Origin: an uncultured bacterium
GTDB taxonomy: Bacteria > Oederibacteriota > CAKKQC01
Assembly: GCA_964400385.1 (NCBI GenBank)
Contig: CAYNUZ010000001.1
Coordinates: 62 to 64,061, forward strand
DNA length: 64,000 nucleotides
Reading direction: 5' to 3'
Shown here: piece after piece, positions 1 through 64,000 of the stretch
How the letters are laid out: every line of letters starts with the position of its first letter
Position numbering within the stretch: position 1 is the stretch's first letter
Made by a program: the position numbers and the translations under genes
The notes under the pieces: model-generated
What the model was told of the DNA's origin: nothing
What the model saw: only the letters and a program-made list of their open reading frames with translations
The model's database searches: none

Positions 1-484
1 CCCGCGGGAACCGGTCCGCGGCCCGGAGCATCAGCACGACCGCCCAGATGTACGCCGCGGCGAACGGCACGTCCTTGGAGTTGGTGAACATCTGCCCGGC
101 GTAGAGCGGCACCAGGGCCAGCAGCCCGGCGGCGAACAACCCCGCCCGCGGCCCGGCCAGCGCCACGGCCGCCGCCCGGCACCCCGCGATCCCGAGCAGC
201 CCGACCCCCGCGTTCACCAGGTTGCGCGTCTCGTGGAGCCCCAGCGGCGACGACCGGCTGAGCCACGCCACCACCGGCTCGTACAGCCCGCCGTAGTACC
301 GCCAGTCCCAGTACCGGAGGAAGGTGGTGTCCCGGCCGAGCGATCCGTAGTAGTTCAGCAGCATCCGGCCGTACTCGCTGCACGTGGGCTCATCCGCGGT
401 GATCCCGAAGTCCCGGAAGGTCCAGAGGACGAGCACCGCCAGCCCGCCGAACAGGCCCCACGTGGCGGCGCGGACGCGGGACAC
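1..484 (-). CDS. GT-C fold membrane glycosyltransferase, ArnT/PMT-like, N-terminal part only (gene runs off the window at position 1); probable GTG start at 484..482
   Basis: Minus-strand translation of 1..484 gives a hydrophobic polytopic N-terminus (VSRVRAATWGLFGGLAVLVLWTFRDFGITADEPTCSEYGRMLLNYYG...YYGGLYEP...LVNAGVGLLGIAGC...). The DEP-type acidic motif right after TM1 is as in ArnT/PMT-family GT-C enzymes and as in the paralog at 49777..51264 (EKPDEPGHFEV). The start lies 3 nt downstream of the stop of the 487..1470 gene. It is not in the ORF track because it is truncated. Confidence 0.45.
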   Translation of the reverse strand, partial: MSRVRAATWGLFGGLAVLVLWTFRDFGITADEPTCSEYGRMLLNYYGSLGRDTTFLRYWDWRYYGGLYEPVVAWLSRSSPLGLHETRNLVNAGVGLLGIAGCRAAAVALAGPRAGLFAAGLLALVPLYAGQMFTNSKDVPFAAAYIWAVVLMLRAADRFPR

Positions 485-486
485 GC

Positions 487-1470
487 TCAGGGGGCGGCGG
501 TCCGGTGGTCGGAGTGCCGCTCCCACGGGTGGGCGCCCACCTTCACCGACAACCCGCTCTTCGCGGGCCCGCTCCCGGGGGTCTCGAGGGTGAAGATGAC
601 CGAGATCGTCTCCCCCGCCGCCACGTCATACCCCTGCTCGAGGGGGAAGATCACCCGGCCCCAGTGCGTGGGCAGCGCCGCGGGGGCATTGGACAGGAGG
701 ATCCCCGGTGCGATGACCGAGTCGAACCACAGCGCCAGCCCGTTGATCCGCCCCGCCCGGTCGGCGGCGAAGGTCACGTCGGCCCGCATCGGGGCCTTCG
801 ACGCGGCGAGCGTCGTGGCCAGCGCGTCGTGGCTCCACAGCGCCTGCGCCGGGGCGAACAGGTGCCCCGCCAGCACGTGGTGCCGGCCGTAGTGCCACTC
901 GTCCACCGTCCAGTCCCAGAACTGCTTGAACGCCACCCCGTACGGCGTGCCGGCCCAGAAGTTCCGGTCGTGCTCCAGCGCCTCGTCGAATGCCGGCGCC
1001 ATCCATGTCGTGACCCGCTCCGGGATCATCCGGCCGCCGGGCTTGAGCCACCGGTCCCGCGCCAGCAGGAGCAGCGGCAGCATCCCCTCGTCCACCCCGT
1101 ACCCGCCCATCCACTCGAAGACGATGGCGTCCACCGGCTCCGGCAGGTCGGCCGACTCGATCCCGGCGCGGACCAGTGTGATGCGGTCCTCCATCGCGTT
1201 GTCCCGGATCAGCCACTGCGTGAAGTCGGCGATCGGCGACGGCTCCACCGCGTACACCTTCCGCGCCCCCGCCTGTACCGCCAGGATGCTGAGGATCCCC
1301 GTCCCCGCCCCCACGTCCAGCACCGCGTCCCCCGGCTTCACCACCGCCTTCAGGCCCGCCCGGAACGCCTCCACCCGAACCACATCCGACACCATCCGCC
1401 GGTGGATATCCAGGTGGTCATACGGCGCATCCGATGTCCTCGCATACTCCGGGGACACCTCCGGGGACAT
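487..1470 (-). CDS. Protein arginine N-methyltransferase (PRMT)-like class I SAM-dependent methyltransferase
   Basis: Within ORF 487..1785 the ATG at 1470..1468 gives MSPEVSPEY...; upstream in-frame residues are Arg/Gly-rich read-through overlapping the neighbouring gene. Motif I VLDVGAGTGILSILAVQAGARKVYAVE, acidic post-I, double-E loop FEWMGGYGVDEGML, and THW loop ALPTHWGRVIF are all diagnostic of the PRMT family. Confidence 0.7.
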   Translation of the reverse strand: MSPEVSPEYARTSDAPYDHLDIHRRMVSDVVRVEAFRAGLKAVVKPGDAVLDVGAGTGILSILAVQAGARKVYAVEPSPIADFTQWLIRDNAMEDRITLVRAGIESADLPEPVDAIVFEWMGGYGVDEGMLPLLLLARDRWLKPGGRMIPERVTTWMAPAFDEALEHDRNFWAGTPYGVAFKQFWDWTVDEWHYGRHHVLAGHLFAPAQALWSHDALATTLAASKAPMRADVTFAADRAGRINGLALWFDSVIAPGILLSNAPAALPTHWGRVIFPLEQGYDVAAGETISVIFTLETPGSGPAKSGLSVKVGAHPWERHSDHRTAAP

Positions 1471-1478
1471 ATATGATA

Positions 1479-2507
1479 TTATGCTTTTCTCGGGGGTGAG
1501 GTGTCGACACCCGGGAATGAGATGCGCACCGAGGGGGCCAGCGCCTCGCCCCGCACGATGCCTCGGCTCACGGCCGATTGGGTGAGCCCCAGCCGCCGGG
1601 CGACGGCGACTTCCGTCCACCCGAGCCGCTCCACCAGCCAGTAGCAGGCCAGCGCCCGCGCCCGGACCCGCGCCGGAATCTTGTTGGGGCCGTTCATGGC
1701 GGCGAAGGGCACGTCGGTCGCCTCCGCGACCTTCCGGATGACGGCGTCCATCGTCACTCCAGCCCGACGGGCCCGGCTCCGCCACCGCTCCTGCTCCTCG
1801 GTGCGCCGCAACGCCTTCTCGACGAAGGATCCGGACCCCAGGACGCGCTCATCCGCTCGGGCGTCGTTCTTCTTCTCTCCGCCTTCCTGCTCCCAGCCCC
1901 CCTCAATCAGGTGCTTGAAACCCGGCTCCTGTTCCTTCGCGTCAGCCTGCGACTGCAGCCCCTTCTCGCAGAAGGCTAGGTAGGCCGACCGAGCGGCTGC
2001 GGTCCCCTTCCCGAAGCGCTTGAGGACCTCATCGATCTCCTGCCACGGCTGCGGGGACAACCCGATCAACGACCGATGGCCGGACCACGGGTAGCGCGAC
2101 AGCCCCGCAAGACTTTCCACCACGCCCGCCCGGACCGGATTCAGGTGGACGTACCGGACGAGCTCAAGGAGATAGGCTTCCTTTTCGCACAGGAGGGACT
2201 TGTACCGGCCCTCGAAGAGATGCCCCGTCCGCTTCCACTTGTTGTTGAAGGCGATCGCGTACCCGCCGAAGACGCCGTGCAGCACCTTGGCCAGCGGCCG
2301 GCTGCCGGTCTCCAGCACCAGGTGGATGTGGTTGGGCATCAGCGCCCAGGCCAGGCACCGGGTCTTCGTGCGTGCGAGGGCGGCAGTCAGCCGATCGAGG
2401 AAGTGGAGGTGGTCGGCCCGGTCACGGAAGATCCGCGCGCGCTCGTGCCCCCGCGTCATCACGTGGTGCACGGCACCCGGAGCGTCCAACCGGCCCTGTC
2501 GCGGCAT
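1479..2507 (-). CDS. IS200/IS605-like Y1 (HUH) transposase-family protein with C-terminal DnaA domain-IV-like HTH
   Basis: HUH motif HIHLVLET, conserved upstream HVMTRGHERARIF block, Tyr-containing helix (FEGRYKSLL...YVHLNP). C-terminal ~90 aa (IPARVRARALACYWLVERLGWTEVAVARRLGLTQSAVSRG) resembles the DnaA C-terminal DNA-binding fold. This single-gene architecture is common and often domesticated. Confidence 0.7.
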   Translation of the reverse strand: MPRQGRLDAPGAVHHVMTRGHERARIFRDRADHLHFLDRLTAALARTKTRCLAWALMPNHIHLVLETGSRPLAKVLHGVFGGYAIAFNNKWKRTGHLFEGRYKSLLCEKEAYLLELVRYVHLNPVRAGVVESLAGLSRYPWSGHRSLIGLSPQPWQEIDEVLKRFGKGTAAARSAYLAFCEKGLQSQADAKEQEPGFKHLIEGGWEQEGGEKKNDARADERVLGSGSFVEKALRRTEEQERWRSRARRAGVTMDAVIRKVAEATDVPFAAMNGPNKIPARVRARALACYWLVERLGWTEVAVARRLGLTQSAVSRGIVRGEALAPSVRISFPGVDTSPPRKA

Positions 2508-2638
2508 GCCTCATTGTGCGGGTTTCCGCCATCCCCGTCAAGGAATCGGGAGATATCATAACTGTCCCTTTTGGGATGTCCCTTTTGGGACCGGGACCTC
2601 AGAACCGAACTGGAACGTAGATCGCCGAATCAGCTGTC

Positions 2639-5600
2639 TCAATGATGATTGTTTCCGTTCCCATTGCTCTTGTCGTCGTGGTTGATCACGAAGTCGTTCG
2701 GATTGTTCCCATTGTGCCACCCGTTGTCGTGCGAATCGCCGGACGGAGACCCGCCACCTGACACGGACGAACCACCGTTTCCTCCGCCGGAAGCCGCCGA
2801 CTGTGGCCCTCCGCCCGCATTCGCCGACCCGGCTGCCACGACCGATTGGCCGCCGGGTGACCCGGCTCCTGAAAGGCGCACCGGCCCTGAGCCGCCCACC
2901 AAGGTCTCATTACCGAGCGCCTGGAGATGGACCAATCTGGACTCCGTCCTGACACCATCCGATGCCATGAACAGTGCGTCATATTTCCCGGGCGCGACCG
3001 AAACACCCTGCTCGTTATGCCCGTCCCAAGCGATCTCATGCCATCCAGGGGAATGTCCGGGGCCGCCGGGCGCGGCATCGTCCGTCATCCAGACGCGCCG
3101 GTTCGACCCTTCCTCGACGACCGCGATCCGTACGGTCGCGGGAAGGCGGAGTCGATAGCGAAGCGTGGTTCCGCCTTGATCGACCTGGAAGGCGGCGGGC
3201 TCAGCGGAGGCCGTGATGAGCAGGGCGTCCATTTGACCATCGACAAACACGGTGGTGGACACCTCGGTCGCCAGGCCGGCGCTGTCTCCCACGACGAGCC
3301 GCAGGCGGTAGGGACCGGACGGGAGGTTGCTGGTGTCCCACAAGCCCAGGTCACCGCCGAGCACCGGTTGATCCGAGACCCCGATCGGTGAGATCGCCGC
3401 GAGCGGAGGAATTGTCGCGAACCCAAGGGCGTAGGAGCCGAACGGAGCAGCCCACGCCGTTCCTGAAACCACCACAACGCCCCGGACCGTCTCGCCCCGG
3501 CCAGGCGAGGCAATCAGCGCTCGCGGACTCCCTGCGCCGACCACCACATGAACCTCCCGGGTGACCACCTCCCCTCCCGTTCCGGTCGCGGTGAGGCGAA
3601 CCACGTATTTTCCGTGCAGTACGTGGGTAGCGTCCCAGGTTCCCAGCATCGAATCGACGACCTGCGAGCTAGATCCCGCGATCGTGGCCCACATGGTTGA
3701 GCCCACCACTGCCGCCTGAAGCCGCCACAATCCCAGGCGTCTCCCGCTGACTGTGCCCCGGACGTTCACTCGGCCTTCGACACTCGCATCATCGCCGGGG
3801 GAGCTGATGGCCACCAGCATGGGGTCGGTCGCGCTGGCGATGTTCGACGGGACACTGAGATTGCCGACCGCATCCTCGGCCCGGACAACATAGTAAAAGG
3901 TCGGTCCCGGAACGAGTCCGGTGTCCGCGGTGTCCGTGAAGTATGTCGTGGTCACGGTCGCGATTCGCGTCCCCAGGGTAAACCCACCCGGCACATCTGA
4001 ACGGAAGATCCAGAACTGCGAGACTGGGAACGTCTGATCCACGGGCTTGCTCCACCCGAGGTCAATGGTTCCTACCCCCCCCACCGCTGCCAGGTCGGTG
4101 ACCGGGAGAACTCCCGGCCCGAATCCCAGTCGTCCAATGTCCACCCCCGAAACGCCGATGGATGTGCCGACCATGGCCGGCGGTGCATTCGGGAACCGGG
4201 ACCGCTCAAAATTGCTCGGGACGCGGTCCAGTTTTTGCACGGTGGAACCGTCTGCAGTGGACACCAGAACCATGCCGCCGAGTCCGTCCGCGACCTGCGT
4301 ATCGGACTGGAATGCCGCGATGAGCCCGTTGGCTCCGGACAAGTGGGAAGCGGTCAGGTCATCACGTTCCCACAATGGAGTCGCCCCGCCGCCGGTCAAG
4401 GCGGCGGTCAAGTCATACGCATGGAGCCGATCCGGGATGCCGGATCCGGCGGCTCCACCGGAGAAGAAGTACATGTGGTTCTGTCCATCAATGACCGGCG
4501 AATAGGCCAGGGGTCGCGCATCCGGATCCGGGACCGCCAGGAGGACGCGCGAGGTTTCCACTCCGCTCGTCCCGTCGAAAATGAGGATGCCCACACTTGA
4601 ACCCACCACAACCTGGCCTCCGACCAACGCCGGCTGGAAGGTGTGGCCGAATGGATCGGTCCCGATCGTGCGGCTCCACTGCAACGTCCCGGTCACGGCA
4701 TCCAGGGAGAACAGTCGTCCGTTGCCGAACGTCGCGTACACGCGGCCATTCCCCGTGATGGGCCCGCCGACGACGGTGTTGTTGTCGATCACGGGAGTGC
4801 CCCCGGTCGTGCCCAGCGTCTTCGTCCATGCGAGCAAACCATCCGTCAGCGAAAACGCCGCAAGGATGTTGTTTTGCCCGGCATAGACCAGCCCACCGGA
4901 TCCAGCGATCTGACTGTATCCACCGATGGCCACCTGGCTGCCGAACCTGTCATGGCTCGTCCAGTTAAGCGCCAGCGTTTCCGTGTCGTATCCGCGAATC
5001 GCCCACGGGCTGTGCAGGATCTGGGGGAATACAAAGTTGACATTAACCACCCCGATGACCACCGTGTTCCCGAAGACGGCCGGCCCGGTAAAGTTCGTCC
5101 CCTCCACCTCGAGCCCTCCGCTGTCCTCGAAGCGGGAGAAGTGCAGGACCTCGCCGGAGGCGAAATCGAGTTGTTGGAAGTACTGGCCCATGACCTGATA
5201 CATCCTGCCGCCAGCGACCGCCGCGCCCCCGGTACCGAATATCACGCCGCCCTCGCTTCCGTACTGCTTCCACTTGAGTTCAAGCGGCGGCTGCGGAGTT
5301 GCGATCGGGCTGAAGGCGCGACGTGCGCCCCAGTACGAGGACATCGGCCAGTCGGCCGGTGCGTTCACGACGCACCCGGCGATCATGGACGTGGCACTGA
5401 CGTGCCCGGCAATATCCTCCGCCTGGACACCGTAATCATGCTGGACAAACTCATCGGCGATGACATCCGTGTACGCGGTGCTGGCCCCGTCGCGCACGAA
5501 GGAGGCAAGGGTCAAGCCCCCTCCGGCCACCGACCGATAGATGAAATAGCCGGATAGGGGCAGACTGGCCCCCTGCGGACTCCACGTCAGCATCACGGTT

Positions 5601-8600
5601 CCGGCCAGGCCGCACGTGGCGACGACGTCCGCCGGTGAGTTGACGAACGGTACAAAGACGTTGACCGTCGCCTGTCCCTGCGGGCCCGTGGCCGTGCTGG
5701 TGTCCCTCGCAGTGATCACCTGCGGACCCCCGGTGAAGAGGGTCGCGCTGAATCGGTGGATTCCCGCATCCGTCTTGCTGAACGCGTAGGGGACCGGGAA
5801 CCGTCCCAGGGGATCGCTCGACGTGAAGGCGACGGTCCCGCCGAAGTTGCTAATCACGTTGTTGAACTGGTCCTCGGCCGTCACCGTCACGCTGAATCCG
5901 ATCGCCGGCGGCGCGCTGGCCGGCGCCTGCACCACCAGCTGGCTGGCCTGCCCGGTGGACGGATGCACCGAGAGCGTCGTCGAACCGTTGATCCCCGGCC
6001 GGTCCACGACGAACCCGCTGATCGTCACGGTTCCGGTCTTGAAGAGCCTTCCCCCAAACGTTCCCCCGCCCGAGGTGATCGAGACGAACGGAGGCATCTG
6101 TGCCTGCGGATCGGAATAGGTGAGGGCGATCGTCCCGATGAAGTGCAGGTCCTGGGCGCCGTCCACGGTGAGGGCCCGGATGACCATGGTGATCGGTTCA
6201 TTCACGGCCGCATTCGCCGGCACCTCGATGACGAGGCGGACGGCCTGCTTGATGCCGAAGGCGGTGTTCCCCGTCACGATATTCAGCTGGGAGATGGACG
6301 GCGCGGCGTTGGTCTCGGCGACATTCTCGCTGCTGACGTAGGTCAGGGCGGGGGTCCCGCCGACGGAACCGAGTTCGAAGCCGACGAGATGTCCTTCATA
6401 CTGGGTCTTGCCGACGGGCAGCAGGGAGGCCGTGTAGAACAACCGCGTGTCGGCGACGGCGGGAGCGGAGAAACTCTTCGCCGCCGTGTACTGGCCCGGG
6501 AGGGTCACATCCGCCGTGGATTGGAGCGCTCCCGTATCCGCGGCGTACACCCGTAACGCACCGTCGGTCCCGCCGACGGCATAAATCCGGCCGTTCGCGA
6601 TCGCCACCTCGGCCGGGAACGTGACGCCCGGCTGACTGATGCTCCAGACCCCCATTCCGTCGGAGGCGCGGATGGCCATCAGGTGCGATCCAGCCGGAAT
6701 GATGACGTTGGCGCCGGCCAGCGAGGGCGCTGCCGTCAGCCCGGTCACACCGAGGTTCATCTGGGCGTGCAGGCTCCCCCACCGTGTCCGGAGGTCGTAG
6801 TCACCGGTTCCGAAGGCGTAGAACAACCCGCGCTCCGTCAGGAAGATGACGCTCTCGCCCGAGACGATGGGCGGGAAGATGCGGTCCGCCGCCGCCGTTC
6901 CCGCGAGCGTGGCGCTCCAGAGGACCCGGTGGGTGGCGATCTCGACGGCAAAGACATGCCCGCCCATCCCGATGTAGACCACTCCCCCGCCCACGGTCGG
7001 TCCGACGCGAGGCGCCGCGGTCGGGGTGGCGGATCCAGGCCCCACGCCGGTGGGGGGCGTGAGGGTCACGGACCAGACTGCCGTCGTCGTGCCGGTGCTG
7101 ACATTCCCCACGCCGTCCAATGCCATCAACGAAGAGCCGTTCGTCACGAAGACCAGGTCGTTCTGGATCGCGGGCCAGAGGGTCACCGGTGGCGCAACCA
7201 CATTCCCAATGCTCCGTTGCCACAGGGAGGTGCCGCTGGCAAGATCCACCGCCTGCACCACCCCGCCCGCGGTCTGCCGATAGAGGTGCGTGCCCATGAT
7301 GGCGCCCGCGATATACGCGCCCGCCGTGGTGCCCCACTTGCGCGTCGGCTGGAAATAGAAGACCTCCGACTTCGCGTTGCCCTGGTGGGACACCTCCCGC
7401 TGAATGTGCCGCCAGTTGGTTTCGACGAGCGCTGCGGCGGACGAGCCGTTGCTCGGCTCGCTCCACTGTCCGTGATCGTCGCGCGCGCGCACGATGTAGG
7501 CGTACGAGGCCCCCTCCTCCACGGTGTCATCCACGAAGGCTATCGTGGAGGCACCCGATAACCGGGCGATCGGCATGAAGGGAGAATCCCCGCTCTTGCG
7601 GAACACGTCATACCCGGATACCGGGAATGAACCGTCATTCGCGATGGTCCACCCGAGACTGACTCCCCCCGACACCCCGGTGGCGACAAGCAGTGTTGGC
7701 GTCTGCGGACCCGGGAACACCGTTACAGGAGCAACCAGTGACGGCGGACTTTCCAGACCGTGCGACTCGACCGCCGTGACCCGGTAATAGTAGGTCGCGA
7801 AATCTGCGACACCAAGATCGACGTACAGTGTGGCGCTCCGCCCGCTGGGCGCTGCGATGAACGCAAACGGGCCGGCCGCTCCTGTGGCCCGGAAAAGGCG
7901 ATAGCCGACAACTGTGTCGAGGGGCAGAGCAGGCAGATTCCAATTGACCGTAGTCCGCTCGGCTCCGCCTTCGGCCACTACGTCAACGGGCGGATGTGGC
8001 AGGACCGTGACTGTAACGCTTCCCGCCAGCCCACCCGTGTCCGTCACCGTGATGGTCGTAGTTCCCGTAACGTAAACGGTCGAGGTGGCAAACCGCCTGA
8101 GTCCGCCATTCGCTCCTGTCAACGATGTGGCTGCCGGCAGATTGGCGAACTGGTCAGTCGAGGTGAAGGTAACCGTACCGAGATACGAGAGAACCTGACG
8201 GCCCGTCAGATCCATGGCGGTCACTGTTTGGGAGAATGTCACTCCTGCGACCAGTGGCGGCATGACGGTGATCCGAAATGCCACGGGGGTATTATTGGAA
8301 TACGCCACCGTCCCGGCTAGGTTGGTCGTTGAACGGAATGCGAACAAACGATGCCGCGCCACCATCAGCGGGGATCCTGTATTCGAATCCGTCCCCCGCC
8401 ATACTTCCACACCGAAAGTACTGGACACCGTGGCCTGCCGTAAGACCGCAGGCCGTCGGTCACCATTGTTGAGGATGTCCGTGACATAGACATCACCGTG
8501 GACGATGGGTGGCGCCTCCGTGGAGTCAGCTGGCGCTGCCCAGAGGAAATGCCCATCCGTCCCGTCCAGGACATAGATTAGCGTGTGACTGGAAACGCGC

Positions 8601-11600
8601 ACGAAGGTATAGACTCGGCGCGCCGAATCGATCGCGCTTGCCGAATGGATCTGTACGCCAAGCGATGGCGGCGAGGAGATGATTCGCGAGAACCACCGGA
8701 ATCCGCCGTCTGCGAGATTGAGAGCCAGAATTCCGGTCGTGGTCCCGCTCAAGGCGGGGACGACGATCAGATCCTCCCCGATCGTGGGAACTCGGGTGCA
8801 CGCGAAATCGGCGTTTCGCCATTTTTCCACCCCCGTCATCGCGTCGAGCGCCATGACGCCATTTTTCGTTCCGACCACCACCAGGTGATCCCGAACCGAA
8901 GGCGCGCCCCGGCTCGTAAAGTGCTCGTCGACGGCATCTGCAAAGAGCGTTTCCGTCCAACGGACTTGACCGGTCGTCATCTCCACGGCCAGGGCATCAC
9001 TTCCGCCGGGGCCGAGGAACCGCTGCCGGACGACGTAGGCCAACTCCCCTGTGGACGCGCCGATTGCCGATTGCCCGGCCGCCATCGGAGGGCTCAACTT
9101 AATCCCGCCACCCAGCGTCAACGTCCAAGCGAATGCGCCGGTGTCGGCCCGATACCCTTGGAGACGGTCGGAGAAGGTCACACAACTGCAGGGGCACTCC
9201 AGCAGTCCGAATCCGGTGATGACTAGACGCTCATGCTCATACGTCATGCCTCGGATGCCAATGTGTCCGACCACCGTCCGGCTCCATAAGATCGTTCCGG
9301 TGTCCACGTCGCGCGCATGCAGGAGGAAATTCCTGGCAGAAATACATGTGACGACACCTGGCCCGCGGATCACGGGCTGCGGAAGTTGCGTCTCGGTATA
9401 GACCCGCCCGTGTGCAACCAGGACCGGCCCCCCGGTATTATTGGCCGTTGTCGAGGCCGACCAATCCAGCCGGTACGGGGGCGAGACGGGCTCAAACTCC
9501 GGTGCTGAAGTTCGGGCATTCGAGAACGAGTATCTCGGCCAGTCGTGGGTCGTGATGAAGTAGGGGCCGTAATCCCGCTCCGGGCCGGCGTTACCGACGC
9601 CGTCCACGGCCCGGATGTGCAGCACATGCTCGCCATAGGCGTGCTCGGCTAGATGAACGATCGCATCGGCGGGGACCCGCCGGAATCCTACCTCATCGTC
9701 CACCCGCCAGTCGAAGAAGCGAACGCCCGACGGGATTTTTCCCTGATCGCCGCCCGAGTCGGTCGCGGTCATGGTGATATCGGTGTCGTCGAAGACATAG
9801 GTATGCCCGTCCGCAGAGGCTAGCGGCTGCGGATTGAAGAATGCCGTCGCTAGCCCCGGCGGCGTGAGATCAATCGTAAACCTCAGCTGGCGACCTCGCC
9901 CGAAATTCGTTTCATCCGAGCAATTGCCGACCCGATCGCATCCAAAGATCTTGATCGTATAAGTGCCTTCGGCCCGCCCCAGACCGGGGGTGATGGCTGC
10001 GGGGAACGGCTGAATCGGTTCGTCGTCAATCCGGTAGAAAGCGTGGTCAAAACCGGAACCTTCGAATCCGTCGCCATAACCGTAGGACACCTGCGTCGAG
10101 GGGCCGATGAAGACGCCGTTGATCCCGATGTTTAGGACAGCGATGCCTGCCCCCTGGGCGATCAATGCTGGATCAAACGAAGTCGCCGACAGGAGGCCAT
10201 CCAGCGGAAGCGGAATGCCCTGCGATGTCGCGGAGAAGACGAAGTCCGCCTCGGTCAAGGTTGCAGTGGCAGGCGGCAGCGACATCGGGGCTTGGGGCTG
10301 GCTGGGGCCGACATAGGACGGCTGGCCAATTGTGAAGGCCAGAACGGGAGGCCGCGAGTCCACGATAATCGTCGCCGAGCGGATCCGTTCGCTGTTCCCC
10401 GCGATGTCCACGCTCTGCCATGACAGAAGATGCCTGAGGTTCAGGACGGCACCGGTGAAAGTCTCCGTAAACGGCAAAAGCCGTCCTGTGGTGCCTTCGC
10501 GGAAGTCGGTCTCCGTCACAATCCCACTTCCCGTGTCGGACGCGGAGAACCCAAGCGTGGTCGAAGGAGAAACGAAGAGCGCCAAGTCTCCGACCGCGAT
10601 CGGGGTCGCCGTCACCATGTGGGCGCCGAACACCAGCGTGGTGGTGGGCGGATCTACATCAAGCCAGCGATCGGCTCGGGCCATGACACTTTGATTCCCC
10701 ACTCGGTCTCGGGTCACAACTTGATAACTGTATTTCTGACCGTAGACGAGGCCCTGGTCGACGAACAGAGCCGTGCTTGGGACCAGGCCCGTGCCCGTCA
10801 GCGGAATGTCGTCCCTCGAGACGAGAATGCCTTCCACGTCGGTGGACGAGGGCGAAACCCAGTCGAGCCGGATCACGCTGTGCGTCACCACCCGCGTGAA
10901 TAGATTACTGACGGGTGGCGGCGGGGTCAGATCCACCTGGACGATGGCATCCACAGCCCCGGTGTTCCCCACCCGATCCGCCCCCAGCAGGTGAAGGAGG
11001 GCGGGGCCGTCGGCGAGACTGCCGCTCCCCAAGAAGACTGTCGCCTCGAATTGAGACTGTCCGTCCAGCGCCGCCGTCGCGGAGAACTCGACCGGCAAAT
11101 GCACCCCAAATCGATCCGTGAGGCTACCAGTCAGTGCATCCAACGGCTCGGACGAAGCGACGTCCACCACGAGAGGCCCTAACCCAACGGGATTGGGATG
11201 CACGGTCAAGGTCAGTCGCGGGGCGCCGGCATCCACAACGAACGTAGCTGAAACCGTCTTCACCAGAGCACCAATCGTTGCCGTAACGAAGACCGTCGAG
11301 GTTCCGCTGATGGAATTCGTCGGCACCCCGATGGTCGCGAAGAAACTCCCGCTGGCTTCCCGGGTCCCCGGCACCACATCGGCGATCAGCTCGACGGAGG
11401 TCGTCGTCGGCAGACCGGGGAATTTGACAGCGACCGTCGGCTTCCCGATCAATGCACCGGCACTCACGAAGAGATCGATACCTTCGCCAGGACTCACACG
11501 GGCCGGAGCAACTCGGATCTTGAGCGCCGTCAGGCCCGGGTCAACATAGAAACTACCCTGACCTTGGCCCTTGGTTCCCAGCAGATCCGCTCCTACGGCG

Positions 11601-14600
11601 TCGATAAACACCGTTCCCACGGGATGCGCAGGATCGACTGTGTAGGTTGCGACAAATGTGTTTGAGGGCCTGAAGATCGTCCACGCCTGGCCGACACTGA
11701 ACCCGGAGTGCGCGGGGTCCACCACAATTTGGCCTGAGCCGTCGCGCACCACCACCTGGAAACTCCCACCCACGACGGAATTCCCGTTGATGCGCGCGTC
11801 GTCGATGAAATACGTGGAAGTGCCGATCACGATTTTCCGGTTGGTGAACCATCCAGCGGGGGGAAGGTTCAGAGGCTCCCCGGGAGAAAATTGCCGAAGG
11901 GTCAGCGGGCTGGTTTGCACCTGCGTCACATCCCCGATGCCGACAATCGTCCCGGTGACGATACCCAGGGTGGGAAAGACTGCCGCCCACGTCATTCCCG
12001 GCTGGATGCCAGCTGCCCGGCCATCGGTGACCTCGGCGCCGGAAAGGGTCTGGAGTAACACGTGCGTCCGGTCGCCCGTCGGGCTGGGCTCCAGAATGAC
12101 TTGTTCGACGAGGAAATGCATCGTTCCGATCGTGATGGGCGTTCCTGGCCAGGCCTCCGCTGACGGAACAACGGTGGTCCCGGACGCAACGGTCACCCGC
12201 TCAAGATGAAGCGCGGAATACAGGGCGGGCTCACCGACCACGGCAATCGTGCCGTTCAACATGGGTACAAGCACCGGCGCCACCCCGGACAACGTTCCCG
12301 CGACCCGGGGAGCGGGCGGCGTCACGGTCAGTACGGGGGGTCCGGAAAGAGTCTTGGTCGACTCCAGGAAGATGCGCACGTCACCGACGCCGGAAGGATC
12401 TGGAGCCGCCTGGATCTTGAACCGGGGCGGTGTGGGATCGGGCATGACCTCATAAGTCGAAAACTCGGAAATCTCGGAGAGAATGAGCTTGTTCGTGGTG
12501 TCCACAAGCGCTCCGACAACTTCGACGTGTTCCACACCGCCCGACCGGGAAAGTCGGAACAAGTTCATGAGGCCTTCAGGAATTCCAGATGGAAGCTGTC
12601 GGGGGTCGTAGTGGACCATGAGGCTCGCCGGGAGAATGACATTGTGGCCGGCGTCCTGCACGAAATCGTTCTTGGACAGTCCGGTTTCGACGCTTCCTGC
12701 TGCTGCGTGGAAATCGAAGATCAGCCCCACCGGAACCTGGTTGTTGGCAAACAAGGGTACCGCCAAGGGATCCAGCTGCCGGATCGAGATGAGCTTCTCG
12801 TTTCCCGCCGTCAGGGCACCCGGGGCAAACTGAAGGAAGACTTCTTCATAGGCGTCGGTGGCGAATCCGCCCTTGTCCGAAATCCGGTGACCCACCTTTG
12901 CCGGAATCGACATCACCTTGGCGTTTCCTGAGGCATCCACGACGGTCAGTACGAGCGTGTACGCCCCGGGCTGCAGTCCGGTGACGTCCCAGTACCCGAG
13001 AATCCCACTCTCGATGCTGACGGTCGACGTCTTGATCGGCACGAGTGGTGCGGAAGACCCCCCGCTTCCGAGCTTCGCTTCGAGCGTGTAAGATCCTCCG
13101 GGTAAGAACTTAGCCGTACCCGTGATTTTGACGAAGACATGGGCAGCGTATGGGACAGGAGAGGGGTCTCGCAGCCGGGTGATCACCTGGTCAGCGAGCT
13201 GCTGCTGATACGACTCCCCACCGCCATATCCCTCCTGGTAGTTTAGCGACGGGCTGGTCAAATGGTCCGTTTGTACGGCAAACGGGGTGGCATCGGTGAA
13301 AATGCTCGACCCGAATGCGGCATCGACGGTAGCAATCACGATGTCAGGATCGGGGGTGGCCGTCTGCGGATAGACGATTCCGCCGATGTACCAGGTGCTC
13401 GTGTGCGGCGTCGTCGCCGGGCCCTCCCCCGCGAAGAAGGATCCGGCATCCGACGGGAACGGCCGCTGGGCCTGCGGGTGCAACTCTTGCAGACGCTCGA
13501 AGATGTTCACCCGATTCGGCTTGTTCCACTTCACCAGGTTGTCGCGCATCGTATCCCCGGTGATCGACCATCTCCGCTTGTCCAGAATCAATTGCGCGGC
13601 GATGGTCGCCTCGATGCCGGTTGCCGAGACTGCCGCACTCAGGAGGGTAGTTGAAACAGCCGCGGTTTCCGCATAACTTGCGGGCGGAACGGGCGGAACC
13701 AGGTTGATATTCCCGATGGTGCCACCGAACAACGGCTGAGGTATGGCAAAGGCATGGAATGTCGAGGGGGTTGGGCTGGCCACTGCGAGTCCGGAATTTT
13801 GAAATGCGAGATGTGTTCGGGTAATCGAGACCGGAAAGTCGCGACCGTACGCCAGATTCACCTGTCCAGATCCCGTGACGACCACGGTGTAGTTTCCTGG
13901 GAACCCAAAGAAACTCCCCTCCGGAGCGCCGCCGCTCCCAGAACTGTCGAAAAGCGTTGATCCGGTGCTTCGAATGACACGGAACAGTGACGATCCGGTC
14001 CGTGCCCAGTACACCAGCAGCTGGTGAGGGTCCAGGGAGACTGTGGCGGAACCTGGCCCCGCCACCGCGAGTCCATAGCGCACGGTTGCAAGCGCCCCAT
14101 AGGTCGCCAGGGTCGCATGGACCGAGCCTGATGTCGTTCTGGCTGCCTTGATCCGGTAACGACCCGGTTTGAGCTGCACGTAAGTATGGATCGAATGGGT
14201 GAACGTCGTGGTGACCAATGCCCCTTGAAAGGTGGTTCCCGAAATCGTCAGGTATGCGTTTCCGGCGATCGTGAGCGTCAAGGGAATCGGTACGGGAGCC
14301 TCTGGAAAACCCTGGATCGAGAAGACAAACCGCGTGCCCGTCGTCGTCGAAGTCGACAATTTGATTTGCGCTCCGCCAAGGCTAGGAGCATAGGGCGTCG
14401 CCAGCGGACCGATGGCGCCGGGCTCGGTGACGACGCCCACATCGATCCCCGCAGCTGCCGGGGACTGGACCGCCACCGTATACTCCGCACCGGACTGCGC
14501 CAGGAATGTCCCGCTCATGCCGGTCAATGCCATACCCGGCCCTGTGATGGAGACGGCTCCCGAACCTCCTGAGCTTTGCCAGAACAGGGGCTCGGTTCTG

Positions 14601-17600
14601 TCAAGCACAAACGAATCCTTGACCTGGACGTTTGACCCTGGAGAAGTAACATTCATGAAGGGAAACAGGATATTGACCGGTTTGCTTTCGTCGAACGAGC
14701 CGCTGAGCGTCCAGAGAAACTCAAGGGCCGAGAGGCTTCCGGGGGTCAGGCGTGTGGTGACGGTGCCCGTCAGCAAACGGTCGATTGAGCCCCAGGCATG
14801 ACTCGTGAAGCCATCGAGCGTGACGAGGTCCGTGTAGTTATTCTTGATCGCCACCTCCGCCAAGCCCGTCGCCACGGCAGAAAATCCACCGACTCCGCCG
14901 AATCCGAATGTGGGGGCCGTGAGGGTCGCGCTGTTCATCCCCGCGGGCGGGTTGACCCGGAAGACGGTCCCCTCCTGGGGTTCATCGACGTGCTGACACA
15001 CGACCCCGCCGATACACTGTCCAGGAGCGTGGGGCTGGGAGAAGGAATCGAAGTGCAGAGTGTGATCAGGGGTCATCCGAAGTTCGAAGGGCCGGCTGAT
15101 GGCGCGGTGTGCGTACAGAAGCTGCGGCGATAGCATCCCGATCGAAGGCAGCGCGGTGTACTGGACACAGAACGGCGTGAAGCCCGGCGCCACGATGTTT
15201 CCCTGGACGTGCGAAGTCCCATGGTGGCATCCGTCGCCGGTCGCACAGGCATGAAGCGTCAGGGTCTGGTTGTATTTGGTGTCGATCAATTCGCCCTTTC
15301 CGCCGCATCCCGTTTCGATGACGTACTGGCTGAAAAGGCCTGAAATGCCGTAGACAGCATCCGCCGGGCCTTCATTCTCTGGTGCCGAGCATCCCCCGCA
15401 ACCGGTGAAGACGGAAACGCTGGCGATCAGATTGAACGGGGCAACGTAGAGCGCGTCCAGGCAGGACTGTGCTGTCCCGCATGGAATTCCTCCGTCGCCG
15501 CCTTCACATTCGTCTACGGTGCGCGCCCCCAGTGGCCCGAAGATGTTGATGCAATCGCCAAGCGGGGCCCCGCCCGCGTACCGCAGGACGCCAGGATGGT
15601 TGACCCACTGCTCAGTCCCGGTCGCCATGGCCCGTGGACGAACAAGATACGGGGCGTCATAGGCTCCTGCCCCGGTGACCGGCATCTCAAAATAAGGCGT
15701 TGGCGTTCCGTCCAGTTCCGCGGAATCGAAGGACGACGTCACCGTCGAGCCGGCAGCTCCCAACACCGTCAGTGACACCAGCAGTTGCGTGGTGCTGAGC
15801 CCCGAGATGGCCGTCAGGCGAGCTGTGTACGCACCAGCGGGAACAACGGCCCCCCCCGTATCCGTACCGTCCCAAGCCGCAGCTGCCGATCCCGCCGCGA
15901 ACGTCGGGCTGGACGCCAGCGTGGAGATCACAGCGTTGCAGCCATCAACGATTTCCATGAGGACGTTGGTGCTTGCTCGGCTCACGCCGTATGTCATCGC
16001 GCTGACCCCTTTGAGGGGATCACCGGGAAGGATCTGCACCGGACTCACTGCCAGCCGGGCACTGTAGGGAATCGTCCAGGTCACGGACTGGGCGTTGACC
16101 TGACCACTTTGTCCGGTCACCGAAAGAGTGACGGTGACCGTACTCGCATCCAACACGCTCACATCGAGGGCGCCGAGCGCGCTCGCCACGACCGACCGTC
16201 GAGCCGTCACCAACACCACCGGCGTTGGATTCGTATTGGTCCAATAGGACAGGGTGTAACCATTCAATGCCTCGGGTATACCCGCTGTCGCCGTCCCGTC
16301 AATTTCAACCTGACCAGACACGATACTTCCGCCGGATGGGGCGCTGATCTGGGCAGTGAGGAAACCGTTTGAGACGACATACGCAGCATCCACCTGACAC
16401 GTTGTTGACGCCAGAACGGGGGCAGTCGAGAACGCTTGTGCATGGTACGTGCAGTCTCCGGGCAACCCGAGGGCAGCGGGATCGAACGTCGCGCGCCACA
16501 CCGCACTCGGATCGGAATCCTTGACTGCCGTCAGAACCACGGGGGTGATTGGGACTCCACTACATGTGGCCGTGACGTCAATGTGGATCGCCGTCGAGTC
16601 CGACCGGGCCACCGATAGCTGGGTGGTCGCCCCGAATGGCGTGGGGCTTGCGGTGAAATTGTAAAATCCTGCGGGATTCGCAATCTGAAACCGTGCGGTA
16701 TCCTGGTCAATCACACCGCCCGTCGCATCCACGAGGAACACCCCGACCTCATACATTCCGTCCTTGAGGCTTCCCACGGGCAGGTCGGCGAGGCGGTCTC
16801 CCGTCACCTGGATCACGGCCGTGGTCGGATCCGCACCGAAATACTGAAGCGGTGTCGTCGGGAGTGGCAAGTAATCGCTGGGTGCGAAATAGGTGACAGA
16901 CAATGGCCGGATCGCAATCCGGTACCCGCTGAAGCCCGCCGGGTTGGACGCGGTGCCGACAATTGCGATCGCCTGACCATCAACGGAAGCATCCAGCAAC
17001 GGCGTACCTGTCGCCGGGTGATTGCCGAGTGCGCTGATGTGCGGCGGGAACTTTCCCTTGATTACGACCACATCAGCGCGGGCGATGTTGCCGGCGATGT
17101 CCATGACTCTCAGCCGGACGGTATAGAGACCGTCGCCCACGTATCCGATCGAGCCGTCCTCACGTTCCCCTCGTCCGTCCCACGCGAGGGCGATGGGTGT
17201 TGCGGCCACGAAGAAATATCGTTTCTGAAAACCGGTCGTGTCAACCACCCCCGTAACCGGGTCGATGCGGGAATCCTCGTCAGCAGTTGCAGAATCGCCG
17301 ATGTAAGCCAACGTCGCGGAGACCCCCTGCTCGATGCCCTGCGCCAGCACTGCAACCCTTCGCCCGCTGGATGCGTCAAGCACTTCAGCATCCACAAACA
17401 CTCTCGGACTTGCACCGGTCTTGACCGAAACGAAAACATGCGCGAGCGGCCGGCCCGATGACGCCAGCTCGGGACTGAAGATGAGCGGGGAACTGAACGG
17501 CGGAGGCGAAAGCAGGGGGGCCGAGTTCGCCGGGAGCGCCAGGAACCGCGAGGTCAAGTCATTCGTCTCTGCGAAGAACGTGAATCCGCCCGGCTGCAGC

Positions 17601-20600
17601 TCGGTCGTGATCAGGACCCGGTCTCCCACCGCCCGGACTCCGGTCGGAGTGTTCGCCACCGCCCCCAGTGTTTCACTGTGGGATGTGATCTCCTCGTACA
17701 GTCCGAGATTCTCCTCGAGTATTGCCTCCCGATGAACCACATCGCCGATGGATGTCCCGAAAAGGCCGAGGTTGAGATCAAGATCCCGGTGCGCGTAATG
17801 GACAGTCAGTCTCGCGCCCTGGTTCTGGGCAAAGTCTCCGACTCCAAGACGCGGCATGACATCCCATAGCGGCCCAATCGTCTGCATCTCCGAGGAGAGC
17901 GGCGAAGCCGGCGGGCCCCCAATCGAATACACGTTGACGTACCGAATTCCAGCGTCGGGGTTGGAGGCCCCTCCGCTGAACTGCACCTCCAGCTTGTCAT
18001 ATGGGTCGGACACGATCGTGGGATTCGTCTCTGCCGGATCGATTGGGACGCCCAGGAAGAAGGCCTCCTGGTCCACTTCCTGGAGGCCTGAAAATCCCGC
18101 GAGGTGCTCCTGATAGATGGTGGCGGAGGGCCGGAATGGTCCTTTGGTGTATGCGAATGGGGCGCCACCGGCCAGGGGCGGCAAATGATTGTCGGTCATC
18201 CGCATCCTCAGGGCATACCGTCCTGCGAGCTCGAGCGGCGAGGTCTTCCATTCGGCCATCCGCCGTACAATCGCCCCTGGCACCGGGGTCGTGAACTCAG
18301 CGATCGTATGACCCGGGTCGATGAAATCTCCCGCACCGGGCTGATCCGGACCTTCCAGTCCACGGAATTCCAGACGTGCTTTCTGGAATCCCAGCGAGTC
18401 CCCATTTCCGATCATCGTCAAGAACATCGCGCCCTGGTAATGCGGCCGAAGCTGGACCAGGAAGGAGGTCGTCGGCGATCCGAATGCCGGAAAGGGCACG
18501 GATCCGATTTCAAGACCGGTTGCGGGGTCGACGAAGGCCACGTCGGGATGCGGCTGATTATCGGAGGTGAACGCTTTCAGAATATTTCCTGCGACGGTGG
18601 CCGGAACCGTCACCAGATCACTCGGCAACTCACCAGGAGCCGCAGCAAGGTAAGTCAGACGGCCGGTGCCGAACGTACTCTGCGCGCCCGTGGCCCTCCA
18701 GGTGTAGCTGGTTGTCGCCCGGGCTACGGAATCACGGTGTGGGAACTGAGTCCCGTCGACGTAGACATGCAGCGTTTGGGAGACCTCATGCCCTGCTGCA
18801 TTCGCCGCGGTCACCTTGACGAGGTGCAGCCCGCCATGCGGCAGGGGCATTTTGATCCGGAAGAAGGCATTTCCGGTCGATCCATCCTCGTCCGTCGTGA
18901 TCGTGTCGAGGTCCAGGGCCGCCTCGAAGACTTGGCCGTCATCCGCCTGGGCCGAGATCTTGACCAGGTGCGGGAGGTAATCCGAGACGTGGCCCTCCAA
19001 TGTCAGGATCGCCCGATTGGTGTTGTATCCAATGACGCCCCCATCGGCTGGATGCGTGATCGTGAGAACCGGAGGCGGGTCCAGCAGCTCCATGATCTGC
19101 CCACCCGCCTGGTGTGCGGCCCCCCGGTAAGCGAAACTCCCGAAGGCGTCTCCGGAGCTCCCCAGCAATGGCAAGCCGGCTGCCGCGTCGCCGAGACTCG
19201 AAATTCGATCGCCCGTTCCCAATGTCTGTTGATGCACTACTCCACCGGAACCGGTGAACCGGCTGATCAGTCCGCTGGCGACGCCGCTCTGTGCTCCCAG
19301 GAGCGCGGAGAAATTCCCCTTTCCCGTTTCGGTGAGGGCGTCGTAGAAAGCGAGGAACTGGAACAGGTGGTCGATGAACGGGGTCGCGAGCTGCAACGCG
19401 GTCAGCACCTGGTGGGTCGCCACCGCGGCGCTATCCATCGTAAAATTCTTGTTGTTGCTCGTCGTATCGTCGGACTGGAGGATGCTCACACTCCTGATAT
19501 GGGCCGGCAGCGATCGAAGCCGGTTCACCCGGTCCTCTGTATCGTGATACAACGCGCGCAGCGTGAGATATCCGTCGAGGATCCCGCAATCCTGCGGCCT
19601 TTCCCCCAGCAGACAGGTCGTCCCATTTCCCAGTGCGTTGAGCACCAGCCCCTTGTATTGGCTTCCTCCTGGCAGCTTGTTGAACAGACCGGATGCGGAA
19701 CTGCTGACCTGGTCGGCATAGGTGTACGCCTCGCACTTGAGAACATCCTCGGAATGTTCAAGGAGATAGGTCGCGGATGAGAACAGCTCGTCGGGGATGG
19801 CCCAGAATTCACCGTCCAGTCCAGACACCACGGCCAGATATGCGTCAATGATGGAATAAGCCTCCGAGAGATTCTCGAAGGCAATCATGAGGTCTTCGCC
19901 GTCACGCAGGACCTGCTGGAGACCCGGATCGCCAAGGGGCGAATTGTTGTAGAGGAGATGGCCAACGAACCCTCCTACGCTCTCCGCTGGGTCGGTGAGA
20001 AGGTCGTTGACCGGGGTTGTCTGATCGCCGAATGCCATCAATTTTGCCCGCAACGCCGTCACGTGGCCGGACAGCCCCATCGCCGCCCGTTGCGCGCTGA
20101 TGTCGTTAAGACGGTTCCTGAGATCGTCCTTCACAATCTTGGGGTCCTTGTCGGTGGAGACTCCGCACAGGTTTGTGTCGATTCCACGGCCTGACAGTAT
20201 TCCCGAGAACATGTCGTGCATGCCCGAAGGGATCTTCGGAAACACCAGATGCCACGGAACATACCCGCGGAATCGAAGATTGATTCCGGAGAACGTTTTC
20301 AAATAATCAAGGTCGGCTTTGAGGCTGATGTCGAGGTTCAGGTCCAAGTGGCCGAACCGAAAACCCGGCGGGGTGAATGCGGTCCCCGGAAGCGCCTCGC
20401 CGGGCACCGACCCCTTGCTCACGATATTGACCGACAAGGTGTGGTGCTCGTCCTGACCCGGCTGGCAGGCGACACAACTGCCCGTGTCCCCGTTCACGAA
20501 CCCCTGGACGGCACCGGTCGTTTCCGAGTCACCCAACGTGTCCAGCACGTGACCCGCGGTGTCCGTTGCGGTGACATGAAAGTGGTTCCCACCGTTCAAG

Positions 20601-21199
20601 GTTGCGTCAACCGCGATGGTCCCGGTCCAAGTGTCGTCCGGCGGAACTCCCGACGACGGCGCCAAGGAAAGGATGGGCAGCTGGGTTCCGTCGTCATCGT
20701 TGACGAGGCTGGCCTCAACATTCCCGACGGGCTCGCTGAAGGTGAACGTCATGACGACCGGCAAGGGTGACCGGACCGAATCCTTCGGAGTCCCAGCCTT
20801 GGTGGTGGTGAATGCGAAGGCGCGAGGGGAACCGCCGACCACCGGAACCCATTCCCCGTAGGCTACGAGCCGCCCTCCCGCGGTTCCCTCCACCTTCTTG
20901 AGAATCGGCGGAAAATTGTCGACGACAAACCTGACCACGCGATTCGGACCGGGGTCGATCGGTAACGTGCTCGGATCCGCATCCATATGAATCGTTCCGC
21001 TGTCCGCGGAAATTTCGAGATGATGAATCCCGTCTTCCAATTGTGTCGTATCGAGCAGACCCTGGAAAGCCGTTCCGGACGGACTTACCACGACGGGGAT
21101 CGGCACCGGCGGTCCGCTGGCCGCCGCGACAGTAATAGTCGGGGTGGGCGCTGTGGGACCATCGATCAGCTCGCCTTCGATCGATGTGCTCTTGCGCAA
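2639..21199 (-). CDS. Giant (about 6186 aa) extracellular/surface repeat protein: multiple PQQ-like beta-propeller blocks, Ig-like and FN3-like modules, Cys-rich module, C-terminal FlgD-like Ig domain plus Gly/Ser/His-rich tail
   Basis: Single uninterrupted 18.6-kb ORF. Repeated propeller-blade-like segments (e.g. GTILWSRTVVGHIG, GQVRWTETLFADAV, GVEKWRNADFACTRV, GTSLWQRSIGNVV, GTLQWSRTIGTDPF); FN3-like (PPVSNLFTRVVTHSVIRLDWVSPSS). C-terminal block ...VRIAVVEEGSNRRVWMTDDAA...WHEIAWDGHNEQGVSVAPGKYDALFMA... resembles the FlgD Ig-like domain and is followed by low-complexity GGSG.../NGNGNNHH tail. The annotated start is a non-ATG (TTG) codon with no obvious signal peptide, so the true start is uncertain. 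Confidence 0.8.
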   Translation of the reverse strand: MRKSTSIEGELIDGPTAPTPTITVAAASGPPVPIPVVVSPSGTAFQGLLDTTQLEDGIHHLEISADSGTIHMDADPSTLPIDPGPNRVVRFVVDNFPPILKKVEGTAGGRLVAYGEWVPVVGGSPRAFAFTTTKAGTPKDSVRSPLPVVMTFTFSEPVGNVEASLVNDDDGTQLPILSLAPSSGVPPDDTWTGTIAVDATLNGGNHFHVTATDTAGHVLDTLGDSETTGAVQGFVNGDTGSCVACQPGQDEHHTLSVNIVSKGSVPGEALPGTAFTPPGFRFGHLDLNLDISLKADLDYLKTFSGINLRFRGYVPWHLVFPKIPSGMHDMFSGILSGRGIDTNLCGVSTDKDPKIVKDDLRNRLNDISAQRAAMGLSGHVTALRAKLMAFGDQTTPVNDLLTDPAESVGGFVGHLLYNNSPLGDPGLQQVLRDGEDLMIAFENLSEAYSIIDAYLAVVSGLDGEFWAIPDELFSSATYLLEHSEDVLKCEAYTYADQVSSSASGLFNKLPGGSQYKGLVLNALGNGTTCLLGERPQDCGILDGYLTLRALYHDTEDRVNRLRSLPAHIRSVSILQSDDTTSNNKNFTMDSAAVATHQVLTALQLATPFIDHLFQFLAFYDALTETGKGNFSALLGAQSGVASGLISRFTGSGGVVHQQTLGTGDRISSLGDAAAGLPLLGSSGDAFGSFAYRGAAHQAGGQIMELLDPPPVLTITHPADGGVIGYNTNRAILTLEGHVSDYLPHLVKISAQADDGQVFEAALDLDTITTDEDGSTGNAFFRIKMPLPHGGLHLVKVTAANAAGHEVSQTLHVYVDGTQFPHRDSVARATTSYTWRATGAQSTFGTGRLTYLAAAPGELPSDLVTVPATVAGNILKAFTSDNQPHPDVAFVDPATGLEIGSVPFPAFGSPTTSFLVQLRPHYQGAMFLTMIGNGDSLGFQKARLEFRGLEGPDQPGAGDFIDPGHTIAEFTTPVPGAIVRRMAEWKTSPLELAGRYALRMRMTDNHLPPLAGGAPFAYTKGPFRPSATIYQEHLAGFSGLQEVDQEAFFLGVPIDPAETNPTIVSDPYDKLEVQFSGGASNPDAGIRYVNVYSIGGPPASPLSSEMQTIGPLWDVMPRLGVGDFAQNQGARLTVHYAHRDLDLNLGLFGTSIGDVVHREAILEENLGLYEEITSHSETLGAVANTPTGVRAVGDRVLITTELQPGGFTFFAETNDLTSRFLALPANSAPLLSPPPFSSPLIFSPELASSGRPLAHVFVSVKTGASPRVFVDAEVLDASSGRRVAVLAQGIEQGVSATLAYIGDSATADEDSRIDPVTGVVDTTGFQKRYFFVAATPIALAWDGRGEREDGSIGYVGDGLYTVRLRVMDIAGNIARADVVVIKGKFPPHISALGNHPATGTPLLDASVDGQAIAIVGTASNPAGFSGYRIAIRPLSVTYFAPSDYLPLPTTPLQYFGADPTTAVIQVTGDRLADLPVGSLKDGMYEVGVFLVDATGGVIDQDTARFQIANPAGFYNFTASPTPFGATTQLSVARSDSTAIHIDVTATCSGVPITPVVLTAVKDSDPSAVWRATFDPAALGLPGDCTYHAQAFSTAPVLASTTCQVDAAYVVSNGFLTAQISAPSGGSIVSGQVEIDGTATAGIPEALNGYTLSYWTNTNPTPVVLVTARRSVVASALGALDVSVLDASTVTVTLSVTGQSGQVNAQSVTWTIPYSARLAVSPVQILPGDPLKGVSAMTYGVSRASTNVLMEIVDGCNAVISTLASSPTFAAGSAAAAWDGTDTGGAVVPAGAYTARLTAISGLSTTQLLVSLTVLGAAGSTVTSSFDSAELDGTPTPYFEMPVTGAGAYDAPYLVRPRAMATGTEQWVNHPGVLRYAGGAPLGDCINIFGPLGARTVDECEGGDGGIPCGTAQSCLDALYVAPFNLIASVSVFTGCGGCSAPENEGPADAVYGISGLFSQYVIETGCGGKGELIDTKYNQTLTLHACATGDGCHHGTSHVQGNIVAPGFTPFCVQYTALPSIGMLSPQLLYAHRAISRPFELRMTPDHTLHFDSFSQPHAPGQCIGGVVCQHVDEPQEGTVFRVNPPAGMNSATLTAPTFGFGGVGGFSAVATGLAEVAIKNNYTDLVTLDGFTSHAWGSIDRLLTGTVTTRLTPGSLSALEFLWTLSGSFDESKPVNILFPFMNVTSPGSNVQVKDSFVLDRTEPLFWQSSGGSGAVSITGPGMALTGMSGTFLAQSGAEYTVAVQSPAAAGIDVGVVTEPGAIGPLATPYAPSLGGAQIKLSTSTTTGTRFVFSIQGFPEAPVPIPLTLTIAGNAYLTISGTTFQGALVTTTFTHSIHTYVQLKPGRYRIKAARTTSGSVHATLATYGALATVRYGLAVAGPGSATVSLDPHQLLVYWARTGSSLFRVIRSTGSTLFDSSGSGGAPEGSFFGFPGNYTVVVTGSGQVNLAYGRDFPVSITRTHLAFQNSGLAVASPTPSTFHAFAIPQPLFGGTIGNINLVPPVPPASYAETAAVSTTLLSAAVSATGIEATIAAQLILDKRRWSITGDTMRDNLVKWNKPNRVNIFERLQELHPQAQRPFPSDAGSFFAGEGPATTPHTSTWYIGGIVYPQTATPDPDIVIATVDAAFGSSIFTDATPFAVQTDHLTSPSLNYQEGYGGGESYQQQLADQVITRLRDPSPVPYAAHVFVKITGTAKFLPGGSYTLEAKLGSGGSSAPLVPIKTSTVSIESGILGYWDVTGLQPGAYTLVLTVVDASGNAKVMSIPAKVGHRISDKGGFATDAYEEVFLQFAPGALTAGNEKLISIRQLDPLAVPLFANNQVPVGLIFDFHAAAGSVETGLSKNDFVQDAGHNVILPASLMVHYDPRQLPSGIPEGLMNLFRLSRSGGVEHVEVVGALVDTTNKLILSEISEFSTYEVMPDPTPPRFKIQAAPDPSGVGDVRIFLESTKTLSGPPVLTVTPPAPRVAGTLSGVAPVLVPMLNGTIAVVGEPALYSALHLERVTVASGTTVVPSAEAWPGTPITIGTMHFLVEQVILEPSPTGDRTHVLLQTLSGAEVTDGRAAGIQPGMTWAAVFPTLGIVTGTIVGIGDVTQVQTSPLTLRQFSPGEPLNLPPAGWFTNRKIVIGTSTYFIDDARINGNSVVGGSFQVVVRDGSGQIVVDPAHSGFSVGQAWTIFRPSNTFVATYTVDPAHPVGTVFIDAVGADLLGTKGQGQGSFYVDPGLTALKIRVAPARVSPGEGIDLFVSAGALIGKPTVAVKFPGLPTTTSVELIADVVPGTREASGSFFATIGVPTNSISGTSTVFVTATIGALVKTVSATFVVDAGAPRLTLTVHPNPVGLGPLVVDVASSEPLDALTGSLTDRFGVHLPVEFSATAALDGQSQFEATVFLGSGSLADGPALLHLLGADRVGNTGAVDAIVQVDLTPPPPVSNLFTRVVTHSVIRLDWVSPSSTDVEGILVSRDDIPLTGTGLVPSTALFVDQGLVYGQKYSYQVVTRDRVGNQSVMARADRWLDVDPPTTTLVFGAHMVTATPIAVGDLALFVSPSTTLGFSASDTGSGIVTETDFREGTTGRLLPFTETFTGAVLNLRHLLSWQSVDIAGNSERIRSATIIVDSRPPVLAFTIGQPSYVGPSQPQAPMSLPPATATLTEADFVFSATSQGIPLPLDGLLSATSFDPALIAQGAGIAVLNIGINGVFIGPSTQVSYGYGDGFEGSGFDHAFYRIDDEPIQPFPAAITPGLGRAEGTYTIKIFGCDRVGNCSDETNFGRGRQLRFTIDLTPPGLATAFFNPQPLASADGHTYVFDDTDITMTATDSGGDQGKIPSGVRFFDWRVDDEVGFRRVPADAIVHLAEHAYGEHVLHIRAVDGVGNAGPERDYGPYFITTHDWPRYSFSNARTSAPEFEPVSPPYRLDWSASTTANNTGGPVLVAHGRVYTETQLPQPVIRGPGVVTCISARNFLLHARDVDTGTILWSRTVVGHIGIRGMTYEHERLVITGFGLLECPCSCVTFSDRLQGYRADTGAFAWTLTLGGGIKLSPPMAAGQSAIGASTGELAYVVRQRFLGPGGSDALAVEMTTGQVRWTETLFADAVDEHFTSRGAPSVRDHLVVVGTKNGVMALDAMTGVEKWRNADFACTRVPTIGEDLIVVPALSGTTTGILALNLADGGFRWFSRIISSPPSLGVQIHSASAIDSARRVYTFVRVSSHTLIYVLDGTDGHFLWAAPADSTEAPPIVHGDVYVTDILNNGDRRPAVLRQATVSSTFGVEVWRGTDSNTGSPLMVARHRLFAFRSTTNLAGTVAYSNNTPVAFRITVMPPLVAGVTFSQTVTAMDLTGRQVLSYLGTVTFTSTDQFANLPAATSLTGANGGLRRFATSTVYVTGTTTITVTDTGGLAGSVTVTVLPHPPVDVVAEGGAERTTVNWNLPALPLDTVVGYRLFRATGAAGPFAFIAAPSGRSATLYVDLGVADFATYYYRVTAVESHGLESPPSLVAPVTVFPGPQTPTLLVATGVSGGVSLGWTIANDGSFPVSGYDVFRKSGDSPFMPIARLSGASTIAFVDDTVEEGASYAYIVRARDDHGQWSEPSNGSSAAALVETNWRHIQREVSHQGNAKSEVFYFQPTRKWGTTAGAYIAGAIMGTHLYRQTAGGVVQAVDLASGTSLWQRSIGNVVAPPVTLWPAIQNDLVFVTNGSSLMALDGVGNVSTGTTTAVWSVTLTPPTGVGPGSATPTAAPRVGPTVGGGVVYIGMGGHVFAVEIATHRVLWSATLAGTAAADRIFPPIVSGESVIFLTERGLFYAFGTGDYDLRTRWGSLHAQMNLGVTGLTAAPSLAGANVIIPAGSHLMAIRASDGMGVWSISQPGVTFPAEVAIANGRIYAVGGTDGALRVYAADTGALQSTADVTLPGQYTAAKSFSAPAVADTRLFYTASLLPVGKTQYEGHLVGFELGSVGGTPALTYVSSENVAETNAAPSISQLNIVTGNTAFGIKQAVRLVIEVPANAAVNEPITMVIRALTVDGAQDLHFIGTIALTYSDPQAQMPPFVSITSGGGTFGGRLFKTGTVTISGFVVDRPGINGSTTLSVHPSTGQASQLVVQAPASAPPAIGFSVTVTAEDQFNNVISNFGGTVAFTSSDPLGRFPVPYAFSKTDAGIHRFSATLFTGGPQVITARDTSTATGPQGQATVNVFVPFVNSPADVVATCGLAGTVMLTWSPQGASLPLSGYFIYRSVAGGGLTLASFVRDGASTAYTDVIADEFVQHDYGVQAEDIAGHVSATSMIAGCVVNAPADWPMSSYWGARRAFSPIATPQPPLELKWKQYGSEGGVIFGTGGAAVAGGRMYQVMGQYFQQLDFASGEVLHFSRFEDSGGLEVEGTNFTGPAVFGNTVVIGVVNVNFVFPQILHSPWAIRGYDTETLALNWTSHDRFGSQVAIGGYSQIAGSGGLVYAGQNNILAAFSLTDGLLAWTKTLGTTGGTPVIDNNTVVGGPITGNGRVYATFGNGRLFSLDAVTGTLQWSRTIGTDPFGHTFQPALVGGQVVVGSSVGILIFDGTSGVETSRVLLAVPDPDARPLAYSPVIDGQNHMYFFSGGAAGSGIPDRLHAYDLTAALTGGGATPLWERDDLTASHLSGANGLIAAFQSDTQVADGLGGMVLVSTADGSTVQKLDRVPSNFERSRFPNAPPAMVGTSIGVSGVDIGRLGFGPGVLPVTDLAAVGGVGTIDLGWSKPVDQTFPVSQFWIFRSDVPGGFTLGTRIATVTTTYFTDTADTGLVPGPTFYYVVRAEDAVGNLSVPSNIASATDPMLVAISSPGDDASVEGRVNVRGTVSGRRLGLWRLQAAVVGSTMWATIAGSSSQVVDSMLGTWDATHVLHGKYVVRLTATGTGGEVVTREVHVVVGAGSPRALIASPGRGETVRGVVVVSGTAWAAPFGSYALGFATIPPLAAISPIGVSDQPVLGGDLGLWDTSNLPSGPYRLRLVVGDSAGLATEVSTTVFVDGQMDALLITASAEPAAFQVDQGGTTLRYRLRLPATVRIAVVEEGSNRRVWMTDDAAPGGPGHSPGWHEIAWDGHNEQGVSVAPGKYDALFMASDGVRTESRLVHLQALGNETLVGGSGPVRLSGAGSPGGQSVVAAGSANAGGGPQSAASGGGNGGSSVSGGGSPSGDSHDNGWHNGNNPNDFVINHDDKSNGNGNNHH

Positions 21200-21257
21200 G
21201 ATGGCATCGCCGGGCGGATCCTGGACAAGATCCCATGTTCCCTTCGCCAGGTTGCAG

Positions 21258-22973
21258 TCATAGGATGTCGGGTCCTGGTTCGTAACCCGAGAACCATGTC
21301 GCGCCAGGAACGGAACAGGCCATCGAGGCAGGATTGGAATCCAGCACGAGAAGATTGTTTTCTTTATTGACGGAGTTGATCAGGAGTCTGACTTGGTGCC
21401 CCTTGAGCCTCGCATTCACCAGTCCGGGATTGAGGATCGCAAACCACAGGGCGGCCCCCTTGTTCTTGTTCGGCAAACTACGAAAGAGAGAATCATCGGG
21501 CGATCCACCATGTCCGGCGGATTTCGTTTCGGTCACTTCCGAAAAGATGTAGACCGTCCCACCCAAATCGGTCCAGAGGTTCAAGGGGATTGCAGTGTCT
21601 GTCAAAGAGAACTGCACCATGCCCCGTGTCGCCGCACTATCATTGGGCAGCTGCGTCCCCCCCACATCTTCGTTAAAAAACGCCGCCACACCAAGGGGCT
21701 GGTCGAATGGGGCACACCCGCGTACTTCTCGGTCCAGGAACCGGGTGGTCGAAGCCGGGGCTGCCGGGTTCACCGCTCCCCTGAGCCAAGCACTCCGCAT
21801 GATGAGGGCCGCAGGCTCGGGCGCTCCAGCATGAGGATTTGAAAGGTTGTTGGCCGAACTCCCAAGTATTGATGGACCAGAAGTATTTCCAAAGAAAAAG
21901 AGATTACGACGTGCATTGTTCGTCGTGGCCGCCTGAAAACTTGCGACCAGCGAGTCTTTGACTGAGCTGATTTCCACCCCCTGAACCATTGGGGGGATGA
22001 AGTGAAAGTAGTGCTCAAGTATCTGCGTCGCAGACAGTCCTTGCGCCGCAAGGGCGATGAGTCCCTTTTGACTAAGACCTATTTGATTGGTCCGATTGTC
22101 ACCCCCCGGCTTTCGGAGCCCAGTTGCAGCATCAAGGGGGTAGATTGGGCTTGCGTATTCTGGGCTCGGCTCCACTCGGTCCTGTGCGACCCATCCTCCC
22201 CCACCTGTGACGTTACAGTCTGCACTAAGTCCCTGGGATGTCACATCGACGAACGGCAGGGAGACCGGCTGGTCATCACCGCGAGTTGCCACTGGGAAAC
22301 TCGCCGTCTGAAATGGAGAATTGGGGTCTCCAAATATGAATTTCCATGCGACATCCGTAAATGCCCCATCACTTCCCGGCAAGATAGGATCACCAAAGAC
22401 AAAATGCTCTCCCGATCCGGTTCTGGGACTCCCGCTTGAATCCTGGAACGCCGCAAGGACAAGAGGAATTGCTCCCGCCCCCTCCACGACAAGAGCTGAT
22501 TGCCCGCCTGGGAGGGAAACGATCGGCGGAGGTGTCGCTCCGGGATTCCCGGTCCCCGCCATCAAAGAGAGCAATTCATTCAGCTCGGCGCGTTCCTGTG
22601 CTTGAAACGCCTCCCGCCGCCTCGCGTCACGAACATTTACGGGGATGATCGAGGTCGGAATCCTCTGAGCGACGTCAATTTCGCCGAGAGCGACCGAGGC
22701 CAGGAACTGACGCATCGTCATGACAATAGATCCGTTAAATTTTGTCAGACTTGGCCGCCCGGACTCCTTTTCACTCGGATTCGTGGAGCCCAAATAAGCC
22801 ATGAACGGCTGGACTTTGACAAATGCCGGCATCGTCAAGATCGAACCGCCCGTCTTCGTCAGCGTGGTTGAAGGATGAGAGAACTGCAGGCGAGAAGACG
22901 CAAGCGCACTGGACGACCAGAAACTAAGGAACAGCACTGCGAAGCCGCGAGATCCTGACATCGGTCTTGGCAC
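21258..22973 (-). CDS. Secreted protein with SpoIID/LytB-like C-terminal motif
   Basis: N-terminal signal peptide (MSGSRGFAVLFLSFWSSSALASS). Motif NQIGLSQKGLIALAAQGLSATQILEHYF matches the conserved G-x-S-Q-x-G-A...IL-x-h-Y-Y signature of the SpoIID/LytB domain. The rest is unassigned. Confidence 0.5.
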   Translation of the reverse strand: MPRPMSGSRGFAVLFLSFWSSSALASSRLQFSHPSTTLTKTGGSILTMPAFVKVQPFMAYLGSTNPSEKESGRPSLTKFNGSIVMTMRQFLASVALGEIDVAQRIPTSIIPVNVRDARRREAFQAQERAELNELLSLMAGTGNPGATPPPIVSLPGGQSALVVEGAGAIPLVLAAFQDSSGSPRTGSGEHFVFGDPILPGSDGAFTDVAWKFIFGDPNSPFQTASFPVATRGDDQPVSLPFVDVTSQGLSADCNVTGGGGWVAQDRVEPSPEYASPIYPLDAATGLRKPGGDNRTNQIGLSQKGLIALAAQGLSATQILEHYFHFIPPMVQGVEISSVKDSLVASFQAATTNNARRNLFFFGNTSGPSILGSSANNLSNPHAGAPEPAALIMRSAWLRGAVNPAAPASTTRFLDREVRGCAPFDQPLGVAAFFNEDVGGTQLPNDSAATRGMVQFSLTDTAIPLNLWTDLGGTVYIFSEVTETKSAGHGGSPDDSLFRSLPNKNKGAALWFAILNPGLVNARLKGHQVRLLINSVNKENNLLVLDSNPASMACSVPGATWFSGYEPGPDIL

Positions 22974-22992
22974 GGATTCGAATTACCCCTCG

Positions 22993-24303
22993 CTACTTGA
23001 TGTGAACCCAGCGCTCAATATAGTCTCCGTTGGGAGATCGGACATAGAGTTCATCTCCAACGGGAATGCCGCCAACCTCAGGCGGCAGAATAACCCAGCA
23101 GCGAAGCTTATCGTGCTTGTCGTAGAAGGCATAGGCACCCCGGCCGCGCTCGGCCTTGATCGCCTTATCGTCGAGGATCGCCCAGGAGAGGTTATGCGGA
23201 TTCATGATCGAAACATCCAACACGATTTCCCCATTCGGGCCGATCTGGACCAGTTCAGCGTTCAGATTCAGATATGAATGCGCTGGATGGTCCACGTCTG
23301 GCAGATCCGGTCGGAACCAAGGCAAATTGTCGACACGTAAATGTCTCCCTGCCAAGGCCTTGGTTCGGTGCACTCGCCTCGCATGGATTTCGGCGCCATC
23401 AGGATGGTTGAAGTCAGGATCCTGGACCTTCAATTTGACCAACCCTTGCTTCACGTTGTCATCGCTATACTCCGCTATCAGGTCATCCAACGTCAGAAAG
23501 TCATCTGGATTTGCGGTCGAGCTGGGTTTGACCCTCGCGACCAGCTTTCCCTGATATCCTCCCGATATCTCTCCTGCAATCGTTCCGTCGTGGATGGCCA
23601 ATCTGATTCGCCCCAATCCATTTGGAAATCTGGTCTGTGCATCAAGGATTTGCTGCCAAGACCACCTTCCGATTTCCCTTCCATTCTGATCGAATCCGAT
23701 GATCTCGGGTCGCGCATGAGCGGGGAACATGGGAGAAGTTCCACCAGGAACCACGTACAGATTCTTGTTCTCGGCCACGAGCAGATATCCAAGTCCCGTC
23801 GGCAGGGTTCGGCTCCATGACACTCCGTCGATCAGCCGTCGGCACGTCAAAACGAGAACAGGAAGCTCGCCTGCGTCACGATTCCGCTCGACCTGCCCGA
23901 GGTAGGCAATGCTGTCCCCCAAAGAAACCAGCGACTCCACGTCGGCACCTCTCGGAATCGGATAGCGTGTCAGCGGAACCAATGGCTCCGGCCCGCCGCT
24001 TTGCGGCAGCCCCAAGTCGTCCAACCAGGCAATCCTTGGATCCAAGTCCGCTGGACGTCCGGTGCCCGTCCGTGAGGGACCGATTGACGCCGTCCACGGA
24101 TCGGGCCTCGGCGCACTCCTCCCTGTCGAGGATCGTGAGAGCGGCACTGTCTTCAATGAAAGCTTCGGCGCTGGCTTGACCGATCCGGTTGAGGTGCGGC
24201 TCGCAGCCGACCATGCGGAACCCGCAACGACCAATCCGACAGCGAGGATCCGCCCACTCAGGTGACGCATTCCAGCCTCCCTGTCAATCAGTTTCAATTT
24301 CAA
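22993..24303 (-). CDS. Hypothetical secreted protein (signal peptide), function unknown
   Basis: ORF of 436 aa; probable start at internal Met (MRHLSGRILAVGLVVAGSAWSAAS) with signal-peptide character; no recognisable catalytic motif. Confidence 0.45.
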   Translation of the reverse strand: MKLKLIDREAGMRHLSGRILAVGLVVAGSAWSAASRTSTGSVKPAPKLSLKTVPLSRSSTGRSAPRPDPWTASIGPSRTGTGRPADLDPRIAWLDDLGLPQSGGPEPLVPLTRYPIPRGADVESLVSLGDSIAYLGQVERNRDAGELPVLVLTCRRLIDGVSWSRTLPTGLGYLLVAENKNLYVVPGGTSPMFPAHARPEIIGFDQNGREIGRWSWQQILDAQTRFPNGLGRIRLAIHDGTIAGEISGGYQGKLVARVKPSSTANPDDFLTLDDLIAEYSDDNVKQGLVKLKVQDPDFNHPDGAEIHARRVHRTKALAGRHLRVDNLPWFRPDLPDVDHPAHSYLNLNAELVQIGPNGEIVLDVSIMNPHNLSWAILDDKAIKAERGRGAYAFYDKHDKLRCWVILPPEVGGIPVGDELYVRSPNGDYIERWVHIK

Positions 24304-25057
24304 CGCTCGTATGCTTAGTGTGCTTCACGATTTTCCCCGTGGGAGCAAACGCCTCGGTTTCCGTCTCATCGGGAAAATCGACTCCATCGTGTCTCCCGAT
24401 ACTCTTCACGGTCGTCCGAGACACGCAATCTCCCTTCTCGTTGTAGTGCTCGATGATGAGCGGCTGTCCGGTTGAGGCATCAACTGTTTCTTCCCGTCGG
24501 GCATACAGCTTGGCTTTCCCCTTTGGAACGAAGACCAAACCCTTCCTTGTTCCGAACAGATTGTCCCTCCCCTTTGCCCGCTGAATATCGAAACGTTGCC
24601 GCTCGGTCGAGGCATCGCCACCCTGGCGCTCAGAGAGCTGATCAAAGAACTCCTGTGCATTGGCAGGAAGAGTGCGGGACACCCACTGTCCATTCCGGGC
24701 AAGGAAGCTGAAGTGACCACTTTCGACCCTAAAATGCATCGGAATGGGATCAACCAACTCCACGTCGGCATCCATGCGATGCAAGGGGTCAGGATGCTCC
24801 CGGTTCTGCACGAGGAGCGTGTAGCGCATGTGGCTTGTCGTCGTGTGCCGTGGATTCCCATTTCGGGCAGGCCGATCGATGGTTGACTCAACTTCCGCAT
24901 GAATCCGCTTGACGTGGGCCATATTCTGGTGCCGCTTGGCGAGCAAATCATCCACCTCGTCCGCGCTGGCCCCGGCGGAGGCGAGGAGCAGGATGAAGGT
25001 GGCGCCCGCGATGCGGGCGACCTTCGCCCAGCAATCCATCAGAGCCCCCCCCGGCAC
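24284..25057 (-). CDS. Hypothetical secreted protein (possible LolA-like / lipoprotein-carrier-like fold), function unknown
   Basis: 257-aa ORF; likely start at MDCWAKVARIAGATFILLLASAGASA (about 25039) with signal peptide; 20-nt overlap with the downstream gene suggests co-transcription. Confidence 0.4.
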   Translation of the reverse strand: MPGGALMDCWAKVARIAGATFILLLASAGASADEVDDLLAKRHQNMAHVKRIHAEVESTIDRPARNGNPRHTTTSHMRYTLLVQNREHPDPLHRMDADVELVDPIPMHFRVESGHFSFLARNGQWVSRTLPANAQEFFDQLSERQGGDASTERQRFDIQRAKGRDNLFGTRKGLVFVPKGKAKLYARREETVDASTGQPLIIEHYNEKGDCVSRTTVKSIGRHDGVDFPDETETEAFAPTGKIVKHTKHTSVEIETD

Positions 25058-25421
25058 ATGGGCGCAAAGCTAACACGCGGAACGCTGCACCGTCAAGGCC
25101 GGGAATGTTGAAGATATTGCTCTTGCGAGTCTCCATTGGTTCATAGACAGACGCTGCTAGTGCAAGGGGTGTGCCATGTAGTGGAGGTGAAAAAAGCTTT
25201 CAGGAGAGGGTGGAGGCTGTCGAGGGTGCGGTGCAATCACGACACCCCTGCGGCGAAGTCGCCGCACTTGGGAGCTGAGGGAAACGCCCGATTCGCCTGC
25301 CGGTTGGTCGCCTCGGGCCCTAAGTTTGGCTCTTACGCGATCCCCGGCGTCCTTATCCTGCGCTGGAAAAGCCTCGTCCAGCCCCCGGGGCAGAATCGAA
25401 CACGAGAAAGTCCGGCCGCGA

Positions 25422-28400
25422 TTACTTCTTGCCGTGCGTCGAGCCTTGCCCGTTTCCTTGTCCGGCCCCGTCACGGCCTTCACCCTGACCATGGTCCCGC
25501 ACACCGTGATTGGTGTGATCTCCCGAGCCTCCCGCAGAGCCGCCGGAGCCCCCATCGGGGGAACCGGCACCCGGGGAGCTGGCCAGTCCACCGGCTCCGC
25601 TTCCGGAACCCGACGAAGCTCCGCCTGCAGCTCCCGCAAAGGTGCGCCCACCCAGGCCGCCCTCATGATCATCCTCCTCCGGACCGGGAATCGTCAGGGG
25701 GATTCTCCGGCGGTCAACGACGCCGGCTGTTTCGGCCACGAGGATCACCATGTACCGGCCAGCAGGCTGCCGGACGCCTTCGCCGTCCCGGCCGTCCCAC
25801 CAGACGGCGTTGGGTCCCGCCTGTCCGCCGGCCCTCGCCTCGCCCGATTTGAAGACCGGTGTCACGAGTCGGTTGCTGCGCACATCGGCGACCGCCCACG
25901 CGACACTCGCGTTACGGCGAAGATCATAGTCCAATCTCCCGACGAACAAGCCGCCGGGGATGGCCGGTGGCGCCACCGTGGCCGACCGGATCAACGCCCC
26001 CGCACCCGCCGCGAGCGAGGGCGCCGCCGCGCTGCCGTCCAGGAAGAGCGCCATGACGGACTCGGAGACCCCGCCAATCTGGTCCTCCACCACCAAGCGG
26101 ACGGAATAGAACCCGGCGGTGAACCCTGCCGTCTTCCAGGATCCGAGCGGACCGTTCCAGACCGGGACTGCGGACTCCACCAGGACCGTCACCCCATCCG
26201 GTCCGCTGATCTCAAGCCGATAGCTCTTGAAATAGGCATCCGCGGCCCGTCCCGTAAACGTGAGCGTCTCACCGATGAAGACCGACGCCGTGACTACCGG
26301 TCCGAGCAGCTCCGCGCGCGGCGCGGTCTCGTCCACAGGATCGGCGGGCACGGCGATGACCCGCCGACCGTGATTATTGTCAGTGTCGGCAGCGTACAGA
26401 TGAGTCCCGCCCTGGTCCAGGGCCAGGGCAGACGGATGCCGGAATTCGCCATCGGCGGTTCCCTGCTCCCCGATTTCCTCAAGGAAGGTGCCGTCGAGGT
26501 TGAACTGCTCGATGCGGTTTCTGGTTGGATCTGACACGTAAATCGCCGGCGGCGTCGAGGCCAGACTGACGGCCACCCCGGTGGGTTGCTTGAGCCCCCC
26601 GCCGGGGGCATCTTCGCCGGTGAGCACGAAACGCGTGGTGCCATCCGCCGCGAAGGCCTGGATGCGGTCGTTTCCGGAATCGGCGATCCAGAGCACGCCG
26701 GCATCGTCGACACAAATCTGAGCCGGACTGCGGACCATCCCGGGTGCGGTCCCCTCGGTCGCGATCATCCTCAGAAAGATCCCATCGGCCTCGAATTCCT
26801 GCACCCGATTATTGCCGGTGTCGGAGACCCAGAGATGCCCGTCAGCGTCGAAGGCCAGCCCGCCCGGCTGCCGGAGCTTTCCGACTGCCTTTCCGGGCCC
26901 GCCGAACGACGTGAGATACGACCCGTCCTCATCGAAGATTACAATTTCATTGCGCATCCGGTCGGCGACGAAGAGGCGACCATCCTCCGCTTCAGCGAGC
27001 GCCACCGGCGCCACCAAGTCGCCCGGCAGCGTCTTGCCGGAATGCGGCTCGCCGATCACGCTCAGGGGGTGCGCCAACGCATCGAGGCGGACGACACGAT
27101 GCATGCCGGTATCCACCACGTACACGAAGCCGGCCCGATCGCGGGCGATGCCCTCTGGGTGGAGGTGCTCCGAATACGCGAAGGTCCGCCACCACCAGCT
27201 CGGTATTTGCGAGTTGAAGTATTGGGTACGGGCCTTGTTGTTATTGAAGAGGAGAATCAATTCATAGGCATCCCGCGAGAACCCGGCCGTGTCCTTGACT
27301 CGCAGCCTGAAGACGATGGCGCCCTGCTTCGTCAGAATTTTTTGACTGAAGAACCCGAATCCGCAATTTGAAGCCAACCCTCTGGCTGTCGTGCCACTCA
27401 GGCCGGTCGGTGAGAAAACTATCCCGTCGTATGAGAAATCAATGTTCCATGAAAGCAGAGTTCCGGGAGCGTCAGCATATGCCAGACCGTAGAACTGCAG
27501 GTTGCCCGAGTGCCGCAGTGCCGCATGCAGGCCGAAGGGAATGGCCAGCGCCTCCTTCGTAAACCAGCTATCCTTGCCGGCTGTGGTGATCGCACGGACA
27601 GCGTAGTAATAACCGGCACCCGTCGTGATACCCATGTCCGAATAGGAATTGGTGAGGGAGGACCCTGCAAACTTGATACGTGGGTTTCCAAGCTTATTGT
27701 GCCAAAGTTGGCCTTCCAGACCCTGGACGTGCTGGGCAGCGTACTGGGGCCCCTCGCCCCACGCGTGCTCCTCACTCATCCGGTAGACTTCGTAGCGCGC
27801 CACGGGCGACTTTGAGGCGGCGGGTGGATTCCATGTGAGATCCACCCGGTTGTACCCGAGGGACACCTGGAGATTGGACGGCGGATCGACGCTCCTCGGC
27901 CCATACACAAAGCCGCCATGCACGAAAAGTTGATCGTTCGCGATCGCAATTCCACCTGGCGCCCCAATTCCACCCAGAGACGCCCCTCCACGTTCATCCG
28001 GGGTCCAAATGGTGTCCCCGGAGGCAAGATCCTCCGTCGTGACGAATCTCGGGGAGCTGACATCGGTTCCGAAACGATACATAAACCCGTTCCCTTCAGA
28101 ACCGACTCCACCGCTTTGCCCGAAATATCGTCGCGAGCTTATGCTGCCGAGGAGTCCGCCGGTCGCTTGGTCAAACTGACTCGGCACTGTTTGGTCACCT
28201 GAAAAACCGACGCTCCCGGCCTTTTCAACACAGTTCGCCAGATAGGAATTGATTCCACCTGTTGGTGCAAGCTGGCCGAAGAACATCCGCGTCCCATAAA
28301 CCCGAGAGTTTGCCAGTGCGTCTATGTTGAGACCCGTCTTCGACCACGTCCAGGTTCCGGTCATGGCATCCACGGCGACGGATCCGATAGAGCCGGGCCC

Positions 28401-31355
28401 AGAGATGCCCAATTTCACTGGCGCGTAAAACAGTCGCCCGTTGTCGTAGGCCAATCGAACCACATTACCCGGAATCGGCTTGGTCCACACCAGCGCGCCG
28501 GTGAGGGCATTCAAGGCCCGGATCTTCACGGGCTGAACAGTGCCAAACACGGTGTTCAGCACGTAGACCAATCCGCCGCCCACGACGGGGGGACTGCTTG
28601 ACGAGCCGAATCCCGACTGCCAGAGGATCGCCCCCGTCGTCAGACTGTAGGCGACCGTTCCGCCGCCATAGAATCCGGTCACAAACAAGGTCGACGAATC
28701 GATCGAAAGAAGACCGGGATTTCCGGCCGTCGGATTTCCGGTAATTGGATTGTAGAAGCGAATCTGCGCACCGGTCGCGAGGTCGTACCCGCGGATCCCA
28801 CCACCGACTCCGTTCGGAGTCGCCAGTGAGACAACAATCTGTCCTTCGCCGGCGGCCATGAAACCCGGGAATACAGGACCGCTCTTCCTCCAAATGATGG
28901 TTCCGGTCGCGTTATCTCTCGCAACGAGATCGAACCGCGGTGAGAAGACACCCGGCACTTGTGGTTGCGGAGGCCCAGGAGGGACCTCGAGCCAGTAGGA
29001 ACGCGCGCCCACGACGATCGGAGAATGGGCGCGGGTGATCGTCGCAGTCCACATCAATTCAAGCGGCGGCGTGAGCCCTGTCGGGCAGCTCTGCGCAAAT
29101 GTGTGCTGAGCATCGTGCCCCCACATCGGCCAGTCGCCGCCTGGATTCAAAGTCAGGCAGCCGGAGGGCGTGACGGGCGGCGCGCACTGCTCGCCCCCCA
29201 CCACCACCATCCCCCCGTTCGTCGCCACGCCCGCCGCAAAGTCCACCGGCACCGGCAGCGGCCCTGACCCAAACCCCTCGTCCTCCACCGTCCCCAGCGG
29301 CCGCGCCGCCACCGTCGCGCCACCCGCCAGCATCGTGTGCGTCACCCCCAGCGAGTTCACCAGCCCCGACACCAACCCCCGCCGCGGCGTCCCCATCGTC
29401 CCCGTCACGCCCCACGTGGTCAGATCCCCGCTGCTCACAAACTCGATGTCCGCCACTTCGCCCGCCCCGTTCGCCCCGCCGTAGACCGTCAGCGCCACGA
29501 ACCCCACGCCCGTGGTCCCCACCACCGTCCCCGTCGCATTCATCCGCGCGTTCACCAGCTGCGGCACCGGCGTCGCGCTCCCGTACGCTGCCGGCATCAC
29601 CCCGCCCGCCGCTCCTCCCACCCAGCTGTTCGTCACCGGGTCATAGATGTTCACCTCGTTCGTCGCGATCGGCGACCCCGCGGTCCCCGTCGCCCCGCCG
29701 ATCGCCCACAGCCCCGTCCCCGGATCGCTCAGCAGCAGCACCCCCGCCCGCGCCGTCGGCAGCGGCGGCAGGGCCGTCCACGTGTTCGTCGCCGGGTCGT
29801 ACGCATCCACCTGCGCCGAGGGATTCCCGCCTGCATCCCACCCTCCGGCCACCACCACCCGTCCCCCAAACTCCGCCACCCCCACCATCCGCCGCGGCGT
29901 CGCCAGCGTCGTCGCCACCGTCCACGTCCCCGTCCCCGGACACGCCGACCCCGCCGCCGGCAGCGCCAGCGCCATCACGTCCGGCCGCAATGCCCCCGCC
30001 GCATCCCGACCGCCCGCCACATACACCACCTGGCTCCCCGCCACGCCCACCACCATCGCCGCCCCCGCCTCGCTCCGCCCCTCGCCCGCCGGCAGCGACG
30101 GCCCCGCGCACCACCCGTTTGTCGCGTCGCTGAAATACTGCACCCCCGTCCCATACACCGGGTCCACCGCCACGCCCGTCGCACACGTCGCCGGTCCCGG
30201 AGGGGGCACTGGCGTGACGGGCGGCGCGCACTGCTCGCCCCCCACCACCACCATCCCCCCGTTCGTCGCCACGCCCGCCGCAAAGTCCACCGGCACCGGC
30301 AGCGGCCCTGACCCAAACCCCTCGTCCTCCACCGTCCCCAGCGGCCGCGCCGCCACCGTCGCGCCACCCGCCAGCATCGTGTGCGTCACCCCCAGCGAGT
30401 TCACCAGCCCCGACACCAACCCCCGCCGCGGCGTCCCCATCGTCCCCGTCACGCCCCACGTGGTCAGATCCCCGCTGCTCACAAACTCGATGTCCGCCAC
30501 TTCGCCCGCCCCGTTCGCCCCGCCGTAGACCGTCAGCGCCACGAACCCCACGCCCGTGGTCCCCACCACCGTCCCCGTCGCATTCATCCGCGCGTTCACC
30601 AGCTGCGGCACCGGCGTCGCGCTCCCGTACGCTGCCGGCATCACCCCGCCCGCCGCTCCTCCCACCCAGCTGTTCGTCACCGGGTCATAGATGTTCACCT
30701 CGTTCGTCGCGATCGGCGACCCCGCGGTCCCCGTCGCCCCGCCGATCGCCCACAGCCCCGTCCCCGGATCGCTCAGCAGCAGCACCCCCGCCCGCGCCGT
30801 CGGCAGCGGCGGCAGGGCCGTCCACGTGTTCGTCGCCGGGTCGTACGCATCCACCTGCGCCGAGGGATTCCCGCCTGCATCCCACCCTCCGGCCACCACC
30901 ACCCGTCCCCCAAACTCCGCCACCCCCACCATCCGCCGCGGCGTCGCCAGCGTCGTCGCCACCGTCCACGTCCCCGTCCCCGGACACGCCGACCCCGCCG
31001 CCGGCAGCGCCAGCGCCATCACGTCCGGCCGCAATGCCCCCGCCGCATCCCGACCGCCCGCCACATACACCACCTGGCTCCCCGCCACGCCCACCACCAT
31101 CGCCGCCCCCGCCTCGCTCCGCCCCTCGCCCGCCGGCAGCGACGGCCCCGCGCACCACCCGTTTGTCGCGTCGCTGAAATACTGCACCCCCGTCCCATAC
31201 ACCGGGTCCACCGCCACGCCCGTCGCACACGTCGCCGGTCCCGGAGGGGGCACTGGAACGGAAAGGGCGACTGAGGACAGGGCACATGCGCAGATGGAAA
31301 CCAGGAGGATGGATGTCTCGCGACGGAACCGACGATCAGAGGACGTAACGAGCAT
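25422..31355 (-). CDS. Giant (1977 aa) secreted NHL-repeat / Kelch-repeat beta-propeller protein with FlgD-like Ig domain and Gly/Ser-rich C-terminal tail; carries an internal 348-aa perfect tandem duplication
   Basis: Signal peptide (ILLVSICACALSSVALS). Kelch-like blades (VYVAGGRDAAG..., GGRVVVAGGWDAGGNPSAQVDAYDPATNTWTALPPLPTARAG); NHL repeats (GHLWVSDTGNNRVQEF, GVLWIADSGNDRIQAF, IYVSDPTRNRIEQF, LYAADTDNNH). C-terminal FlgD-like block (AVWWDGRDGEGVRQPAGRYMVILVAE) followed by a low-complexity GGxSGxG tail ending HGKK. Confidence 0.8.
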   Translation of the reverse strand: MLVTSSDRRFRRETSILLVSICACALSSVALSVPVPPPGPATCATGVAVDPVYGTGVQYFSDATNGWCAGPSLPAGEGRSEAGAAMVVGVAGSQVVYVAGGRDAAGALRPDVMALALPAAGSACPGTGTWTVATTLATPRRMVGVAEFGGRVVVAGGWDAGGNPSAQVDAYDPATNTWTALPPLPTARAGVLLLSDPGTGLWAIGGATGTAGSPIATNEVNIYDPVTNSWVGGAAGGVMPAAYGSATPVPQLVNARMNATGTVVGTTGVGFVALTVYGGANGAGEVADIEFVSSGDLTTWGVTGTMGTPRRGLVSGLVNSLGVTHTMLAGGATVAARPLGTVEDEGFGSGPLPVPVDFAAGVATNGGMVVVGGEQCAPPVTPVPPPGPATCATGVAVDPVYGTGVQYFSDATNGWCAGPSLPAGEGRSEAGAAMVVGVAGSQVVYVAGGRDAAGALRPDVMALALPAAGSACPGTGTWTVATTLATPRRMVGVAEFGGRVVVAGGWDAGGNPSAQVDAYDPATNTWTALPPLPTARAGVLLLSDPGTGLWAIGGATGTAGSPIATNEVNIYDPVTNSWVGGAAGGVMPAAYGSATPVPQLVNARMNATGTVVGTTGVGFVALTVYGGANGAGEVADIEFVSSGDLTTWGVTGTMGTPRRGLVSGLVNSLGVTHTMLAGGATVAARPLGTVEDEGFGSGPLPVPVDFAAGVATNGGMVVVGGEQCAPPVTPSGCLTLNPGGDWPMWGHDAQHTFAQSCPTGLTPPLELMWTATITRAHSPIVVGARSYWLEVPPGPPQPQVPGVFSPRFDLVARDNATGTIIWRKSGPVFPGFMAAGEGQIVVSLATPNGVGGGIRGYDLATGAQIRFYNPITGNPTAGNPGLLSIDSSTLFVTGFYGGGTVAYSLTTGAILWQSGFGSSSSPPVVGGGLVYVLNTVFGTVQPVKIRALNALTGALVWTKPIPGNVVRLAYDNGRLFYAPVKLGISGPGSIGSVAVDAMTGTWTWSKTGLNIDALANSRVYGTRMFFGQLAPTGGINSYLANCVEKAGSVGFSGDQTVPSQFDQATGGLLGSISSRRYFGQSGGVGSEGNGFMYRFGTDVSSPRFVTTEDLASGDTIWTPDERGGASLGGIGAPGGIAIANDQLFVHGGFVYGPRSVDPPSNLQVSLGYNRVDLTWNPPAASKSPVARYEVYRMSEEHAWGEGPQYAAQHVQGLEGQLWHNKLGNPRIKFAGSSLTNSYSDMGITTGAGYYYAVRAITTAGKDSWFTKEALAIPFGLHAALRHSGNLQFYGLAYADAPGTLLSWNIDFSYDGIVFSPTGLSGTTARGLASNCGFGFFSQKILTKQGAIVFRLRVKDTAGFSRDAYELILLFNNNKARTQYFNSQIPSWWWRTFAYSEHLHPEGIARDRAGFVYVVDTGMHRVVRLDALAHPLSVIGEPHSGKTLPGDLVAPVALAEAEDGRLFVADRMRNEIVIFDEDGSYLTSFGGPGKAVGKLRQPGGLAFDADGHLWVSDTGNNRVQEFEADGIFLRMIATEGTAPGMVRSPAQICVDDAGVLWIADSGNDRIQAFAADGTTRFVLTGEDAPGGGLKQPTGVAVSLASTPPAIYVSDPTRNRIEQFNLDGTFLEEIGEQGTADGEFRHPSALALDQGGTHLYAADTDNNHGRRVIAVPADPVDETAPRAELLGPVVTASVFIGETLTFTGRAADAYFKSYRLEISGPDGVTVLVESAVPVWNGPLGSWKTAGFTAGFYSVRLVVEDQIGGVSESVMALFLDGSAAAPSLAAGAGALIRSATVAPPAIPGGLFVGRLDYDLRRNASVAWAVADVRSNRLVTPVFKSGEARAGGQAGPNAVWWDGRDGEGVRQPAGRYMVILVAETAGVVDRRRIPLTIPGPEEDDHEGGLGGRTFAGAAGGASSGSGSGAGGLASSPGAGSPDGGSGGSAGGSGDHTNHGVRDHGQGEGRDGAGQGNGQGSTHGKK
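29165..31256. repeat. Perfect in-frame tandem direct duplication, 2 x 1044 bp, inside the Kelch-repeat region of gene 25422..31355
   Basis: ORF-track pairs are identical in sequence and offset by exactly 1044 nt: 29337..30311 vs 30381..31274, 29647..30528 vs 30691..31386, and 29641..30459 vs 30685..31287. The junction strings gtcgccggtcccggagggggcactgg are at 30187..30212 and 31231..31256. The host protein contains the 348-aa block VPPPGPATCATG...GGEQCAPPVTP twice verbatim. Confidence 0.9.
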
Positions 31356-31608
31356 AGGCGCAACCCTAACACTCGGAAGAAAGTAAAGTCAAGGGAATTA
31401 CTATTGAAACTGCTGTTCTCGCGACATGATCTTGCGCAGCCGCCCAGGTGGGTGATGGTCAGGGAGGAACGTCCCACCCTGTGATATGCGTTACAATCAA
31501 GCTCTATCAACAGATTCTCATGGGCCAGAATATGCGTAGGGGGGTGGGCGGCATGTCTGCCATGGTTGGCAAAGGGCACCAGAAGATGCCGCTATACTCC
31601 TTAACATA
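31356..31608. promoter_or_regulatory. Divergent intergenic region (lower GC) between the giant NHL/Kelch gene and the DUF2079-like gene; probable divergent promoters
   Basis: About 250 nt non-coding, noticeably AT-richer than flanks (e.g. aagtaaagtcaagggaattactattgaaactgctg). Flanked by start codons on opposite strands (31355 minus, 31609 plus). Confidence 0.3.
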
Positions 31609-33219
31609 ATGAAGCGGGCGATCGGGAAGACAGCGGCCGGCGTGGGCTGGGCCGTCCGGATCGCCGCGGGCGTAGCGCTGGCGGGCTGCCTCCTGCTGCT
31701 GCCCCTCATCATTCTCAATCTCACCCAGCACGGGCCGCTGGCGCGGCTCACGTTCCGGAAGGTGACCCAGCTCGGCTGGCTCCTGGGCGCGGTGTTCGTG
31801 CTGGCGCGGCCCCGGCCGGTGAAGTACTTCCGCGAGGTCGCACGCAAGGCCGCCCGGGTGCTCGGCCACCCCCGGGCCTTCCCGATCACGGCGGCGGCAA
31901 TGCTGGTGGTGATGGTGGGCGCGGCGCTCACCGAATACCTCTCGTTCAATGCGTGCTCGGACGACTTCGGGATGATGGACGAGCCGCTGGCCGGCCGGGG
32001 CGGCGGGCCGTTCATGTTCACCGCGGTGTTCGGATACGGGCTCCTCCAGCAGCACTTCTATCCCTCGATGGTCCTGCTGATGCCCCTGCGCCGGCTCGTG
32101 GACACCCCGCTCGTCACCGTGCTGGCCCAGGCCTTGTTGATGTGGGCGGCGGCCTTCCCGCTGCGGGCGCTGGTGCGGCGCAAGGGGCTCCCGGCGTGGC
32201 TCCCCGCCTTCGCCTGCCTCATCGTCTTGAACCACCCGATCGTGACCCGGTCGCTCATCTACCTCGTCCATCCCGAGACCGCCGAGCCCTTGCTGGTGCT
32301 CACCGCGCTGTGGGCGGTGCACACCCGCCGGACTCCCCTGTACTGCCTCGCGGTCGCGCTCCTGCTGGGCATCAAGGAAGACGTCGGGCTGTACATGGCG
32401 GGATTCGGAGTCTACCTCGCGGTGGCGCACGGCCGGTGGCGGCTGGGCGCGATCACCGCGGGCGTGGCGCTGGCGTGGCACGTCTTCGCGGTCCATGTCG
32501 GGATGCCGTACTTCGGCGCGGTGCCCGGCGAAGTCCGGTTCTTCGGGCGGTGGAGCCACTGGGGCGCGACCAATGCCGGCGTGCTGGTCGGGTGGGCCAC
32601 GCACCCGCTCGAGGTGCTCCGGATGCTCACCGGCAGCCAGCAGGTGCTCCTGTTCGCCGGCCTCGGCTTCCTGCCGTTCATCACGCCGTGGGGCTGGCTG
32701 GCGTTCGCGGCGCCGTGGCTGGTGAACGCCACCAGCGGGCTGGGGGTGCAGGCCACGTACGAGAACTACTACGGCATCCCGGTCGTGGCCTTTGCCCTGG
32801 CCGCGGCCGTGGACGGCGTGCGCAGTCCCGGCTTCAAGCGGCTGATGGCCAGCCCGCTGGCGCCCCTGGCGGCGGCCGTGGTGGCCTTCCTGAACATCGC
32901 GCACCAGCCCTTCGAGCCGATCCCCCGTAACCGGGCGGCGGTGCTGGCCGAGGTGGCGAAGGTGCCGCACGGGGAGCAGGTGCAGGTGATTCCCGCGCTG
33001 TATTCGTACGGCGGGTATTGGGAGGGCAAGACGCCCATCTCCTCGAGCCGCACTTTGCAGCGGCCGCTGGCGGACCGGTGGATCATCCTGCGCGACGGCC
33101 CGACCACCTGGCCGTACCAGCCGGGCGAGCCGACCCGCATCGCCCACCGGCTCATCGCATCGGGCCGGTACCGGGACCTCTCCACCACCCCCGGCGTCTT
33201 TATCCTGCGCCGGAAGTAG
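31609..33219 (+). CDS. Polytopic membrane protein, GT-C-like (resembles DUF2079 family of predicted membrane glycosyltransferases)
   Basis: 536 aa with at least 10 hydrophobic helices throughout the N-terminal 400 aa and a soluble C-terminal 100 aa. Overall organisation is like the DUF2079/GT-C families. The family assignment has not been verified. Confidence 0.45.
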   Translation: MKRAIGKTAAGVGWAVRIAAGVALAGCLLLLPLIILNLTQHGPLARLTFRKVTQLGWLLGAVFVLARPRPVKYFREVARKAARVLGHPRAFPITAAAMLVVMVGAALTEYLSFNACSDDFGMMDEPLAGRGGGPFMFTAVFGYGLLQQHFYPSMVLLMPLRRLVDTPLVTVLAQALLMWAAAFPLRALVRRKGLPAWLPAFACLIVLNHPIVTRSLIYLVHPETAEPLLVLTALWAVHTRRTPLYCLAVALLLGIKEDVGLYMAGFGVYLAVAHGRWRLGAITAGVALAWHVFAVHVGMPYFGAVPGEVRFFGRWSHWGATNAGVLVGWATHPLEVLRMLTGSQQVLLFAGLGFLPFITPWGWLAFAAPWLVNATSGLGVQATYENYYGIPVVAFALAAAVDGVRSPGFKRLMASPLAPLAAAVVAFLNIAHQPFEPIPRNRAAVLAEVAKVPHGEQVQVIPALYSYGGYWEGKTPISSSRTLQRPLADRWIILRDGPTTWPYQPGEPTRIAHRLIASGRYRDLSTTPGVFILRRK

Positions 33220-33246
33220 GGTTCCCGGCCGGCGGGGCCAGGCGGC

Positions 33247-35319
33247 TCAGTGTACGGGGATCGGCCCGAGAAACACGACCTTCCCGGGGAAAACCCGGAC
33301 CTGATCAAACGTAAGCCTGGGTTTCGTCAGGGCTTCGGGCGCGAAAATATCAAGGTTCGGCAAACGCCCGATCCACAATGACGGGATCCGGATATCCAGA
33401 AGGCCCCACCCTACCCCGGTCCACCAGAGCTGCAGACCGCCATGCCAATGCGCAAGGACCGCGCCCAATCGGAGCGGAACTCCCCACAGGCGGCCCGCAA
33501 GGACGATTCGGTCCTTTTCGAGGACCAGATGGGGATCACGCAGGCGTCCCAGGAGGGACCGCAGCGGCCGGGAGAAGATCCGCACCCCGGCAGCGTGCGG
33601 ATGGGCGCCCACGCCCCGGATCAACAGGTCGAGGTCCGCTTCGGCAATCGAGCCTCTCCCCACCCTGACCCGTTCCATCGTCCACCCGGTGGCCGACGCG
33701 CTGAGGCCGACCCTCTCCCGGACCCGGCCCAACCCCACCGCCAGGTCCGAGACCGGCAGGTCCAGGTCAACGCCGTCCGCGTGCAGGATCACGTGGGCGC
33801 GCTCGGCATTGAAGCCCGCGAGGAGGGTTCCGTCCCGCCACATTCCGAGTGACACCTCCAGCCGGGAAGCGCCCAGTTGCGACCTGAGCATCCCGGCAAG
33901 ATTCCTCCGGAGAAGCTCCCGATCATGGATCTCATTACGGCGCAGGAGCACCTCGGCCGACCCGTCCGCCAGCGGCCACCGCTGGAGCTCGCTATACAGG
34001 CGATCGGTCACGTGCGGCCGGGTGGACCGGGTGACCGCGAAGTCGGCCAGCCCCGGCCCCTCGTCCTGCGGCATGACGTGGACTCCGAGCCCCAGCCGGG
34101 CCAGCTCGAACTCGAAGGTGTGCTGGTTGAGGTCCGCCTCCTCGGCATTCACGACCAGCTCCGCGCCGGGCCACGCCCGGACGGCCAGCTCCTTGGCCAC
34201 CTCCGCGTGGGGCCACGCCGCGTCCGACGGCGGCGCCACCCGGACCGCGACCACCACGAACTGGACCGCGGCCAGCGCCGTCAGGCCCCACGCAGCCCAC
34301 CGCCGCCTCGCCGGGGCGGTGATCCACTGGACCGCCGCCCCCACCCCCACCAGGATGAAGGGCAGCGCCGGCATGAAGTACCGGGGCTGCTTGTTGCGCA
34401 GGAGGGTCACGATGACCAGCGGGACCACGACGGTCCACGCCCACCGGCGGGTCGCGGGCGCCCGCACCAACGCGACCGCCCCGGCCACCGCGAGCAGGAC
34501 CGCGGGCCACCCGATCATGGAGGGCAACGCGACCGGGTAGAACAGGATCGCGCCCCAGCTCGCCAGCGGCGCGTCCACGATGTCCGATCCCGTGTATGCC
34601 GCGTGGAAGAGGGCGTGCCGGAGGAAGTTGAAGTTCGGCAGGTACCACCCCGCGCACACCACGAATCCCAGCGCGACCGCCTTGGCGGCAACCCCCCGGC
34701 GTGCCCGGGCCCCGGCCCGGGAGCCGGCCAGGCTGAGCGCCAGCGGGGCGAGCGTGTAGAAGGGGAAGGTCCACTTGACCAGCATCCCCAGCCCGATCAG
34801 GACCCCGACCCCCACCCACCGGCGGCCGCGCCACGGCGACTCGCCCAGCGCCCACGCGGTGGCCGCGACCAGCGCCGCCAGCGGCATGTCGTACATGAAC
34901 TGGCGCGACTCCCGGGCGACCAGCGGCGCTCCCACCACCAGCGCCGCCCCGGCCAGCGCGGCCAGCCGATCGCCCCGGTGCACCGCCAGCCCCAGCCTGT
35001 AGGTGGCCGCGAGCAGGAGGAGCAGGAAGGGCAGCATGGCGGTGGTGAACCCGTCCGCGGTGTTGCCACACACGCCGCCCGCCGCCGCACCCACCAGCGC
35101 TACCAGCGGCGGGTAGTACCGGTGCTCGTCGGAGAAGTGCACCACCCGCTCCCGCCACGTCATCCGGCGGTAGTGCTCCGCGGAGGTCAGGTGGACCGAC
35201 TGGTCCCAGGCCTGCGGCCGGTGGTCGGCGCGCAACCACCAGAGGTCGGTCGCCACGGCCACCGCGCCCACGGCCACCAGCCCGAGCAGCGCGCGGGTAC
35301 GGGGGGTCATGCGGTTCAT
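33247..35319 (-). CDS. GT-C fold membrane glycosyltransferase (PMT_2/ArnT-like, GT39/GT83-type) with about 280-aa C-terminal soluble domain
   Basis: Within ORF 33247..35658 the ATG at 35319 (MNRMTPRTRALLGLVAVGAVAV...) lies 2 nt after the upstream gene's stop. The N-terminal 400 aa are polytopic with an acidic first-loop motif (WDQSVHLTSAEHY) and typical GT-C helices (KWTFPFYTLAPLALSLAG). The C-terminal domain is unassigned. Confidence 0.55.
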   Translation of the reverse strand: MNRMTPRTRALLGLVAVGAVAVATDLWWLRADHRPQAWDQSVHLTSAEHYRRMTWRERVVHFSDEHRYYPPLVALVGAAAGGVCGNTADGFTTAMLPFLLLLLAATYRLGLAVHRGDRLAALAGAALVVGAPLVARESRQFMYDMPLAALVAATAWALGESPWRGRRWVGVGVLIGLGMLVKWTFPFYTLAPLALSLAGSRAGARARRGVAAKAVALGFVVCAGWYLPNFNFLRHALFHAAYTGSDIVDAPLASWGAILFYPVALPSMIGWPAVLLAVAGAVALVRAPATRRWAWTVVVPLVIVTLLRNKQPRYFMPALPFILVGVGAAVQWITAPARRRWAAWGLTALAAVQFVVVAVRVAPPSDAAWPHAEVAKELAVRAWPGAELVVNAEEADLNQHTFEFELARLGLGVHVMPQDEGPGLADFAVTRSTRPHVTDRLYSELQRWPLADGSAEVLLRRNEIHDRELLRRNLAGMLRSQLGASRLEVSLGMWRDGTLLAGFNAERAHVILHADGVDLDLPVSDLAVGLGRVRERVGLSASATGWTMERVRVGRGSIAEADLDLLIRGVGAHPHAAGVRIFSRPLRSLLGRLRDPHLVLEKDRIVLAGRLWGVPLRLGAVLAHWHGGLQLWWTGVGWGLLDIRIPSLWIGRLPNLDIFAPEALTKPRLTFDQVRVFPGKVVFLGPIPVH

Positions 35320-35320
35320 C

Positions 35321-38101
35321 TTATGGAACGCCGGGCGCCGTGGGCCGGGTCCGGTCCTGCCGCAGCCGGTACGGCGTCCCGAACGTGTACCGGGGGTCCG
35401 GCGTCCGGGCCAGCCCCTCGCTGCGCTCGGGTCTGCCGAGGCCGGCCAGGCCCCCCACACCGCCACCCAGTGAGAACACCTCGAGCACCAACTCCTGGCG
35501 CTCCTGATGCTCGCGGGTGCGCACGTACCGTACCCCCACCGCGCCCTCGAGCAGCGACCCGAACTCAAAATTGCTGATCTTGACCTCCGCCAGCGCCTCC
35601 GCCCCGTACGCGTACTGGGTCCGCGCCGCGTCCCCCGCGGCCAGGTCGAAGAACGCACCCAGCGAGAGGTCCTCCAGGTACCCGCTGAACCACCAGATAC
35701 CCTCGCGCAGCGGGATGAGCGGCGCCGTGAAGTCGACGGCCGCCTCCGCGCCCCGCCCCGCGGCCAGCCCGTCCTGGTAGCCCCGGATGCGCGCGAAATC
35801 CGAGTCGGGGTTGTCCCGGTCAGCGAACCCCGCCCCCTGGACCAGCACCCGGCTCATATAGATGTATTGGTCCAGCACCCCCTGCCCGACCACCCCCGTG
35901 CGGTCCACGGCCGACCCCCAGCCCTGCCGCTCGAACGGCACACTCGCGCCCACCGAGAGCGCCGTCCCCGGCCACGAGAACGCCGTGAGCACATACGGAT
36001 CGCCTTCCCGCCGGTTCCGGTCGTCGAACGCGCCCGCGTGCGCGCCCACCGCCAGCTCCGAGAGCCCCGGCGAGAGCCGGAGCACCAGCGGGTACGCCAC
36101 CGCCCCGTCCCAGGACGGCGTGCCGAGGGTCGAGACCGAGGCGGCCGCCTCCAGGGGCGGCGCGGGGGTCCCCACCGCGCTCGCCGAGACCGCCGGCCGG
36201 TGGTCCCGGAAGTCCCACGCCGGGATGAGCGCGTAGTTGAAGACGTGCCCGATCGCGTCCGCACCCCCGAACGCAATGCCTGCGATCCGGCCATCCAGGC
36301 TGGCGAACGGCATGTGTAGCGCGGTGGGCGCAAGCGTCCGCAGATCATCCCCGAATCCGCCGCGCGCCACCCGCGTGCGGTCCACGGGAGCCACCGGCGG
36401 GGTGATCGGCCGATTGTCCGGCACCGCCACCGCCGCCGGGGTGCGCGGCTTGCGGTAGAGGTCGTTGCCCGCCGCGGTCAGCCCCACGTAGTAGAGGGTT
36501 CCGGCCGCGGCATCCACCGCCGGCCAGTTGGCATACCCGCCCCGGGTCAGCTCATAGACCGTCCCGCTCGCGGGATCCAACTCCTTGATGCCATAGCTCC
36601 CCTTCCAGTTCGCCATGAAGACCACCCGGTCCCCGACGAGCGCCGGGTGCGCCTCCACCCACGGCGTGTCGATCAATGGGGTGACGGTCCCCGTGGCAGG
36701 ATCCAGCCGGTACAGCGAGAACTGGCGCCAGTCCGGCCGCGCCGTCACCACCACCTGGTGGTCGTCGGCGGCGAACTCGTCCACCTGCATCGCCAGCGAG
36801 GCGAGCCGGGTGTGCTGCTGTGACGCCAGGTCGTAGGCGAAGAGGTCCGACCCGAATCCGTCGGTGCGGTCCACGGAGTACACCACCCGGCCGTCGGGCA
36901 GCACCCCGAACCCCCGGATCGGCCGCCGGAACAGCTCCCGGTCCCGCCCCGACGCCAGGTCGTGCGCGCGCACGATGCTGGTGAACCCGTACCCCAGTGA
37001 CGCGACGTTCGCGTGGCCGCCCTCGATCTCCGTGACGGCGTAGTACAGGACGCCCCCGCGCACCGCGAGCCCCGCATGGATCCCGGTGGTCGTCCCCACC
37101 AAGATCCGCTCCTCCCCGGTCCGGAGGTCCCGCGCCCAAATCTCATTGAAGGCATCCGCCGCGAACGCGCCGGTCTTCTGGACGTAGGACCGGACATAGA
37201 ACAGCGTGCCGCCGTCCACCGTGAGGCTCTCGATCGTCCAGCCGTGGGACGTCACCTTCTCCCCGTCCATCTTCCAGTCCTGGAACCGGCCCGAGCACGA
37301 CCGCGACCACGCGTACCAGAGGTCCGGGATGGACTTCCCGTAGACCTTCTCCGCCGCCAGATCAATGCCCCACCCCGGCACCAGCGGCGAGAGGTACGCC
37401 AGCAACGACCGGTCGTGCCGGTGGTAGAACGCGGCCAGCTTCTCCGGCCCGTAGGTCCTGGCCAGCCACCCCGTGAATTCGGCGCCCGCCAGGTAGTAGT
37501 AGTCCAGCGGATACGCCACCGGAGCGAAGGTCGCCTGCATGAGGTCGGGGAACTCCCCGTTGCGCAGCCCCGCTGCCAGGTACGCGTCGAAGAACCCGTC
37601 GTTCAGCCGGCCGCTGTACGGCGAGTACGAGGACTCCTCGTACACCGCCAGCCCCTCCGCCATCCACGGCGGCACCCACCAGCTCGGGTTGAGCAGCGAC
37701 CCACCGAACCACGCGATCCCCCCGGGAATCCCGCCCCGGTACGTGAGATGGAGCATGTGGGTGTACTCGTGGATCGTGAGCCCCGCCCACCAATTCTCCT
37801 CCGGCAACAGCCCCGCCCCCGGCGCCGAGGTGTACAAGTGGATGTTCATGTTGACCGGGTCTGTCCCGCCGTTCGAGATCGTGCCGGCCTCGTCAATCAC
37901 GATCGGCACCCGCTCCCGGTGGCTGTCCGTGAGCTTCTCCACCTGCGGCCGGGTCCACTCCAGCGCGTCCAGCGCGGCCCACGCCTCCGGCTCATGGCCG
38001 TCGGCATAGAACACCGTGAAGTGCTCGGTCTTGAGCGTCCGCCATCCCGCCGCGGCAGGAGCCGTCCAGCACAGCCACACTGCGAGCGCCAGCCGCTTCA
38101 A
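35321..38101 (-). CDS. Secreted zinc metalloprotease (HEXXH) fused to TolB-like (PD40) beta-propeller repeats and a beta-rich C-terminal domain
   Basis: HEYTH zincin motif (AGLTIHEYTHMLHL) about 120 aa after a signal-peptide-like segment (LKRLALAVWLCWTAPAAAGW). PD40-like blades (LFAYDLASQQHTRLASL, FSLYRLDPATGTVTPLID, GIKELDPASGTVYELTRGG). The C-terminal 300 aa have alternating hydrophobic residues. The start is probably TTG at about 38101, overlapping the upstream stop as TTGA; the 5' part of ORF 35321..38305 overlaps the upstream gene. Confidence 0.55.
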   Translation of the reverse strand: MKRLALAVWLCWTAPAAAGWRTLKTEHFTVFYADGHEPEAWAALDALEWTRPQVEKLTDSHRERVPIVIDEAGTISNGGTDPVNMNIHLYTSAPGAGLLPEENWWAGLTIHEYTHMLHLTYRGGIPGGIAWFGGSLLNPSWWVPPWMAEGLAVYEESSYSPYSGRLNDGFFDAYLAAGLRNGEFPDLMQATFAPVAYPLDYYYLAGAEFTGWLARTYGPEKLAAFYHRHDRSLLAYLSPLVPGWGIDLAAEKVYGKSIPDLWYAWSRSCSGRFQDWKMDGEKVTSHGWTIESLTVDGGTLFYVRSYVQKTGAFAADAFNEIWARDLRTGEERILVGTTTGIHAGLAVRGGVLYYAVTEIEGGHANVASLGYGFTSIVRAHDLASGRDRELFRRPIRGFGVLPDGRVVYSVDRTDGFGSDLFAYDLASQQHTRLASLAMQVDEFAADDHQVVVTARPDWRQFSLYRLDPATGTVTPLIDTPWVEAHPALVGDRVVFMANWKGSYGIKELDPASGTVYELTRGGYANWPAVDAAAGTLYYVGLTAAGNDLYRKPRTPAAVAVPDNRPITPPVAPVDRTRVARGGFGDDLRTLAPTALHMPFASLDGRIAGIAFGGADAIGHVFNYALIPAWDFRDHRPAVSASAVGTPAPPLEAAASVSTLGTPSWDGAVAYPLVLRLSPGLSELAVGAHAGAFDDRNRREGDPYVLTAFSWPGTALSVGASVPFERQGWGSAVDRTGVVGQGVLDQYIYMSRVLVQGAGFADRDNPDSDFARIRGYQDGLAAGRGAEAAVDFTAPLIPLREGIWWFSGYLEDLSLGAFFDLAAGDAARTQYAYGAEALAEVKISNFEFGSLLEGAVGVRYVRTREHQERQELVLEVFSLGGGVGGLAGLGRPERSEGLARTPDPRYTFGTPYRLRQDRTRPTAPGVP

Positions 38102-39867
38102 CGAGACGCGCCAGCGGCCAGGGTATGGGCCTGAACCAGGTTCGATCGGGCGGCCGCGAGCGCGGCCGGGGCCAGAGGGAGGCGGCAGGCCATACGCAGC
38201 ACCACCTCGGCCTCGCGGTACCGGCGCTGGGCCATAAGGCGGAGACCCTGGATCGTGTACGCCGCGCCCAGGTCCACGCCGGCACGGAAGGAGCGCAGGT
38301 CCCACTTCCCCGCGTCCACGAACCCGCGCAGCCGCAGGTGCGGCAGCGGCCGGACGACCTCATTCGCCCGGGCCGCTAGCTTGGGATCCGTGAACACCTC
38401 GTACCCGGTGCCGAACGGAGCGATCAGGTCCTGCGGCATGGTGGGCAGCAAGTCGGCCGTCACGAAGCACCGCCGCTGCGGATTGGCCGCCGCCAGCCGC
38501 GGGATGTAATTGCCCGCGTAGTCATGCATCCCCCGCGGCCCCACGTAGCCGAGCGGTGGGAAGACGACATCGGGTGAGTGCTTCGCGAACCCGTCGTGCG
38601 TTGCCACCCCGCACAGAAACTGCACCGGGAGCACCCGGATATCCGGCCGGAAACCGCAGACCTCGTGCAGATAGGTCAGCGTATTGGCCTGGTCATCCTC
38701 CGAGCAGCAGATGATCGCGCCCTTGGGCAGCGGCGCCGCCTCGTTCCACGCCAGGTCCCACGGCAGGTAGTGGCCGTCCCGCGGCGAGTGGTTCCACGAC
38801 GTAGCAAGCGGCCAGAAGGCCAGCAGCCCGGTCAGCGCCAACCACCGCGACCGCTTGGTCAGCCGGGCCACCCCCACCCCGGCCAGGATCGCCAGAATCA
38901 TGGTGGAGAAGATGTAATACGGCTCGTTGTGCGGCCGGGAAAAGGCAAGTGCGAACACCGCGTTCGAACCCAGCAGAACAGCCGCCCCAACCGCGAGACT
39001 CAGGTCTTCCATGACGAGCGCCCCGAACCCCACCGCCGAGAGACCGAGGACCGGCCCCAGCTCCGTCCACGGCGCCACGAGAAGCTGATGCACCATCCGT
39101 TCCCCCAGCGGCTCCACCGCCTGCCCCGCCACCATGTACGCCCGGTACTGCTTTGCCGTGAGGTAGTCCACGAGTCTTTGGAATGTGTCCGGATTCCCCC
39201 AGTTCATCCACGGATTGCGTACTGCCAGCAGGGGCACCACCTCGGCCCGCGCCAGGATCGGCAGGAGTAAGCACAGCATCAGGACAGCAATTCGCCGTCG
39301 CGTCAGCCCGAGTCGCACCGAAGCGATGATGGCTGCGGGAACCAGATACAGCCCCATCGGATGGTTGGACACCGCCAGCCCTACTAGCAGCCACACGCCC
39401 GCGAAGAGGTGGGCATCCCGCGCCGCCCAGGTTCGGTGAAGGGCACAGAGTCCGAGTCCAAGCAGCAATGCAGCAAGCGGGTACTTGTCTGCAATGGACG
39501 CTTGCCAAAAGGCGGTGCGGGAACCTGCCACTGCGACTGCGGCCGCCCACCCCATGCGCGCTCCGCCGATCTCTGCGGCGAGCAGGTAAACCAACGCCGA
39601 GATTCCGGCGACACAGAGCGCCGAGAGAATGGAAGTGCGGAATGCTGGGTCTCCGAGTGGAATCGACCATGCAAGGTGTCCGACGAGCGTAGCCCACGTC
39701 GAACCGGGGGGGTGGGTCGTTCCCAACTCCGCGGCGGATCCGATTGCCTCCCCCGTATCCTCGAATGAAACGGTCGGCGCGAGCGAACTGGCCAGGCCAT
39801 GCATGACAAACAGGAAAACGAAGGCGGTGCCGGCCTGCGCTGTCCATGAAACGGTCCGGCCGTTCAT
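38098..39867 (-). CDS. DUF2723/TMEM260-like GT-C membrane glycosyltransferase (protein O-mannosyltransferase-like family)
   Basis: N-terminal acidic motif FEDTGEAIGSAAELGTTHPPGSTWATLVGHLA matches the D-x-GE...HPPGYPL signature I recall for DUF2723/TMEM260. The N-terminal about 350 aa are polytopic, with a soluble C-terminal domain. Confidence 0.6.
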   Translation of the reverse strand: MNGRTVSWTAQAGTAFVFLFVMHGLASSLAPTVSFEDTGEAIGSAAELGTTHPPGSTWATLVGHLAWSIPLGDPAFRTSILSALCVAGISALVYLLAAEIGGARMGWAAAVAVAGSRTAFWQASIADKYPLAALLLGLGLCALHRTWAARDAHLFAGVWLLVGLAVSNHPMGLYLVPAAIIASVRLGLTRRRIAVLMLCLLLPILARAEVVPLLAVRNPWMNWGNPDTFQRLVDYLTAKQYRAYMVAGQAVEPLGERMVHQLLVAPWTELGPVLGLSAVGFGALVMEDLSLAVGAAVLLGSNAVFALAFSRPHNEPYYIFSTMILAILAGVGVARLTKRSRWLALTGLLAFWPLATSWNHSPRDGHYLPWDLAWNEAAPLPKGAIICCSEDDQANTLTYLHEVCGFRPDIRVLPVQFLCGVATHDGFAKHSPDVVFPPLGYVGPRGMHDYAGNYIPRLAAANPQRRCFVTADLLPTMPQDLIAPFGTGYEVFTDPKLAARANEVVRPLPHLRLRGFVDAGKWDLRSFRAGVDLGAAYTIQGLRLMAQRRYREAEVVLRMACRLPLAPAALAAARSNLVQAHTLAAGASR

Positions 39868-39901
39868 GGACCCATTCTAGGTTGTGGAACCGCGAAACCT
39901 G

Positions 39902-42184
39902 CTATCGAACGATGGCCAGTTTCTTGATGATCGAGTCTTCCTTTCCGTCCTGCTTCCGCACCTTGAATCGGCAGAAGTACACCCCGTTGGCGAGGCCCGA
40001 GACGTCAAGGACGACGTTGTTCGTCCCCGGCATGACCGTGCCCGAGGCGGTCCTCAGCCGTCGCCCGGTCTCCGTCATCAACTCGATCTCGACCTGCTCG
40101 GCAGGAGCCAGCAACTCATAGCGCAGCGTCGCCCGGTCGCCACGGATCGGGTGCGGAACGGCATGGATCCTGGATTCCTCGATGATGTGGCCCTGGAAGT
40201 TCACCTTGAACGCGTAATGCGCTGGATTGGACAGGACACCGAGGACATTCTTCACGCTCACATGCAGGTACCATTGCTGGTTTCGGAGTCCGTCAAATCC
40301 GAGCTCGCTGGACGTGGTGAATGAGTCTGTTGCGGCAGGAGTCGTCGTCGCATTCCCGTCCAGGATGTAGTGGTACCCCACCAGGGTCGCACTGTCCGGA
40401 TTGGAGACCGCCAGCGAAAAACGTGGACTGTTGCTGGCGCTTTCCTGTCCCTGTGGATGGGTGGACGACGTGATCGTAACTCCGACACGGCCCTTGTAGC
40501 TGATGTTGATGGGATAGTGGCCGACCGCACCAAGATTTCCGGCGTTATCCTTCGCCCGGGCGTGGAACCACCAGGTGCCATCCGGAAGCCCGGAAAATGC
40601 CACCGTACTCGACCCGCTGAACGGGCTCGATGCCATCGGGAGGGACGTCGCGAGCGAATCCAGCACGTAGACATAACCGGCAATGTCAGACACCACATCG
40701 GTGGAACTCAACGAATCGGCCGCAACCAGGCTGTATACCGGGCTGTCATTTGCGCTGGCGGCAATCGTCGGGTGCGTGGGTGAAGAAATCGCAACAGGAT
40801 CCGGAACGACCGTGTCCTTCTTGATTGTGAACACCGTCTCCGGGCTGTTGGGATATTCGAGCGGATCTCCCTGCGAAACGAGATGAAATGCATGAATTCC
40901 ATCCGAAAGCCCCGCCACCGACAGGCCAGTCACAGTTTTTGAAAGGATGTAGGCACTTCCCAGGAGTGCCGTCCCACTCAGGACAGGGGCATCGATTGAG
41001 TAGTAGTACGCCCAGACCGGAGCGGGGGTGTCCACCGGCTCTACCCACTGGAGATCTGCCGTTTTGGAGTTGCCCCAGTTTCCGTCGGTGAATTCCGACG
41101 AAGTAATCACCGGCGCCTTGGGTGCAATGCCCGGGAACGTGAAGGTGACGCTGTCCAACTGGGGGGATTGGAGCGATCCGTTCTCTGTCATGGTTGCACT
41201 GAACTGGATGTACCTGGCCAGGGATGATGTGATCGTGCTCCCCCCCGGAGTTGCGTATGGGACGCTCCAATTGGACCAAGATATCAAGTCGGAGGAAGTG
41301 CGAGTCTGAACATCAAGCGACGCGCCCAAGGGAACGCTCTGAATCCAGGAAATCGTCCCTTGAGACAAGGGGACTGTCCCCAAATCAATTGTCCTACTGA
41401 GATAGATCGATGTTGCTGGGCCTGTTCGCGTAGAAGAGAAGTTTAAGTAATCAAAGTCTGCATACGAGTTCGTGGTTGCAGTATCTTTCATGTATATTCC
41501 TGCGGCTCGCACGTCCCATGAAACAGATGTGCTCCCAATGCTTGTCCAGATTGTCCCGCTCAAGACAAAACCCGAAAGCACATTCCCGATTCTGGTAATC
41601 CTAAATGTTGCCGGAGTTGTTCCCGATTTTGAACTCAGGTCGCCGGAGACCCCCCCGGAAGTTACGCGAGTCGTATTCTTCAGCCCCGAGGCTCCCAAGG
41701 TAAAGCCGGCACCAAACCAATTGAACTCATCCTGCATAACGAACAACTGAGCAGCACCAAAATCATGAGGAGTGGCGTTAAACTGTATTTGAGTTTCGAT
41801 TACAAAATCCCCGCTCACTGGCTGGAAGAGCTTGGGCGCAGTATCGGTTCCATACCACCACTCACTGTGAAGTGAGCCGGACACAAGCCTCATGTGATTC
41901 GGATTGGAGACTCTTTCATAAAATCCGTTGAGACCTTGAAACGCCCAGTACGAAGGCAATGGATCCGAATTGAGACCTGAATAGGTAAAATCGTCTGAAA
42001 AGTTTCTCAATACCAAGATTGAACCGGGTAAAGTAAATGCGTCCGTAATGTGCACACTTCCGAGGAGGAAATCCGACTGAGAATCGACTTTCCAAGTACC
42101 ACTGGCGTGAAGCTGGACGGGGAGAAGCATGCCGATACAAAGCAAAGCGGCACGAAGATACCCGGATACCAACCTGAAGATCAC
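39902..42184 (-). CDS. Secreted protein with concanavalin-like/lectin-glucanase-like N-terminal region, Ig-like repeats and a T9SS-type C-terminal sorting domain; lies in a lower-GC island
   Basis: Signal peptide (LRAALLCIGMLLPVQLHASG). C-terminal about 80 aa (ATLRYELLAPAEQVEIELMTETGRRLRTASGTVMPGTNNVVLDVSGLANGVYFCRFKV...KKLAIVR) resemble a Por/T9SS CTD. GC content is clearly below the flanking DNA. Confidence 0.55.
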   Translation of the reverse strand: MIFRLVSGYLRAALLCIGMLLPVQLHASGTWKVDSQSDFLLGSVHITDAFTLPGSILVLRNFSDDFTYSGLNSDPLPSYWAFQGLNGFYERVSNPNHMRLVSGSLHSEWWYGTDTAPKLFQPVSGDFVIETQIQFNATPHDFGAAQLFVMQDEFNWFGAGFTLGASGLKNTTRVTSGGVSGDLSSKSGTTPATFRITRIGNVLSGFVLSGTIWTSIGSTSVSWDVRAAGIYMKDTATTNSYADFDYLNFSSTRTGPATSIYLSRTIDLGTVPLSQGTISWIQSVPLGASLDVQTRTSSDLISWSNWSVPYATPGGSTITSSLARYIQFSATMTENGSLQSPQLDSVTFTFPGIAPKAPVITSSEFTDGNWGNSKTADLQWVEPVDTPAPVWAYYYSIDAPVLSGTALLGSAYILSKTVTGLSVAGLSDGIHAFHLVSQGDPLEYPNSPETVFTIKKDTVVPDPVAISSPTHPTIAASANDSPVYSLVAADSLSSTDVVSDIAGYVYVLDSLATSLPMASSPFSGSSTVAFSGLPDGTWWFHARAKDNAGNLGAVGHYPINISYKGRVGVTITSSTHPQGQESASNSPRFSLAVSNPDSATLVGYHYILDGNATTTPAATDSFTTSSELGFDGLRNQQWYLHVSVKNVLGVLSNPAHYAFKVNFQGHIIEESRIHAVPHPIRGDRATLRYELLAPAEQVEIELMTETGRRLRTASGTVMPGTNNVVLDVSGLANGVYFCRFKVRKQDGKEDSIIKKLAIVR

Positions 42185-42316
42185 CCGCCCCCCCTACTGA
42201 TTCGAGAAGATTTGGAACTTTCTAGAATATACTGTAGGTAGATTGTATGATGTCAATCGTGATCGGGTTCAAATCTGATGACCAGATCATCGTCCATATC
42301 CATGTGAGAAATCGAC

Positions 42317-44236
42317 TTAATTTGCAATTGGCCTCTGCGTAATTGTTACTGAGCGCAGAATGACGCGGTGCAGTGCTTGAAAACTCATAGTATTCGCGCC
42401 CATCTTCCACGCACCCCCTCTCCCATGTAACTGAATCTTCGTACTTCCCTTCCTGAGTACAAAAGAATCGGGCAGGTCATCGTGAGTGGAAATCATTACT
42501 TTGGTTGAGCGCTCATCCATAGAGTAGACTTCCAATATCACATCCTCGACGTTTGGGGACCGACAGAAGTTCAAATTGATTGTCGTGGGAAGGTCGCCGA
42601 TCACTAACCCCACACCTGGCAGCACATTGCTCCGTGGAGTTGCAATTGTCCCGAAGCGCTCGCTTGTAGACATTATTGTTATTCGTCCTGTGACCGATTG
42701 CGCATTCAAGTCGACAGGATTATCTACAAATAGAGAATGGGTCCGGCCGAATCTAGCAAGAAGATTCATCTCCGGAAGTTCTGATTGTATTAGGCTGTCA
42801 AGTGCTGATCTTGTCCTGTGGAATCCCTTTGTCCTCGATTTGAGCTCAAATGATAGTCGCTCAATAGGAGTTTCTCCAAATTCGGCAAGGCCAGGATTGT
42901 TCATCATTGCGCTCCGGCTCCGAAGGGCGAGCCATACGAATGCCAGCACGATGACCGATCCCGCAATGCGCAGGATCGCAGAGTCGCGCGCCAGCAACCA
43001 CCGCAGACCGAGCGGAAGACCAACCAGGATGCAGAGAGAAACGGGTACGAACCGCCTCGCCCCATACCCGTGGCTCCCCCAGAAATCAAATGGCAGTTGA
43101 TTGAGCCAAACCATGAATCCAAACATGAGGAGCAAACCCATGATCAATTTCGGGGCTCTCCTGTACACAAATGGCAGTGCGATCATCCCGAAGAGCCAGA
43201 GCGGATGAGTCGTGAATAGCCCTTTGCGCACCGACCAGAGCACGTTCCCCGGAGAGAATTTGGTCCATGTCTCAATGCCGGTCGCATAGTGCGGCGGGCT
43301 CCAGTGGCCATACGAAGCACGCCAGACCAAGACCTGGATCAGACAGAGGGCACCGAAACCGACCAGTGCGGCAATCCCGCGAAGGTGATCCTGCCGAGTC
43401 TGCCGGGCCAGTACCGACTGGCCTGCACGCAGGCGACGCAGCGCGCGAGCGCTGTACTCATACAACGGCATGAGCATGAGCACCCCGTTTGGGTACCGCA
43501 TGATCGTCGCCAATCCAATGGCGGCGCCCCAAAGGAGCCAGTCGGCCACCGTTGCAGAGGAGCGCAGCCGCCACCACAACCAAAAGGACCACGTGACCGC
43601 GAAGAACGTGGGACATTCACTCATCGAGCACTCATAGAAGGTGTAGTGGAAGAGTGGAGAGCCGAAGAACCCGGCAAGGATCCCCATGAGCGCGTAAGGG
43701 GCACCCACCATGCTTTCCGCAATTGCAAAGGACATGAGCAACCCGGCCAGACCGCCCAAGGCCGTGGCGAGACCCACGGCATACCGGTAGGGCCAGGAGA
43801 ATCCGTCGGCCGGCAGCGTCGTTGCGCCCAGCCATCGCAATGTGATCATGCCGACGTGGGTGATCTCCTCCACCGGGAGCCAGAATAATGAGAGGCCCAC
43901 GCCGTACTGTGAGTACACCCGGCCACTCTCGTGGTGCTCGTGGCCCTCGACGTATTGCTGCTGAAGCCGCTGCGAGGCGTCGTTGTTCTCCGTTGGAACC
44001 CGGTCTGCTGGATCAATGCGGAAATCGCCGTGCTGCACGAAGGACCGGACGTAGCAGTAGTACCCGACGCCATCCCCCGCCACCTTGGTCCCGTTGTCCT
44101 TCCAGGAGTTCGGGAAACACGCGGCCCAGAACCCGACGATGATGAGCACCGGGGGCCGGACGAACCAGCCTGCCCTGGTCCGGGCCTTGCGGTTCAGCAG
44201 GGCTTCAAGGGTCCGCCACAGACGCTCCATAGGCAT
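42317..44236 (-). CDS. GT-C fold membrane glycosyltransferase (PMT/ArnT-like) with C-terminal soluble domain
   Basis: Probable start MPMERLWRTL... (about 44236). Polytopic N-terminal 400 aa (GVGYYCYVRSFVQHGDF loop, multiple W/F-rich helices) plus a 230-aa C-terminal domain. The 3' third of the gene is conspicuously lower in GC than the 5' part. Confidence 0.5.
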   Translation of the reverse strand: MPMERLWRTLEALLNRKARTRAGWFVRPPVLIIVGFWAACFPNSWKDNGTKVAGDGVGYYCYVRSFVQHGDFRIDPADRVPTENNDASQRLQQQYVEGHEHHESGRVYSQYGVGLSLFWLPVEEITHVGMITLRWLGATTLPADGFSWPYRYAVGLATALGGLAGLLMSFAIAESMVGAPYALMGILAGFFGSPLFHYTFYECSMSECPTFFAVTWSFWLWWRLRSSATVADWLLWGAAIGLATIMRYPNGVLMLMPLYEYSARALRRLRAGQSVLARQTRQDHLRGIAALVGFGALCLIQVLVWRASYGHWSPPHYATGIETWTKFSPGNVLWSVRKGLFTTHPLWLFGMIALPFVYRRAPKLIMGLLLMFGFMVWLNQLPFDFWGSHGYGARRFVPVSLCILVGLPLGLRWLLARDSAILRIAGSVIVLAFVWLALRSRSAMMNNPGLAEFGETPIERLSFELKSRTKGFHRTRSALDSLIQSELPEMNLLARFGRTHSLFVDNPVDLNAQSVTGRITIMSTSERFGTIATPRSNVLPGVGLVIGDLPTTINLNFCRSPNVEDVILEVYSMDERSTKVMISTHDDLPDSFVLRKGSTKIQLHGRGGAWKMGANTMSFQALHRVILRSVTITQRPIAN

Positions 44237-44241
44237 TCGCA

Positions 44242-46170
44242 CTATCTTCGCAGCGCATCCCGCCAAGGGACCAGCAGGTCGTCATCTTTCGACCGGGCCA
44301 GCCGCAGACGGCGGGAGAGAAAGGGGTCATAGAACCCGATGCTGATGGTGACGGCCTTGGCCAGCGCAGCCTTGGCCTCAACGGGTTCCAAATCCATGCA
44401 ATCAGTGACCACAGCGCCCGGCTTCCAGGAGGTGGTGGGCCGGGTGCCGTGGACCGGGTCGTAGTTCAGGTTAGCGACCAGATGGTGGTCCTTGTCCAGC
44501 ACGTGGAAATACATCGGCCAGTTCTCGGTGATGGGTTTCCAGGCGGTCCAGCAGGTCGTAATCCGCACTGTCCCGCCCTCTGGTCGTGCTTCGATCCGAA
44601 GTAGCCGAGGCCCGAATCCCCAGTCCACTCCTTGCGCCATCAGGCCACCGGACGGGTCGCACCCTGCCCCATCGCACCTTGGCGCAGGCGAGGCCGCCGG
44701 AATCCGGACCAGCTCGTACCGATCACCGGTCTGCGAGGTGAAGGTCTTCCAGGCCCGGCGGTGCGCGGTCTTCTGCCACGCGGCCCAGGTGTTGGCACAC
44801 TCCGGCTGGAGGAGCCGGCCTTCCACGCCCAGTACGTAGACGTCCCGGTGGGTGTTCCTGGCCAGGTCCCCCGCGATCTCGTCGGCACGGCCGGAATAGA
44901 AGTAGTACCCGAGCGAGGTATAGGCGTGCGACCGGGTGATCTGCTCCAGGACCTCCCAGCCCACGTCAATCGGGATCACCAGCCGGGCCGGCGGCGACCA
45001 GGCGGTTTTCGTCGAGGCCAGGAATTCCTGAAGCCCCCACCGGATCATCTCCGGGCAGCGCGGCGGACCTGCGACCAGCGAACGCGCGCCCAGAAGGAAC
45101 ACTACCGCGAGCGCCACCCAGACCTTCCGCGCCGAAAGATACACGAGCCCGCACGCGGCCAGGACCGCAGCCAGCGGGAAGAGCCAGACGAAGTACCGCT
45201 CCAGCACGGGAATCGTGGAGCCGGAGATGCCGAGCACGAACGTGACAACAAAGATCAGCAGCGGGCGCAGGATCATGGCCTGCGCGGGGATCACAGCGGC
45301 GGCGACCAGCCCCGCGGCAATCCCGAGGGGCCCCAGGCACGACTGCGTCCCGATCGCCCGCGCCCATTTCAGCACCTTGACCGGGAAGTTGTCCGGGTTC
45401 ATCCCCACGAACACCGGGCTGCCGTGAAGCCAGGCGTAGAAGTAATGCCGCCCGTGGATCTCCCAGTAGACGATCAGCGCCAGGAGCGGGAGCGCGCCCG
45501 CGGCCACCCGGGCCAGCCGCCGCCACCGGTCCGGCCAGCCCCTTGTGAGCGGCCAGCCCGGACGCTGGCTCCCCGGCACCGGCAGCGCGAGCCAGATGGC
45601 CAGCGCCCCGGTGCCCACGCCGAACTGCTTGAGCCCCACCGCGATGGCCCCCGCGATCCCGGCACGCACCCACCGGCCCTCCACCGCGCAAAGCACCGTG
45701 AGCAGGGTGAACAACGCCAGCCCGGGATCGGCGAAGGCGGAGTAGACGTAGAAGTTCCAGAACCAGGACGTGGCCAGGATCCAGAAGGCGATCCACCCGG
45801 CGGCGGCGGAGCCGAGCTGCCGCGCGAGGCGGAAGGCCACCACGAGCGTCGCGGCCGCGATGACCAGGTTCGGCAGGAGGATCACCCACGGCCGGTCCCC
45901 CAGCGCCTTGATCAGTGCGCCCAGCAGGACCAGGTAGATGGGGGGCCGGACGACCCCCACCACGGGATGGACGAGGAACTTGTCGTGGGACCAGGCCCAG
46001 TACGTGGCCCAGCCGATGTGGAGCGACTCGTCGGTCTGGGGGTCCCGGTGCAGGTCCACCAGCCGGCAGACCACCGGCAGCGCCACGCCCGCGAGGGCCG
46101 CCAGCCACAGCGCGACCGGACCGGGGTCCGGAACGCGGAACGCGGCGGGCCGGCGGCGGGGAGGGATTAC
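44242..46170 (-). CDS. GT-C fold membrane glycosyltransferase (PMT/ArnT-like) with about 280-aa C-terminal soluble domain
   Basis: Polytopic N-terminus with acidic loop (DPQTDESLHIGWATYWAWSHDKF) after TM1 (VALWLAALAGVALPVV). The first 27 codons of ORF 44242..46248 overlap the upstream MT gene, so the start is placed near 46170. Confidence 0.5.
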   Translation of the reverse strand, partial: VIPPRRRPAAFRVPDPGPVALWLAALAGVALPVVCRLVDLHRDPQTDESLHIGWATYWAWSHDKFLVHPVVGVVRPPIYLVLLGALIKALGDRPWVILLPNLVIAAATLVVAFRLARQLGSAAAGWIAFWILATSWFWNFYVYSAFADPGLALFTLLTVLCAVEGRWVRAGIAGAIAVGLKQFGVGTGALAIWLALPVPGSQRPGWPLTRGWPDRWRRLARVAAGALPLLALIVYWEIHGRHYFYAWLHGSPVFVGMNPDNFPVKVLKWARAIGTQSCLGPLGIAAGLVAAAVIPAQAMILRPLLIFVVTFVLGISGSTIPVLERYFVWLFPLAAVLAACGLVYLSARKVWVALAVVFLLGARSLVAGPPRCPEMIRWGLQEFLASTKTAWSPPARLVIPIDVGWEVLEQITRSHAYTSLGYYFYSGRADEIAGDLARNTHRDVYVLGVEGRLLQPECANTWAAWQKTAHRRAWKTFTSQTGDRYELVRIPAASPAPRCDGAGCDPSGGLMAQGVDWGFGPRLLRIEARPEGGTVRITTCWTAWKPITENWPMYFHVLDKDHHLVANLNYDPVHGTRPTTSWKPGAVVTDCMDLEPVEAKAALAKAVTISIGFYDPFLSRRLRLARSKDDDLLVPWRDALRR

Positions 46171-47105
46171 CGCTTCCGGGCGATCACGCCCATGGAGTCG
46201 AAGGTGTTGATGTACAGCGGCAGCCGGTCCAGCCGGACGAGCCGGCACAGCCGCATCAGGACGCCCACCGTGCGCGGCGCGTATCCCGTCATCCGGCTCA
46301 GCCAGTACCCGAAGGTGAACCGCCGGCCGATGTGCCGCACCGACCGGACCTCAAACCCCACCTTGGTCAGCAGCGCGGGCAGCGTGGCCCCCGAGAAGTA
46401 GTAGAGGTGCGCGGCCCGCAGCCCCCACCACCACCGGCCCATCAGCCGGGCCACGGGGGCGCCGATGTCGGGCGTATATATATAGAAGGCGCCGCCGGGG
46501 CGCAGGATCCGGTGGATCTCGGTCAGCACCCGGGTGGGGTCCGGCAGGTGTTCGATCACGTCCAGCAGGGTCACGGCATCGAACGACCCGTCGGGGAACC
46601 TGGCGCTGTCCACCGACCCCTCGATCACGTCCAGCTTGAACACCTCCCGGGCGTGGCGGACCGCCCACTTGGACGGCTCGACCCCCCGGGCCTGCCAGCG
46701 CGGGGCGGCGGCGGCCAGCAGCACCCCCACCCCGCACCCGATATCGAGCAACCGGCCGGGCGGCACCTCCCGCTCCAGCATCCGCACCACCCGGCGGGCC
46801 GAGGCCAGCCGGCCGGCGAACTGCTCGAGGTACAGGGGGTCCTCGGAGTCCTGGTACGACGACTGGATGAACTCCCACCGCTGCCGGGGGTGCAGCCGGG
46901 CCAGCCCGCACCCGGTGCAGGTCACGACCCGGCCGTACCCGCCGTACTGGTCGGTGGTGGCCACGAACTTCTCCTCCGCGTGGAGGTCGCCCTGGTTCTC
47001 GAACCGGACCCGGTAGCCGGTCGCCCCGCACGCGTCGCACGCGGGCTCTTCGAGGACCGGACGGGACGGCTGAATCACGGTGTATTTTATGGGCTGCGCG
47101 CGCAC
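46167..47105 (-). CDS. Class I SAM-dependent methyltransferase with N-terminal Cys4 zinc-ribbon
   Basis: CDACG...CTGCG zinc ribbon; SAM motif LLDIGCGVGVL; motif II/III DAVTLLDVIEHLPDP ... LRPGGAFYIYTP. Typical of sugar/glycan-modifying methyltransferases in polysaccharide loci. Confidence 0.65.
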   Translation of the reverse strand: MRAQPIKYTVIQPSRPVLEEPACDACGATGYRVRFENQGDLHAEEKFVATTDQYGGYGRVVTCTGCGLARLHPRQRWEFIQSSYQDSEDPLYLEQFAGRLASARRVVRMLEREVPPGRLLDIGCGVGVLLAAAAPRWQARGVEPSKWAVRHAREVFKLDVIEGSVDSARFPDGSFDAVTLLDVIEHLPDPTRVLTEIHRILRPGGAFYIYTPDIGAPVARLMGRWWWGLRAAHLYYFSGATLPALLTKVGFEVRSVRHIGRRFTFGYWLSRMTGYAPRTVGVLMRLCRLVRLDRLPLYINTFDSMGVIARKR

Positions 47106-47137
47106 GCGGGCAAGCCGAAACAGGGATAATACGGGCC

Positions 47138-48328
47138 ATGTCCCCCGAGCCCGCGGCCCAGACCCCGCCCGTGCACGACACCACGCCCGTGCCCGGCATC
47201 CCGATGCTGGATATGCCCTTGCACCTCGCGCCCCACCGGGAGGCGATCGTGGCCGCGCTGGCGCGCGTGGTGGACTCCGGGCAGTTCATCCTGGGGCCGG
47301 AAGTGGAGCAGCTCGAGGACCGGCTGGCCGCGGCCTCGGGGTGCGCCCACGCCGTCGGCGTCTCGTCCGGCACCGACGCCCTGCTCGCCGCGCTGATGGC
47401 GCTGGGCGTGGGGCCGGGGGACGAGGTCGTGACCTCGCCGTTCACCTTCTTCGCGACCGCGGGCGCGATCGCGCGGCTGGGCGCCACCCCGGTGTTCTCG
47501 GACATTGACCCCCAGACGTTCAACCTCGACCCGGCCTTCCTCGAAAAGGCGATCACCCCGAAGACAAAGGTCCTCCTGCCCGTCCACCTCTACGGCCAGT
47601 GCGCCGACATGGACGCGGTGCTGAACGCCGCCCGGCGCGCCAGCCTCCATGTGCTGGAGGACACGGCGCAGGCGATCGGGGCGGAGTACCGGCCGGGCCG
47701 CACCGCGGGGTCCATGGGCGCCGCCGGGTGCCTCTCGTTCTTCCCCACCAAGAACCTGGGGGGCATTGGCGAGGGCGGCATGGTGGTGACCAACGACGCG
47801 GGCATCGCGGACCGGGTCCGGACGCTGCGCAACCACGGCAGCCGGGAACGGTACCGGCACGAGGCCGTGGGCGGCAACTTCCGGATGAACGCGCTCCAGG
47901 CGGCCGGGCTGAACGTGCTGGCGCCGCACCTGCATGCGTGGACGGACCGGCGGATGGCGAACGCCGCCCGGTACCGGGCGCTGTTCGAGGGGTGCCGGCT
48001 GCCGGAAACCGCCGGGATCGTCCTGCCGCTCCCGGTGCACGAGCAGCACGGCGTCACCCGGCCGCATATCTTCCACCAGTACGTGATCCGCGCCCCCCGG
48101 CGGGACGCGCTGCGGCTGCACCTCACCAAGGCGGGGATCGGGGCGGAGGTGTACTACCCCGTGCCGCTCCACCTCCAGCCGTGCTTCGCCCACCTGGGGT
48201 ACCGGCCCGGGTCCCTGCCCGAGGCCGAACGGGCCGCGGGTGAGGTGCTGGCGCTGCCGATCCACCCCGAGCTGACCGAAGCCCAGCAACGGACGGTGGT
48301 CGAACACATCCACGCCTTCTACCGCTGA
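47138..48328 (+). CDS. DegT/DnrJ/EryC1/StrS-family PLP-dependent sugar aminotransferase (ArnB-like)
   Basis: Family hallmarks GPEVEQLEDRLA, VSSGTDAL, VVTSPFTFFATA, SFFPTKNLG..GEGG, RNHG; probable functional start at MLDMPLHL (about 47204). Confidence 0.8.
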   Translation: MSPEPAAQTPPVHDTTPVPGIPMLDMPLHLAPHREAIVAALARVVDSGQFILGPEVEQLEDRLAAASGCAHAVGVSSGTDALLAALMALGVGPGDEVVTSPFTFFATAGAIARLGATPVFSDIDPQTFNLDPAFLEKAITPKTKVLLPVHLYGQCADMDAVLNAARRASLHVLEDTAQAIGAEYRPGRTAGSMGAAGCLSFFPTKNLGGIGEGGMVVTNDAGIADRVRTLRNHGSRERYRHEAVGGNFRMNALQAAGLNVLAPHLHAWTDRRMANAARYRALFEGCRLPETAGIVLPLPVHEQHGVTRPHIFHQYVIRAPRRDALRLHLTKAGIGAEVYYPVPLHLQPCFAHLGYRPGSLPEAERAAGEVLALPIHPELTEAQQRTVVEHIHAFYR

Positions 48329-48330
48329 CC

Positions 48331-49758
48331 ATGCTGACGGCCCCGCTCCTCCTGGCCGTGGCCGGCTGGCTGACGTTCGGCCGGCTGCAGGGGCTGGTGA
48401 ACGGAAACCCCGACTCGCTGATCCCGGTCTTCGTGAGCCTCTGGAAGTGGACGCCCATGTATTGGGAGCAGGACCGGTACGGCATGCTCCTGCCCTTCCT
48501 GGCCCGGCCGCTGCACCACCCCCTGACCAACCTCCTCGCCCAGCAATTCGCGGCGGCGCTGCTTTCCGCCACGGCGTTCATTACCGTGCCGTGGTACCTC
48601 CTCGGCGGTGACCGGGGCCGCACCGCCGGGTGGGTCGCGCTCGGGATCTGCGTGGCGGGGACGCCCCTCCTGATCCAGTACGACGCCTTCGGGCTCGCCC
48701 AGCCGTACGGCGTCGCGCACGGACTGGCCGCGCTGGGATTGGTGGGTCTGACGGAGCTGCGGGCCGCCCGGCGGCCCTGGTGGGGCGGCGCCGCGGCCTT
48801 CGTCTTCCTGCCCCTGGCGATGTGGGTCAACGCCGCGATCGCCCCCGTGGTGCTGGCGCTCTTCCTGGGCCGGCAGTGGATCGTCCAGAAGCACTTCGAT
48901 GCCGGCAAGCTGGTTCGCCAGCCAGAGATCGCGCTCGTCGGGCTGGCGACGGCCGTGGGGCTGCGCATCGAGCATGTGCTCGGCCACCACAGCGGGTTCC
49001 AGCAGAAATACCTGCGGACGCCGGCCGCCCAGTGGCCCGCGGGATGGGTCGCGATGGCGCGCCATGCGGCGGACGCGTACGGCCCGGTGCTGTTCCTCAG
49101 TCTCGGGATCGTGGCCGGCATCGGGCTGGTCTGGAGTATCACCCGCACGCCGCGGCGGGATCCCGGCCCGGTCCGGGCTGCCCTGACCTGCCTGGGCGCC
49201 GGGGTCGCCTTGCTGCTGGCCTTCGGGACGCTCCAGCATGTGCAGAACAACGGGTACGCCGCCCGGTATGCGCTCACGCCGATGTTCCTGCTCATTGTCG
49301 CCACCGGCATCCTCGTCTCGAGTGTGCTCGGCCGGGCCACCCGCATCGCGGCACCGGCGCTGCTGCTGCTCGGGCTGGTCTGCCGCCATGGAGTTCCGAC
49401 CCCCGGAACACCGCGGGCCCTGATCTGCGTGCCGCCCGTCACCACCCGGGCCGAAGCCGTCCTGCACCTGGGCGCCACCCATGTGCTGGGCAGCTACTGG
49501 CACACGTGGCCGCTGGTTTTTCAGGCGAACCTGCTGAGCGTGGAGCGGGGCGGCACGGCTCCCATTTGGGGCCTCTCCGGCCGCAGCGTCCCCATCACTC
49601 CGCTCTGGCGCGCGCGTCCCCTGCGCGAGTGGCGCATCGCGACGGTGACCGGTGATCCCCAGCTCCCGTACTGGCGGTCCTTCTACAAGCTGCCCCGGCT
49701 GGTCCGGGTGGCGCAGGAAGGCGACGTCAACCTCTGGCGGGTCGCCGACCGGCCTTGA
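48331..49758 (+). CDS. Polytopic integral membrane protein, possibly GT-C-like; function unknown
   Basis: 475 aa, hydrophobic helices throughout; start 3 nt after the aminotransferase stop, so it is operonic. Confidence 0.4.
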   Translation: MLTAPLLLAVAGWLTFGRLQGLVNGNPDSLIPVFVSLWKWTPMYWEQDRYGMLLPFLARPLHHPLTNLLAQQFAAALLSATAFITVPWYLLGGDRGRTAGWVALGICVAGTPLLIQYDAFGLAQPYGVAHGLAALGLVGLTELRAARRPWWGGAAAFVFLPLAMWVNAAIAPVVLALFLGRQWIVQKHFDAGKLVRQPEIALVGLATAVGLRIEHVLGHHSGFQQKYLRTPAAQWPAGWVAMARHAADAYGPVLFLSLGIVAGIGLVWSITRTPRRDPGPVRAALTCLGAGVALLLAFGTLQHVQNNGYAARYALTPMFLLIVATGILVSSVLGRATRIAAPALLLLGLVCRHGVPTPGTPRALICVPPVTTRAEAVLHLGATHVLGSYWHTWPLVFQANLLSVERGGTAPIWGLSGRSVPITPLWRARPLREWRIATVTGDPQLPYWRSFYKLPRLVRVAQEGDVNLWRVADRP

Positions 49759-49776
49759 GGGGGACGGGCCGGGGCT

Positions 49777-51264
49777 TTGTATCGTGATGGCATGAGACGC
49801 CCACCGGCCTCGCGCGTTCCGTCGGTCGGCTGGCTGGTGGCGGCGCATGTGGCGCTGGCCGCGGCGTGGGGGGTGGCGGTGCCGTCGTTCGAGAAGCCGG
49901 ACGAGCCCGGCCACTTCGAGGTCGCCCGGTTCCTCGTGACCCACCACCGGCTCCCCCGGCCGCTCCCCGCCGGGAAGGGGGTCGAGTGCCCGTGGGAGTT
50001 CCACCACCCGCCGCTGTACCACGCGCTGGCCGGGACGCTGCTGGCGGCGGTGGACCCCACGTTCGGCGGCGAGCTGCGCACCGACCTGCTGCGCAACACC
50101 TTCTACGCCCGCAAGGAGGAGGCGCGGCGCGCGGCCGCCCGGCCGGCCGTGCCGCGGCTGAACCTGCGCGGCCCGCTCTTCGGCGGGCCCGAGGCCGGGT
50201 TCTTCCGCCGCGACCCGCGGGACACCTTCCCGTGGGCGCCGCCGTACCGGGGCGTGCGGCTCCTGCGGCTGGCCGGGCTGGCGGTGGGCGCGCTGACCGT
50301 GCTGGCGGTGGCCCGGCTCGCAGCGGTCGTGCTGGGCGAAGGACCCTGGGCCTTTGCCGCCACCGCGTTCGTGGCTCTCAATCCACAAGTCTGCTTCCTG
50401 ATGACCTCGATCTCCAACGACGGGCTGGCGGCGCTGCTGGGCGCGCTGGTGACGCTGGCCGCGATCCGGATTGCCCGCCGTGACGACCGGTGCGCCGGGT
50501 CGCCCTTGGCCGTGGCGGGCCTGGGACTCGCGCTGGGGCTGGCGCTGCTGACCCGGATGACGCTGCTCGCCCTCGTCCCGTTCACCGTCGCGTGCCTCTG
50601 GGTAGCGTCCCGCCGCGACCGGAGCACGTTCGTCCGCCTGGCGCTCGGCTGCTGCGGTGTCGCCGGCGCGGTGGCGGGCTGGTGGTTCGTCCGAAACACG
50701 GTGGTCTACGGCGACCCGCTCGCGCAGGCCGCGTGCCTCGTGGCCAACGCGGGCCTGACCACCCACCGGTGGATCGGCTCCCGGTTCTTCTGGCTCCCCC
50801 GCGAGGACGGGTTCGTCTCCCGCACGTTCCAGTCGTACTGGGGCTTCTTCGGTTGGATGAGCCTCCCCCAGAGCCGGCGCATCGCCGTGCAGCTCGCGGT
50901 CGTCTGTGTCACGGGCGCCGCGGGTGCGATGGCCTCATGGCGGTCGGCCCGTCATTCGCGGAGTGCAGCCACCACCCGGGACCGGACCACCCTCGCCCTG
51001 CTCGCCTTCCACATCGCCCTGTCCATCGCGCTGGTGGTGAACCTGAACCTCACCTACACCTCGCCCCAGGGCCGGTACCTCTTCGGCTCGCTGGGGCCGG
51101 TGTCCATCCTGGTCGTCCTGGGGCTGCGCCACTGGTCTACCCGCCTCGGCTGGCGCCGACCGGGGATTGCAGCCGCCTGGTCGCTCCCTGCCTACCTGCT
51201 CGTGGTCAATGCAGTGGATCTGGTCGGGATCCTGCACTTCTACGCAACTTCCAGCTCTAGCTGA
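49777..51264 (+). CDS. ArnT/PMT-like GT-C membrane glycosyltransferase (GT83/GT39-type)
   Basis: First periplasmic loop motif FEKPDEPGHFEVARFL (the acidic DE motif of ArnT/PMT enzymes); PPLYH; 11-13 predicted TM helices. Confidence 0.6.
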   Translation: MYRDGMRRPPASRVPSVGWLVAAHVALAAAWGVAVPSFEKPDEPGHFEVARFLVTHHRLPRPLPAGKGVECPWEFHHPPLYHALAGTLLAAVDPTFGGELRTDLLRNTFYARKEEARRAAARPAVPRLNLRGPLFGGPEAGFFRRDPRDTFPWAPPYRGVRLLRLAGLAVGALTVLAVARLAAVVLGEGPWAFAATAFVALNPQVCFLMTSISNDGLAALLGALVTLAAIRIARRDDRCAGSPLAVAGLGLALGLALLTRMTLLALVPFTVACLWVASRRDRSTFVRLALGCCGVAGAVAGWWFVRNTVVYGDPLAQAACLVANAGLTTHRWIGSRFFWLPREDGFVSRTFQSYWGFFGWMSLPQSRRIAVQLAVVCVTGAAGAMASWRSARHSRSAATTRDRTTLALLAFHIALSIALVVNLNLTYTSPQGRYLFGSLGPVSILVVLGLRHWSTRLGWRRPGIAAAWSLPAYLLVVNAVDLVGILHFYATSSSS

Positions 51265-51276
51265 TCTTCGCCCTCG

Positions 51277-52212
51277 CTACTTCTTCGATTTCGACTTGGC
51301 TGCTGGCTTCGCCTTCGCAGCGGCCGGGGGCGGATTCAGCAGGGCTCTAGCTTCCTCACGCAGTATCGTGAGGGCGGGTTCCTTGATAAGCTTCGTGTCT
51401 TGCGCGTTCAATTCGTTCAATAGAGCTCGCCAGCTCCTCGAAGCTGCCTTTGTTGATAGGCTCTGGCATATCCCATCCGGCGCGATGAGCTTTAGGGCGC
51501 ACGCGGTTTCAATGTCCTTTGACAACAAACTAGCTGTGACCTCCCGGGTGGGCGTGACGATCAGACCGACGGGGTCGAAGTCGATGTGGACTCGCGCCAC
51601 TTCTCCTGGCCTGACGAAAACAGGGAAGTACGACCGAACTGTATGGAGCCACACCTGATTCCCTCTTGCCAGCAAGATACGGCTGGAGTCCGACATGTTT
51701 GTCGAGCTGGAATCTGGCGGAATGGGCTCGTCGCTTCGCCGTCTGCGAAAACCGTCGAGGGCGACGGATGCGACCGCTTCGGAAATGCCGTGCAACTCCA
51801 CCTCGAGCCCAGTTCGTGTCCAAGTGTGAACGGAGACGTGCCATCCTGTCCAAGAGGCTGGCTTGCCTGCATTGGGGCCCTCATCGGAGTTGGTATTCAT
51901 TGGATCCACGATAGTCTCAGGAATATTTCGAATCATCGTACCCTGGCCATACTTGTCCACAGGTTGAGACAGATCCACTCCGGCCCGCCGCCCCTGACTG
52001 TCGATCACGACCATCAAGGCAGGTGGAGCGTAAGCCGTGATGCCCACATGCGGCATGTTGCCATCGCTGGGGATCCCCCCGGGCGGCACCTTGGGCCGAG
52101 GCCCCATATCAGCCAAACTCCGTACACTCCACGGACTCACCAGTGCCCACAGCAAGAGGAATCGAAATGTGGCCTTGCAGACCGAACGTTTCACTGTGGT
52201 GTAACCGACCAC
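51277..52212 (-). CDS. Hypothetical secreted protein with Lys/Ala-rich C-terminal tail; lower-GC gene inserted between plus-strand genes
   Basis: Signal peptide (FRFLLLWALVSPWSVRSLA), C-terminus PPPAAAKAKPAAKSKSKK; GC is clearly lower than the neighbours. Confidence 0.4.
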   Translation of the reverse strand: MVGYTTVKRSVCKATFRFLLLWALVSPWSVRSLADMGPRPKVPPGGIPSDGNMPHVGITAYAPPALMVVIDSQGRRAGVDLSQPVDKYGQGTMIRNIPETIVDPMNTNSDEGPNAGKPASWTGWHVSVHTWTRTGLEVELHGISEAVASVALDGFRRRRSDEPIPPDSSSTNMSDSSRILLARGNQVWLHTVRSYFPVFVRPGEVARVHIDFDPVGLIVTPTREVTASLLSKDIETACALKLIAPDGICQSLSTKAASRSWRALLNELNAQDTKLIKEPALTILREEARALLNPPPAAAKAKPAAKSKSKK

Positions 52213-52533
52213 TGGGGTGTTGAATGAGAAGGGACGTATTTGAATAACTTGATAAGTGTCACTTCATAGCCAGGTCGGTTGAGGTTTGCGTAGTTCCGCA
52301 TCGATGGAGCCGCTACGAAATGCGTGAGAAGGAAGATGGATCGCATACTCATTTCTATCCCCCATATTTGATCACACCGAGTGAGAGCAAGGTCGACTCG
52401 GCCGATCGTATTGCGCCGTTCAAATGACAATGGGAGCAGGCCTCGGTGATTTCTCCTTGAAGGCTCGGACCTTCGCGCGTTTTGGATCTAGTCAGGGAAC
52501 ATTTTGATCCGATTCCACGGTTAGAATAGACCA
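52213..52533. promoter_or_regulatory. About 320-nt AT-rich intergenic region upstream of dsbD (promoter / possible small RNA)
   Basis: About 48% GC versus about 68% background; contains only a short, probably spurious ORF (52191..52430). Confidence 0.25.
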
Positions 52534-54555
52534 ATGCTCGCCCTCCTCCTGCTCCTTGCCCAATCTCTGTCCGCCGCCCCGGTGCGGGCGCCGCACATCG
52601 CGGCGGAGCTGGTGGCGGAGGCGGGGTCAGTCAAACCCGGCTCCGTGACATGGGTGGGTGTGCGGCTGGTGATGGAGCACGGGTGGCACGTGTACTGGCG
52701 CAACCCCGGCGACTCCGGGGTTCCGCCGGCGATCGAGTGGTCACTGCCCGCGGGGTTCACCGCGGGCGAAGTCCACTGGCCCCGCCCCGACCGGATCCAG
52801 GAAGGGCCGCTGGTCAGCTACGGGTACCACGACGCGCTCCTGTTGATGGTCCCTCTCACCGCCCCGGCCACGCTGCCCGCGGGCGAGCGGGTGATCCTCA
52901 AGGCCGCCGTGAATTGGCTGGTGTGTAAGGACACCTGCATCCCGGGCCGCGCGGGGCTGGTGCTCGACCTGCCCGCCGGCAGCGGGGCGCCGGGGGCGCA
53001 CGCCGCCGAGTTCAAGCGCACCCGGGCGCTCGTGCCGGAGCCCGTGCCGCCGGAGTGGATGGTCGCCGCCACCGCGCAGGAAAAGACCCTCACGCTCTCC
53101 TTCTCCGGCGTGGGCACCGCGCTGCGCGCACCGGTGCAGTTCTTCCCGTTGAACCCCAACGAGGTGGACAACCCCGCGCCGCAGGCGCTGGCGTGGGGGC
53201 CGGGCGGCGCGCACCTCATGCTGGTGAAGTCGGACCAGTTGCTCAAGCTTCCCGCGGTGCTGGATGGCGTGCTGGTGGCGGGCGGGCACGCGTGGGAGCT
53301 GCACGCGCCCCTGCCGGTCACTGCGGCGCCCGCCGGGCTGGCGCTGTGGTGGGCACTGGTGCTGGCGTTCGCCGGGGGCATGATCCTCAACCTGATGCCG
53401 TGCGTCTTCCCGGTGCTCTCGATCAAGGTGCTCGGGTTCGTCCGCGAATCCATGCACCACCCGCACGAGGTCAAGATCCACGGATTGCTGTACGGCGCCG
53501 GGGTCGTGGCCTCGTTCTGGGCGCTGGCCGGCGCGCTGGCGGTGCTGAAGGCCGGCGGCGAGCACCTGGGATGGGGCTTCCAGCTCCAGTCGCCCGCCGT
53601 CATCATCGTGCTGGCCGCGGTCCTCTTCCTGATCGCGCTCAACCTCTTCGGCGTCTTTGAGGCGGGCACCTCGGTGATGCGCACCGCCGGATCGTTCTCG
53701 TGGGGCGAGGGGCGGACCGCGGCGTTCTTCACCGGCGTGCTGGCCACCTTCCTCGCCACGCCGTGCACTGCGCCGTTCATGGGCACCGCCGTGGGGTACG
53801 CCGCTACGCAGCCGGTGCACTCGAGCTTCCTGGTCTTCACCGCGCTGGCTTTGGGCATGGCCGCCCCGTACGTCGGGCTCTCCTTCGCCCCGCACCTCGG
53901 CCGGCTCCTCCCCCGCCCCGGCCGGTGGATGGAGACGTTCAAGCACCTGATGGCCTTCCCGCTGATGGCCACGGTGATCTGGCTGCTGTGGGTCCTGGGG
54001 CTCCAGGCCGGGCTGGCGGCGGTGATCCGCGCAATGGCCACGATGCTGGCGGTGGCGTTCGCCGGGTGGCTGTACGGCCGGTGGCACACCGGGGTGATGC
54101 GCGCGGTGGCCGGAGCCATCATCGGCGGGGCGTGCATCGTCGCGGTCTCCGGTGTGCGCGACCTGGCGGTGTCCAATGCCCGGGACCGCGACGGCGAATG
54201 GGAGCGGTGGTCGCAGGCCCGGCAGGACAAGGCGCTGGCCAAGGGGTCGCCGGTGTTCGTGGACTACACCGCGGCGTGGTGCCTGACCTGCAAAGTGAAC
54301 GAGGCGGTGGCGCTGGGGACCACCGACGTGCGCCGGGCGCTCAAGGCGCACGGGGTGCTGCTGCTGCGGGCGGACTGGACCAACCCGGACCGGGAGATCG
54401 AGCGGGCGCTGGCGTCGTTCGGCCGCAACGGGGTGCCCCTGTACGTGCTGTATCCCGGGGGACGGTCGGCGGCGCCGCGGATCCTGCCGCAGATCCTGAC
54501 CCCCCGGATGGTGCTGGACGAACTGGACAAGCTGGGCGGGGCCGCCGCGCCGTGA
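52534..54555 (+). CDS. dsbD: Thiol:disulfide interchange protein DsbD (N-terminal DsbD-alpha, CcdA-like TM core, C-terminal thioredoxin domain)
   Basis: Signal peptide, periplasmic N-domain (WHVYWRNPGDSGVPPAIEW, VCKDTCIP), TM core with paired Cys (LNLMPCVFPVLSIKV, TPCTAPFMGTAVG), C-terminal TAAWCLTCK thioredoxin motif. Confidence 0.85.
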   Translation: MLALLLLLAQSLSAAPVRAPHIAAELVAEAGSVKPGSVTWVGVRLVMEHGWHVYWRNPGDSGVPPAIEWSLPAGFTAGEVHWPRPDRIQEGPLVSYGYHDALLLMVPLTAPATLPAGERVILKAAVNWLVCKDTCIPGRAGLVLDLPAGSGAPGAHAAEFKRTRALVPEPVPPEWMVAATAQEKTLTLSFSGVGTALRAPVQFFPLNPNEVDNPAPQALAWGPGGAHLMLVKSDQLLKLPAVLDGVLVAGGHAWELHAPLPVTAAPAGLALWWALVLAFAGGMILNLMPCVFPVLSIKVLGFVRESMHHPHEVKIHGLLYGAGVVASFWALAGALAVLKAGGEHLGWGFQLQSPAVIIVLAAVLFLIALNLFGVFEAGTSVMRTAGSFSWGEGRTAAFFTGVLATFLATPCTAPFMGTAVGYAATQPVHSSFLVFTALALGMAAPYVGLSFAPHLGRLLPRPGRWMETFKHLMAFPLMATVIWLLWVLGLQAGLAAVIRAMATMLAVAFAGWLYGRWHTGVMRAVAGAIIGGACIVAVSGVRDLAVSNARDRDGEWERWSQARQDKALAKGSPVFVDYTAAWCLTCKVNEAVALGTTDVRRALKAHGVLLLRADWTNPDREIERALASFGRNGVPLYVLYPGGRSAAPRILPQILTPRMVLDELDKLGGAAAP

Positions 54556-54595
54556 CACTTTTGCGGCCGGGCCCCGTCCAACGGGTAAGAATAGT

Positions 54596-55261
54596 ATGGA
54601 AAGGCCGCATGACTACCGCTGCAAGGAGGCTCCCGTGACCATCCCGATGCTCCCCCGCCTTCGTTCCGCCGCCCTCGCGGCGCTCTGCCTGTTTACCGCC
54701 GGGTCCGCGCTGGCCGTCAAGATCGGGGCCATCGCCCCGGACTTCACCGCCCAGGACCTGGACGGCAAGACCGTGAACCTCAAGGCGCTGCGCGGCAAGT
54801 ACGTGGTGCTGGAGTGGCACAACAAGGGGTGCCCGTTCGTGGTGAAGCACTACGGGTCCGGCAATCTCCAGGCGCTCCAGGCGAAGTGGACGGGCAAGGG
54901 CGTGGCCTGGCTGTCCATCGTCTCGTCGGGCGAGGGCAAGCAGGGGTTCGTGACGCCCGAGGAGGCCCGGGCCGACGTGGCCGACACCCATTCCGCGGTG
55001 ACGGCGATGGTGCTCGACAAGGACGCCCGGATCGCGAAGCTGTACAGCGCCAAGTGCACGCCGCACATGTTCGTGATTGATCCCAAGGGCCGGCTGATCT
55101 ACAACGGCGCGCTCGACGACCACGCCACGGCCGACCCCGCCGACATCCCGGGGTCGCTCAACTACGTGGACCAGGCGCTCGCCGAGTCGCTCGCCGGCAA
55201 GCGGGTCTCGGTCCCGACCACCAGACCGTATGGGTGCGGGATCAAGTACCCGAAGGACTGA
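54596..55261 (+). CDS. Secreted thioredoxin-fold protein (redoxin/peroxiredoxin-like)
   Basis: Signal peptide MLPRLRSAALAALCLFTAGSALA; active-site region YVVLEWHNKGCPFV with a second Cys (AKCTPHMFVIDPKG). The real start is probably 54635 (GTG) or 54647 (ATG). Confidence 0.65.
   Translation: MERPHDYRCKEAPVTIPMLPRLRSAALAALCLFTAGSALAVKIGAIAPDFTAQDLDGKTVNLKALRGKYVVLEWHNKGCPFVVKHYGSGNLQALQAKWTGKGVAWLSIVSSGEGKQGFVTPEEARADVADTHSAVTAMVLDKDARIAKLYSAKCTPHMFVIDPKGRLIYNGALDDHATADPADIPGSLNYVDQALAESLAGKRVSVPTTRPYGCGIKYPKD
54624..54629 (+). promoter_or_regulatory. Shine-Dalgarno-like AGGAGG upstream of the thioredoxin-fold gene (GTG 54635 or ATG 54647)
   Basis: aaggaggctcccgtgacc: AGGAGG sits 5 nt before the GTG. 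Confidence 0.35.
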
Positions 55262-55290
55262 CCCGACGCACCACGCCGTAGAATAGGGGC

Positions 55291-56439
55291 GTGCCCCGCC
55301 CCTGGCTCGCGGCCGGCCTGATCGCCTGCGCCGCGGCGGCCGCGGCGGTTCCGGTCCCGCCGTTCCAGGTCGTCAAGCACCTCTCGCTGGAAACCCGCAC
55401 GACCGCGCCCTCGTTCGTCTGCCTGGATGGCATCACGCTGCTGGACCGGGGCCGGCTCCTGCACATCGGCCGGCCCCTCGAGGACCGGAGCGTGCTGCGG
55501 GTGCTGGATCTCGCGTCGCTCCAGATCCACGACCTGCGGGTGCCCGGCATTCCCGGCCCGATGAGCGTACCCCCGAAGCAGCTGGCCGTGGACAAGCCCC
55601 TTTATTACGACACCGCCAACGGCACCGCGGGCATCCTGCTGCGCGGCGGGGCCAGCGTGAGCGGTGACGCGGCCTACGCGGAGTGGGATCTGGGGACCAA
55701 CCGGGTGGTCCGGACGCTGCCGCTGGCGCCGGGGGCGGGTGCGTACTGGACCTCCGTCAACGCCATCGGGTACGACCCCGGCCGCCGGGAGGCGTACGTG
55801 GAAGTGGTGCGGTGCCGGGGCGGCGGCAACCTGCCGTGCAAGCCGGGCGGGCCGTTCGACTGGGCGGTCCTCGCGGTGACAGACCGGGTGCGCACCGTCG
55901 CGACGTGGACCGGGCCGCTCAAGCCCACCCAGAAGGAGCCGTACTACGACCCGATCCACCACCGGTCCATGCACATCGAGTACGCCGAGTGCGGGGCCGA
56001 GCAGACGACGGCCCACCTCGTGGACCTCGACGCGGGGACGGTGAAGCCCGTCGCCCTCCCCCGGGTGATCTACGGGTTCGCGTTCGATCCGGACGGCCGG
56101 ACGGGATACGTGTACTCCTACACGACCCGGCAGGTCTTCGCGCTGGACCTGGAGACCGGCCGGATCGGCCGCCGCGCGACGTTCGGGAACGTCGGCCACC
56201 TGCTCGAGTTCGTGGCCCCGGGGACCCTCCTGCTGGGCCGCGACCCGGGGATGCACTTCATTGACGCGCGGACCCTGCGCGAGACGGGATTCCTCCCGAC
56301 CGCGGCGTTCCACCGGGGTTCGCCCCACCTGGAGGGGTCGGTGTTCATGCCCGGCCGCGCCATCGTCCGGAACTATTCCGATCTCTACGTGATCGACTTG
56401 CCCGGTCTCGCACCGCCCACGGAGTCCCCCTCCCGGTAG
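55291..56439 (+). CDS. Hypothetical secreted protein (signal peptide; beta-rich)
   Basis: GTG start per ORF track; N-terminal AAGLIACAAAAAAV signal; no catalytic motif recognised. Confidence 0.45.
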   Translation: MPRPWLAAGLIACAAAAAAVPVPPFQVVKHLSLETRTTAPSFVCLDGITLLDRGRLLHIGRPLEDRSVLRVLDLASLQIHDLRVPGIPGPMSVPPKQLAVDKPLYYDTANGTAGILLRGGASVSGDAAYAEWDLGTNRVVRTLPLAPGAGAYWTSVNAIGYDPGRREAYVEVVRCRGGGNLPCKPGGPFDWAVLAVTDRVRTVATWTGPLKPTQKEPYYDPIHHRSMHIEYAECGAEQTTAHLVDLDAGTVKPVALPRVIYGFAFDPDGRTGYVYSYTTRQVFALDLETGRIGRRATFGNVGHLLEFVAPGTLLLGRDPGMHFIDARTLRETGFLPTAAFHRGSPHLEGSVFMPGRAIVRNYSDLYVIDLPGLAPPTESPSR

Positions 56440-56464
56440 GCTACGCCTGTGCTAACCTCAGACA

Positions 56465-57205
56465 ATGGTTCAGGGCAAGAAAGTCATCGTAGTGCTGCCC
56501 GCGTACCGGGCGGAGCTGACCGTGGAGCGGACCGTCAAGGAGGTCCCCCCCGGGTGCGTGGACGAGTTCATCCTGGTGGACGACGCGAGCCCGGATGCGA
56601 CGCTGGCGGTCGCGCGGCGGCTGGGGCTCACCAGCATCGCCCACGAGCGCAACCTCGGGTACGGCGGCAACCAGAAGACCTGCTACCGCAACGCGCTGGA
56701 CCACGGAGCGGAGATCGTCATCATGCTCCACCCGGACTACCAGTACGACCCCAAGCTGGTGCCGGTCCTTGCAGAGATGGTCGCCTCCGGCATCTACGAC
56801 ATCGTGCTCGCGTCCCGGATCCTGGGCAACGGCGCGCTGGACGGGGGCATGCCGAAGTACAAGTACTTCGCCAACCGCGCCCTCACCTTCTTCGAGAACC
56901 TGATGCTCCACCAGAAGCTGAGCGAGTACCACACCGGATACCGGGCCTTCAGCCGGCGGGCGCTGGAGGCGGTGAACTGGCGGGACAACTCGGACGACTT
57001 CGTCTTCGACAACCAGATCATCGTCCAGATGCACATGGCGGGGCTGCGGTTCGGGGAAATCACCTGCCCCACGAAGTACTTCAAGGAGGCTTCGTCCATC
57101 AACTTCCGCCGGAGTGTCCAGTACGGGTTCGGCGTGCTGTCCTGCGCCCTCGCCTACCGCCTCCACAAGATGGGGCTCATCCGCAGCAAGCTCTTCGCGC
57201 GCTGA
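56465..57205 (+). CDS. GT2-family polyprenol-phosphate glycosyltransferase (DPM1/Ppm1/ArnC-like)
   Basis: KVIVVLPAYRAE, ILVDDASPDAT (DxD), LHPDYQYDP; about 246 aa soluble GT-A, typical of dolichol/undecaprenol-phosphate sugar synthases. Confidence 0.8.
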   Translation: MVQGKKVIVVLPAYRAELTVERTVKEVPPGCVDEFILVDDASPDATLAVARRLGLTSIAHERNLGYGGNQKTCYRNALDHGAEIVIMLHPDYQYDPKLVPVLAEMVASGIYDIVLASRILGNGALDGGMPKYKYFANRALTFFENLMLHQKLSEYHTGYRAFSRRALEAVNWRDNSDDFVFDNQIIVQMHMAGLRFGEITCPTKYFKEASSINFRRSVQYGFGVLSCALAYRLHKMGLIRSKLFAR

Positions 57206-57337
57206 GCCTCCGCCCGACCGGGGGCCGCCTCCCGCCCGGTCCTACGCCCGCTTGGTGCCCACCATCAGGAGGAAGCGCACCATCAGGATCCTGCCGTCCC
57301 GGATCAGCGCCCCGCATGCCCGGTGTCTCATGGCCGG

Positions 57338-57556
57338 TCATGCACGATTGAATTCCTCGACAGTCAAGTCAGCCTGGCGAACCAGCTTGCGAAGCAGACC
57401 AGGACCCAGCTCCCTATGTTGCGGGACGCTGAGAGTCCAGGCATATCCTTGTCTGGTGAGCATGACATGCGAGCCTTTCTGGCGGGAAATGATCCAACCG
57501 TGCCTGACCAATCTTCGTACGGCTTCAGTCCCCGAGCAGGGGATGAGCCGCGGCAT
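57338..57556 (-). CDS. hicA: Type II toxin HicA (mRNA interferase)
   Basis: 72 aa; LVRHGWIISRQKGSHVMLTRQGY...LSVPQHRELGPGLLRKLVRQADL matches the HicA/YcfA fold signature (GSHxxxxxx...vPxH). Confidence 0.75.
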   Translation of the reverse strand: MPRLIPCSGTEAVRRLVRHGWIISRQKGSHVMLTRQGYAWTLSVPQHRELGPGLLRKLVRQADLTVEEFNRA

Positions 57557-57756
57557 CAGACGCGAACAGCGACGAGATCGCCCTTGCGGATCCTCTTCTT
57601 GGATTCCATGACTTCGAGCCAGCCCGCGACCGCCTCATGGATATTCTTGATCGCCTCGCGCCGGGTCCTGCCCTGTGACAGGCACCCCGGGAGGGCTGGA
57701 ACTTCGGCTACGTAATACCCGGCCTCGTCGCGTTCAATGGTGATGTGGATCTTCAT
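57556..57756 (-). CDS. hicB: Antitoxin HicB-like (UPF0150-type, short form)
   Basis: 66 aa immediately upstream of hicA with a 1-nt overlap (ATGA). IHITIERDEAGYYVAEVPALPGCLSQGRTRREAIKNIHEAV matches the N-terminal fold of HicB; it lacks a C-terminal DNA-binding extension. Confidence 0.65.
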   Translation of the reverse strand: MKIHITIERDEAGYYVAEVPALPGCLSQGRTRREAIKNIHEAVAGWLEVMESKKRIRKGDLVAVRV

Positions 57757-57792
57757 CGCACTTTCATTATAACGTCCCGATTTGCTCCCGCT

Positions 57793-58581
57793 CTACCTGC
57801 GGGTCACCATGTATTCCTCATACGACGTGTGCACCTCAAATCCCACCTTCTCGTAGGCCCGAATCGCAGAGGTATTCGTTGATTCTACGTTGAGACCGAT
57901 GTGGTCCACAGCCGGCCGCAACCCCGCGCACGCCAGGGCGGTGACCGCGGTTCCCAGGCCACGATGGCGGTACCCAGGATGTGTTGTGATGTTGCCCAAC
58001 ACGGCCACCCGGTACGCCGCCGAGAACACGTGGATGCCGGCGATGGAGACGAGCCGGTCCCCCTCGAACACGCCGATGCACTTGCCCGTCGCCAGCGTGT
58101 GAGGGTCGAACCAGTTGCCGGGATAACTGGCCGCATACAGCTCGACCACCGGCTGGAGGTCCGCCGGAGACAGTGCGCGGGAGTCGAAGCCGGCCGGCAG
58201 CCGGGCCGCGTCCCCCAGGAAGTCCACCAGTTTCATCTTCCGATGCGTGCCGTGGTGCACCAGCTCGAACCGGCCGACGAAGGCGTCCTCCAGCCCGGGC
58301 GTGAGGTGCAGGTAGAACCGCGCGGGCAACCGGTCGACCAGTTCTGCAAGCAGGCTCCGAAGCGACCCGGGGTCCGCATCGTTCAAGGCGCTCAGGACCG
58401 GCAGATCGTCGGGCGCGAAGAGCATCGCCACGGCCTTAAGATCTACGGGGCCGTCCAGTCCGAACCACGTCGTGTAAGGCCAGTAGGCGTTGTCCAGGTC
58501 CCCAATTTCGTAAAGTCGTAGCCAAGGATCCCGGCGAAGATATCCTTCGATCGCGCCTTTGTCAGAGAGCCTCGCGATCAC
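57793..58581 (-). CDS. GNAT-family N-acetyltransferase
   Basis: C-terminal acetyl-CoA motif block VLGNITTHPGYRHRGLGTAV...NTSAIRAYEKVGFE. Confidence 0.65.
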   Translation of the reverse strand: MIARLSDKGAIEGYLRRDPWLRLYEIGDLDNAYWPYTTWFGLDGPVDLKAVAMLFAPDDLPVLSALNDADPGSLRSLLAELVDRLPARFYLHLTPGLEDAFVGRFELVHHGTHRKMKLVDFLGDAARLPAGFDSRALSPADLQPVVELYAASYPGNWFDPHTLATGKCIGVFEGDRLVSIAGIHVFSAAYRVAVLGNITTHPGYRHRGLGTAVTALACAGLRPAVDHIGLNVESTNTSAIRAYEKVGFEVHTSYEEYMVTRR

Positions 58582-59399
58582 GATGAGGCCACTCCCCGAT
58601 CAACGGAAAACCTGAGAAACGCGAGCGTGGATTCCAAGTCTCCCGGCGCTGGATCCAGCCGGTGGGTCAGCGCCCAGCGGATCAGCGGGACCCATTTCGG
58701 GTCGAGGGCTTCGAGTGCCCAGGCGGCGGCACGTGGTTTGGTGATGACCTCTCCGCGCTCGAGCGCATAGAGCGCTCGGCACATGGTCAGGACCACGAAT
58801 GCCTGGTATTTCGCCGGCCGCATCCAGGCCGGCCCGTCGCATTGCTCCCGCCAGTTTTCCGCCAGCAGTTTGCCGACGACAGATCGAATCGTCCTGGTCT
58901 CGATGGGATCGATCAGGTCCCGGGGCGGCGGCCCGGCAAAGGCCCGGTTGCCAGTCCACATCGTGGCCCGGTTGAGGATCCAATCCTCCGCCAGGTTGTC
59001 ATGCACCGCCAGTTGGGTCGGGACCGGGCCGCCCTGCCCGGCTTCCTCGATGGGATGGTGGGTCGACCAGCACAAGCACGCATCGCCGGCAGCGGAATCG
59101 TGCCTTTTCAGTCGGTGAATGGGTACATACCAGACTTCGAGCCGCTGCGCCCAAGGATTGGAGCCCCGGTCCAGGTCTGCATGGAGGCCGGCGATGGCCT
59201 CAATCGTCCCGGGCTTGAGCTTGCCGCTCGTCGCCACGACGAGGTCCAGATCGCTGCTTGCCGGATCGAAGTCGCCGATCGCCAGCGACCCGTACGGGTA
59301 GACACCCGCGAAACGATCTTGCAGCACCTTCTTCGACTGCCTTACAAGATCTCCGAGAATGATCTGCACGTCGTCCGGCAGGCCAACCAGAGAGTTCAC
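58578..59399 (-). CDS. Nucleotidyltransferase (aminoglycoside adenylyltransferase-like ANT/AadA fold with DUF4111-like C-terminal domain)
   Basis: Nucleotidyltransferase motif YPYGSLAIGDFDPASSDLDLVV; C-terminal helical domain; 4-nt overlaps with both neighbours. Confidence 0.65.
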   Translation of the reverse strand: MNSLVGLPDDVQIILGDLVRQSKKVLQDRFAGVYPYGSLAIGDFDPASSDLDLVVATSGKLKPGTIEAIAGLHADLDRGSNPWAQRLEVWYVPIHRLKRHDSAAGDACLCWSTHHPIEEAGQGGPVPTQLAVHDNLAEDWILNRATMWTGNRAFAGPPPRDLIDPIETRTIRSVVGKLLAENWREQCDGPAWMRPAKYQAFVVLTMCRALYALERGEVITKPRAAAWALEALDPKWVPLIRWALTHRLDPAPGDLESTLAFLRFSVDRGVASS

Positions 59400-60130
59400 T
59401 CGACCGAGGCGATCGCCTCGAGGTACCGGCGGACGGCGCCGGCCAGGCCGAGTTCCAGCGCATCGCTGACGAGCGCATGGCCGATGGACACCTCCAGGAC
59501 ACCCGGGACGGCCGCGAGGAACGGCCCGAGATTCTCGGTGTTGAGGTCGTGGCCGGCGTTGACGCCCAGCCCGGCGGCGTGGGCGGCCCGGGCGGCAGCC
59601 GCGAACGACCGCAGCGCGGTATCAGGGTGTTTCGCGTCGAAGGCGCGTGCGTACGGCTCGGTGTACAGCTCCACCCGGTCCGCGCCCAGCGCCCTGATCC
59701 GGTCCATCGGCGCGCCGGGGTCCACGAACAGGCTGACCCGGACGCCGAGCGCGCGGGCCTCCGCGATGACGGGCTGGAGCCGCCCCTCGTACTGCCCGAT
59801 GTCCCAGCCGTGATCCGAGGTGACGGCCCCGGGGGCATCCGGCACCAGCGTGAACTGGGTCGGGCGCACCGCCTTGACGATCTCCAGCGCCCCGGTGAAC
59901 GGGTTGCCCTCGACGTTGAACTCCGCATCCGGCCAGTCCTTGAGCACCGCCACCAGCTCGTCCACGTCGGTGCGCCGGATGTGCCGCTCATCGGGCCGGG
60001 GGTGCACCGTGATCCCGTGCGCCCCCGCCGCGAGGCAGATGCCGGCGGCCCGCGTGATGCTCGGGATCCCGATCGGCCGGGTGTTCCGGACCGTGGCGAC
60101 CTTGTTGAGGTTGCAGCTCAGCTTCGTCAT
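59396..60130 (-). CDS. pdxJ: Pyridoxine 5'-phosphate synthase PdxJ
   Basis: Within ORF 59396..60529 the ATG at 60130 gives MTKLSCNLNKVATVRNTRPIGIPS...GITVHPRPDERHI...VEGNP..., highly characteristic of PdxJ; the upstream in-frame part is Arg-rich read-through. Confidence 0.85.
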   Translation of the reverse strand: MTKLSCNLNKVATVRNTRPIGIPSITRAAGICLAAGAHGITVHPRPDERHIRRTDVDELVAVLKDWPDAEFNVEGNPFTGALEIVKAVRPTQFTLVPDAPGAVTSDHGWDIGQYEGRLQPVIAEARALGVRVSLFVDPGAPMDRIRALGADRVELYTEPYARAFDAKHPDTALRSFAAAARAAHAAGLGVNAGHDLNTENLGPFLAAVPGVLEVSIGHALVSDALELGLAGAVRRYLEAIASVE

Positions 60131-61248
60131 CGGTGAAACAGGCGGGCCGCCTCGGGTGCGTGGACGAACCGGCGGCCGCCGATCTGGGCCCCGAACCACC
60201 CCCCCAGCCCGGGCCGGCTGGCGAAGCGCACGTCGGGGAAGCCGCCCGGCACGTGCGGGAAAAAGGTGTTCCAGCGGGTCCAGTCCACCACGATGAAGGA
60301 GATGCCCTTGACCTGGGGGTGGGCGGCGATGAAGCCGAACATCGCGGCGTACCACCCCTTCGCCTCGGCGTCGGTGCGCGCGCCCCGGACCGGCGCCGCG
60401 GCATCCCCATGGAACCACGGCGACGACTCGCCAATCAGGACCGGCTTGTGCCGGCGGGCCGCCTCGGCCAGGAAGGCTTCCGTCCGCGCGTCGGAGAGGT
60501 GCTCCCGGAAGAAAAGACTCAGGCCCCACCAGTCCACATGCTCGTTCCCGGGATCCCAGTCCCGGTAGTTGCGGTCGGCGAACCCCACCGGCTCGGCCGC
60601 CCAGACCGTGGCGATCAGGCCGGGGGCGATTTCACGGGCCAGCCGGGCCACCCGGCGAAAGGCGGGGATGTACAGCGCGGGGTCGTAGGCCGCCTCATGG
60701 CCGTTGAACTCGGCCCCGATCCGCAGCAGCACCGGCCGGCCGGCCTGCTTGAGCCCCAGAAACAGCCGCCGCAGTTGCGGGTCGGCACCGCCGGAAGCCA
60801 CGGCACGTTGCAGCTCTGGATCGAGAAAGTAGAGGGCGAGCTGGGCGATGAACCACGGGTGCCCCGCGACGAAGGCGGGGTACTTCGTGAGGAACCCGGT
60901 CACCTGCTTCTCGACGGGCGCCACGTAGAACGAGATCATCGCCGGCGCGTGGTCCGGTCCCAGGGCATGCTGGTAGGCGTCGAGGTCGGCCTCGTCCCCC
61001 GCCGCGTGCGGGTCGTCCCAGTCCCATTGCCCGGAGATCTGCCCCCATCCGTGCAGGACCCGTCCCGCGGGAGGCTCCAGGAGGGCCAGCGTGTGCGCCG
61101 GTCCCTTCGCCGCGGCGTGTCCCGCGAGCCACCACGCAATCCCCGCGACCACCACGCCCACCCGGATTCGCGTCGCGTGTCTCACCGCCTGATCATACCG
61201 GAGCGCGTGCGGACGGCCGCGCGGGAGTCGCCGTAGAATGGGCACCAT
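60127..61248 (-). CDS. Secreted glycoside hydrolase, TIM-barrel GH26-like (beta-mannanase-type) candidate
   Basis: Motifs VLLRIGAEFNGHEAAY (R-x-x-x-E-x-N acid/base region) and KPVLIGESSPWF (candidate nucleophile Glu). ATGA overlap with pdxJ; the start is uncertain (61185-61320) because the ORF overlaps the divergent GH3 gene. Confidence 0.45.
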   Translation of the reverse strand: MVPILRRLPRGRPHALRYDQAVRHATRIRVGVVVAGIAWWLAGHAAAKGPAHTLALLEPPAGRVLHGWGQISGQWDWDDPHAAGDEADLDAYQHALGPDHAPAMISFYVAPVEKQVTGFLTKYPAFVAGHPWFIAQLALYFLDPELQRAVASGGADPQLRRLFLGLKQAGRPVLLRIGAEFNGHEAAYDPALYIPAFRRVARLAREIAPGLIATVWAAEPVGFADRNYRDWDPGNEHVDWWGLSLFFREHLSDARTEAFLAEAARRHKPVLIGESSPWFHGDAAAPVRGARTDAEAKGWYAAMFGFIAAHPQVKGISFIVVDWTRWNTFFPHVPGGFPDVRFASRPGLGGWFGAQIGGRRFVHAPEAARLFHR

Positions 61249-63736
61249 GTTGCCCACCCTGTTTGCGCTTGCGCTGTGTTGCGTGGCCGCGCCTGCCGCC
61301 ACGGACAAACCGGTCTCCACGAATGCCTCCGCCGATCCCGCGCAGCGGGCCGAGGACCTCCTGCGGCAGATGACGCTGGAGGAGAAGATCGACTACCTCG
61401 GCGGCGTGGACGGCATGTTCATCCGGTCCATGGACCGGCTCGGCCTCCCCCGCATCAAGATGTCGGACGGGCCGGTGGGCGTCCGGGTGTGGGGCAAGAG
61501 CACGGCGTACCCCGCGGGCATCTGCCTGGCCGCCTCCTGGGATCCGGACCTGGCCCGCCGCGTCGGCACCGCACTGGGCCGGGACAGCCGCGCCCGGGGG
61601 GTCCACATCCTGCTGGGACCGGCGATGAACATCCACCGGAATCCCCGGTGCGGCCGGAACTTCGAGTACCTCGGCGAGGACCCCTTCCTCGCGGGCAAGC
61701 TCGCGGCGGCCGAGGTGCGGGGCCTCCAGGCCGAGGGCGTGCTGGCCACGGTCAAGCACTTCGCCGCCAACAACCAGGAGATTGACCGCGATTCCGTGGA
61801 CGCGCAGGTGGACGAGCGGACGCTGCGGGAGATCTACCTGCCCGCCTTCCGGGCCGCGATCGTGGATGGCGGGGCGCGGTGCGTCATGGACGCATACAAC
61901 AAGGTCAACGGCCTGCACTGCACCCAGAGCCCGTTCCTGAACCTCCAGGTGCTGCGCAAGGAGTGGGGGTTCACCGGCATCGTGATGTCGGACTGGGGTG
62001 CGACCCACGACGGGTTCGCCGCGGCCGCCGGCGGGCTGGATCTCGAGATGCCGGACGCGGCGTTCATGAACCGGAAGCGGCTCCTGGGGGACCTCCAGGC
62101 GGGGGCGCTGGCGCCCGCGGTGATCGACGACAAGGTCCGGCACCTCCTCACGACGATCATCGCGGCCGGGTTCCTGGACCGCCCGCAGGAACGCACCGAC
62201 CTTCCCAAGGACGACCCCGCCAGCGTCCGGACGGCGCTGGAGGAGGCGCGCGCGGGCATCGTCCTGCTCAAGAACGACGGCGGGGTGCTCCCCCTCGACC
62301 CGGCGAACGTCCGCCGGATCGCGGTGATCGGGCCGGACGGGCACCCGGCGGTGTGGGGCGGCGGGGGCAGCTCGTTCACGGAGCCGTTCCGGGCGGTCAG
62401 CGTGCTGGACGGCCTGCGGCAGGTGCCGGGGCTGGCCGTCTCGTACACGCGCGGCGAGCTGGACCTGAACGCGCTCGTGAAGTCCTCCGCCTACGACGGC
62501 CCCGTCCGGACGGAGGCGTTCGACAACCCGGACCTCCTGGGCAAGGCGGTCCACACCGGCATGGTGGACCGGATCGCACTGCATCCCGACCGGGCGCCGT
62601 TCCCCGGCATGAAGCGGGAGCGGTTTTCCGTGCGGTGGACCGCCCGGATCCACTCGGACAAGGGGGGCCCGCACCTGTTCGCGGTCTCGTCGGACGACGG
62701 GATCCGGGTCTGGCTCGACGACAAGCTGATCCTGGACGACTGGAACGAGCACGCCGAGCACATGGACACCGTGACCGTGCCGCTCATGGCCGGCGCGCAT
62801 TCCACCCTGCGCGTCGAGTACTTCCAGGCCGGTGGCGCCTCGGAGGCGCGGTTCGGCTGGGGCCCGGCGGTGGACGTCCGGCGCGAGGCCATGGATGCCG
62901 CGCGGCAGGCGGACGCCGCGGTGGTGTGCGCGGGATTCGACATGAAGCTGGAGGGCGAGGGCTGGGACCGCACGTACGCGCTCCCCGCGGGGCAGGCGGA
63001 GCTGATCCGGGCGGTGACGGAGGCCAACCCGCGCACCATCGTGGTCCTCTTCGGCGGCGGCGGGGTGGACTGGACCGGCTGGCTGGACCGGGTCCCGGCG
63101 GTGCTCCACGCCTGGTATCCCGGCCAGGAGGGCGGCAGGGCCATCGCGGACCTCCTCTTCGGCGTGGCGAATCCTGCGGGCCGCCTTCCGGTTTCTTTCG
63201 AGCGCCGGCCTGAGGACAACCCCAGCGCCCCCTTCTACCTCAAGGCCTCCGATGAATCGGCGGGCCGGGCCGTGTACGGCGAAGGGATCTTCGTCGGGTA
63301 CCGGGGGTTTGACCGCGCGAAGGTGGAGCCGCAGTTCTGCTTCGGCCACGGGCTGTCGTACACCACGTTCGCGTACGCGGACCTGGAGGCGACGCCCGCG
63401 GCGGGGCGCGAGCCCGTGGCGGTGTCCTTCACGGTGAAGAACACCGGCACCCGGGCCGGGATCGAGACGCCGCAGGTGTACGTGAGCCAGCGCACCCCGG
63501 GGGTTCCGCGTCCCCCGCAGGAGCTGAAGGGGTTTACCCGCGTGGCGCTCAAGCCCGGCGAGGCACGGCGGGTCACAATCACGCTCGATCCGGACGCCTT
63601 CTCGTACTGGCATCCGGACCGCAAATCCTGGGTGGTCGAACCGGGGTGGTTCGACCTCCTGGTCGGCGCTTCCTCGCGTGACATCCGGTTACGGGGGGCG
63701 GTCGCCCGGGCAGAGGATCCCCGGAACGCGCCCTAA
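61238..63736 (+). CDS. Glycoside hydrolase family 3 beta-glucosidase/xylosidase with inserted PA14 domain
   Basis: GH3 N-domain (KHFAANNQE, VMSDWGA nucleophile Asp region), PA14 insert (FSVRWTARIH...GIRVWLDDKLILDDW), GH3 C-domain and fibronectin-like end; signal peptide present. Confidence 0.85.
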   Translation: MGTMLPTLFALALCCVAAPAATDKPVSTNASADPAQRAEDLLRQMTLEEKIDYLGGVDGMFIRSMDRLGLPRIKMSDGPVGVRVWGKSTAYPAGICLAASWDPDLARRVGTALGRDSRARGVHILLGPAMNIHRNPRCGRNFEYLGEDPFLAGKLAAAEVRGLQAEGVLATVKHFAANNQEIDRDSVDAQVDERTLREIYLPAFRAAIVDGGARCVMDAYNKVNGLHCTQSPFLNLQVLRKEWGFTGIVMSDWGATHDGFAAAAGGLDLEMPDAAFMNRKRLLGDLQAGALAPAVIDDKVRHLLTTIIAAGFLDRPQERTDLPKDDPASVRTALEEARAGIVLLKNDGGVLPLDPANVRRIAVIGPDGHPAVWGGGGSSFTEPFRAVSVLDGLRQVPGLAVSYTRGELDLNALVKSSAYDGPVRTEAFDNPDLLGKAVHTGMVDRIALHPDRAPFPGMKRERFSVRWTARIHSDKGGPHLFAVSSDDGIRVWLDDKLILDDWNEHAEHMDTVTVPLMAGAHSTLRVEYFQAGGASEARFGWGPAVDVRREAMDAARQADAAVVCAGFDMKLEGEGWDRTYALPAGQAELIRAVTEANPRTIVVLFGGGGVDWTGWLDRVPAVLHAWYPGQEGGRAIADLLFGVANPAGRLPVSFERRPEDNPSAPFYLKASDESAGRAVYGEGIFVGYRGFDRAKVEPQFCFGHGLSYTTFAYADLEATPAAGREPVAVSFTVKNTGTRAGIETPQVYVSQRTPGVPRPPQELKGFTRVALKPGEARRVTITLDPDAFSYWHPDRKSWVVEPGWFDLLVGASSRDIRLRGAVARAEDPRNAP

Positions 63737-63741
63737 GAGGA

Positions 63742-63993
63742 TCATGCCCGGGCTCCATGCTGCGGCGGGTGCAGCTCCCCCCAGCGGTCCGTGACGTCGA
63801 GCAGCACCGGGAACAGCAGGGCCAGCCCCGCGGTGATCTCGACGCCCCCGACGGCGAACATGATGCACTGCGCCATCCAGGTCAGCCCCGCGAGCCACGG
63901 CAGCCCGGCGGGTGCGCCGGGAACCGGCACGACGAGGCGCGTGAACCCGTCCAGGAACAGGACGACCGCCACCGCCATCTCCACGGACCGCAT
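63742..63993 (-). CDS. Small hydrophobic membrane protein (possibly DoxX-family), may extend beyond window
   Basis: 83-aa ORF with two or three TM-like segments (AVAVVLFLDGFTRLVV, GVEITAGLALLFPVLL). The overlapping Arg-rich ORF 63689..64000 was rejected. Confidence 0.3.
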   Translation of the reverse strand: MRSVEMAVAVVLFLDGFTRLVVPVPGAPAGLPWLAGLTWMAQCIMFAVGGVEITAGLALLFPVLLDVTDRWGELHPPQHGARA

Positions 63994-64000
63994 GAACCAT

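Follow-up and report, generated by a model that had tools for sequence, protein, structure and literature searches.

Arginine methylation is regarded as a mode of regulation found mainly in eukaryotes. The DNA analyzed here, a 64,000-nucleotide stretch from an uncultured bacterium of the Oederibacteriota (hereafter the window), carries near one end an ORF that a first-pass annotation, made from the sequence alone, had read as a bona fide protein arginine methyltransferase (PRMT) gene, apparently in an operon with a GT-C glycosyltransferase gene and rare of its kind in bacteria. This locus raises three linked questions: whether the product is a PRMT rather than a generic Rossmann methyltransferase, whether it is functionally tied to its neighbor, and on which substrate it would act.

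The gene product belongs to the PRMT family

The ORF lies on the minus strand, runs from ATG 1470..1468 to TGA 489..487 and encodes 327 aa plus a stop codon (Table 1). A longer reading of 432 aa, from GTG 1785, was rejected as an artefact because it overlaps the upstream gene and because the starts of the homologs lie no more than a few residues from ATG 1470. The ORF is intact, with a dN/dS of 0.25 against an ortholog of 82% identity, and the gene is under purifying selection; dN/dS values against relatives of 55-59% identity are unreliable because synonymous sites are near saturation. Its GC3 of 0.95 resembles that of the GT-C fragment (0.99) and of native-looking genes such as that for DsbD (0.94), and is unlike that of the giant ORFs and the few low-GC ORFs of the window. 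The contig is bacterial and also encodes DsbD, PdxJ, GNAT, AadA-like nucleotidyltransferase and GH3 proteins, and no rRNA, tRNA or other Rfam match was found in the window. Among named sequences, the best PdxJ homologs belong to Burkholderiales (67-69% identity).

A phmmer search against PDB sequences gave matches far stronger than expected by chance, with PRMT6 first (E 1.5e-41; alignment over aa 16-315) and PRMT8, Hmt1/PRMT1, PRMT2, PRMT3 and CARM1 next (E 1e-35 to 1e-30). PRMTs made up all 60 of the matches listed; PRMT7 and PRMT9 matched far more weakly (E 1.9e-16 to 6.6e-10). Pfam PRMT_C, the profile of the barrel and oligomerisation subdomain, covers aa 155-295 with an E of 2.2e-9 and 37.9 bits, above its cut-off of 27. 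An AlphaFold2 (AF2) model built on 54 homologs reached a pLDDT of 92.3 and a pTM of 0.90; in it, aa 142-319 consist almost entirely of strands, with helices 163-173 and 182-188 inserted among the strands of the barrel. When this model was compared with the PDB using Foldseek, the best 50 matches were all type I PRMTs, including PRMT6, PRMT3, PRMT2 and CARM1 (TM 0.77-0.82 over 314-329 columns). By profile and by structure, the nearest proteins are thus type I PRMTs and not small-molecule or RNA methyltransferases.

The protein also matches Pfam PrmA (E 4e-9, aa 40-117), and NCBI names the homologs P0024 and P0081 “50S ribosomal protein L11 methyltransferase,” which would make the product a PrmA acting on ribosomal protein L11, or else a generic methyltransferase. 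The PrmA match, like the generic methyltransferase matches, is confined to the shared Rossmann core, the C-terminal PRMT barrel and the double-E and THW loops are not PrmA features, and the structural matches are all PRMTs. No NCBIfam model qualified, and prmA (TIGR00406) scored 30.5 bits against a cut-off of 183.15, so that the L11 methyltransferase label is wrong at the family level and this reading is scarcely credible. A PADLOC match to mad2 of the MADS defence system was also set aside; it is limited to aa 42-151, within the Rossmann core, and no defence genes were seen among the neighbors.

The catalytic signature described in the first-pass annotation, consisting of motif I, the double-E loop FEWMGGYGVDEGML and the THW loop, was found where it had been placed, and the barrel-like C terminus corresponds to PRMT_C and to the strands of the model. 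Among the 54 aligned bacterial homologs, D29, R32, E76, E119 and H269 are invariant, as are V50, L51, D52, G54, G56 and T57 of motif I; E76, within YAVE, is the post-I acidic residue. Conservation reaches at least 90% at Y17, H23, M26, E111, W120, E128, T268 and W270, so that both glutamates and the THW residues are retained in the orthologs. In an alignment of 85 bacterial family members with mouse PRMT6, the query equals the mouse protein at all 14 tabulated sites. Its double-E loop aligns with SEWMG-YGLLHESML of mouse PRMT6, E119 and E128 matching both PRMT6 glutamates, and Y17, H23, M26 and D29 are the same in PRMT6, with M26 and M130 aligned to the methionines of HEEM and HESM. Of the YFxxY lid, only the last tyrosine (Y17) is kept, together with H23 and M26, residues 1-16 having low model confidence. 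From PRMT1 structures, we take the conserved residues to correspond to those for SAM binding, to the two guanidinium-binding glutamates, to the THW-loop histidine with its partner aspartate and to the two methionines. Taken together, sequence, profile, predicted fold and catalytic residues agree that the gene product is a true PRMT-family protein and not a generic Rossmann methyltransferase, as the first-pass annotation had proposed.

Table 1. Features of the PRMT-like gene and its flanks, in window coordinates
Feature	Position	Strand	Basis or remark
PRMT-like CDS	487..1470	-	ORF, translation, PDB phmmer, AF2, Foldseek, dN/dS
Motif I VLDVGAGTGIL, SAM-binding glycine loop, aa 50-60	1291..1323	-	sequence and 54-homolog alignment
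Double-E loop FEWMGGYGVDEGML, aa 118-131 (E119, E128, M130)	1078..1119	-	alignment to PRMT6
THW loop THWGR, aa 268-272	655..669	-	aligned with THWKQ of PRMT6
Beta-barrel and dimerisation-arm helices, aa 155-295	586..1008	-	Pfam PF22528 PRMT_C, AF2 model
N-terminal helix region, aa 17-29 (Y17, H23, M26, D29)	1383..1422	-	putative counterpart of the PRMT alpha-Y lid
Sigma-70-like promoter match TCGACA-18-CATAAT (candidate)	1478..1507	-	consensus scan, 10/12 positions
5' part of GT-C (PMT_2-like) gene, cut by window edge	1..526	-	start GTG 526 or GTG 484
IS200/RAYT-like Y1 transposase with C-terminal HTH, upstream neighbor	1479..2507	-	Pfam Y1_Tnp E 2.2e-7

Genomic context of the gene

The downstream gene is truncated by the window edge, which explains why its Pfam PMT_2 score (E 3.3e-5) falls just under the cut-off; the fragment is divergent, and its single database homolog (P0392) carries PF13231. 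The adjacency noted in the first-pass annotation is real, with one correction: if the GT-C gene starts at GTG 484, the gap after the PRMT stop codon is 2 nt and not 3. If it starts at GTG 526, the two genes overlap by 40 nt; this second start has a Shine-Dalgarno-like motif, GAAGGTGGG, 9 nt upstream, and the gene call on a matching Logan contig (L001) begins at its equivalent. No terminator was found between the two genes, and there is no room for one. Since they also lie on the same strand, the PRMT and GT-C genes are likely co-transcribed in this genome, possibly from a promoter just upstream. A sigma-70-like consensus scan, which returned 3 sites in 3 kb against 0.2 expected, gave a candidate with its -10 box ending 7 nt upstream of ATG 1470; if used, this consensus match would yield a leaderless or nearly leaderless message.

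The operon reading is thus likely as regards co-transcription, and fails as regards conservation of the pair. The closest ortholog (L002 6016-6965, equivalent to window 1446-497; 82% protein and 81% nucleotide identity) aligns over the coding region alone, its flanks being unrelated on both sides. Downstream of it lies a gene other than the GT-C gene, with only a weak alignment between their products (29% identity over 76 aa), and the RAYT-like transposase is missing beside the ortholog. Eight further relatives lie in eight other gene contexts. We compared the GT-C fragment by tblastn with 84 loci, made up of 83 related loci and L001, and the sole match was to L001, which is the Logan copy of this contig. 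At the 84 loci we also clustered every ORF of 100 aa or more lying up to 4 kb from the PRMT match; no neighbors recurred in the clade of the query, recurrent ones being confined to the Actinomycetota and lasso-peptide clades. The adjacency of the PRMT and GT-C genes therefore looks like a local accident and not a functional module.

The upstream transposase, a neighbor that we do not count as belonging to the PRMT system, also matches NCBIfam REP_Tyr_transpos (E 2.8e-17, below the cut-off). Around this gene, a search for REP elements gave no convincing inverted repeats and just a tandem 14-mer.

The window is rich in GT-C-type genes (three PMT_2, a TMEM260-like, a DUF2079 and a DUF2142), and the GT-C fragment is unrelated to the other ones. 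Elsewhere in the window there are a DegT sugar aminotransferase gene and giant surface-protein-like ORFs. The density of GT-C-like genes, together with the shared strand and the 2-nt gap or 40-nt overlap described above, keeps alive at low probability the idea that the PRMT-like protein is coupled to the GT-C enzyme and to envelope glycosylation, with surface proteins or a glycan-linked guanidino group as its target. This idea is at odds with the lack of the pairing in the ortholog and in the 83 related loci, and the IS200/RAYT-type transposase immediately upstream hints at local rearrangement. It also meets a topological difficulty. The outer side of the membrane is where GT-C enzymes work, whereas the PRMT-like protein, in which no signal peptide or transmembrane segment was found, is expected to be cytoplasmic and needs cytoplasmic SAM. 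With no export signal, a direct mechanistic link to the GT-C enzyme is unlikely, and the functional tie to glycosylation put forward in the first-pass annotation was not supported; we regard such coupling as very improbable.

Bacterial relatives and the question of substrate

Scanning one genome for each GTDB species confirmed relatives in 168 species or more, from at least 10 phyla. These phyla include Poribacteria, Verrucomicrobiota, Planctomycetota, Myxococcota, Acidobacteriota, Actinomycetota (with Streptomyces), Chloroflexota, Cyanobacteria, Gemmatimonadota and Pseudomonadota. A word-indexed search, in which 8000 candidates were scored, gave 1482 clusters at 90% identity with E<=1e-5, the best 120 of these 1482 being proteins of ~315 aa and 42-82% identity, from metagenomes and MAGs. 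An exhaustive search of 1.84 billion representatives at 50% identity, in which eukaryotic PRMTs were counted as well, gave 837 matches at E<=1e-30 and 6091 at E<=1e-10. At JGI, some of the homologs are annotated as “type I protein arginine methyltransferase.” The family is therefore sparse as a fraction of species, yet neither rare nor unknown, and a bacterial radiation of PRMTs has been described (Aravind et al., PMC3417536). Of the earlier statement that bacterial PRMTs are rare and largely uncharacterized, the first half does not stand, while the second agrees with our literature search, of limited coverage, which returned no paper characterizing the stand-alone bacterial clade, the remainder dealing with eukaryotic PRMTs or with unrelated methyl-arginine chemistry.

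Four forms can be told apart within the family. The clade of the query (a) is stand-alone and has the full PRMT6-like signature, without conserved neighbors. An Actinomycetota clade (b) has the same signature and recurrent GNAT, SnoaL, LuxR-AAA and sulfatase neighbors. The members of a third clade (c) lie in lasso-peptide clusters and are without the double-E and THW residues, and a Streptomyces SznE-like form (d) adjoins an HDO+cupin protein of SznF architecture, with PRMT9 and PRMT7 as its best PDB matches. A rough neighbor-joining tree, for which there are no support values, puts mouse PRMT6, its one eukaryotic sequence, among those bacterial sequences that carry the signature. This position agrees with PMC3417536.

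Clade (c) bears on the possibility that the query tailors a RiPP or another secondary metabolite. About 17 distant relatives are clustered with a lasso cyclase (Asn_synthase; in L085 it forms a fusion with the PRMT-like domain), a Transglut_core3 peptidase, HPr-kinase-like and NTP_transf_5 proteins and an ABC exporter, and bacterial PRMT relatives in peptide-antibiotic operons are on record (Aravind et al., PMC3417536). The lasso clade, however, is only ~30% identical to the query, forms a separate branch of the rough tree and has lost the signature, with D-L-R, Q and I-Y in place of E-W-M, E and H-W; the lasso-type neighbor families are absent beside the query and its clade. A role of this kind is accordingly quite implausible for the query.

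Form (d) raises a weightier alternative, in which the methyl acceptor is free L-arginine or some other small guanidino metabolite and not a protein, as for SznE/StzE in streptozotocin biosynthesis. SznE is a characterized arginine-guanidino N-methyltransferase acting on free L-Arg (PMC11705231, PMC12637814), and a Streptomyces relative of the query (L074; ~31% identical, PRMT_C E 1.5e-13) lies directly upstream of a gene of SznF architecture (HDO+cupin). Enzymes of the PRMT fold can thus accept free arginine with E..E and the xHW loop kept, such that the fold alone is no proof of a protein substrate, and the query stands alone, without an obvious protein partner. The SznE-like protein nevertheless comes from another lineage: in the PDB it is matched best by PRMT9 and PRMT7 (1.8e-46), with PRMT6 at just 1e-26, an order that is reversed in the query. 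It has I-V at positions 120-121, S268 and N17, where the query and PRMT6 share W-M, T and Y, and neither the query nor any of the nine relatives examined has an SznF-like or other biosynthetic gene next to it. We therefore consider a free-arginine substrate unlikely, though less so than either a glycosylation-linked or a RiPP-tailoring role.

Proposed activity and comparison with known systems

On balance, we favor the explanation that the product is a type I arginine N-methyltransferase, soluble, cytoplasmic and dependent on SAM, which probably acts on arginine within peptides or proteins. Based on the residues shared with characterized PRMTs, SAM would be held by the Rossmann domain via motif I, E76 and R32, while E119 and E128 would hold and polarize the guanidinium of the substrate arginine in a pocket shaped by H269 of the THW loop, paired with D29. 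In PRMT1, M48 and M155 line the pocket and favor asymmetric dimethylation. M26 and M130 occupy the positions of these two methionines, which may restrict the product to mono- and asymmetric dimethyl-arginine; position 130 is M, F or L among the 54 homologs, and the product type is therefore uncertain. The barrel and its arm probably form the usual head-to-tail dimer. The substrate would most likely be an arginine in one of the cell's own peptides or proteins, and the occurrence of nine relatives in nine neighborhoods, often with their own intergenic gaps, fits a stand-alone enzyme.

A broader proposal joins two statements: that a stand-alone canonical type I PRMT, present in at least 10 bacterial phyla, installs mono- and asymmetric dimethyl-arginine on bacterial proteins, and that the bacterial stock was the ancestor of the eukaryotic PRMT1/6-type enzymes or exchanged genes with them. 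We hold the chances for and against this joint proposal to be about even. If it is true, the modification is one almost unstudied in bacteria, and this gene is a convenient minimal representative with which to find bacterial substrates. A widespread bacterial clade with all the type I catalytic residues implies that this chemistry may also be applied by bacteria to proteins of their own, and the clade offers minimal, easily expressed models for the mechanism and origin of PRMTs. Bacterial PRMT relatives being already on record, this copy, without a new architecture or context, is one more example and not a discovery.

Within the stand-alone clade, whose members share 42-82% identity, a length of about 315-330 aa and the same invariant residues, the query forms a small sub-clade with P0002, P0004 and P0005 (55-82% identity), and among the relatives examined, the flanking RAYT-like transposase and GT-C genes occur in this genome only. 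The lasso-cluster proteins belong to the same fold family and are also bacterial but, unlike the query, are always found in RiPP clusters and do not have the double-E and THW residues. SznE/StzE, the L-arginine N-omega-methyltransferase of streptozotocin biosynthesis, comes closer, being a bacterial protein of PRMT fold with PRMT_C, two loop glutamates and an xHW loop as in the query; it differs in its PRMT7/9-like lineage, its free amino acid substrate, its location beside SznF, its ~31% identity and the four signature positions given above. With the eukaryotic type I enzymes (PRMT6, PRMT1/8, PRMT2, PRMT3 and CARM1), the query shares the two-domain core over its full length at ~30-34% identity, including motif I, the double-E and THW loops, the arm-bearing beta-barrel and methionines at the two PRMT1 positions. 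Compared with them, it is a minimal protein of 327 aa from a bacterial host, without SH3, zinc-finger or PH-like domains, in which the YFxxY lid is cut to one tyrosine, the double-E loop has an extra glycine (EWMGGYG) and the C terminus carries a clade-specific W-E-x-H tail.

Surroundings of the PRMT gene

Upstream, the type I PRMT-like gene adjoins an IS200/RAYT-like Y1 transposase gene, itself preceded by two tandem copies of the 14-mer TCCCAAAAGGGACA. Both copies are small hairpins, and the 14-mer occurs nowhere else in the window. Both genes are preceded by sigma-70-like matches whose -10 boxes end 7 nt (PRMT) and 5 nt (transposase) before the ATG, a spacing that, at the sequence level, suggests leaderless transcripts in the source organism.

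Envelope-glycan genes and ORFs of unusual size or composition

The truncated GT-C gene downstream of the PRMT gene is a glycosyltransferase of unusual divergence, and among 5.8 billion clusters it has a single detectable homolog (P0392, 38% identity). Envelope-glycan genes are densely packed at window 31609-51264. The two giant ORFs have a GC3 of 0.74-0.78, below that of the PRMT gene, and the translation of the larger one suggests repeated propeller- or FN3-like segments plus a Gly/Asn-rich tail. Four further ORFs, in which DUF1349 was the sole Pfam match, lie clearly below their neighbors in both GC and GC3 and may be foreign DNA.

Features of the window and of two loci carrying PRMT relatives (L085, L074)
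Feature	Position	Strand	Remark
GT-C fragment	window 1-526	-	
Sigma-70-like match (PRMT)	window 1478-1507	-	
IS200/RAYT-like transposase	window 1479-2507	-	C-terminal HTH
Sigma-70-like match (transposase)	window 2513-2541	-	
14-mer pair	window 2563-2590	-	
Giant ORF	window 2639-21199	-	6186 aa
Giant ORF	window 25422-31355	-	1977 aa
Four low-GC ORFs	window 21258-24303, 39902-44266		GC 0.55-0.57, GC3 0.59-0.68
DUF2079	window 31609-33219	+	
PMT_2 genes	window 33247-35658, 44242-46248		
TMEM260-like	window 38098-39867		
DegT aminotransferase	window 47138-48328	+	
DUF2142	window 49777-51264	+	
GH3	window 61238-63736	+	beyond the dense set
Asn-synthase/PRMT-like fusion	L085 4441-6891		
SznE-like locus	L074 5752-11490		Streptomyces sp. 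NPDC057743

PRMT relatives in other gene clusters

In the Actinomycetota clade (L018-L043), GNAT and SnoaL-like genes are conserved beside the PRMT gene; together with a 472-aa PRMT/GNAT fusion protein (P0021), these neighbors hint at paired modifying enzymes. Another PRMT-fold clade, whose members no longer carry the double-E and THW residues, resides inside lasso-peptide clusters (L085, L045, L055-L058, L060, L068, L072, L073, L075, L077, L079-L082), surrounded by Asn_synthase, Transglut_core3, HPr_kinase_C, NTP_transf_5 and ABC genes. At L074, a PRMT7/9-like methyltransferase adjoins an HDO+cupin protein resembling the streptozotocin enzyme SznF, a LysE exporter and an Ada/MGMT repair protein, and the locus resembles an N-nitrosourea cluster of the streptozotocin type equipped for self-protection.

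Follow-up and report, generated by a model that had tools for sequence, protein, structure and literature searches.

A gene encoding a 1977-aa multi-propeller protein carries two copies, identical at every base and arranged head to tail, of a 1044-bp segment predicted to span a whole Kelch propeller together with its proline-rich linkers, and this arrangement is very probably the result of a real, evolutionarily very recent intragenic tandem duplication.

Extent of the repeat and its host gene

Direct comparison of the window (the whole 64-kb stretch of DNA analyzed) at an offset of 1044 nt showed that 29167..30212 equals 30211..31256 over an uninterrupted 1046 bases, with no mismatch and no N, a match that cannot have arisen by chance. 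The repeat region, 29167..31256, consists of 2 x 1044 + 2 nt, the shared 2 nt being GG on the plus strand. The first-pass annotation had described two identical head-to-tail 1044-nt copies, and this was borne out; of the span that it had given, 29165-31256, the end is correct, but the start lies 2 nt too early (29167). The three ORF pairs that it had placed at offset 1044 were recovered as well (29337/30381 and 29647/30691 on the plus strand, 29641/30685 on the minus strand), and its junction strings, 30187..30212 and 31231..31256, are indeed identical, because both lie inside the 1046-nt run.

This is the sole direct repeat of at least 40 nt in the window, and recurrence of 31-mers in the window is likewise confined to the 1044-nt repeat. 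Tandem Repeats Finder returned no rows for the window, because the period of 1044 exceeds the longest one allowed, 500. We also considered a 510/534-nt sub-repeat as a sign of half-unit duplication and rejected it, since what matches is a stretch of just 46 nt, at 76%, where blades 2 and 5 begin (TWTVATTLATPRR and TWGVTGTMGTPRR).

The period corresponds to 348 codons, and the host ORF remains open throughout; the ORF, its translation and the Pfam assignments all agree with the earlier claim of a duplication in frame within a 1977-aa Kelch/NHL protein. The features of the locus are as follows.

25422..31355, minus strand: host gene, 1977 aa (ORF, translation; Pfam Kelch_1/Kelch_6, PQQ_2, fn3, NHL, FlgD_ig)
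31257..31355, minus strand: signal-peptide-like N-terminus, codons 1-33, MLVTSSDRRFRRETSILLVSICACALSSVALSV, a basic N-region and then a hydrophobic core, assigned by eye from the sequence
30213..31256, minus strand: copy 1 of the 1044-nt unit, aa 34-381, PVPPPGPATC...EQCAPPVT, predicted to form one six-bladed Kelch propeller with Pro-rich linkers (exact identity, structure model, Foldseek)
29169..30212, minus strand: copy 2 of the 1044-nt unit, aa 382-729, with every base the same as in copy 1
30210..30215, minus strand: novel joint from the duplication, in a codon-level view of the boundary; coding strand ...GTC ACG / CCA GTG..., protein ...APPVT / PVPPPGP...
29167..29168, minus strand: 2-nt microhomology, CC on the coding strand and GG on the plus strand, common to the unit start and the sequence directly after copy 2
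27906..29168, minus strand: unique post-repeat sequence, aa 730-1150, linker and PQQ/BamB-like propeller (Pfam PQQ_2)
31609..33219, plus strand: divergently transcribed neighbor, a DUF2079 multi-pass membrane protein (Pfam)

The repeat begins at the codon right after codons 1-33 of the host gene, and the domain order of the protein is a signal-peptide-like N-terminus, two Kelch propellers, a PQQ/BamB-like propeller, fn3, an NHL propeller, a FlgD-Ig-like region and a Gly/Ser-rich tail. At the joint between the units, the coding strand reads GTCACG followed directly by CCAGTGCCC, and homology at the breakpoints is limited to 2 nt, as seen from the length of the identity run (1046, not 1044) and the boundary codons, CCA and CCC. 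The locus thus shows what would be expected of a tandem segmental duplication by illegitimate (microhomology) recombination, namely, direct copies placed head to tail, one novel joint (ACG/CCA) and 2 nt of shared sequence.

An identical protein is present in NCBI (P0001), encoded on a 64,222-bp contig. The signal-peptide-like N-terminus and the domain content suggest a surface protein, as the first-pass annotation had called it; searches of Pfam and NCBIfam recognized no motif in the host protein that would anchor it to the cell surface, and its C-terminus is the Gly/Ser-rich tail. Third-position GC content (GC3) is 0.91 in the unit compared to 0.64 in codons 1-33 and about 0.66 in 27906..29168. 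A chimeric contig was rejected as the source of this step, given that one 1977-aa ORF crosses both composition boundaries and that contigs from the Logan assembly are identical to the window. On the far side of the N-terminus, a minus-strand ORF at 31507..33147 is the shadow of the DUF2079 gene.

The repeat in an independent k=31 assembly

The first-pass annotation had left two readings open, a recent duplication and an assembly artefact; the first of these is supported, whereas the second is made very unlikely by contigs that break k-1 nt inside both boundaries of the unit. These contigs come from Logan, an independent k=31 assembly, here of run SRR12313479, which contains the same DNA as the window. 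Logan keeps all 31-mers distinct (PMC12424806) and discards k-mers occurring once. The 31-mers of the junction were not seen there, because a junction unitig would measure ~60 nt and Logan reports only contigs above 150 bp; the evidence consists of the ends of the flank contigs, the left one of which was recovered by look-up of the DUF2079 gene.

31227..31256: end of Logan contig SRR12313479_54723, its last 30 nt (k-1); the contig equals 31227..34419 of the window
29167..29196: end of Logan contig SRR12313479_20034, its last 30 nt (k-1); 15422..29196 was compared and matches exactly

Both flank contigs end exactly 30 nt (k-1) inside the unit, at 31227 on the left and at 29196 on the right. At 31226..31256 lies a 31-mer with two successors, A leading into the flank and C into the junction, and SRR12313479_54723 stops there; the end of SRR12313479_20034 at 29196 was predicted beforehand and found at the first attempt, using the cut gene product (aa 721-1977). 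Ends at these positions imply that the unit has two contexts per side in the reads, and a unit end with two successors and a unit start with two predecessors, combined with a single context for each flank, make up the graph of a tandem repeat. We also rejected a zero-copy (deletion) allele as the reason why the contigs break, since the flank contigs would then end at the unit boundary rather than 30 nt inside it. The short-read graph fits any copy number of at least 2, as well as a mixture with one-copy cells.

An assembler could have created a false duplication of a segment present once in the genome, for example, from an unmerged contig-join overlap or an over-traversed loop. Zero divergence in a high-GC, repeat-rich gene is the typical setting of such errors, for which tandem repeats are a known cause (PMC6868369). 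A single copy, however, would give an unbranched k=31 path from flank through unit to flank, and no such passage was found in the Logan k=31 contigs, both of which stop k-1 nt inside the unit. Moreover, the artefact would need to keep the frame (a 1 in 3 chance), with its ends in inter-domain linkers and enclosing exactly one propeller, and because the breakpoints share only 2 nt, the joint cannot have come from a k-mer-based mis-join of the two linkers in the graph. An assembler-made duplication is thus very unlikely. Run SRR12313479 is probably the same library as the source of the NCBI contig, and library-level artefacts would thus be common to both. A literature search turned up nothing on this run. 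Quite improbable, too, is a unit that is single-copy at this locus and recurs elsewhere, be it at a different locus, in the allele of another strain or as a transient excised circle, with the public contig mis-threaded into a tandem. The Logan contig ends prove two contexts per side without identifying the second, and a one-copy chromosome accompanied by a circular unit would yield the same graph; but the public contig contains an explicit joint of unit end and unit start, which graph assemblers would be expected to emit only where the reads contain its k-mers. The window has the unit nowhere else, the unit was found in no other protein of a representative library of 1.84 billion, and a 1-kb circle lacking an origin would not be maintained at the coverage needed for assembly.

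Fold of the unit and its relatives

In the two copies, Pfam detected Kelch_6 (84.4 bits, cut-off 25.3) and Kelch_1 (78.5 bits, cut-off 20.1), each in two stretches, one per copy. Modeled with AlphaFold, the 348-aa unit (pLDDT 81, pTM 0.83) aligned in Foldseek over 300-316 columns to the complete six-bladed Kelch domains SAKe6, KLHL12 and Keap1 (E about 1e-16, target TM 0.76-0.82). Judged by this model, the unit is not a fragment but comprises all of a six-bladed Kelch propeller, with Pro-rich linkers at either end, in agreement with the earlier view that the protein had gained a complete propeller module. In the single-unit model, N-terminal strands occupy residues 13-36, and the C-terminal 27 residues have pLDDT <50. 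Modeling both copies together gave a poor result (pLDDT 57), and we assume that the two propellers fold independently. The blades of the unit are fully differentiated: local alignments of blade to blade were short and weak, and no DNA offset of 30-800 nt exceeded 46% identity.

No orthologue of the host protein was found in any searched collection; the exact protein is a singleton, and the next-best protein match shows 34% identity over 13% of the query. Exact look-ups of the full-length protein gave no record. Contigs of GTDB genomes and JGI metagenomes contained only relatives of the adjacent domain, at 23-32%, and the 348-aa unit used as a query retrieved generic Kelch blades only. Accordingly, the searched protein and contig collections yielded no orthologue that would show a one-copy ancestor.

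Searching related giant Kelch/NHL proteins for internal repeats by self-BLAST of 300-aa chunks, we found propeller-sized repeats that form a continuum from 30 to 100% identity. Such repeats reach 92-100% identity in P0023, P0003, P0408 and P0367, measured at the protein level, whereas the identity in the host gene is at the nucleotide level. Near-identical propeller repeats in other large Kelch/NHL proteins suggest that whole-propeller duplication is a usual mode of growth in this class. P0023, P0003, P0408 and P0367, along with P0326, resemble the host protein in being large secreted-type proteins with propeller arrays, and several of the five have propeller-sized repeats at offsets of 281-466 aa, with protein identities of 97-100%; none is an orthologue, and they match the unit over blades 2-3 only, at 30-45% identity.

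Origin, age and copy number

As the event behind the duplication, RecA-independent illegitimate recombination or replication slippage is most likely, in which two CCN-rich (proline-codon) linker sequences sharing just 2 nt would have served as partners. Since 1044 is divisible by three and the segment has both of its ends in linkers, the product would be a secreted multi-propeller protein that begins with a pair of identical Kelch propellers in place of one. The doubled propeller could provide twice the valency or reach at the presumed ligand-binding end. Once formed, two identical 1-kb repeats would be a substrate for homologous unequal crossing-over, through which the copy number can expand or collapse.

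An older duplication, held identical by gene conversion (concerted evolution), appears unlikely. Recombination commonly homogenizes tandem identical repeats in surface proteins (Periscope proteins, PMC9704523), and the same could apply here, but all 1044 nt are identical as far as each breakpoint, some 348 synonymous sites among them, whereas diverged edges are usual after conversion tracts, and searches of proteins and contigs found no orthologue with two diverged copies. A recent event and gene conversion differ in age only, and one sequence cannot separate them. As for copy number, two copies are the minimum consistent with the reads, and the true number is two or more. A true array of at least three copies, of which the short-read assembly shows the minimal path through the loop, is unlikely: the 1044-bp exact repeat exceeds usual short-read inserts, the graph should be the same for any copy number of at least 2, and MpAFP offers a precedent of collapsed identical repeats (PMC4083281); on the other hand, evidence of extra copies is absent, and a single duplication is expected to give the two-copy state first. 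Rather unlikely is a copy-number-variable locus with alleles of 1, 2 or more identical Kelch propellers, where unequal crossing-over would tune the valency or reach of the binding end as in a Periscope-like length switch whose unit is the whole 348-aa propeller. If that were true, the GC3 step (0.91 vs about 0.65 on both sides) would be the mark of a propeller that was acquired separately, as a cassette.

The duplication can be compared with two groups of known systems. Identical in-frame DNA tandem repeats occur in Periscope-type surface proteins such as Rib/alpha C, SasG/Aap and Sgo0707 (PMC9704523), and the RII region of the M. primoryensis ice adhesin has about 120 identical 104-aa repeats (PMC4083281). 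Shared with these are in-frame tandem repeats of (near-)100% DNA identity, here 100% over 1044 nt, in a large exported protein, and the expectation that copy number changes by homologous recombination. The likeness lies in repeat identity; repeat-number variation belongs to the Periscope proteins, whereas the searches here found no orthologue or second strain. In addition, the unit here is a predicted 348-aa globular six-bladed propeller, in contrast to their small, high-stability, rod-forming domains of 50-165 aa, there are two copies only, and these are located at the N-terminal, presumably ligand-binding end, whereas Periscope repeats form a stalk beneath the functional domain at the N-terminus; no anchor to the cell wall or outer membrane was recognized in this protein. 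In the second group, beta-propellers have been amplified recently at the level of the blade, with Kelch among the lineages (Pereira and Lupas 2022, PMC9218822; Afanasieva et al. 2019, PMC6805158). They share the fold class with the unit, and repeats of near-zero divergence show ongoing amplification, but those proteins copied single blades and contain near-identical ones, whereas here a finished whole propeller with six differentiated blades was copied.

The repeat is biologically unsurprising and opens no long-standing question. On the methodological side, contig end positions in a fixed-k public assembly such as Logan can show, without reads, whether or not a suspected repeat is real. The doubled propeller may mean more binding sites for the protein, or it may be a transient polymorphism. 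The repeat of the host gene is a zero-divergence case of a common process, the ordinary growth route for such proteins. It offers a clean snapshot of domain accretion, in which a complete, differentiated beta-propeller was copied in frame in a class of multi-propeller proteins, and illustrates one step by which giant multi-propeller proteins could be built.

A perfect tandem repeat within the Kelch/NHL gene

A self-comparison of the window with a 1044-nt shift revealed 1046 unbroken identical bases (29167..30212 = 30211..31256), which defines a repeat region at 29167..31256 consisting of two 1044-nt copies and two additional common bases (GG on the plus strand), with zero mismatches and zero N. 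The perfect tandem identity and the end point claimed in the first-pass annotation thus stand, but its start, 29165, lies 2 nt too early. This region is the sole direct repeat of at least 40 nt in the 64 kb, and recurring 31-mers in the window are confined to it; Tandem Repeats Finder gave no report for the window because the 1044-nt period exceeds its maximum of 500. All three pairs of ORFs spaced 1044 nt apart that had been described are present, and the duplication is indeed in frame, with both copies lying inside one 1977-aa Kelch/NHL ORF.

Features of the host gene and protein (domains from Pfam)
25422..31355 (-): host ORF, 1977 aa, containing the whole repeat
30213..31256 (-): copy 1 of the unit, aa 34-381
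29169..30212 (-): copy 2 of the unit, aa 382-729
Each copy of the unit: Kelch motifs
About aa 900-1010: PQQ/BamB-like propeller
aa 1157-1262: fn3
About aa 1397-1680: NHL propeller
Near the C-terminus: weak FlgD-Ig-like match

Boundaries of the unit (coding strand; protein)
Signal peptide / copy 1: ...TCC GTT / CCA GTG CCC...; ...ALSV / PVPPPGP...
Copy 1 / copy 2: ...GTC ACG / CCA GTG CCC...; ...APPVT / PVPPPGP...
Copy 2 / rest: ...GTC ACG / CCC TCC GGC...; ...APPVT / PSGCLTLN...

By reading of the sequence, the host N-terminus is signal-peptide-like, a basic stretch being followed by a hydrophobic core, and the unit starts at the next codon. Both unit edges fall within Pro-rich linkers, and homology between the breakpoints is limited to the dinucleotide CC. 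Each unit contains four Cys (positions 10, 35, 91 and 343), with one close to each terminus. NCBIfam yielded only NHL-type matches to the host protein, all below threshold.

Genuine duplication or assembly artefact

Logan provides one public assembly per sequencing run at k=31, in which singly seen k-mers are dropped and all 31-mers in contigs are distinct (PMC12424806). The assembly of run SRR12313479, which also contains the PdxJ of the window, probably shares its library with the public contig. At this k, a single-copy region should yield an unbranched contig, whereas the contigs flanking a repeat should stop k-1 = 30 nt inside it. On the left flank, contig SRR12313479_54723, reached via the DUF2079 gene (31609..33219), matches window 31227..34419 exactly and, because the repeat ends at 31256, stops exactly 30 nt inside it. 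For the right flank, the end was forecast beforehand at 29196, with a cut gene product of aa 721-1977; this product was found at position 2 of contig SRR12313479_20034 (26,028 bp), the compared portion of which matches window 15422..29196 exactly. At these points of the public contig, the 31-mer at 31226..31256 is followed once by A (flank) and once by C (junction), and the one at 29167..29197 is preceded by G in one place and by T in the other. The flanks of the repeat each have a single context. The Logan contig ends are the graph of a tandem repeat.

These observations largely exclude the alternative raised in the first-pass annotation, namely, a false duplication made by the assembler, for example, from an unmerged overlap. 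The independent flank contigs stop inside the repeat on both sides, the repeat length is divisible by three, and both breakpoints lie in linkers enclosing exactly one domain; furthermore, the breakpoints share just 2 nt, and therefore no k-mer mis-join could make the joint. A zero-copy deletion allele was also considered as the cause of the contig breaks and rejected, because under it the contigs would end at the boundary itself and not 30 nt into the unit, and because each flank has one context. The Logan evidence consists of flank ends; the junction unitig should measure some 60 nt, and only contigs longer than 150 bp are reported. Self-comparison, reading frame, domain fit and contig ends together support a genuine tandem duplication, with a copy number of two or more; any number of copies from 2 upwards, or a mixture of one- and two-copy cells, gives an identical short-read graph. 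Further Logan contigs end at ~3169 (extrapolated from contig size), 34419, 56660 and 60268, which we attribute to strain variants or repeats elsewhere in the metagenome, since no 31-mer of the window recurs at these positions.

Composition and genomic neighborhood

The window is a compositional mosaic (GC 0.55-0.74). GC3 is 0.91 in both copies of the unit (29169..31256), 0.64 over the 33 signal-peptide codons and about 0.66 in the 400 codons that come after copy 2. Over the 600 codons after the repeat it ranges from 0.55 to 0.70, the step between the repeat and the rest of the gene (25422..29168, 31257..31355) being sharp. This step suggests that recombination may have assembled the host gene from parts that differ in history.

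In the neighborhood of the host gene, at least five genes for GT-C-like membrane glycosyltransferases cluster around large secreted-type proteins; the enzymes might glycosylate these proteins, for example, at Pro/Thr-rich linkers.

Neighboring genes
31609..33219 (+): DUF2079, GT-C-like, divergent neighbor of the host gene
33247..35658 (-): PMT_2, GT-C-like
38098..39867 (-): TMEM260-like, GT-C-like
44242..46248 (-): PMT_2, GT-C-like
49777..51264 (+): DUF2142/PMT, GT-C-like
2639..21199 (-): giant ORF, 6186 aa (Logan: 5939 aa), adjoining the host gene

The 546-aa ORF at 31507..33147 (-), rich in Arg, His, Pro and Gln and without a domain match, was dismissed as a shadow frame; the real gene opposite it encodes the DUF2079 membrane protein, also predicted by the Logan gene caller. 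The giant ORF encodes several PQQ/BamB-like propellers and fn3, Big_13 and FlgD-Ig-like (Ig-like) domains, and resembles the host protein only across a C-terminal module some 190 aa long (30% identity), possibly for export or anchoring. Directly downstream of it is an IS200-like Y1 transposase domain (Y1_Tnp in Pfam, 1479..2507, -), beside a PrmA/PRMT-like methyltransferase ORF (487..1785). Near the host-gene region, DsbD with N-terminal, transmembrane and thioredoxin domains (52534..54555, +) is followed by an AhpC/TSA-type redoxin (54596..55261, +), a pair that would fit a periplasm managing disulfides. A small HicB-like antitoxin gene (2513..2713 of Logan contig L011; about window 57556..57756, -) neighbors GNAT acetyltransferase and AadA-like nucleotidyltransferase genes. 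PdxJ shows 66-69% identity to Burkholderiales/Pseudomonadota proteins, with closest matches at 75-81%, and the host organism is an uncultured bacterium, probably Gram-negative.

Whole-propeller duplication and its likely consequence

The 348-aa unit was modelled with AlphaFold2 (85 homologues; mean pLDDT 81, pTM 0.83), with low confidence in the final 27 residues; a joint model of both copies (pLDDT 57) was too poor for use. In the PDB, Foldseek matched the unit to whole six-bladed Kelch domains over 300-316 aligned columns (E about 1e-16, target-normalised TM 0.76-0.82), including designed SAKe6 proteins, KLHL12, Keap1 and KLHL3. On the basis of this model and these alignments, the duplicated block is predicted to encode one entire six-bladed Kelch propeller. 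For the unit, amplification of blades as described in nascent propellers (PMC9218822) was rejected, its six blades being well differentiated from each other; what was copied is a finished propeller, not single blades.

No orthologue of the host protein for copy-number comparison was found in NCBI, GTDB genomes, JGI metagenomes or 1.84 billion representatives. The exact protein (NCBI record P0001) is a singleton from a 64,222-bp NCBI contig, the second-best match has 34% identity across 13% of the query, and the GTDB and JGI scans returned relatives at 23-32% only. An exhaustive HMMER scan of the 1.84 billion representatives yielded no whole-unit match in another protein, the remaining matches covering blades 2-3 only (30-45% identity).

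When 259 large Kelch/NHL proteins, relatives retrieved in the searches, were cut into 300-aa pieces and each piece was compared with its own protein, propeller-sized internal repeats emerged in all but four (255/259), with best identities running continuously from about 30% to 100%, such that whole-propeller duplication is a routine growth mode of these proteins. The 1044-nt case is the zero-divergence end of this range. Four unrelated NHL/Kelch proteins carry repeats at 97-100% protein identity and offsets of 281-466 aa, indicating at the protein level that recent duplication of whole propellers is recurrent.

Recent propeller repeats in large Kelch/NHL proteins non-orthologous to the host protein
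P0023: offset 291 aa, 274/277 residues identical
P0003: offset 281 aa, 237/239 residues identical
P0408: offset 292 aa, 246/249 residues identical
P0367: offset 466 aa, 296/296 residues identical

Among named classes, Periscope proteins come closest, these being surface proteins with near-identical DNA repeats that grow and shrink through homologous recombination (PMC9704523); the Marinomonas ice adhesin has 120 identical 104-aa repeats (PMC4083281). Both resemble the host gene in DNA-level repeat identity, but the units repeated there are small stalk domains that form rods; the host unit, an N-terminal globular propeller of 348 aa, falls outside the structural definition of Periscope-type repeats.

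One illegitimate event would have produced the joint between two linker-coding stretches rich in CCN, through either microhomology-mediated joining or slippage during replication. As in bacterial tandem duplications generally, RecA-dependent unequal crossing-over can act on two direct repeats that are identical over 1 kb, and the array is therefore expected to be unstable, collapsing to one copy or expanding. Given the absence of any difference across 2 x 1044 nt, the origin would be very recent, or gene conversion may still be homogenising the copies. The resulting domain order is two identical N-terminal Kelch propellers, then the PQQ-like and the NHL propeller; in a protein that is presumably secreted, the likely effect is greater valency or reach of the presumed binding module.

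Follow-up and report, generated by a model that had tools for sequence, protein, structure and literature searches.

Three-component periplasmic glycosylation systems, such as GtrA/GtrB/Gtr*, the GT136 pentofuranose system of Citrobacter and CsbB/GtcA/YfhO of Gram-positive bacteria, represent an established mechanism, and multi-GT-C loci were already on record (PMC11127046). We analysed a 64,000-nucleotide stretch of DNA (the window) from an uncultivated high-GC bacterium, in which a span of ~26 kb encodes seven GT-C membrane glycosyltransferases from distinct families (Table 1). The locus has a candidate GT2 polyprenyl-phosphate-sugar synthase and putatively extracytoplasmic GT-Cs in common with the three-component systems, but it differs in that no flippase is present in the window, only one GT2 accompanies the seven unrelated GT-Cs and lacks syntenic conservation, and biosynthesis genes for the modified polymer are absent. 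In mycobacterial arabinan and mannan assembly (EmbA/B/C, AftA-D, MptA-C, PimE, and GalN addition by PpgS-Rv3779) many GT-Cs build a glycan, as they may do here, although there is no sequence-level orthology and the host of this locus is a diderm with T9SS-type cargo and no DprE/phosphoribosyl pathway genes at the locus.

Other described systems modify proteins or lipid A. In actinobacterial protein O-mannosylation by Pmt/Ppm1 (GT39) the polyprenyl-P-Man synthesized by a GT2 serves as the donor from which a GT-C glycosylates secreted proteins, a logic the locus could share, whereas its proteins fall below the PF02366 threshold and none carries PMT_4TMC (PF16192, no match in any protein by Pfam). 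The ArnBCADTEF pathway (GT83) likewise combines a DegT-type aminotransferase, a GT2 and PMT_2-type GT-Cs, but the proteins of the locus score far below all Arn equivalog cut-offs, and ArnA, ArnD and ArnE/F are missing from the window, as is any dehydratase. Finally, human TMEM260 (GT117) is an O-mannosyltransferase for IPT domains; its activity needs D52, H67, Y267 and D441, with R264 and R355 as donor contacts (bioRxiv 10.64898/2026.03.17.711096).

Table 1. Features of the GT-C span and its surroundings, in window coordinates. GA, gathering cut-off (26.1 bits for PMT_2, PF13231).
Feature	Coordinates	Strand	Evidence
Truncated GT-C (5' part), PMT_2-like	1..484	-	PMT_2 E=3.3e-5, below GA; ADEP after first TM
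Giant proteins 2639-21199 (giant1) and 25422-31355 (giant2), three small secreted proteins	2639..31355	-	Context
DUF2079-family GT-C	31609..33219	+	PF09852 E=3e-32
PMT_2-type GT-C	33247..35319	-	PF13231 27.9 bits, above GA
Secreted HExxH protein, family unassigned	35321..38107	-	HEYTH motif, signal-peptide-like N-terminus
Bacterial TMEM260 homolog (DUF2723, CAZy GT117)	38098..39867	-	PF11028 E=6e-13, 49.4 bits vs cut-off 24.2
Secreted DUF1349 (ConA-like) lectin-like protein, T9SS type-A-like tail	39902..42184	-	DUF1349 6e-9, Por_Secre_tail 2e-3
GT-C with invariant GDGxGYY first-loop motif	42317..44236	-	PMT_2 E=2e-3, below GA
PMT_2/TMEM260-related GT-C, TDESLH motif	44242..46170	-	PMT_2 E=9e-5, below GA
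Class I SAM methyltransferase	46167..47105	-	Methyltransf_23 E=1e-31
DegT/DnrJ/EryC1 sugar aminotransferase	47138..48328	+	PF01041 E=3e-113
GT-C of a family without a Pfam model	48331..49758	+	No Pfam match
DUF2142-family GT-C	49777..51264	+	PF09913 E=1.7e-8; weak PMT 6e-4
DsbD, periplasmic AhpC/TSA-fold thiol oxidoreductase, secreted 382-aa protein	52534..56439	+	Pfam
Soluble GT2, candidate polyprenyl-phosphate-sugar synthase	56465..57205	+	Glycos_transf_2 E=3e-19

The seven GT-C genes had been proposed, with these coordinates, by an earlier reading made from the sequence only, and both held in Pfam searches and in structure and profile comparisons. The polytopic candidates match solved GT-C enzyme structures and are GT-C glycosyltransferases rather than transporters; structure settled the assignment of the two with the weakest Pfam support, while sequence searches of the PDB with the 33247, 44242, 49777 and 31609 proteins returned nothing useful. 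Most candidates have an acidic motif in their first periplasmic loop (ADEP, WDQS, FEDTGE, GDGVGYY, TDESLH, NPDS and PDEPGH), and the first-loop aspartate is invariant within the 48331 (D28), 42317 (D53) and DUF2723 (D37) families. In the DUF2079 protein no such motif was identified on sequence inspection. The enzymes can be called paralogous at the clan level only: in all-versus-all BLASTP no pair reached E<0.05, which rules out a recent paralog expansion. No protein reaches the thresholds for GT39 PMT (PF02366), ArnT or ArnC; the DUF2142 protein comes closest to PF02366, with 19.9 bits where 22.7 are needed. By a rough estimate, the chance of finding at least seven GT-C genes in 26 kb would be P ~2e-9 even with 30 such genes spread across 4 Mb.

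The genes are tightly packed, as the sequence-only reading had noted. The methyltransferase and its neighbouring GT-C gene overlap by 4 nt, the start of the HExxH gene overlaps the stop of the DUF2723 gene, the HExxH and PMT_2-type genes are separated by 1 nt, and the DegT and 48331 genes by 2 nt. The minus-strand run holds four GT-Cs with two secreted-protein genes interleaved, and GT-C genes are found on both flanks of the giant-protein block. GC3 is 0.90–0.96 for most GT-Cs and drops to 0.68 in the 42317 gene. A recent horizontal acquisition of the low-GC3 genes at 39902–44236 was considered and not upheld, since they are conserved in two related contigs (L007 and L088).

Individually, the GT-Cs differ in their accessory regions and arrangement. 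The protein assigned to DUF2079, in agreement with the sequence-only reading, has at least seven hydrophobic segments and a weak match to an NCBIfam family annotated 'cell surface glycopolymer formation'; its gene is convergent with 33247–35319 and divergent from giant2. The product of 33247–35319 carries a C-terminal soluble region of ~320 aa and unassigned fold, and that of 42317–44236 ends in a β-sandwich domain matching carbohydrate-binding modules. The 44242–46170 protein is related to the TMEM260-family profile (hhalign 88% probability, E=3e-6). The membrane protein encoded at 48331–49758, proposed earlier as GT-C-like, is indeed a GT-C; the large family to which it belongs comprises 739 representative clusters and was modelled with high confidence.

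The 38098–39867 product is a true TMEM260 homolog, as had been claimed; for no other GT-C of the locus is there a specific relative that is known to act on protein. It aligns with human TMEM260 (PDB 9rql) over residues 15–439 (~425 residues) with E=7.3e-20 alone and 3e-85 when the family profile is used, and its D37, H52, Y241 and D391 align with D52, H67, Y267 and D441 of the human enzyme. By contrast, the mannose contact R355 is replaced by P316, and R264 corresponds to A238, beside K239. The C-terminus of the DUF2723 family profile is TPR-like, matching TPR proteins at ~1e-9, but the protein is much shorter than human TMEM260 at this end, with ~150 residues beyond the aligned region and no Pfam TPR match. 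Its donor would be a bacterial polyprenyl-P-sugar. Neither the full nor the core pattern of the TMEM260 acceptor sequon (P-x5-P-x3-G-P-x2-G/A-G-G-x2-T/S) occurs in the 24 window proteins, both giants included. The literature searched reports no function for bacterial TMEM260/DUF2723 proteins. A profile search with a four-sequence DUF2723 alignment found three genome loci only. Homologs at 35–38% identity adjoin truB/ribF outside any GT-C cluster in L002 and, by analogy, probably in L003 too.

On the donor side, the sequence-only reading had described a DPM1/ArnC-like GT2, an ArnB-type aminotransferase and a sugar-type methyltransferase, and in each case the general class stood. The GT2 resembles DPM1, AglJ and PpgS: among NCBIfam models it scores best, though always below curated cut-offs, with AglJ, dolichyl-P-hexose transferase and PpgS, and its best PDB match is Pyrococcus DPMS (5mlz, 3e-7), whereas the ArnC model gives 18 bits against 529. 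The gene lies 8 kb away and is followed by a HicAB pair. The aminotransferase is a clear DegT protein, but it does not reach the cut-off of the PseC, WecE or ArnB model (ArnB 202 bits against 631); its gene is divergent from the methyltransferase gene. For the methyltransferase, a generic class I SAM enzyme, the best NCBIfam matches are the DVU_1556 family and UbiG, and no sugar-specific assignment could be made. The polytopic proteins in the window comprise the GT-Cs and DsbD only, and no flippase of the GtrA, SMR, MATE or Wzx type was found in it, intergenic gaps included (the largest in the span is at most 364 nt). The window also encodes neither an initiating phosphoglycosyltransferase nor a Wzx/Wzy/ABC exporter, and cytoplasmic GT4/GT1 genes are likewise missing from it.

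Among the secreted neighbours, the 35321–38107 protein had been proposed as a protease-propeller fusion; it has the motif and N-terminus listed in Table 1, but no Pfam or NCBIfam match that would support the propeller. In the lectin-like protein the sorting domain (TIGR04183/PF18962) scores 17.6 bits against a cut-off of 23, and its final 100 aa are similar to the C-terminal end of a protein that depends on T9SS (8.6e-9). Serine and threonine make up 21% of its residues, and it has 8 D-(S/T)-(A/I/L/V/M/T) sites against ~3.6 expected. The DsbD/thioredoxin pair was found as predicted. The giant block contains PQQ_2, fn3, Big_13, FlgD_ig, Kelch and NHL domains. Described earlier as Ser/Thr/Gly-rich, the giants are only moderately rich in serine and threonine (17% and 14%), with no mucin-like runs and no Ser/Thr-rich linkers, and D-[ST]-[AILVMT] sites are not enriched in them (23 in giant1 against ~25 expected by composition, an estimate, and 2 in giant2). 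They are not close mutual relatives, sharing only a ~190-aa C-terminal module; a FlgD_ig-like domain is followed in both by a 70–90 aa Gly/Ser tail, and hence is not terminal. The longest ORF of giant1 has no obvious N-terminal signal peptide. GC3 is 0.74–0.78 for the giants and 0.59–0.78 over the whole block with its small secreted proteins. Both giants lie outside the two multi-GT-C gene runs, and an oppositely oriented gene cuts giant2 off from the main run.

The lineage is poorly sampled, and synteny therefore rests on four short contigs (L006, L007, L088 and L002). The backbone kept in related contigs consists of the 44242–46170 GT-C and the methyltransferase, the divergent DegT, DsbD and thioredoxin genes, and the lectin-like protein with the T9SS tail. 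Orthologs of the GT-C are 45% (L007) and 38% (L088) identical, the methyltransferase is 81–83% identical in L006 and L007, and the 52534–56439 genes are collinear there at 66–82% identity, neighbouring DegT. Copies of the lectin-like protein, 56–74% identical, lie downstream of GT-Cs in L007 and L088. Around this backbone the content varies, the other GT-Cs and the GT2 being insertions. Neither the 48331 nor the 49777 gene occurs in L006 and L007, whose DegT and DsbD genes have no copy of the latter between them; the 42317 gene is missing from L007 too, as is a GT2 at the syntenic position, and L006 instead carries a DUF2079-like gene at the junction between methyltransferase and DegT. In L088 a block of two GT-Cs and the lectin-like protein is followed by regulators, with no stretch from DUF2723 to the giant genes, so that conservation of the locus together with these genes, on which the sequence-only reading in part depended, is not kept there. 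Variable gene content is typical of surface-glycan loci.

Some of the families also recur together further afield. In the unrelated sediment contig L008, a stretch of 14 kb encodes homologs of three of the seven (phmmer 1e-54 and 2e-64; tblastn 33% identity), among them that of 33247–35319 (2e-64), which adjoins the other two; L008 also has a fourth gene that is likely to encode a GT-C, with the motif QDESMH, and a member of the GT9 heptosyltransferase family. In L089 a TMEM260-like gene is located inside a Wzy_C/GT4/Bac_transf operon, and a DUF2142 GT-C lies close by. For 48331-family genes (34 loci, distant members), the Pfam families seen most often in the 122 immediate neighbours are GT4/GT1 (9), GT2 (9) and methyltransferases (8–9).

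We read the span as a mosaic, variable polyprenyl-phosphate-sugar/GT-C envelope glycosylation island, possibly with one protein O-glycosyltransferase, an interpretation to which we give an even chance. Cytoplasmic nucleotide sugars would be made, one of them being aminated by the DegT enzyme, and the SAM methyltransferase would methylate some pathway component. The DPM1/PpgS-like GT2, or synthases encoded elsewhere, would load a sugar onto polyprenyl phosphate, the lipid-linked sugars would be flipped by a flippase encoded outside the window, and on the periplasmic side a growing surface glycoconjugate would be extended by seven different GT-Cs, each supplying a sugar in a linkage of its own. 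Sequence cannot by itself choose between the giant proteins and a surface polysaccharide as the target, and most clues point to a glycan. Most of the GT-Cs probably act on one (a polysaccharide or LPS-type polymer, or else the sugar portion of a glycoconjugate), because the C-terminal domain of the 42317–44236 protein is CBM-like, because GT4/GT1, GT2 and methyltransferase genes are commonest beside 48331-family genes, and because DUF2142 proteins occur in streptococcal cell-wall polysaccharide loci (PMC9746298). In this scheme the TMEM260-like enzyme may initiate such a glycan on Ser/Thr of secreted proteins. The incomplete donor pathway, which has no dehydratase, the distant, non-conserved GT2, the origin of the neighbourhood evidence in distant family members, and the absence from the window of flippase, initiating-enzyme, exporter and cytoplasmic GT genes that would show which polymer is decorated count against the island. 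For part of the locus, moreover, a protein acceptor accounts no less well for the TMEM260 homology and for the secreted-protein genes among the GT-Cs.

That the locus is a dedicated, O-mannosylation-like protein O-glycosylation module, with GT-Cs specific for substrates or linkages on the giants and other secreted proteins, seems rather unlikely to us. The GT-Cs, GT2, DegT, TMEM260 homolog and interleaved secreted proteins that such a module would use are all there, but its link to the giants is adjacency only. The GT-C genes do flank the giant block, and 3 of 6 independent DUF2723-family loci have a gene for an adhesin-like protein of at least 1300 aa no farther than 8 kb away, compared with 2 of 34 control loci (Fisher p=0.018, a small sample). 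The giants themselves, however, lack Ser/Thr-rich linkers, the IPT sequon and site enrichment, differ in codon usage from most GT-Cs, lose synteny in L088, and comprise one protein with no obvious signal peptide and one encoded divergently behind a plus-strand gene. Glycan-acceptor hints on the other GT-Cs, the failure of every protein to reach the GT39 threshold, the proline in place of R355 and the DUF2723 homologs beside truB/ribF also argue against the module. In its favour are the TMEM260 homology with its four conserved catalytic equivalents, the two secreted-protein genes in the GT-C run with their overlapping or 1-nt junctions, and the lectin-like protein kept downstream of GT-Cs in two relatives. 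That the TMEM260-like enzyme is a periplasmic protein O-hexosyltransferase starting glycans on secreted or T9SS-type proteins, giant adhesin-like ones included, with neighbouring GT-Cs extending the glycans extracytoplasmically, is a tentative proposal that we hold to be fairly unlikely. Quite doubtful, too, is the idea that a recombination-prone region gathered GT-C genes that act independently, with the giants adjacent by accident. The lack of pairwise similarity, the gain and loss of single GT-C genes between relatives, the mixed codon usage, and the Y1 transposase-like gene and HicAB pair suit it, but the overlaps and translational coupling in two multi-GT-C runs do not, and the joint recurrence of three GT-C families in L008 and of DUF2723 with DUF2142 in L089 suggests that the enzymes cooperate. 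An ArnT-like amino-sugar modification of lipid A or LPS core through DegT and the GT2 is very unlikely: although ArnB-, ArnC- and ArnT-like folds occur together and L008 pairs homologous GT-Cs with a gene of the LPS-core-associated GT9 family, the Arn model scores are poor or, for ArnT, nil, the remaining Arn genes are absent from the window, and seven different GT-Cs far exceed what lipid A modification needs.

The general mechanism of the proposed envelope glycosylation island is already known, and the specific substrate claim is unproven. If the enzymes cooperate, bacteria beyond Actinobacteria would assemble or diversify a surface glycan largely extracytoplasmically with many GT-Cs; if the O-hexosyltransferase reading is true, GT-C-driven protein O-glycosylation would occur outside Actinobacteria. 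In the general O-glycosylation of Bacteroidota-related bacteria the enzyme linking mannose to Ser/Thr has yet to be identified (review PMC12871550), and on that reading the TMEM260-like GT-C would, speculatively, bear on it. The locus offers two handles, the large 48331 family and a bacterial homolog of TMEM260 that retains the human enzyme's catalytic residues, and the question of a protein or glycan acceptor here would be informative for the whole bacterial TMEM260/DUF2723 family.

The window also contains a Y1 transposase-like gene, and the truncated GT-C gene at 1–484, which runs off the window, has a PRMT-like methyltransferase gene 2 nt upstream of it.

Coding ORFs were selected from the six-frame list by their Pfam and NCBIfam matches and by third-position GC (GC3), and the resulting gene map is compiled in the table below. 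The G+C content of the window is high (55–74%), and its sequence is identical to part of a 64,222-bp metagenome-assembled NCBI contig as well as to a Logan contig of run SRR12313479. Because the contig is metagenome-assembled and the nearest genome matches, obtained for one window protein, are groundwater MAGs (one labelled Candidatus Coatesbacteria, 47% identity), the source organism is uncultivated and poorly sampled.

Genes of the window, with positions in nucleotides; GT-C genes are named in the text by their first window coordinate
Feature	Position	Strand	Remark
Methyltransferase	47105-46167	minus	first gene of the minus-strand run, in transcription order
GT-C (44242)	46170-44242	minus	4-nt overlap with methyltransferase
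GT-C (42317)	44236-42317	minus	third in run
Secreted DUF1349/T9SS-tail (lectin-CTD) protein	42184-39902	minus	fourth in run
TMEM260-like GT-C	39867-38098	minus	fifth in run
HExxH protein	~38107-35321	minus	overlaps TMEM260-like gene
PMT_2 GT-C	35319-33247	minus	starts 1 nt after HExxH gene
DegT	47138-48328	plus	
GT-C (48331)	48331-49758	plus	no Pfam match
DUF2142 GT-C (49777)	49777-51264	plus	
DsbD, thioredoxin-fold protein, 382-aa secreted protein, GT2	52534-57205	plus	in this order
HicA/HicB-like toxin-antitoxin pair	57338-57756	minus	after GT2
DUF2079	31609-33219	plus	between minus-strand GT-C run and giant2
Giant2	31355-25422	minus	
Three small secreted proteins			downstream of giant2, before giant1
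Giant1	21199-2639	minus	
Y1_Tnp (IS200-like) domain protein, C-terminal HTH	1479-2507	minus	beyond giant1, before PRMT-like gene
PRMT-like SAM methyltransferase	487-1785	minus	PRMT_C oligomerisation subdomain E=4e-9, PrmA 6e-9
Truncated GT-C (start of gene)	484-1		minus strand; starts 2 nt past PRMT-like gene end

The membrane proteins of this cluster are GT-C glycosyltransferases. Four of them (DUF2079, PMT_2 at 33247-35319, the TMEM260-like protein and DUF2142) score above curated Pfam thresholds, and three further proteins match PMT_2 below threshold. The 42317-44236 protein has 22 homologs, two of which are annotated PMT_2, and for the 44242-46170 protein an alignment to the profile of the TMEM260 family reaches 88% probability. 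No Pfam domain was detected on the 48331-49758 protein or on any of 40 sampled homologs; its family, with members in soil and sediment metagenomes, comprises 739 representative homologs or clusters in which D28, W45, R312, Y389 and other residues are invariant (alignment A3), and the AlphaFold model computed from the family alignment has a pLDDT of 93.5. The cluster in this way reveals a GT-C family that lacks a Pfam model. An acidic motif lies in the first loop after TM1 in most candidates, and in each of the three families aligned the acidic residue does not vary; inspection of the DUF2079 sequence identified no such motif. Pfam matches, profile alignment, structure model and first-loop motifs together bear out the GT-C assignment of the sequence-only reading, and the proteins are therefore not something else, such as transporters. 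That reading had also called the enzymes paralogous, which they are not in the usual sense: no pair among the seven reached E<0.05 by BLASTP, and a profile-versus-profile comparison of two of the families gave only 73% probability. By curated thresholds, none of the proteins is a GT39 PMT, ArnT or ArnC. Seven GT-C genes in 26 kb lie far beyond chance (~2e-9 under a generous random-placement model); the cluster is real and stands out both statistically and by its unusual composition.

Among the enzymes of the locus, the TMEM260-like protein, a member of DUF2723 (PF11028), is alone in having a specific relative with an established protein-glycosylating activity. On its own the 589-aa protein matches the human TMEM260 structure (9rql) over residues 15–439 with E=7.3e-20, and the family profile does so with E=3e-85. 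Residues shown to matter in human TMEM260 (bioRxiv 10.64898/2026.03.17.711096) were mapped through a HMMER alignment. Human D52, H67, Y267 and the catalytic base of the luminal domain, D441, are conserved as D37, H52, Y241 and D391, respectively. The position of R264 is shifted, with A238 beside K239, and the mannose-contacting R355 is replaced by P316, which is also Pro in the closest homolog and Arg in two 35%-identical homologs. By fold the bacterial homolog is a TMEM260-family member; its key residues are a probable match and make it look catalytically intact, and the proline at 316 may reflect the use of another donor sugar. The PNAS paper defining TMEM260 mentions 'distant homologs in bacteria' (PMC10214176); functional work on such homologs was not found in a literature search. 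None of the window proteins contains the acceptor sequon of the human enzyme.

The nearest matches of the soluble, 246-aa GT2 are AglJ, dolichyl-phosphate hexose transferase, PpgS and Pyrococcus dolichol-phosphate mannose synthase, which fits, but does not prove, its candidacy as a polyprenyl-phosphate-sugar synthase. DegT is a sugar 4-aminotransferase-type enzyme scoring under the PseC, WecE and ArnB cut-offs, and the methyltransferase previously taken as sugar-type turned out to be a generic class I enzyme. Genes for a flippase, a dehydratase, ArnA/D, an initiating transferase or an exporter are missing from the window. Methyltransf_23-type SAM methyltransferases recur as neighbours of GT-C genes from different families, or share a 4-nt overlap with them, as in the window (46167-47105 / 44242-46170) and, with a TMEM260-like gene and a 4-nt overlap, in L092 (5663-8334); methyltransferases make up 8–9 of the 122 neighbours of the 48331 family (loci L008-L087). 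DegT genes near such GT-Cs were also seen in L094, L012 and L062.

Related contigs share a conserved backbone. DegT has three close relatives at 75–80% identity. To the left of the methyltransferase–DegT junction, contig L007 carries the methyltransferase (81%), followed in transcription order by a 44242-type GT-C (45%) and the lectin-CTD protein (61%), and to the right DegT (76%), DsbD (76%), the thioredoxin-fold protein (81%), the 382-aa protein (66%) and a HicB-like region. Contig L006 has a DUF2079-like gene (27%) nearest the junction and the methyltransferase (83%) beyond it on one side, with DegT, DsbD and the thioredoxin-fold gene on the other, so that the junction can host another GT-C family. 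In L088, which shares its source sample with L006, a 44242-type GT-C (38%), a 42317-type GT-C (47%) and the lectin-CTD protein (56–74%) are followed by response regulators and histidine kinases. GT-Cs 48331 and 49777 and the minus-strand 311-aa gene, which lie between DegT and DsbD in the window only (compared with L006 and L007), are insertions or deletions, as are GT2 and, in L007, the 42317 GT-C. A lack of conservation of the locus together with the giant genes, which would count against the sequence-only reading, was found in part: L088 does not run on into the TMEM260-like and giant genes, and in L002 the DUF2723 homologs (35–38% identity) form a tandem pair adjoining truB and ribF, all within short contigs. 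A second DUF2723 copy also appears to be present in L003.

The two giants are built of β-propellers (PQQ_2, Kelch, NHL) and Ig-like or fn3 domains, and have in common only a C-terminal module of ~190 aa (30% identity; 2639-3200 and 25422-26000), in which a FlgD_ig-like domain precedes a Gly/Ser-rich stretch of 70–90 aa with His/Asn/Lys at the end. This module may act as a signal, unlike the canonical T9SS tail, for sorting or anchoring. Ser and Thr account for 17% and 14% of giant1 and giant2, without long Ser/Thr runs in either, and the longest giant1 ORF has no obvious signal peptide. GC3 is 0.74–0.78 in the giants, 0.59–0.67 in the genes for the three small secreted proteins that separate them and 0.90–0.96 in most GT-C genes. 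Low GC3 (0.59–0.78) spans 2639-31355, 39902-44236 and 51277-52212, covering the secreted and giant genes and one GT-C, as against 0.90–0.96 in the other genes; the genes at 39902-44236 are nevertheless kept in relatives.

With about even confidence, we regard the locus, in the best-supported reading, as a variable envelope-glycosylation island that assembles a glycan, most of its enzymes probably acting on glycan. In 34 metagenome loci, the genes directly beside 48331-family members are chiefly GT4/GT1, GT2 and methyltransferases; three of the seven GT-Cs have homologs within 14 kb of an unrelated sediment contig (L008, 1-13645), together with a GT9 gene and a fourth likely GT-C (a membrane protein of 558 aa whose first loop bears QDESMH); in L089 a TMEM260-like gene lies within a Wzy_C/GT4/Bac_transf operon, beside CARDB proteins and a DUF2142 GT-C; and streptococcal rhamnose-polysaccharide loci contain DUF2142 proteins (PMC9746298). 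All of these point to glycan. Protein acceptors are indicated by the TMEM260 homology, the interleaving of secreted-protein genes with GT-Cs and the conserved lectin-CTD neighbour. A small-sample enrichment points the same way: very large secreted adhesin-like proteins are encoded <3 kb from TMEM260-like genes in L002 (1501 aa, FlgD_ig), L090 (1805 aa, PD40/TSP_3) and L091 (discoidin domains, at least 1399 aa), so that three of the six independent DUF2723-family loci have such a neighbour, compared with 2 of the 34 controls (Fisher p=0.018). The dedicated O-glycosylation module for the giants proposed by the sequence-only reading is unlikely. The mechanism class is already known, and the specific claim that the GT-Cs glycosylate the giants comes down to an adjacency not preserved in the available relatives.

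The glycan-assembling island would resemble mycobacterial extracytoplasmic arabinan and mannan assembly in its many GT-Cs. Its mode of action would parallel that of three-component periplasmic glycosylation systems (PMC11127046), of which the locus is not a complete example because the window has no flippase. Nor does it belong to GT39 PMT or the Arn pathway; Arn-like modification of lipid A/LPS is highly improbable. That the GT-C genes have no joint function, as their variable presence might suggest, is decidedly unlikely. A bacterial TMEM260-type protein O-glycosylation pathway is an unlikely reading. The mannose-attaching enzyme of Bacteroidota-type O-glycosylation is still undiscovered (PMC12871550), and such a pathway, if true, may speculatively bear on it.

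Several further features were observed. The L008 cluster, from an unrelated organism and the second with multiple GT-Cs, adjoins a histidine kinase and a sigma-54 response regulator. The order DegT, DsbD, AhpC/TSA thioredoxin-fold protein, 382-aa secreted protein (47138-56439) is kept in L006 and L007 at 66–82% identity, and the constant placement of a sugar aminotransferase beside a periplasmic reductant pathway is a puzzling conserved pairing. Also odd is the coupling of a protein-arginine-methyltransferase-like enzyme to a GT-C at the window edge.
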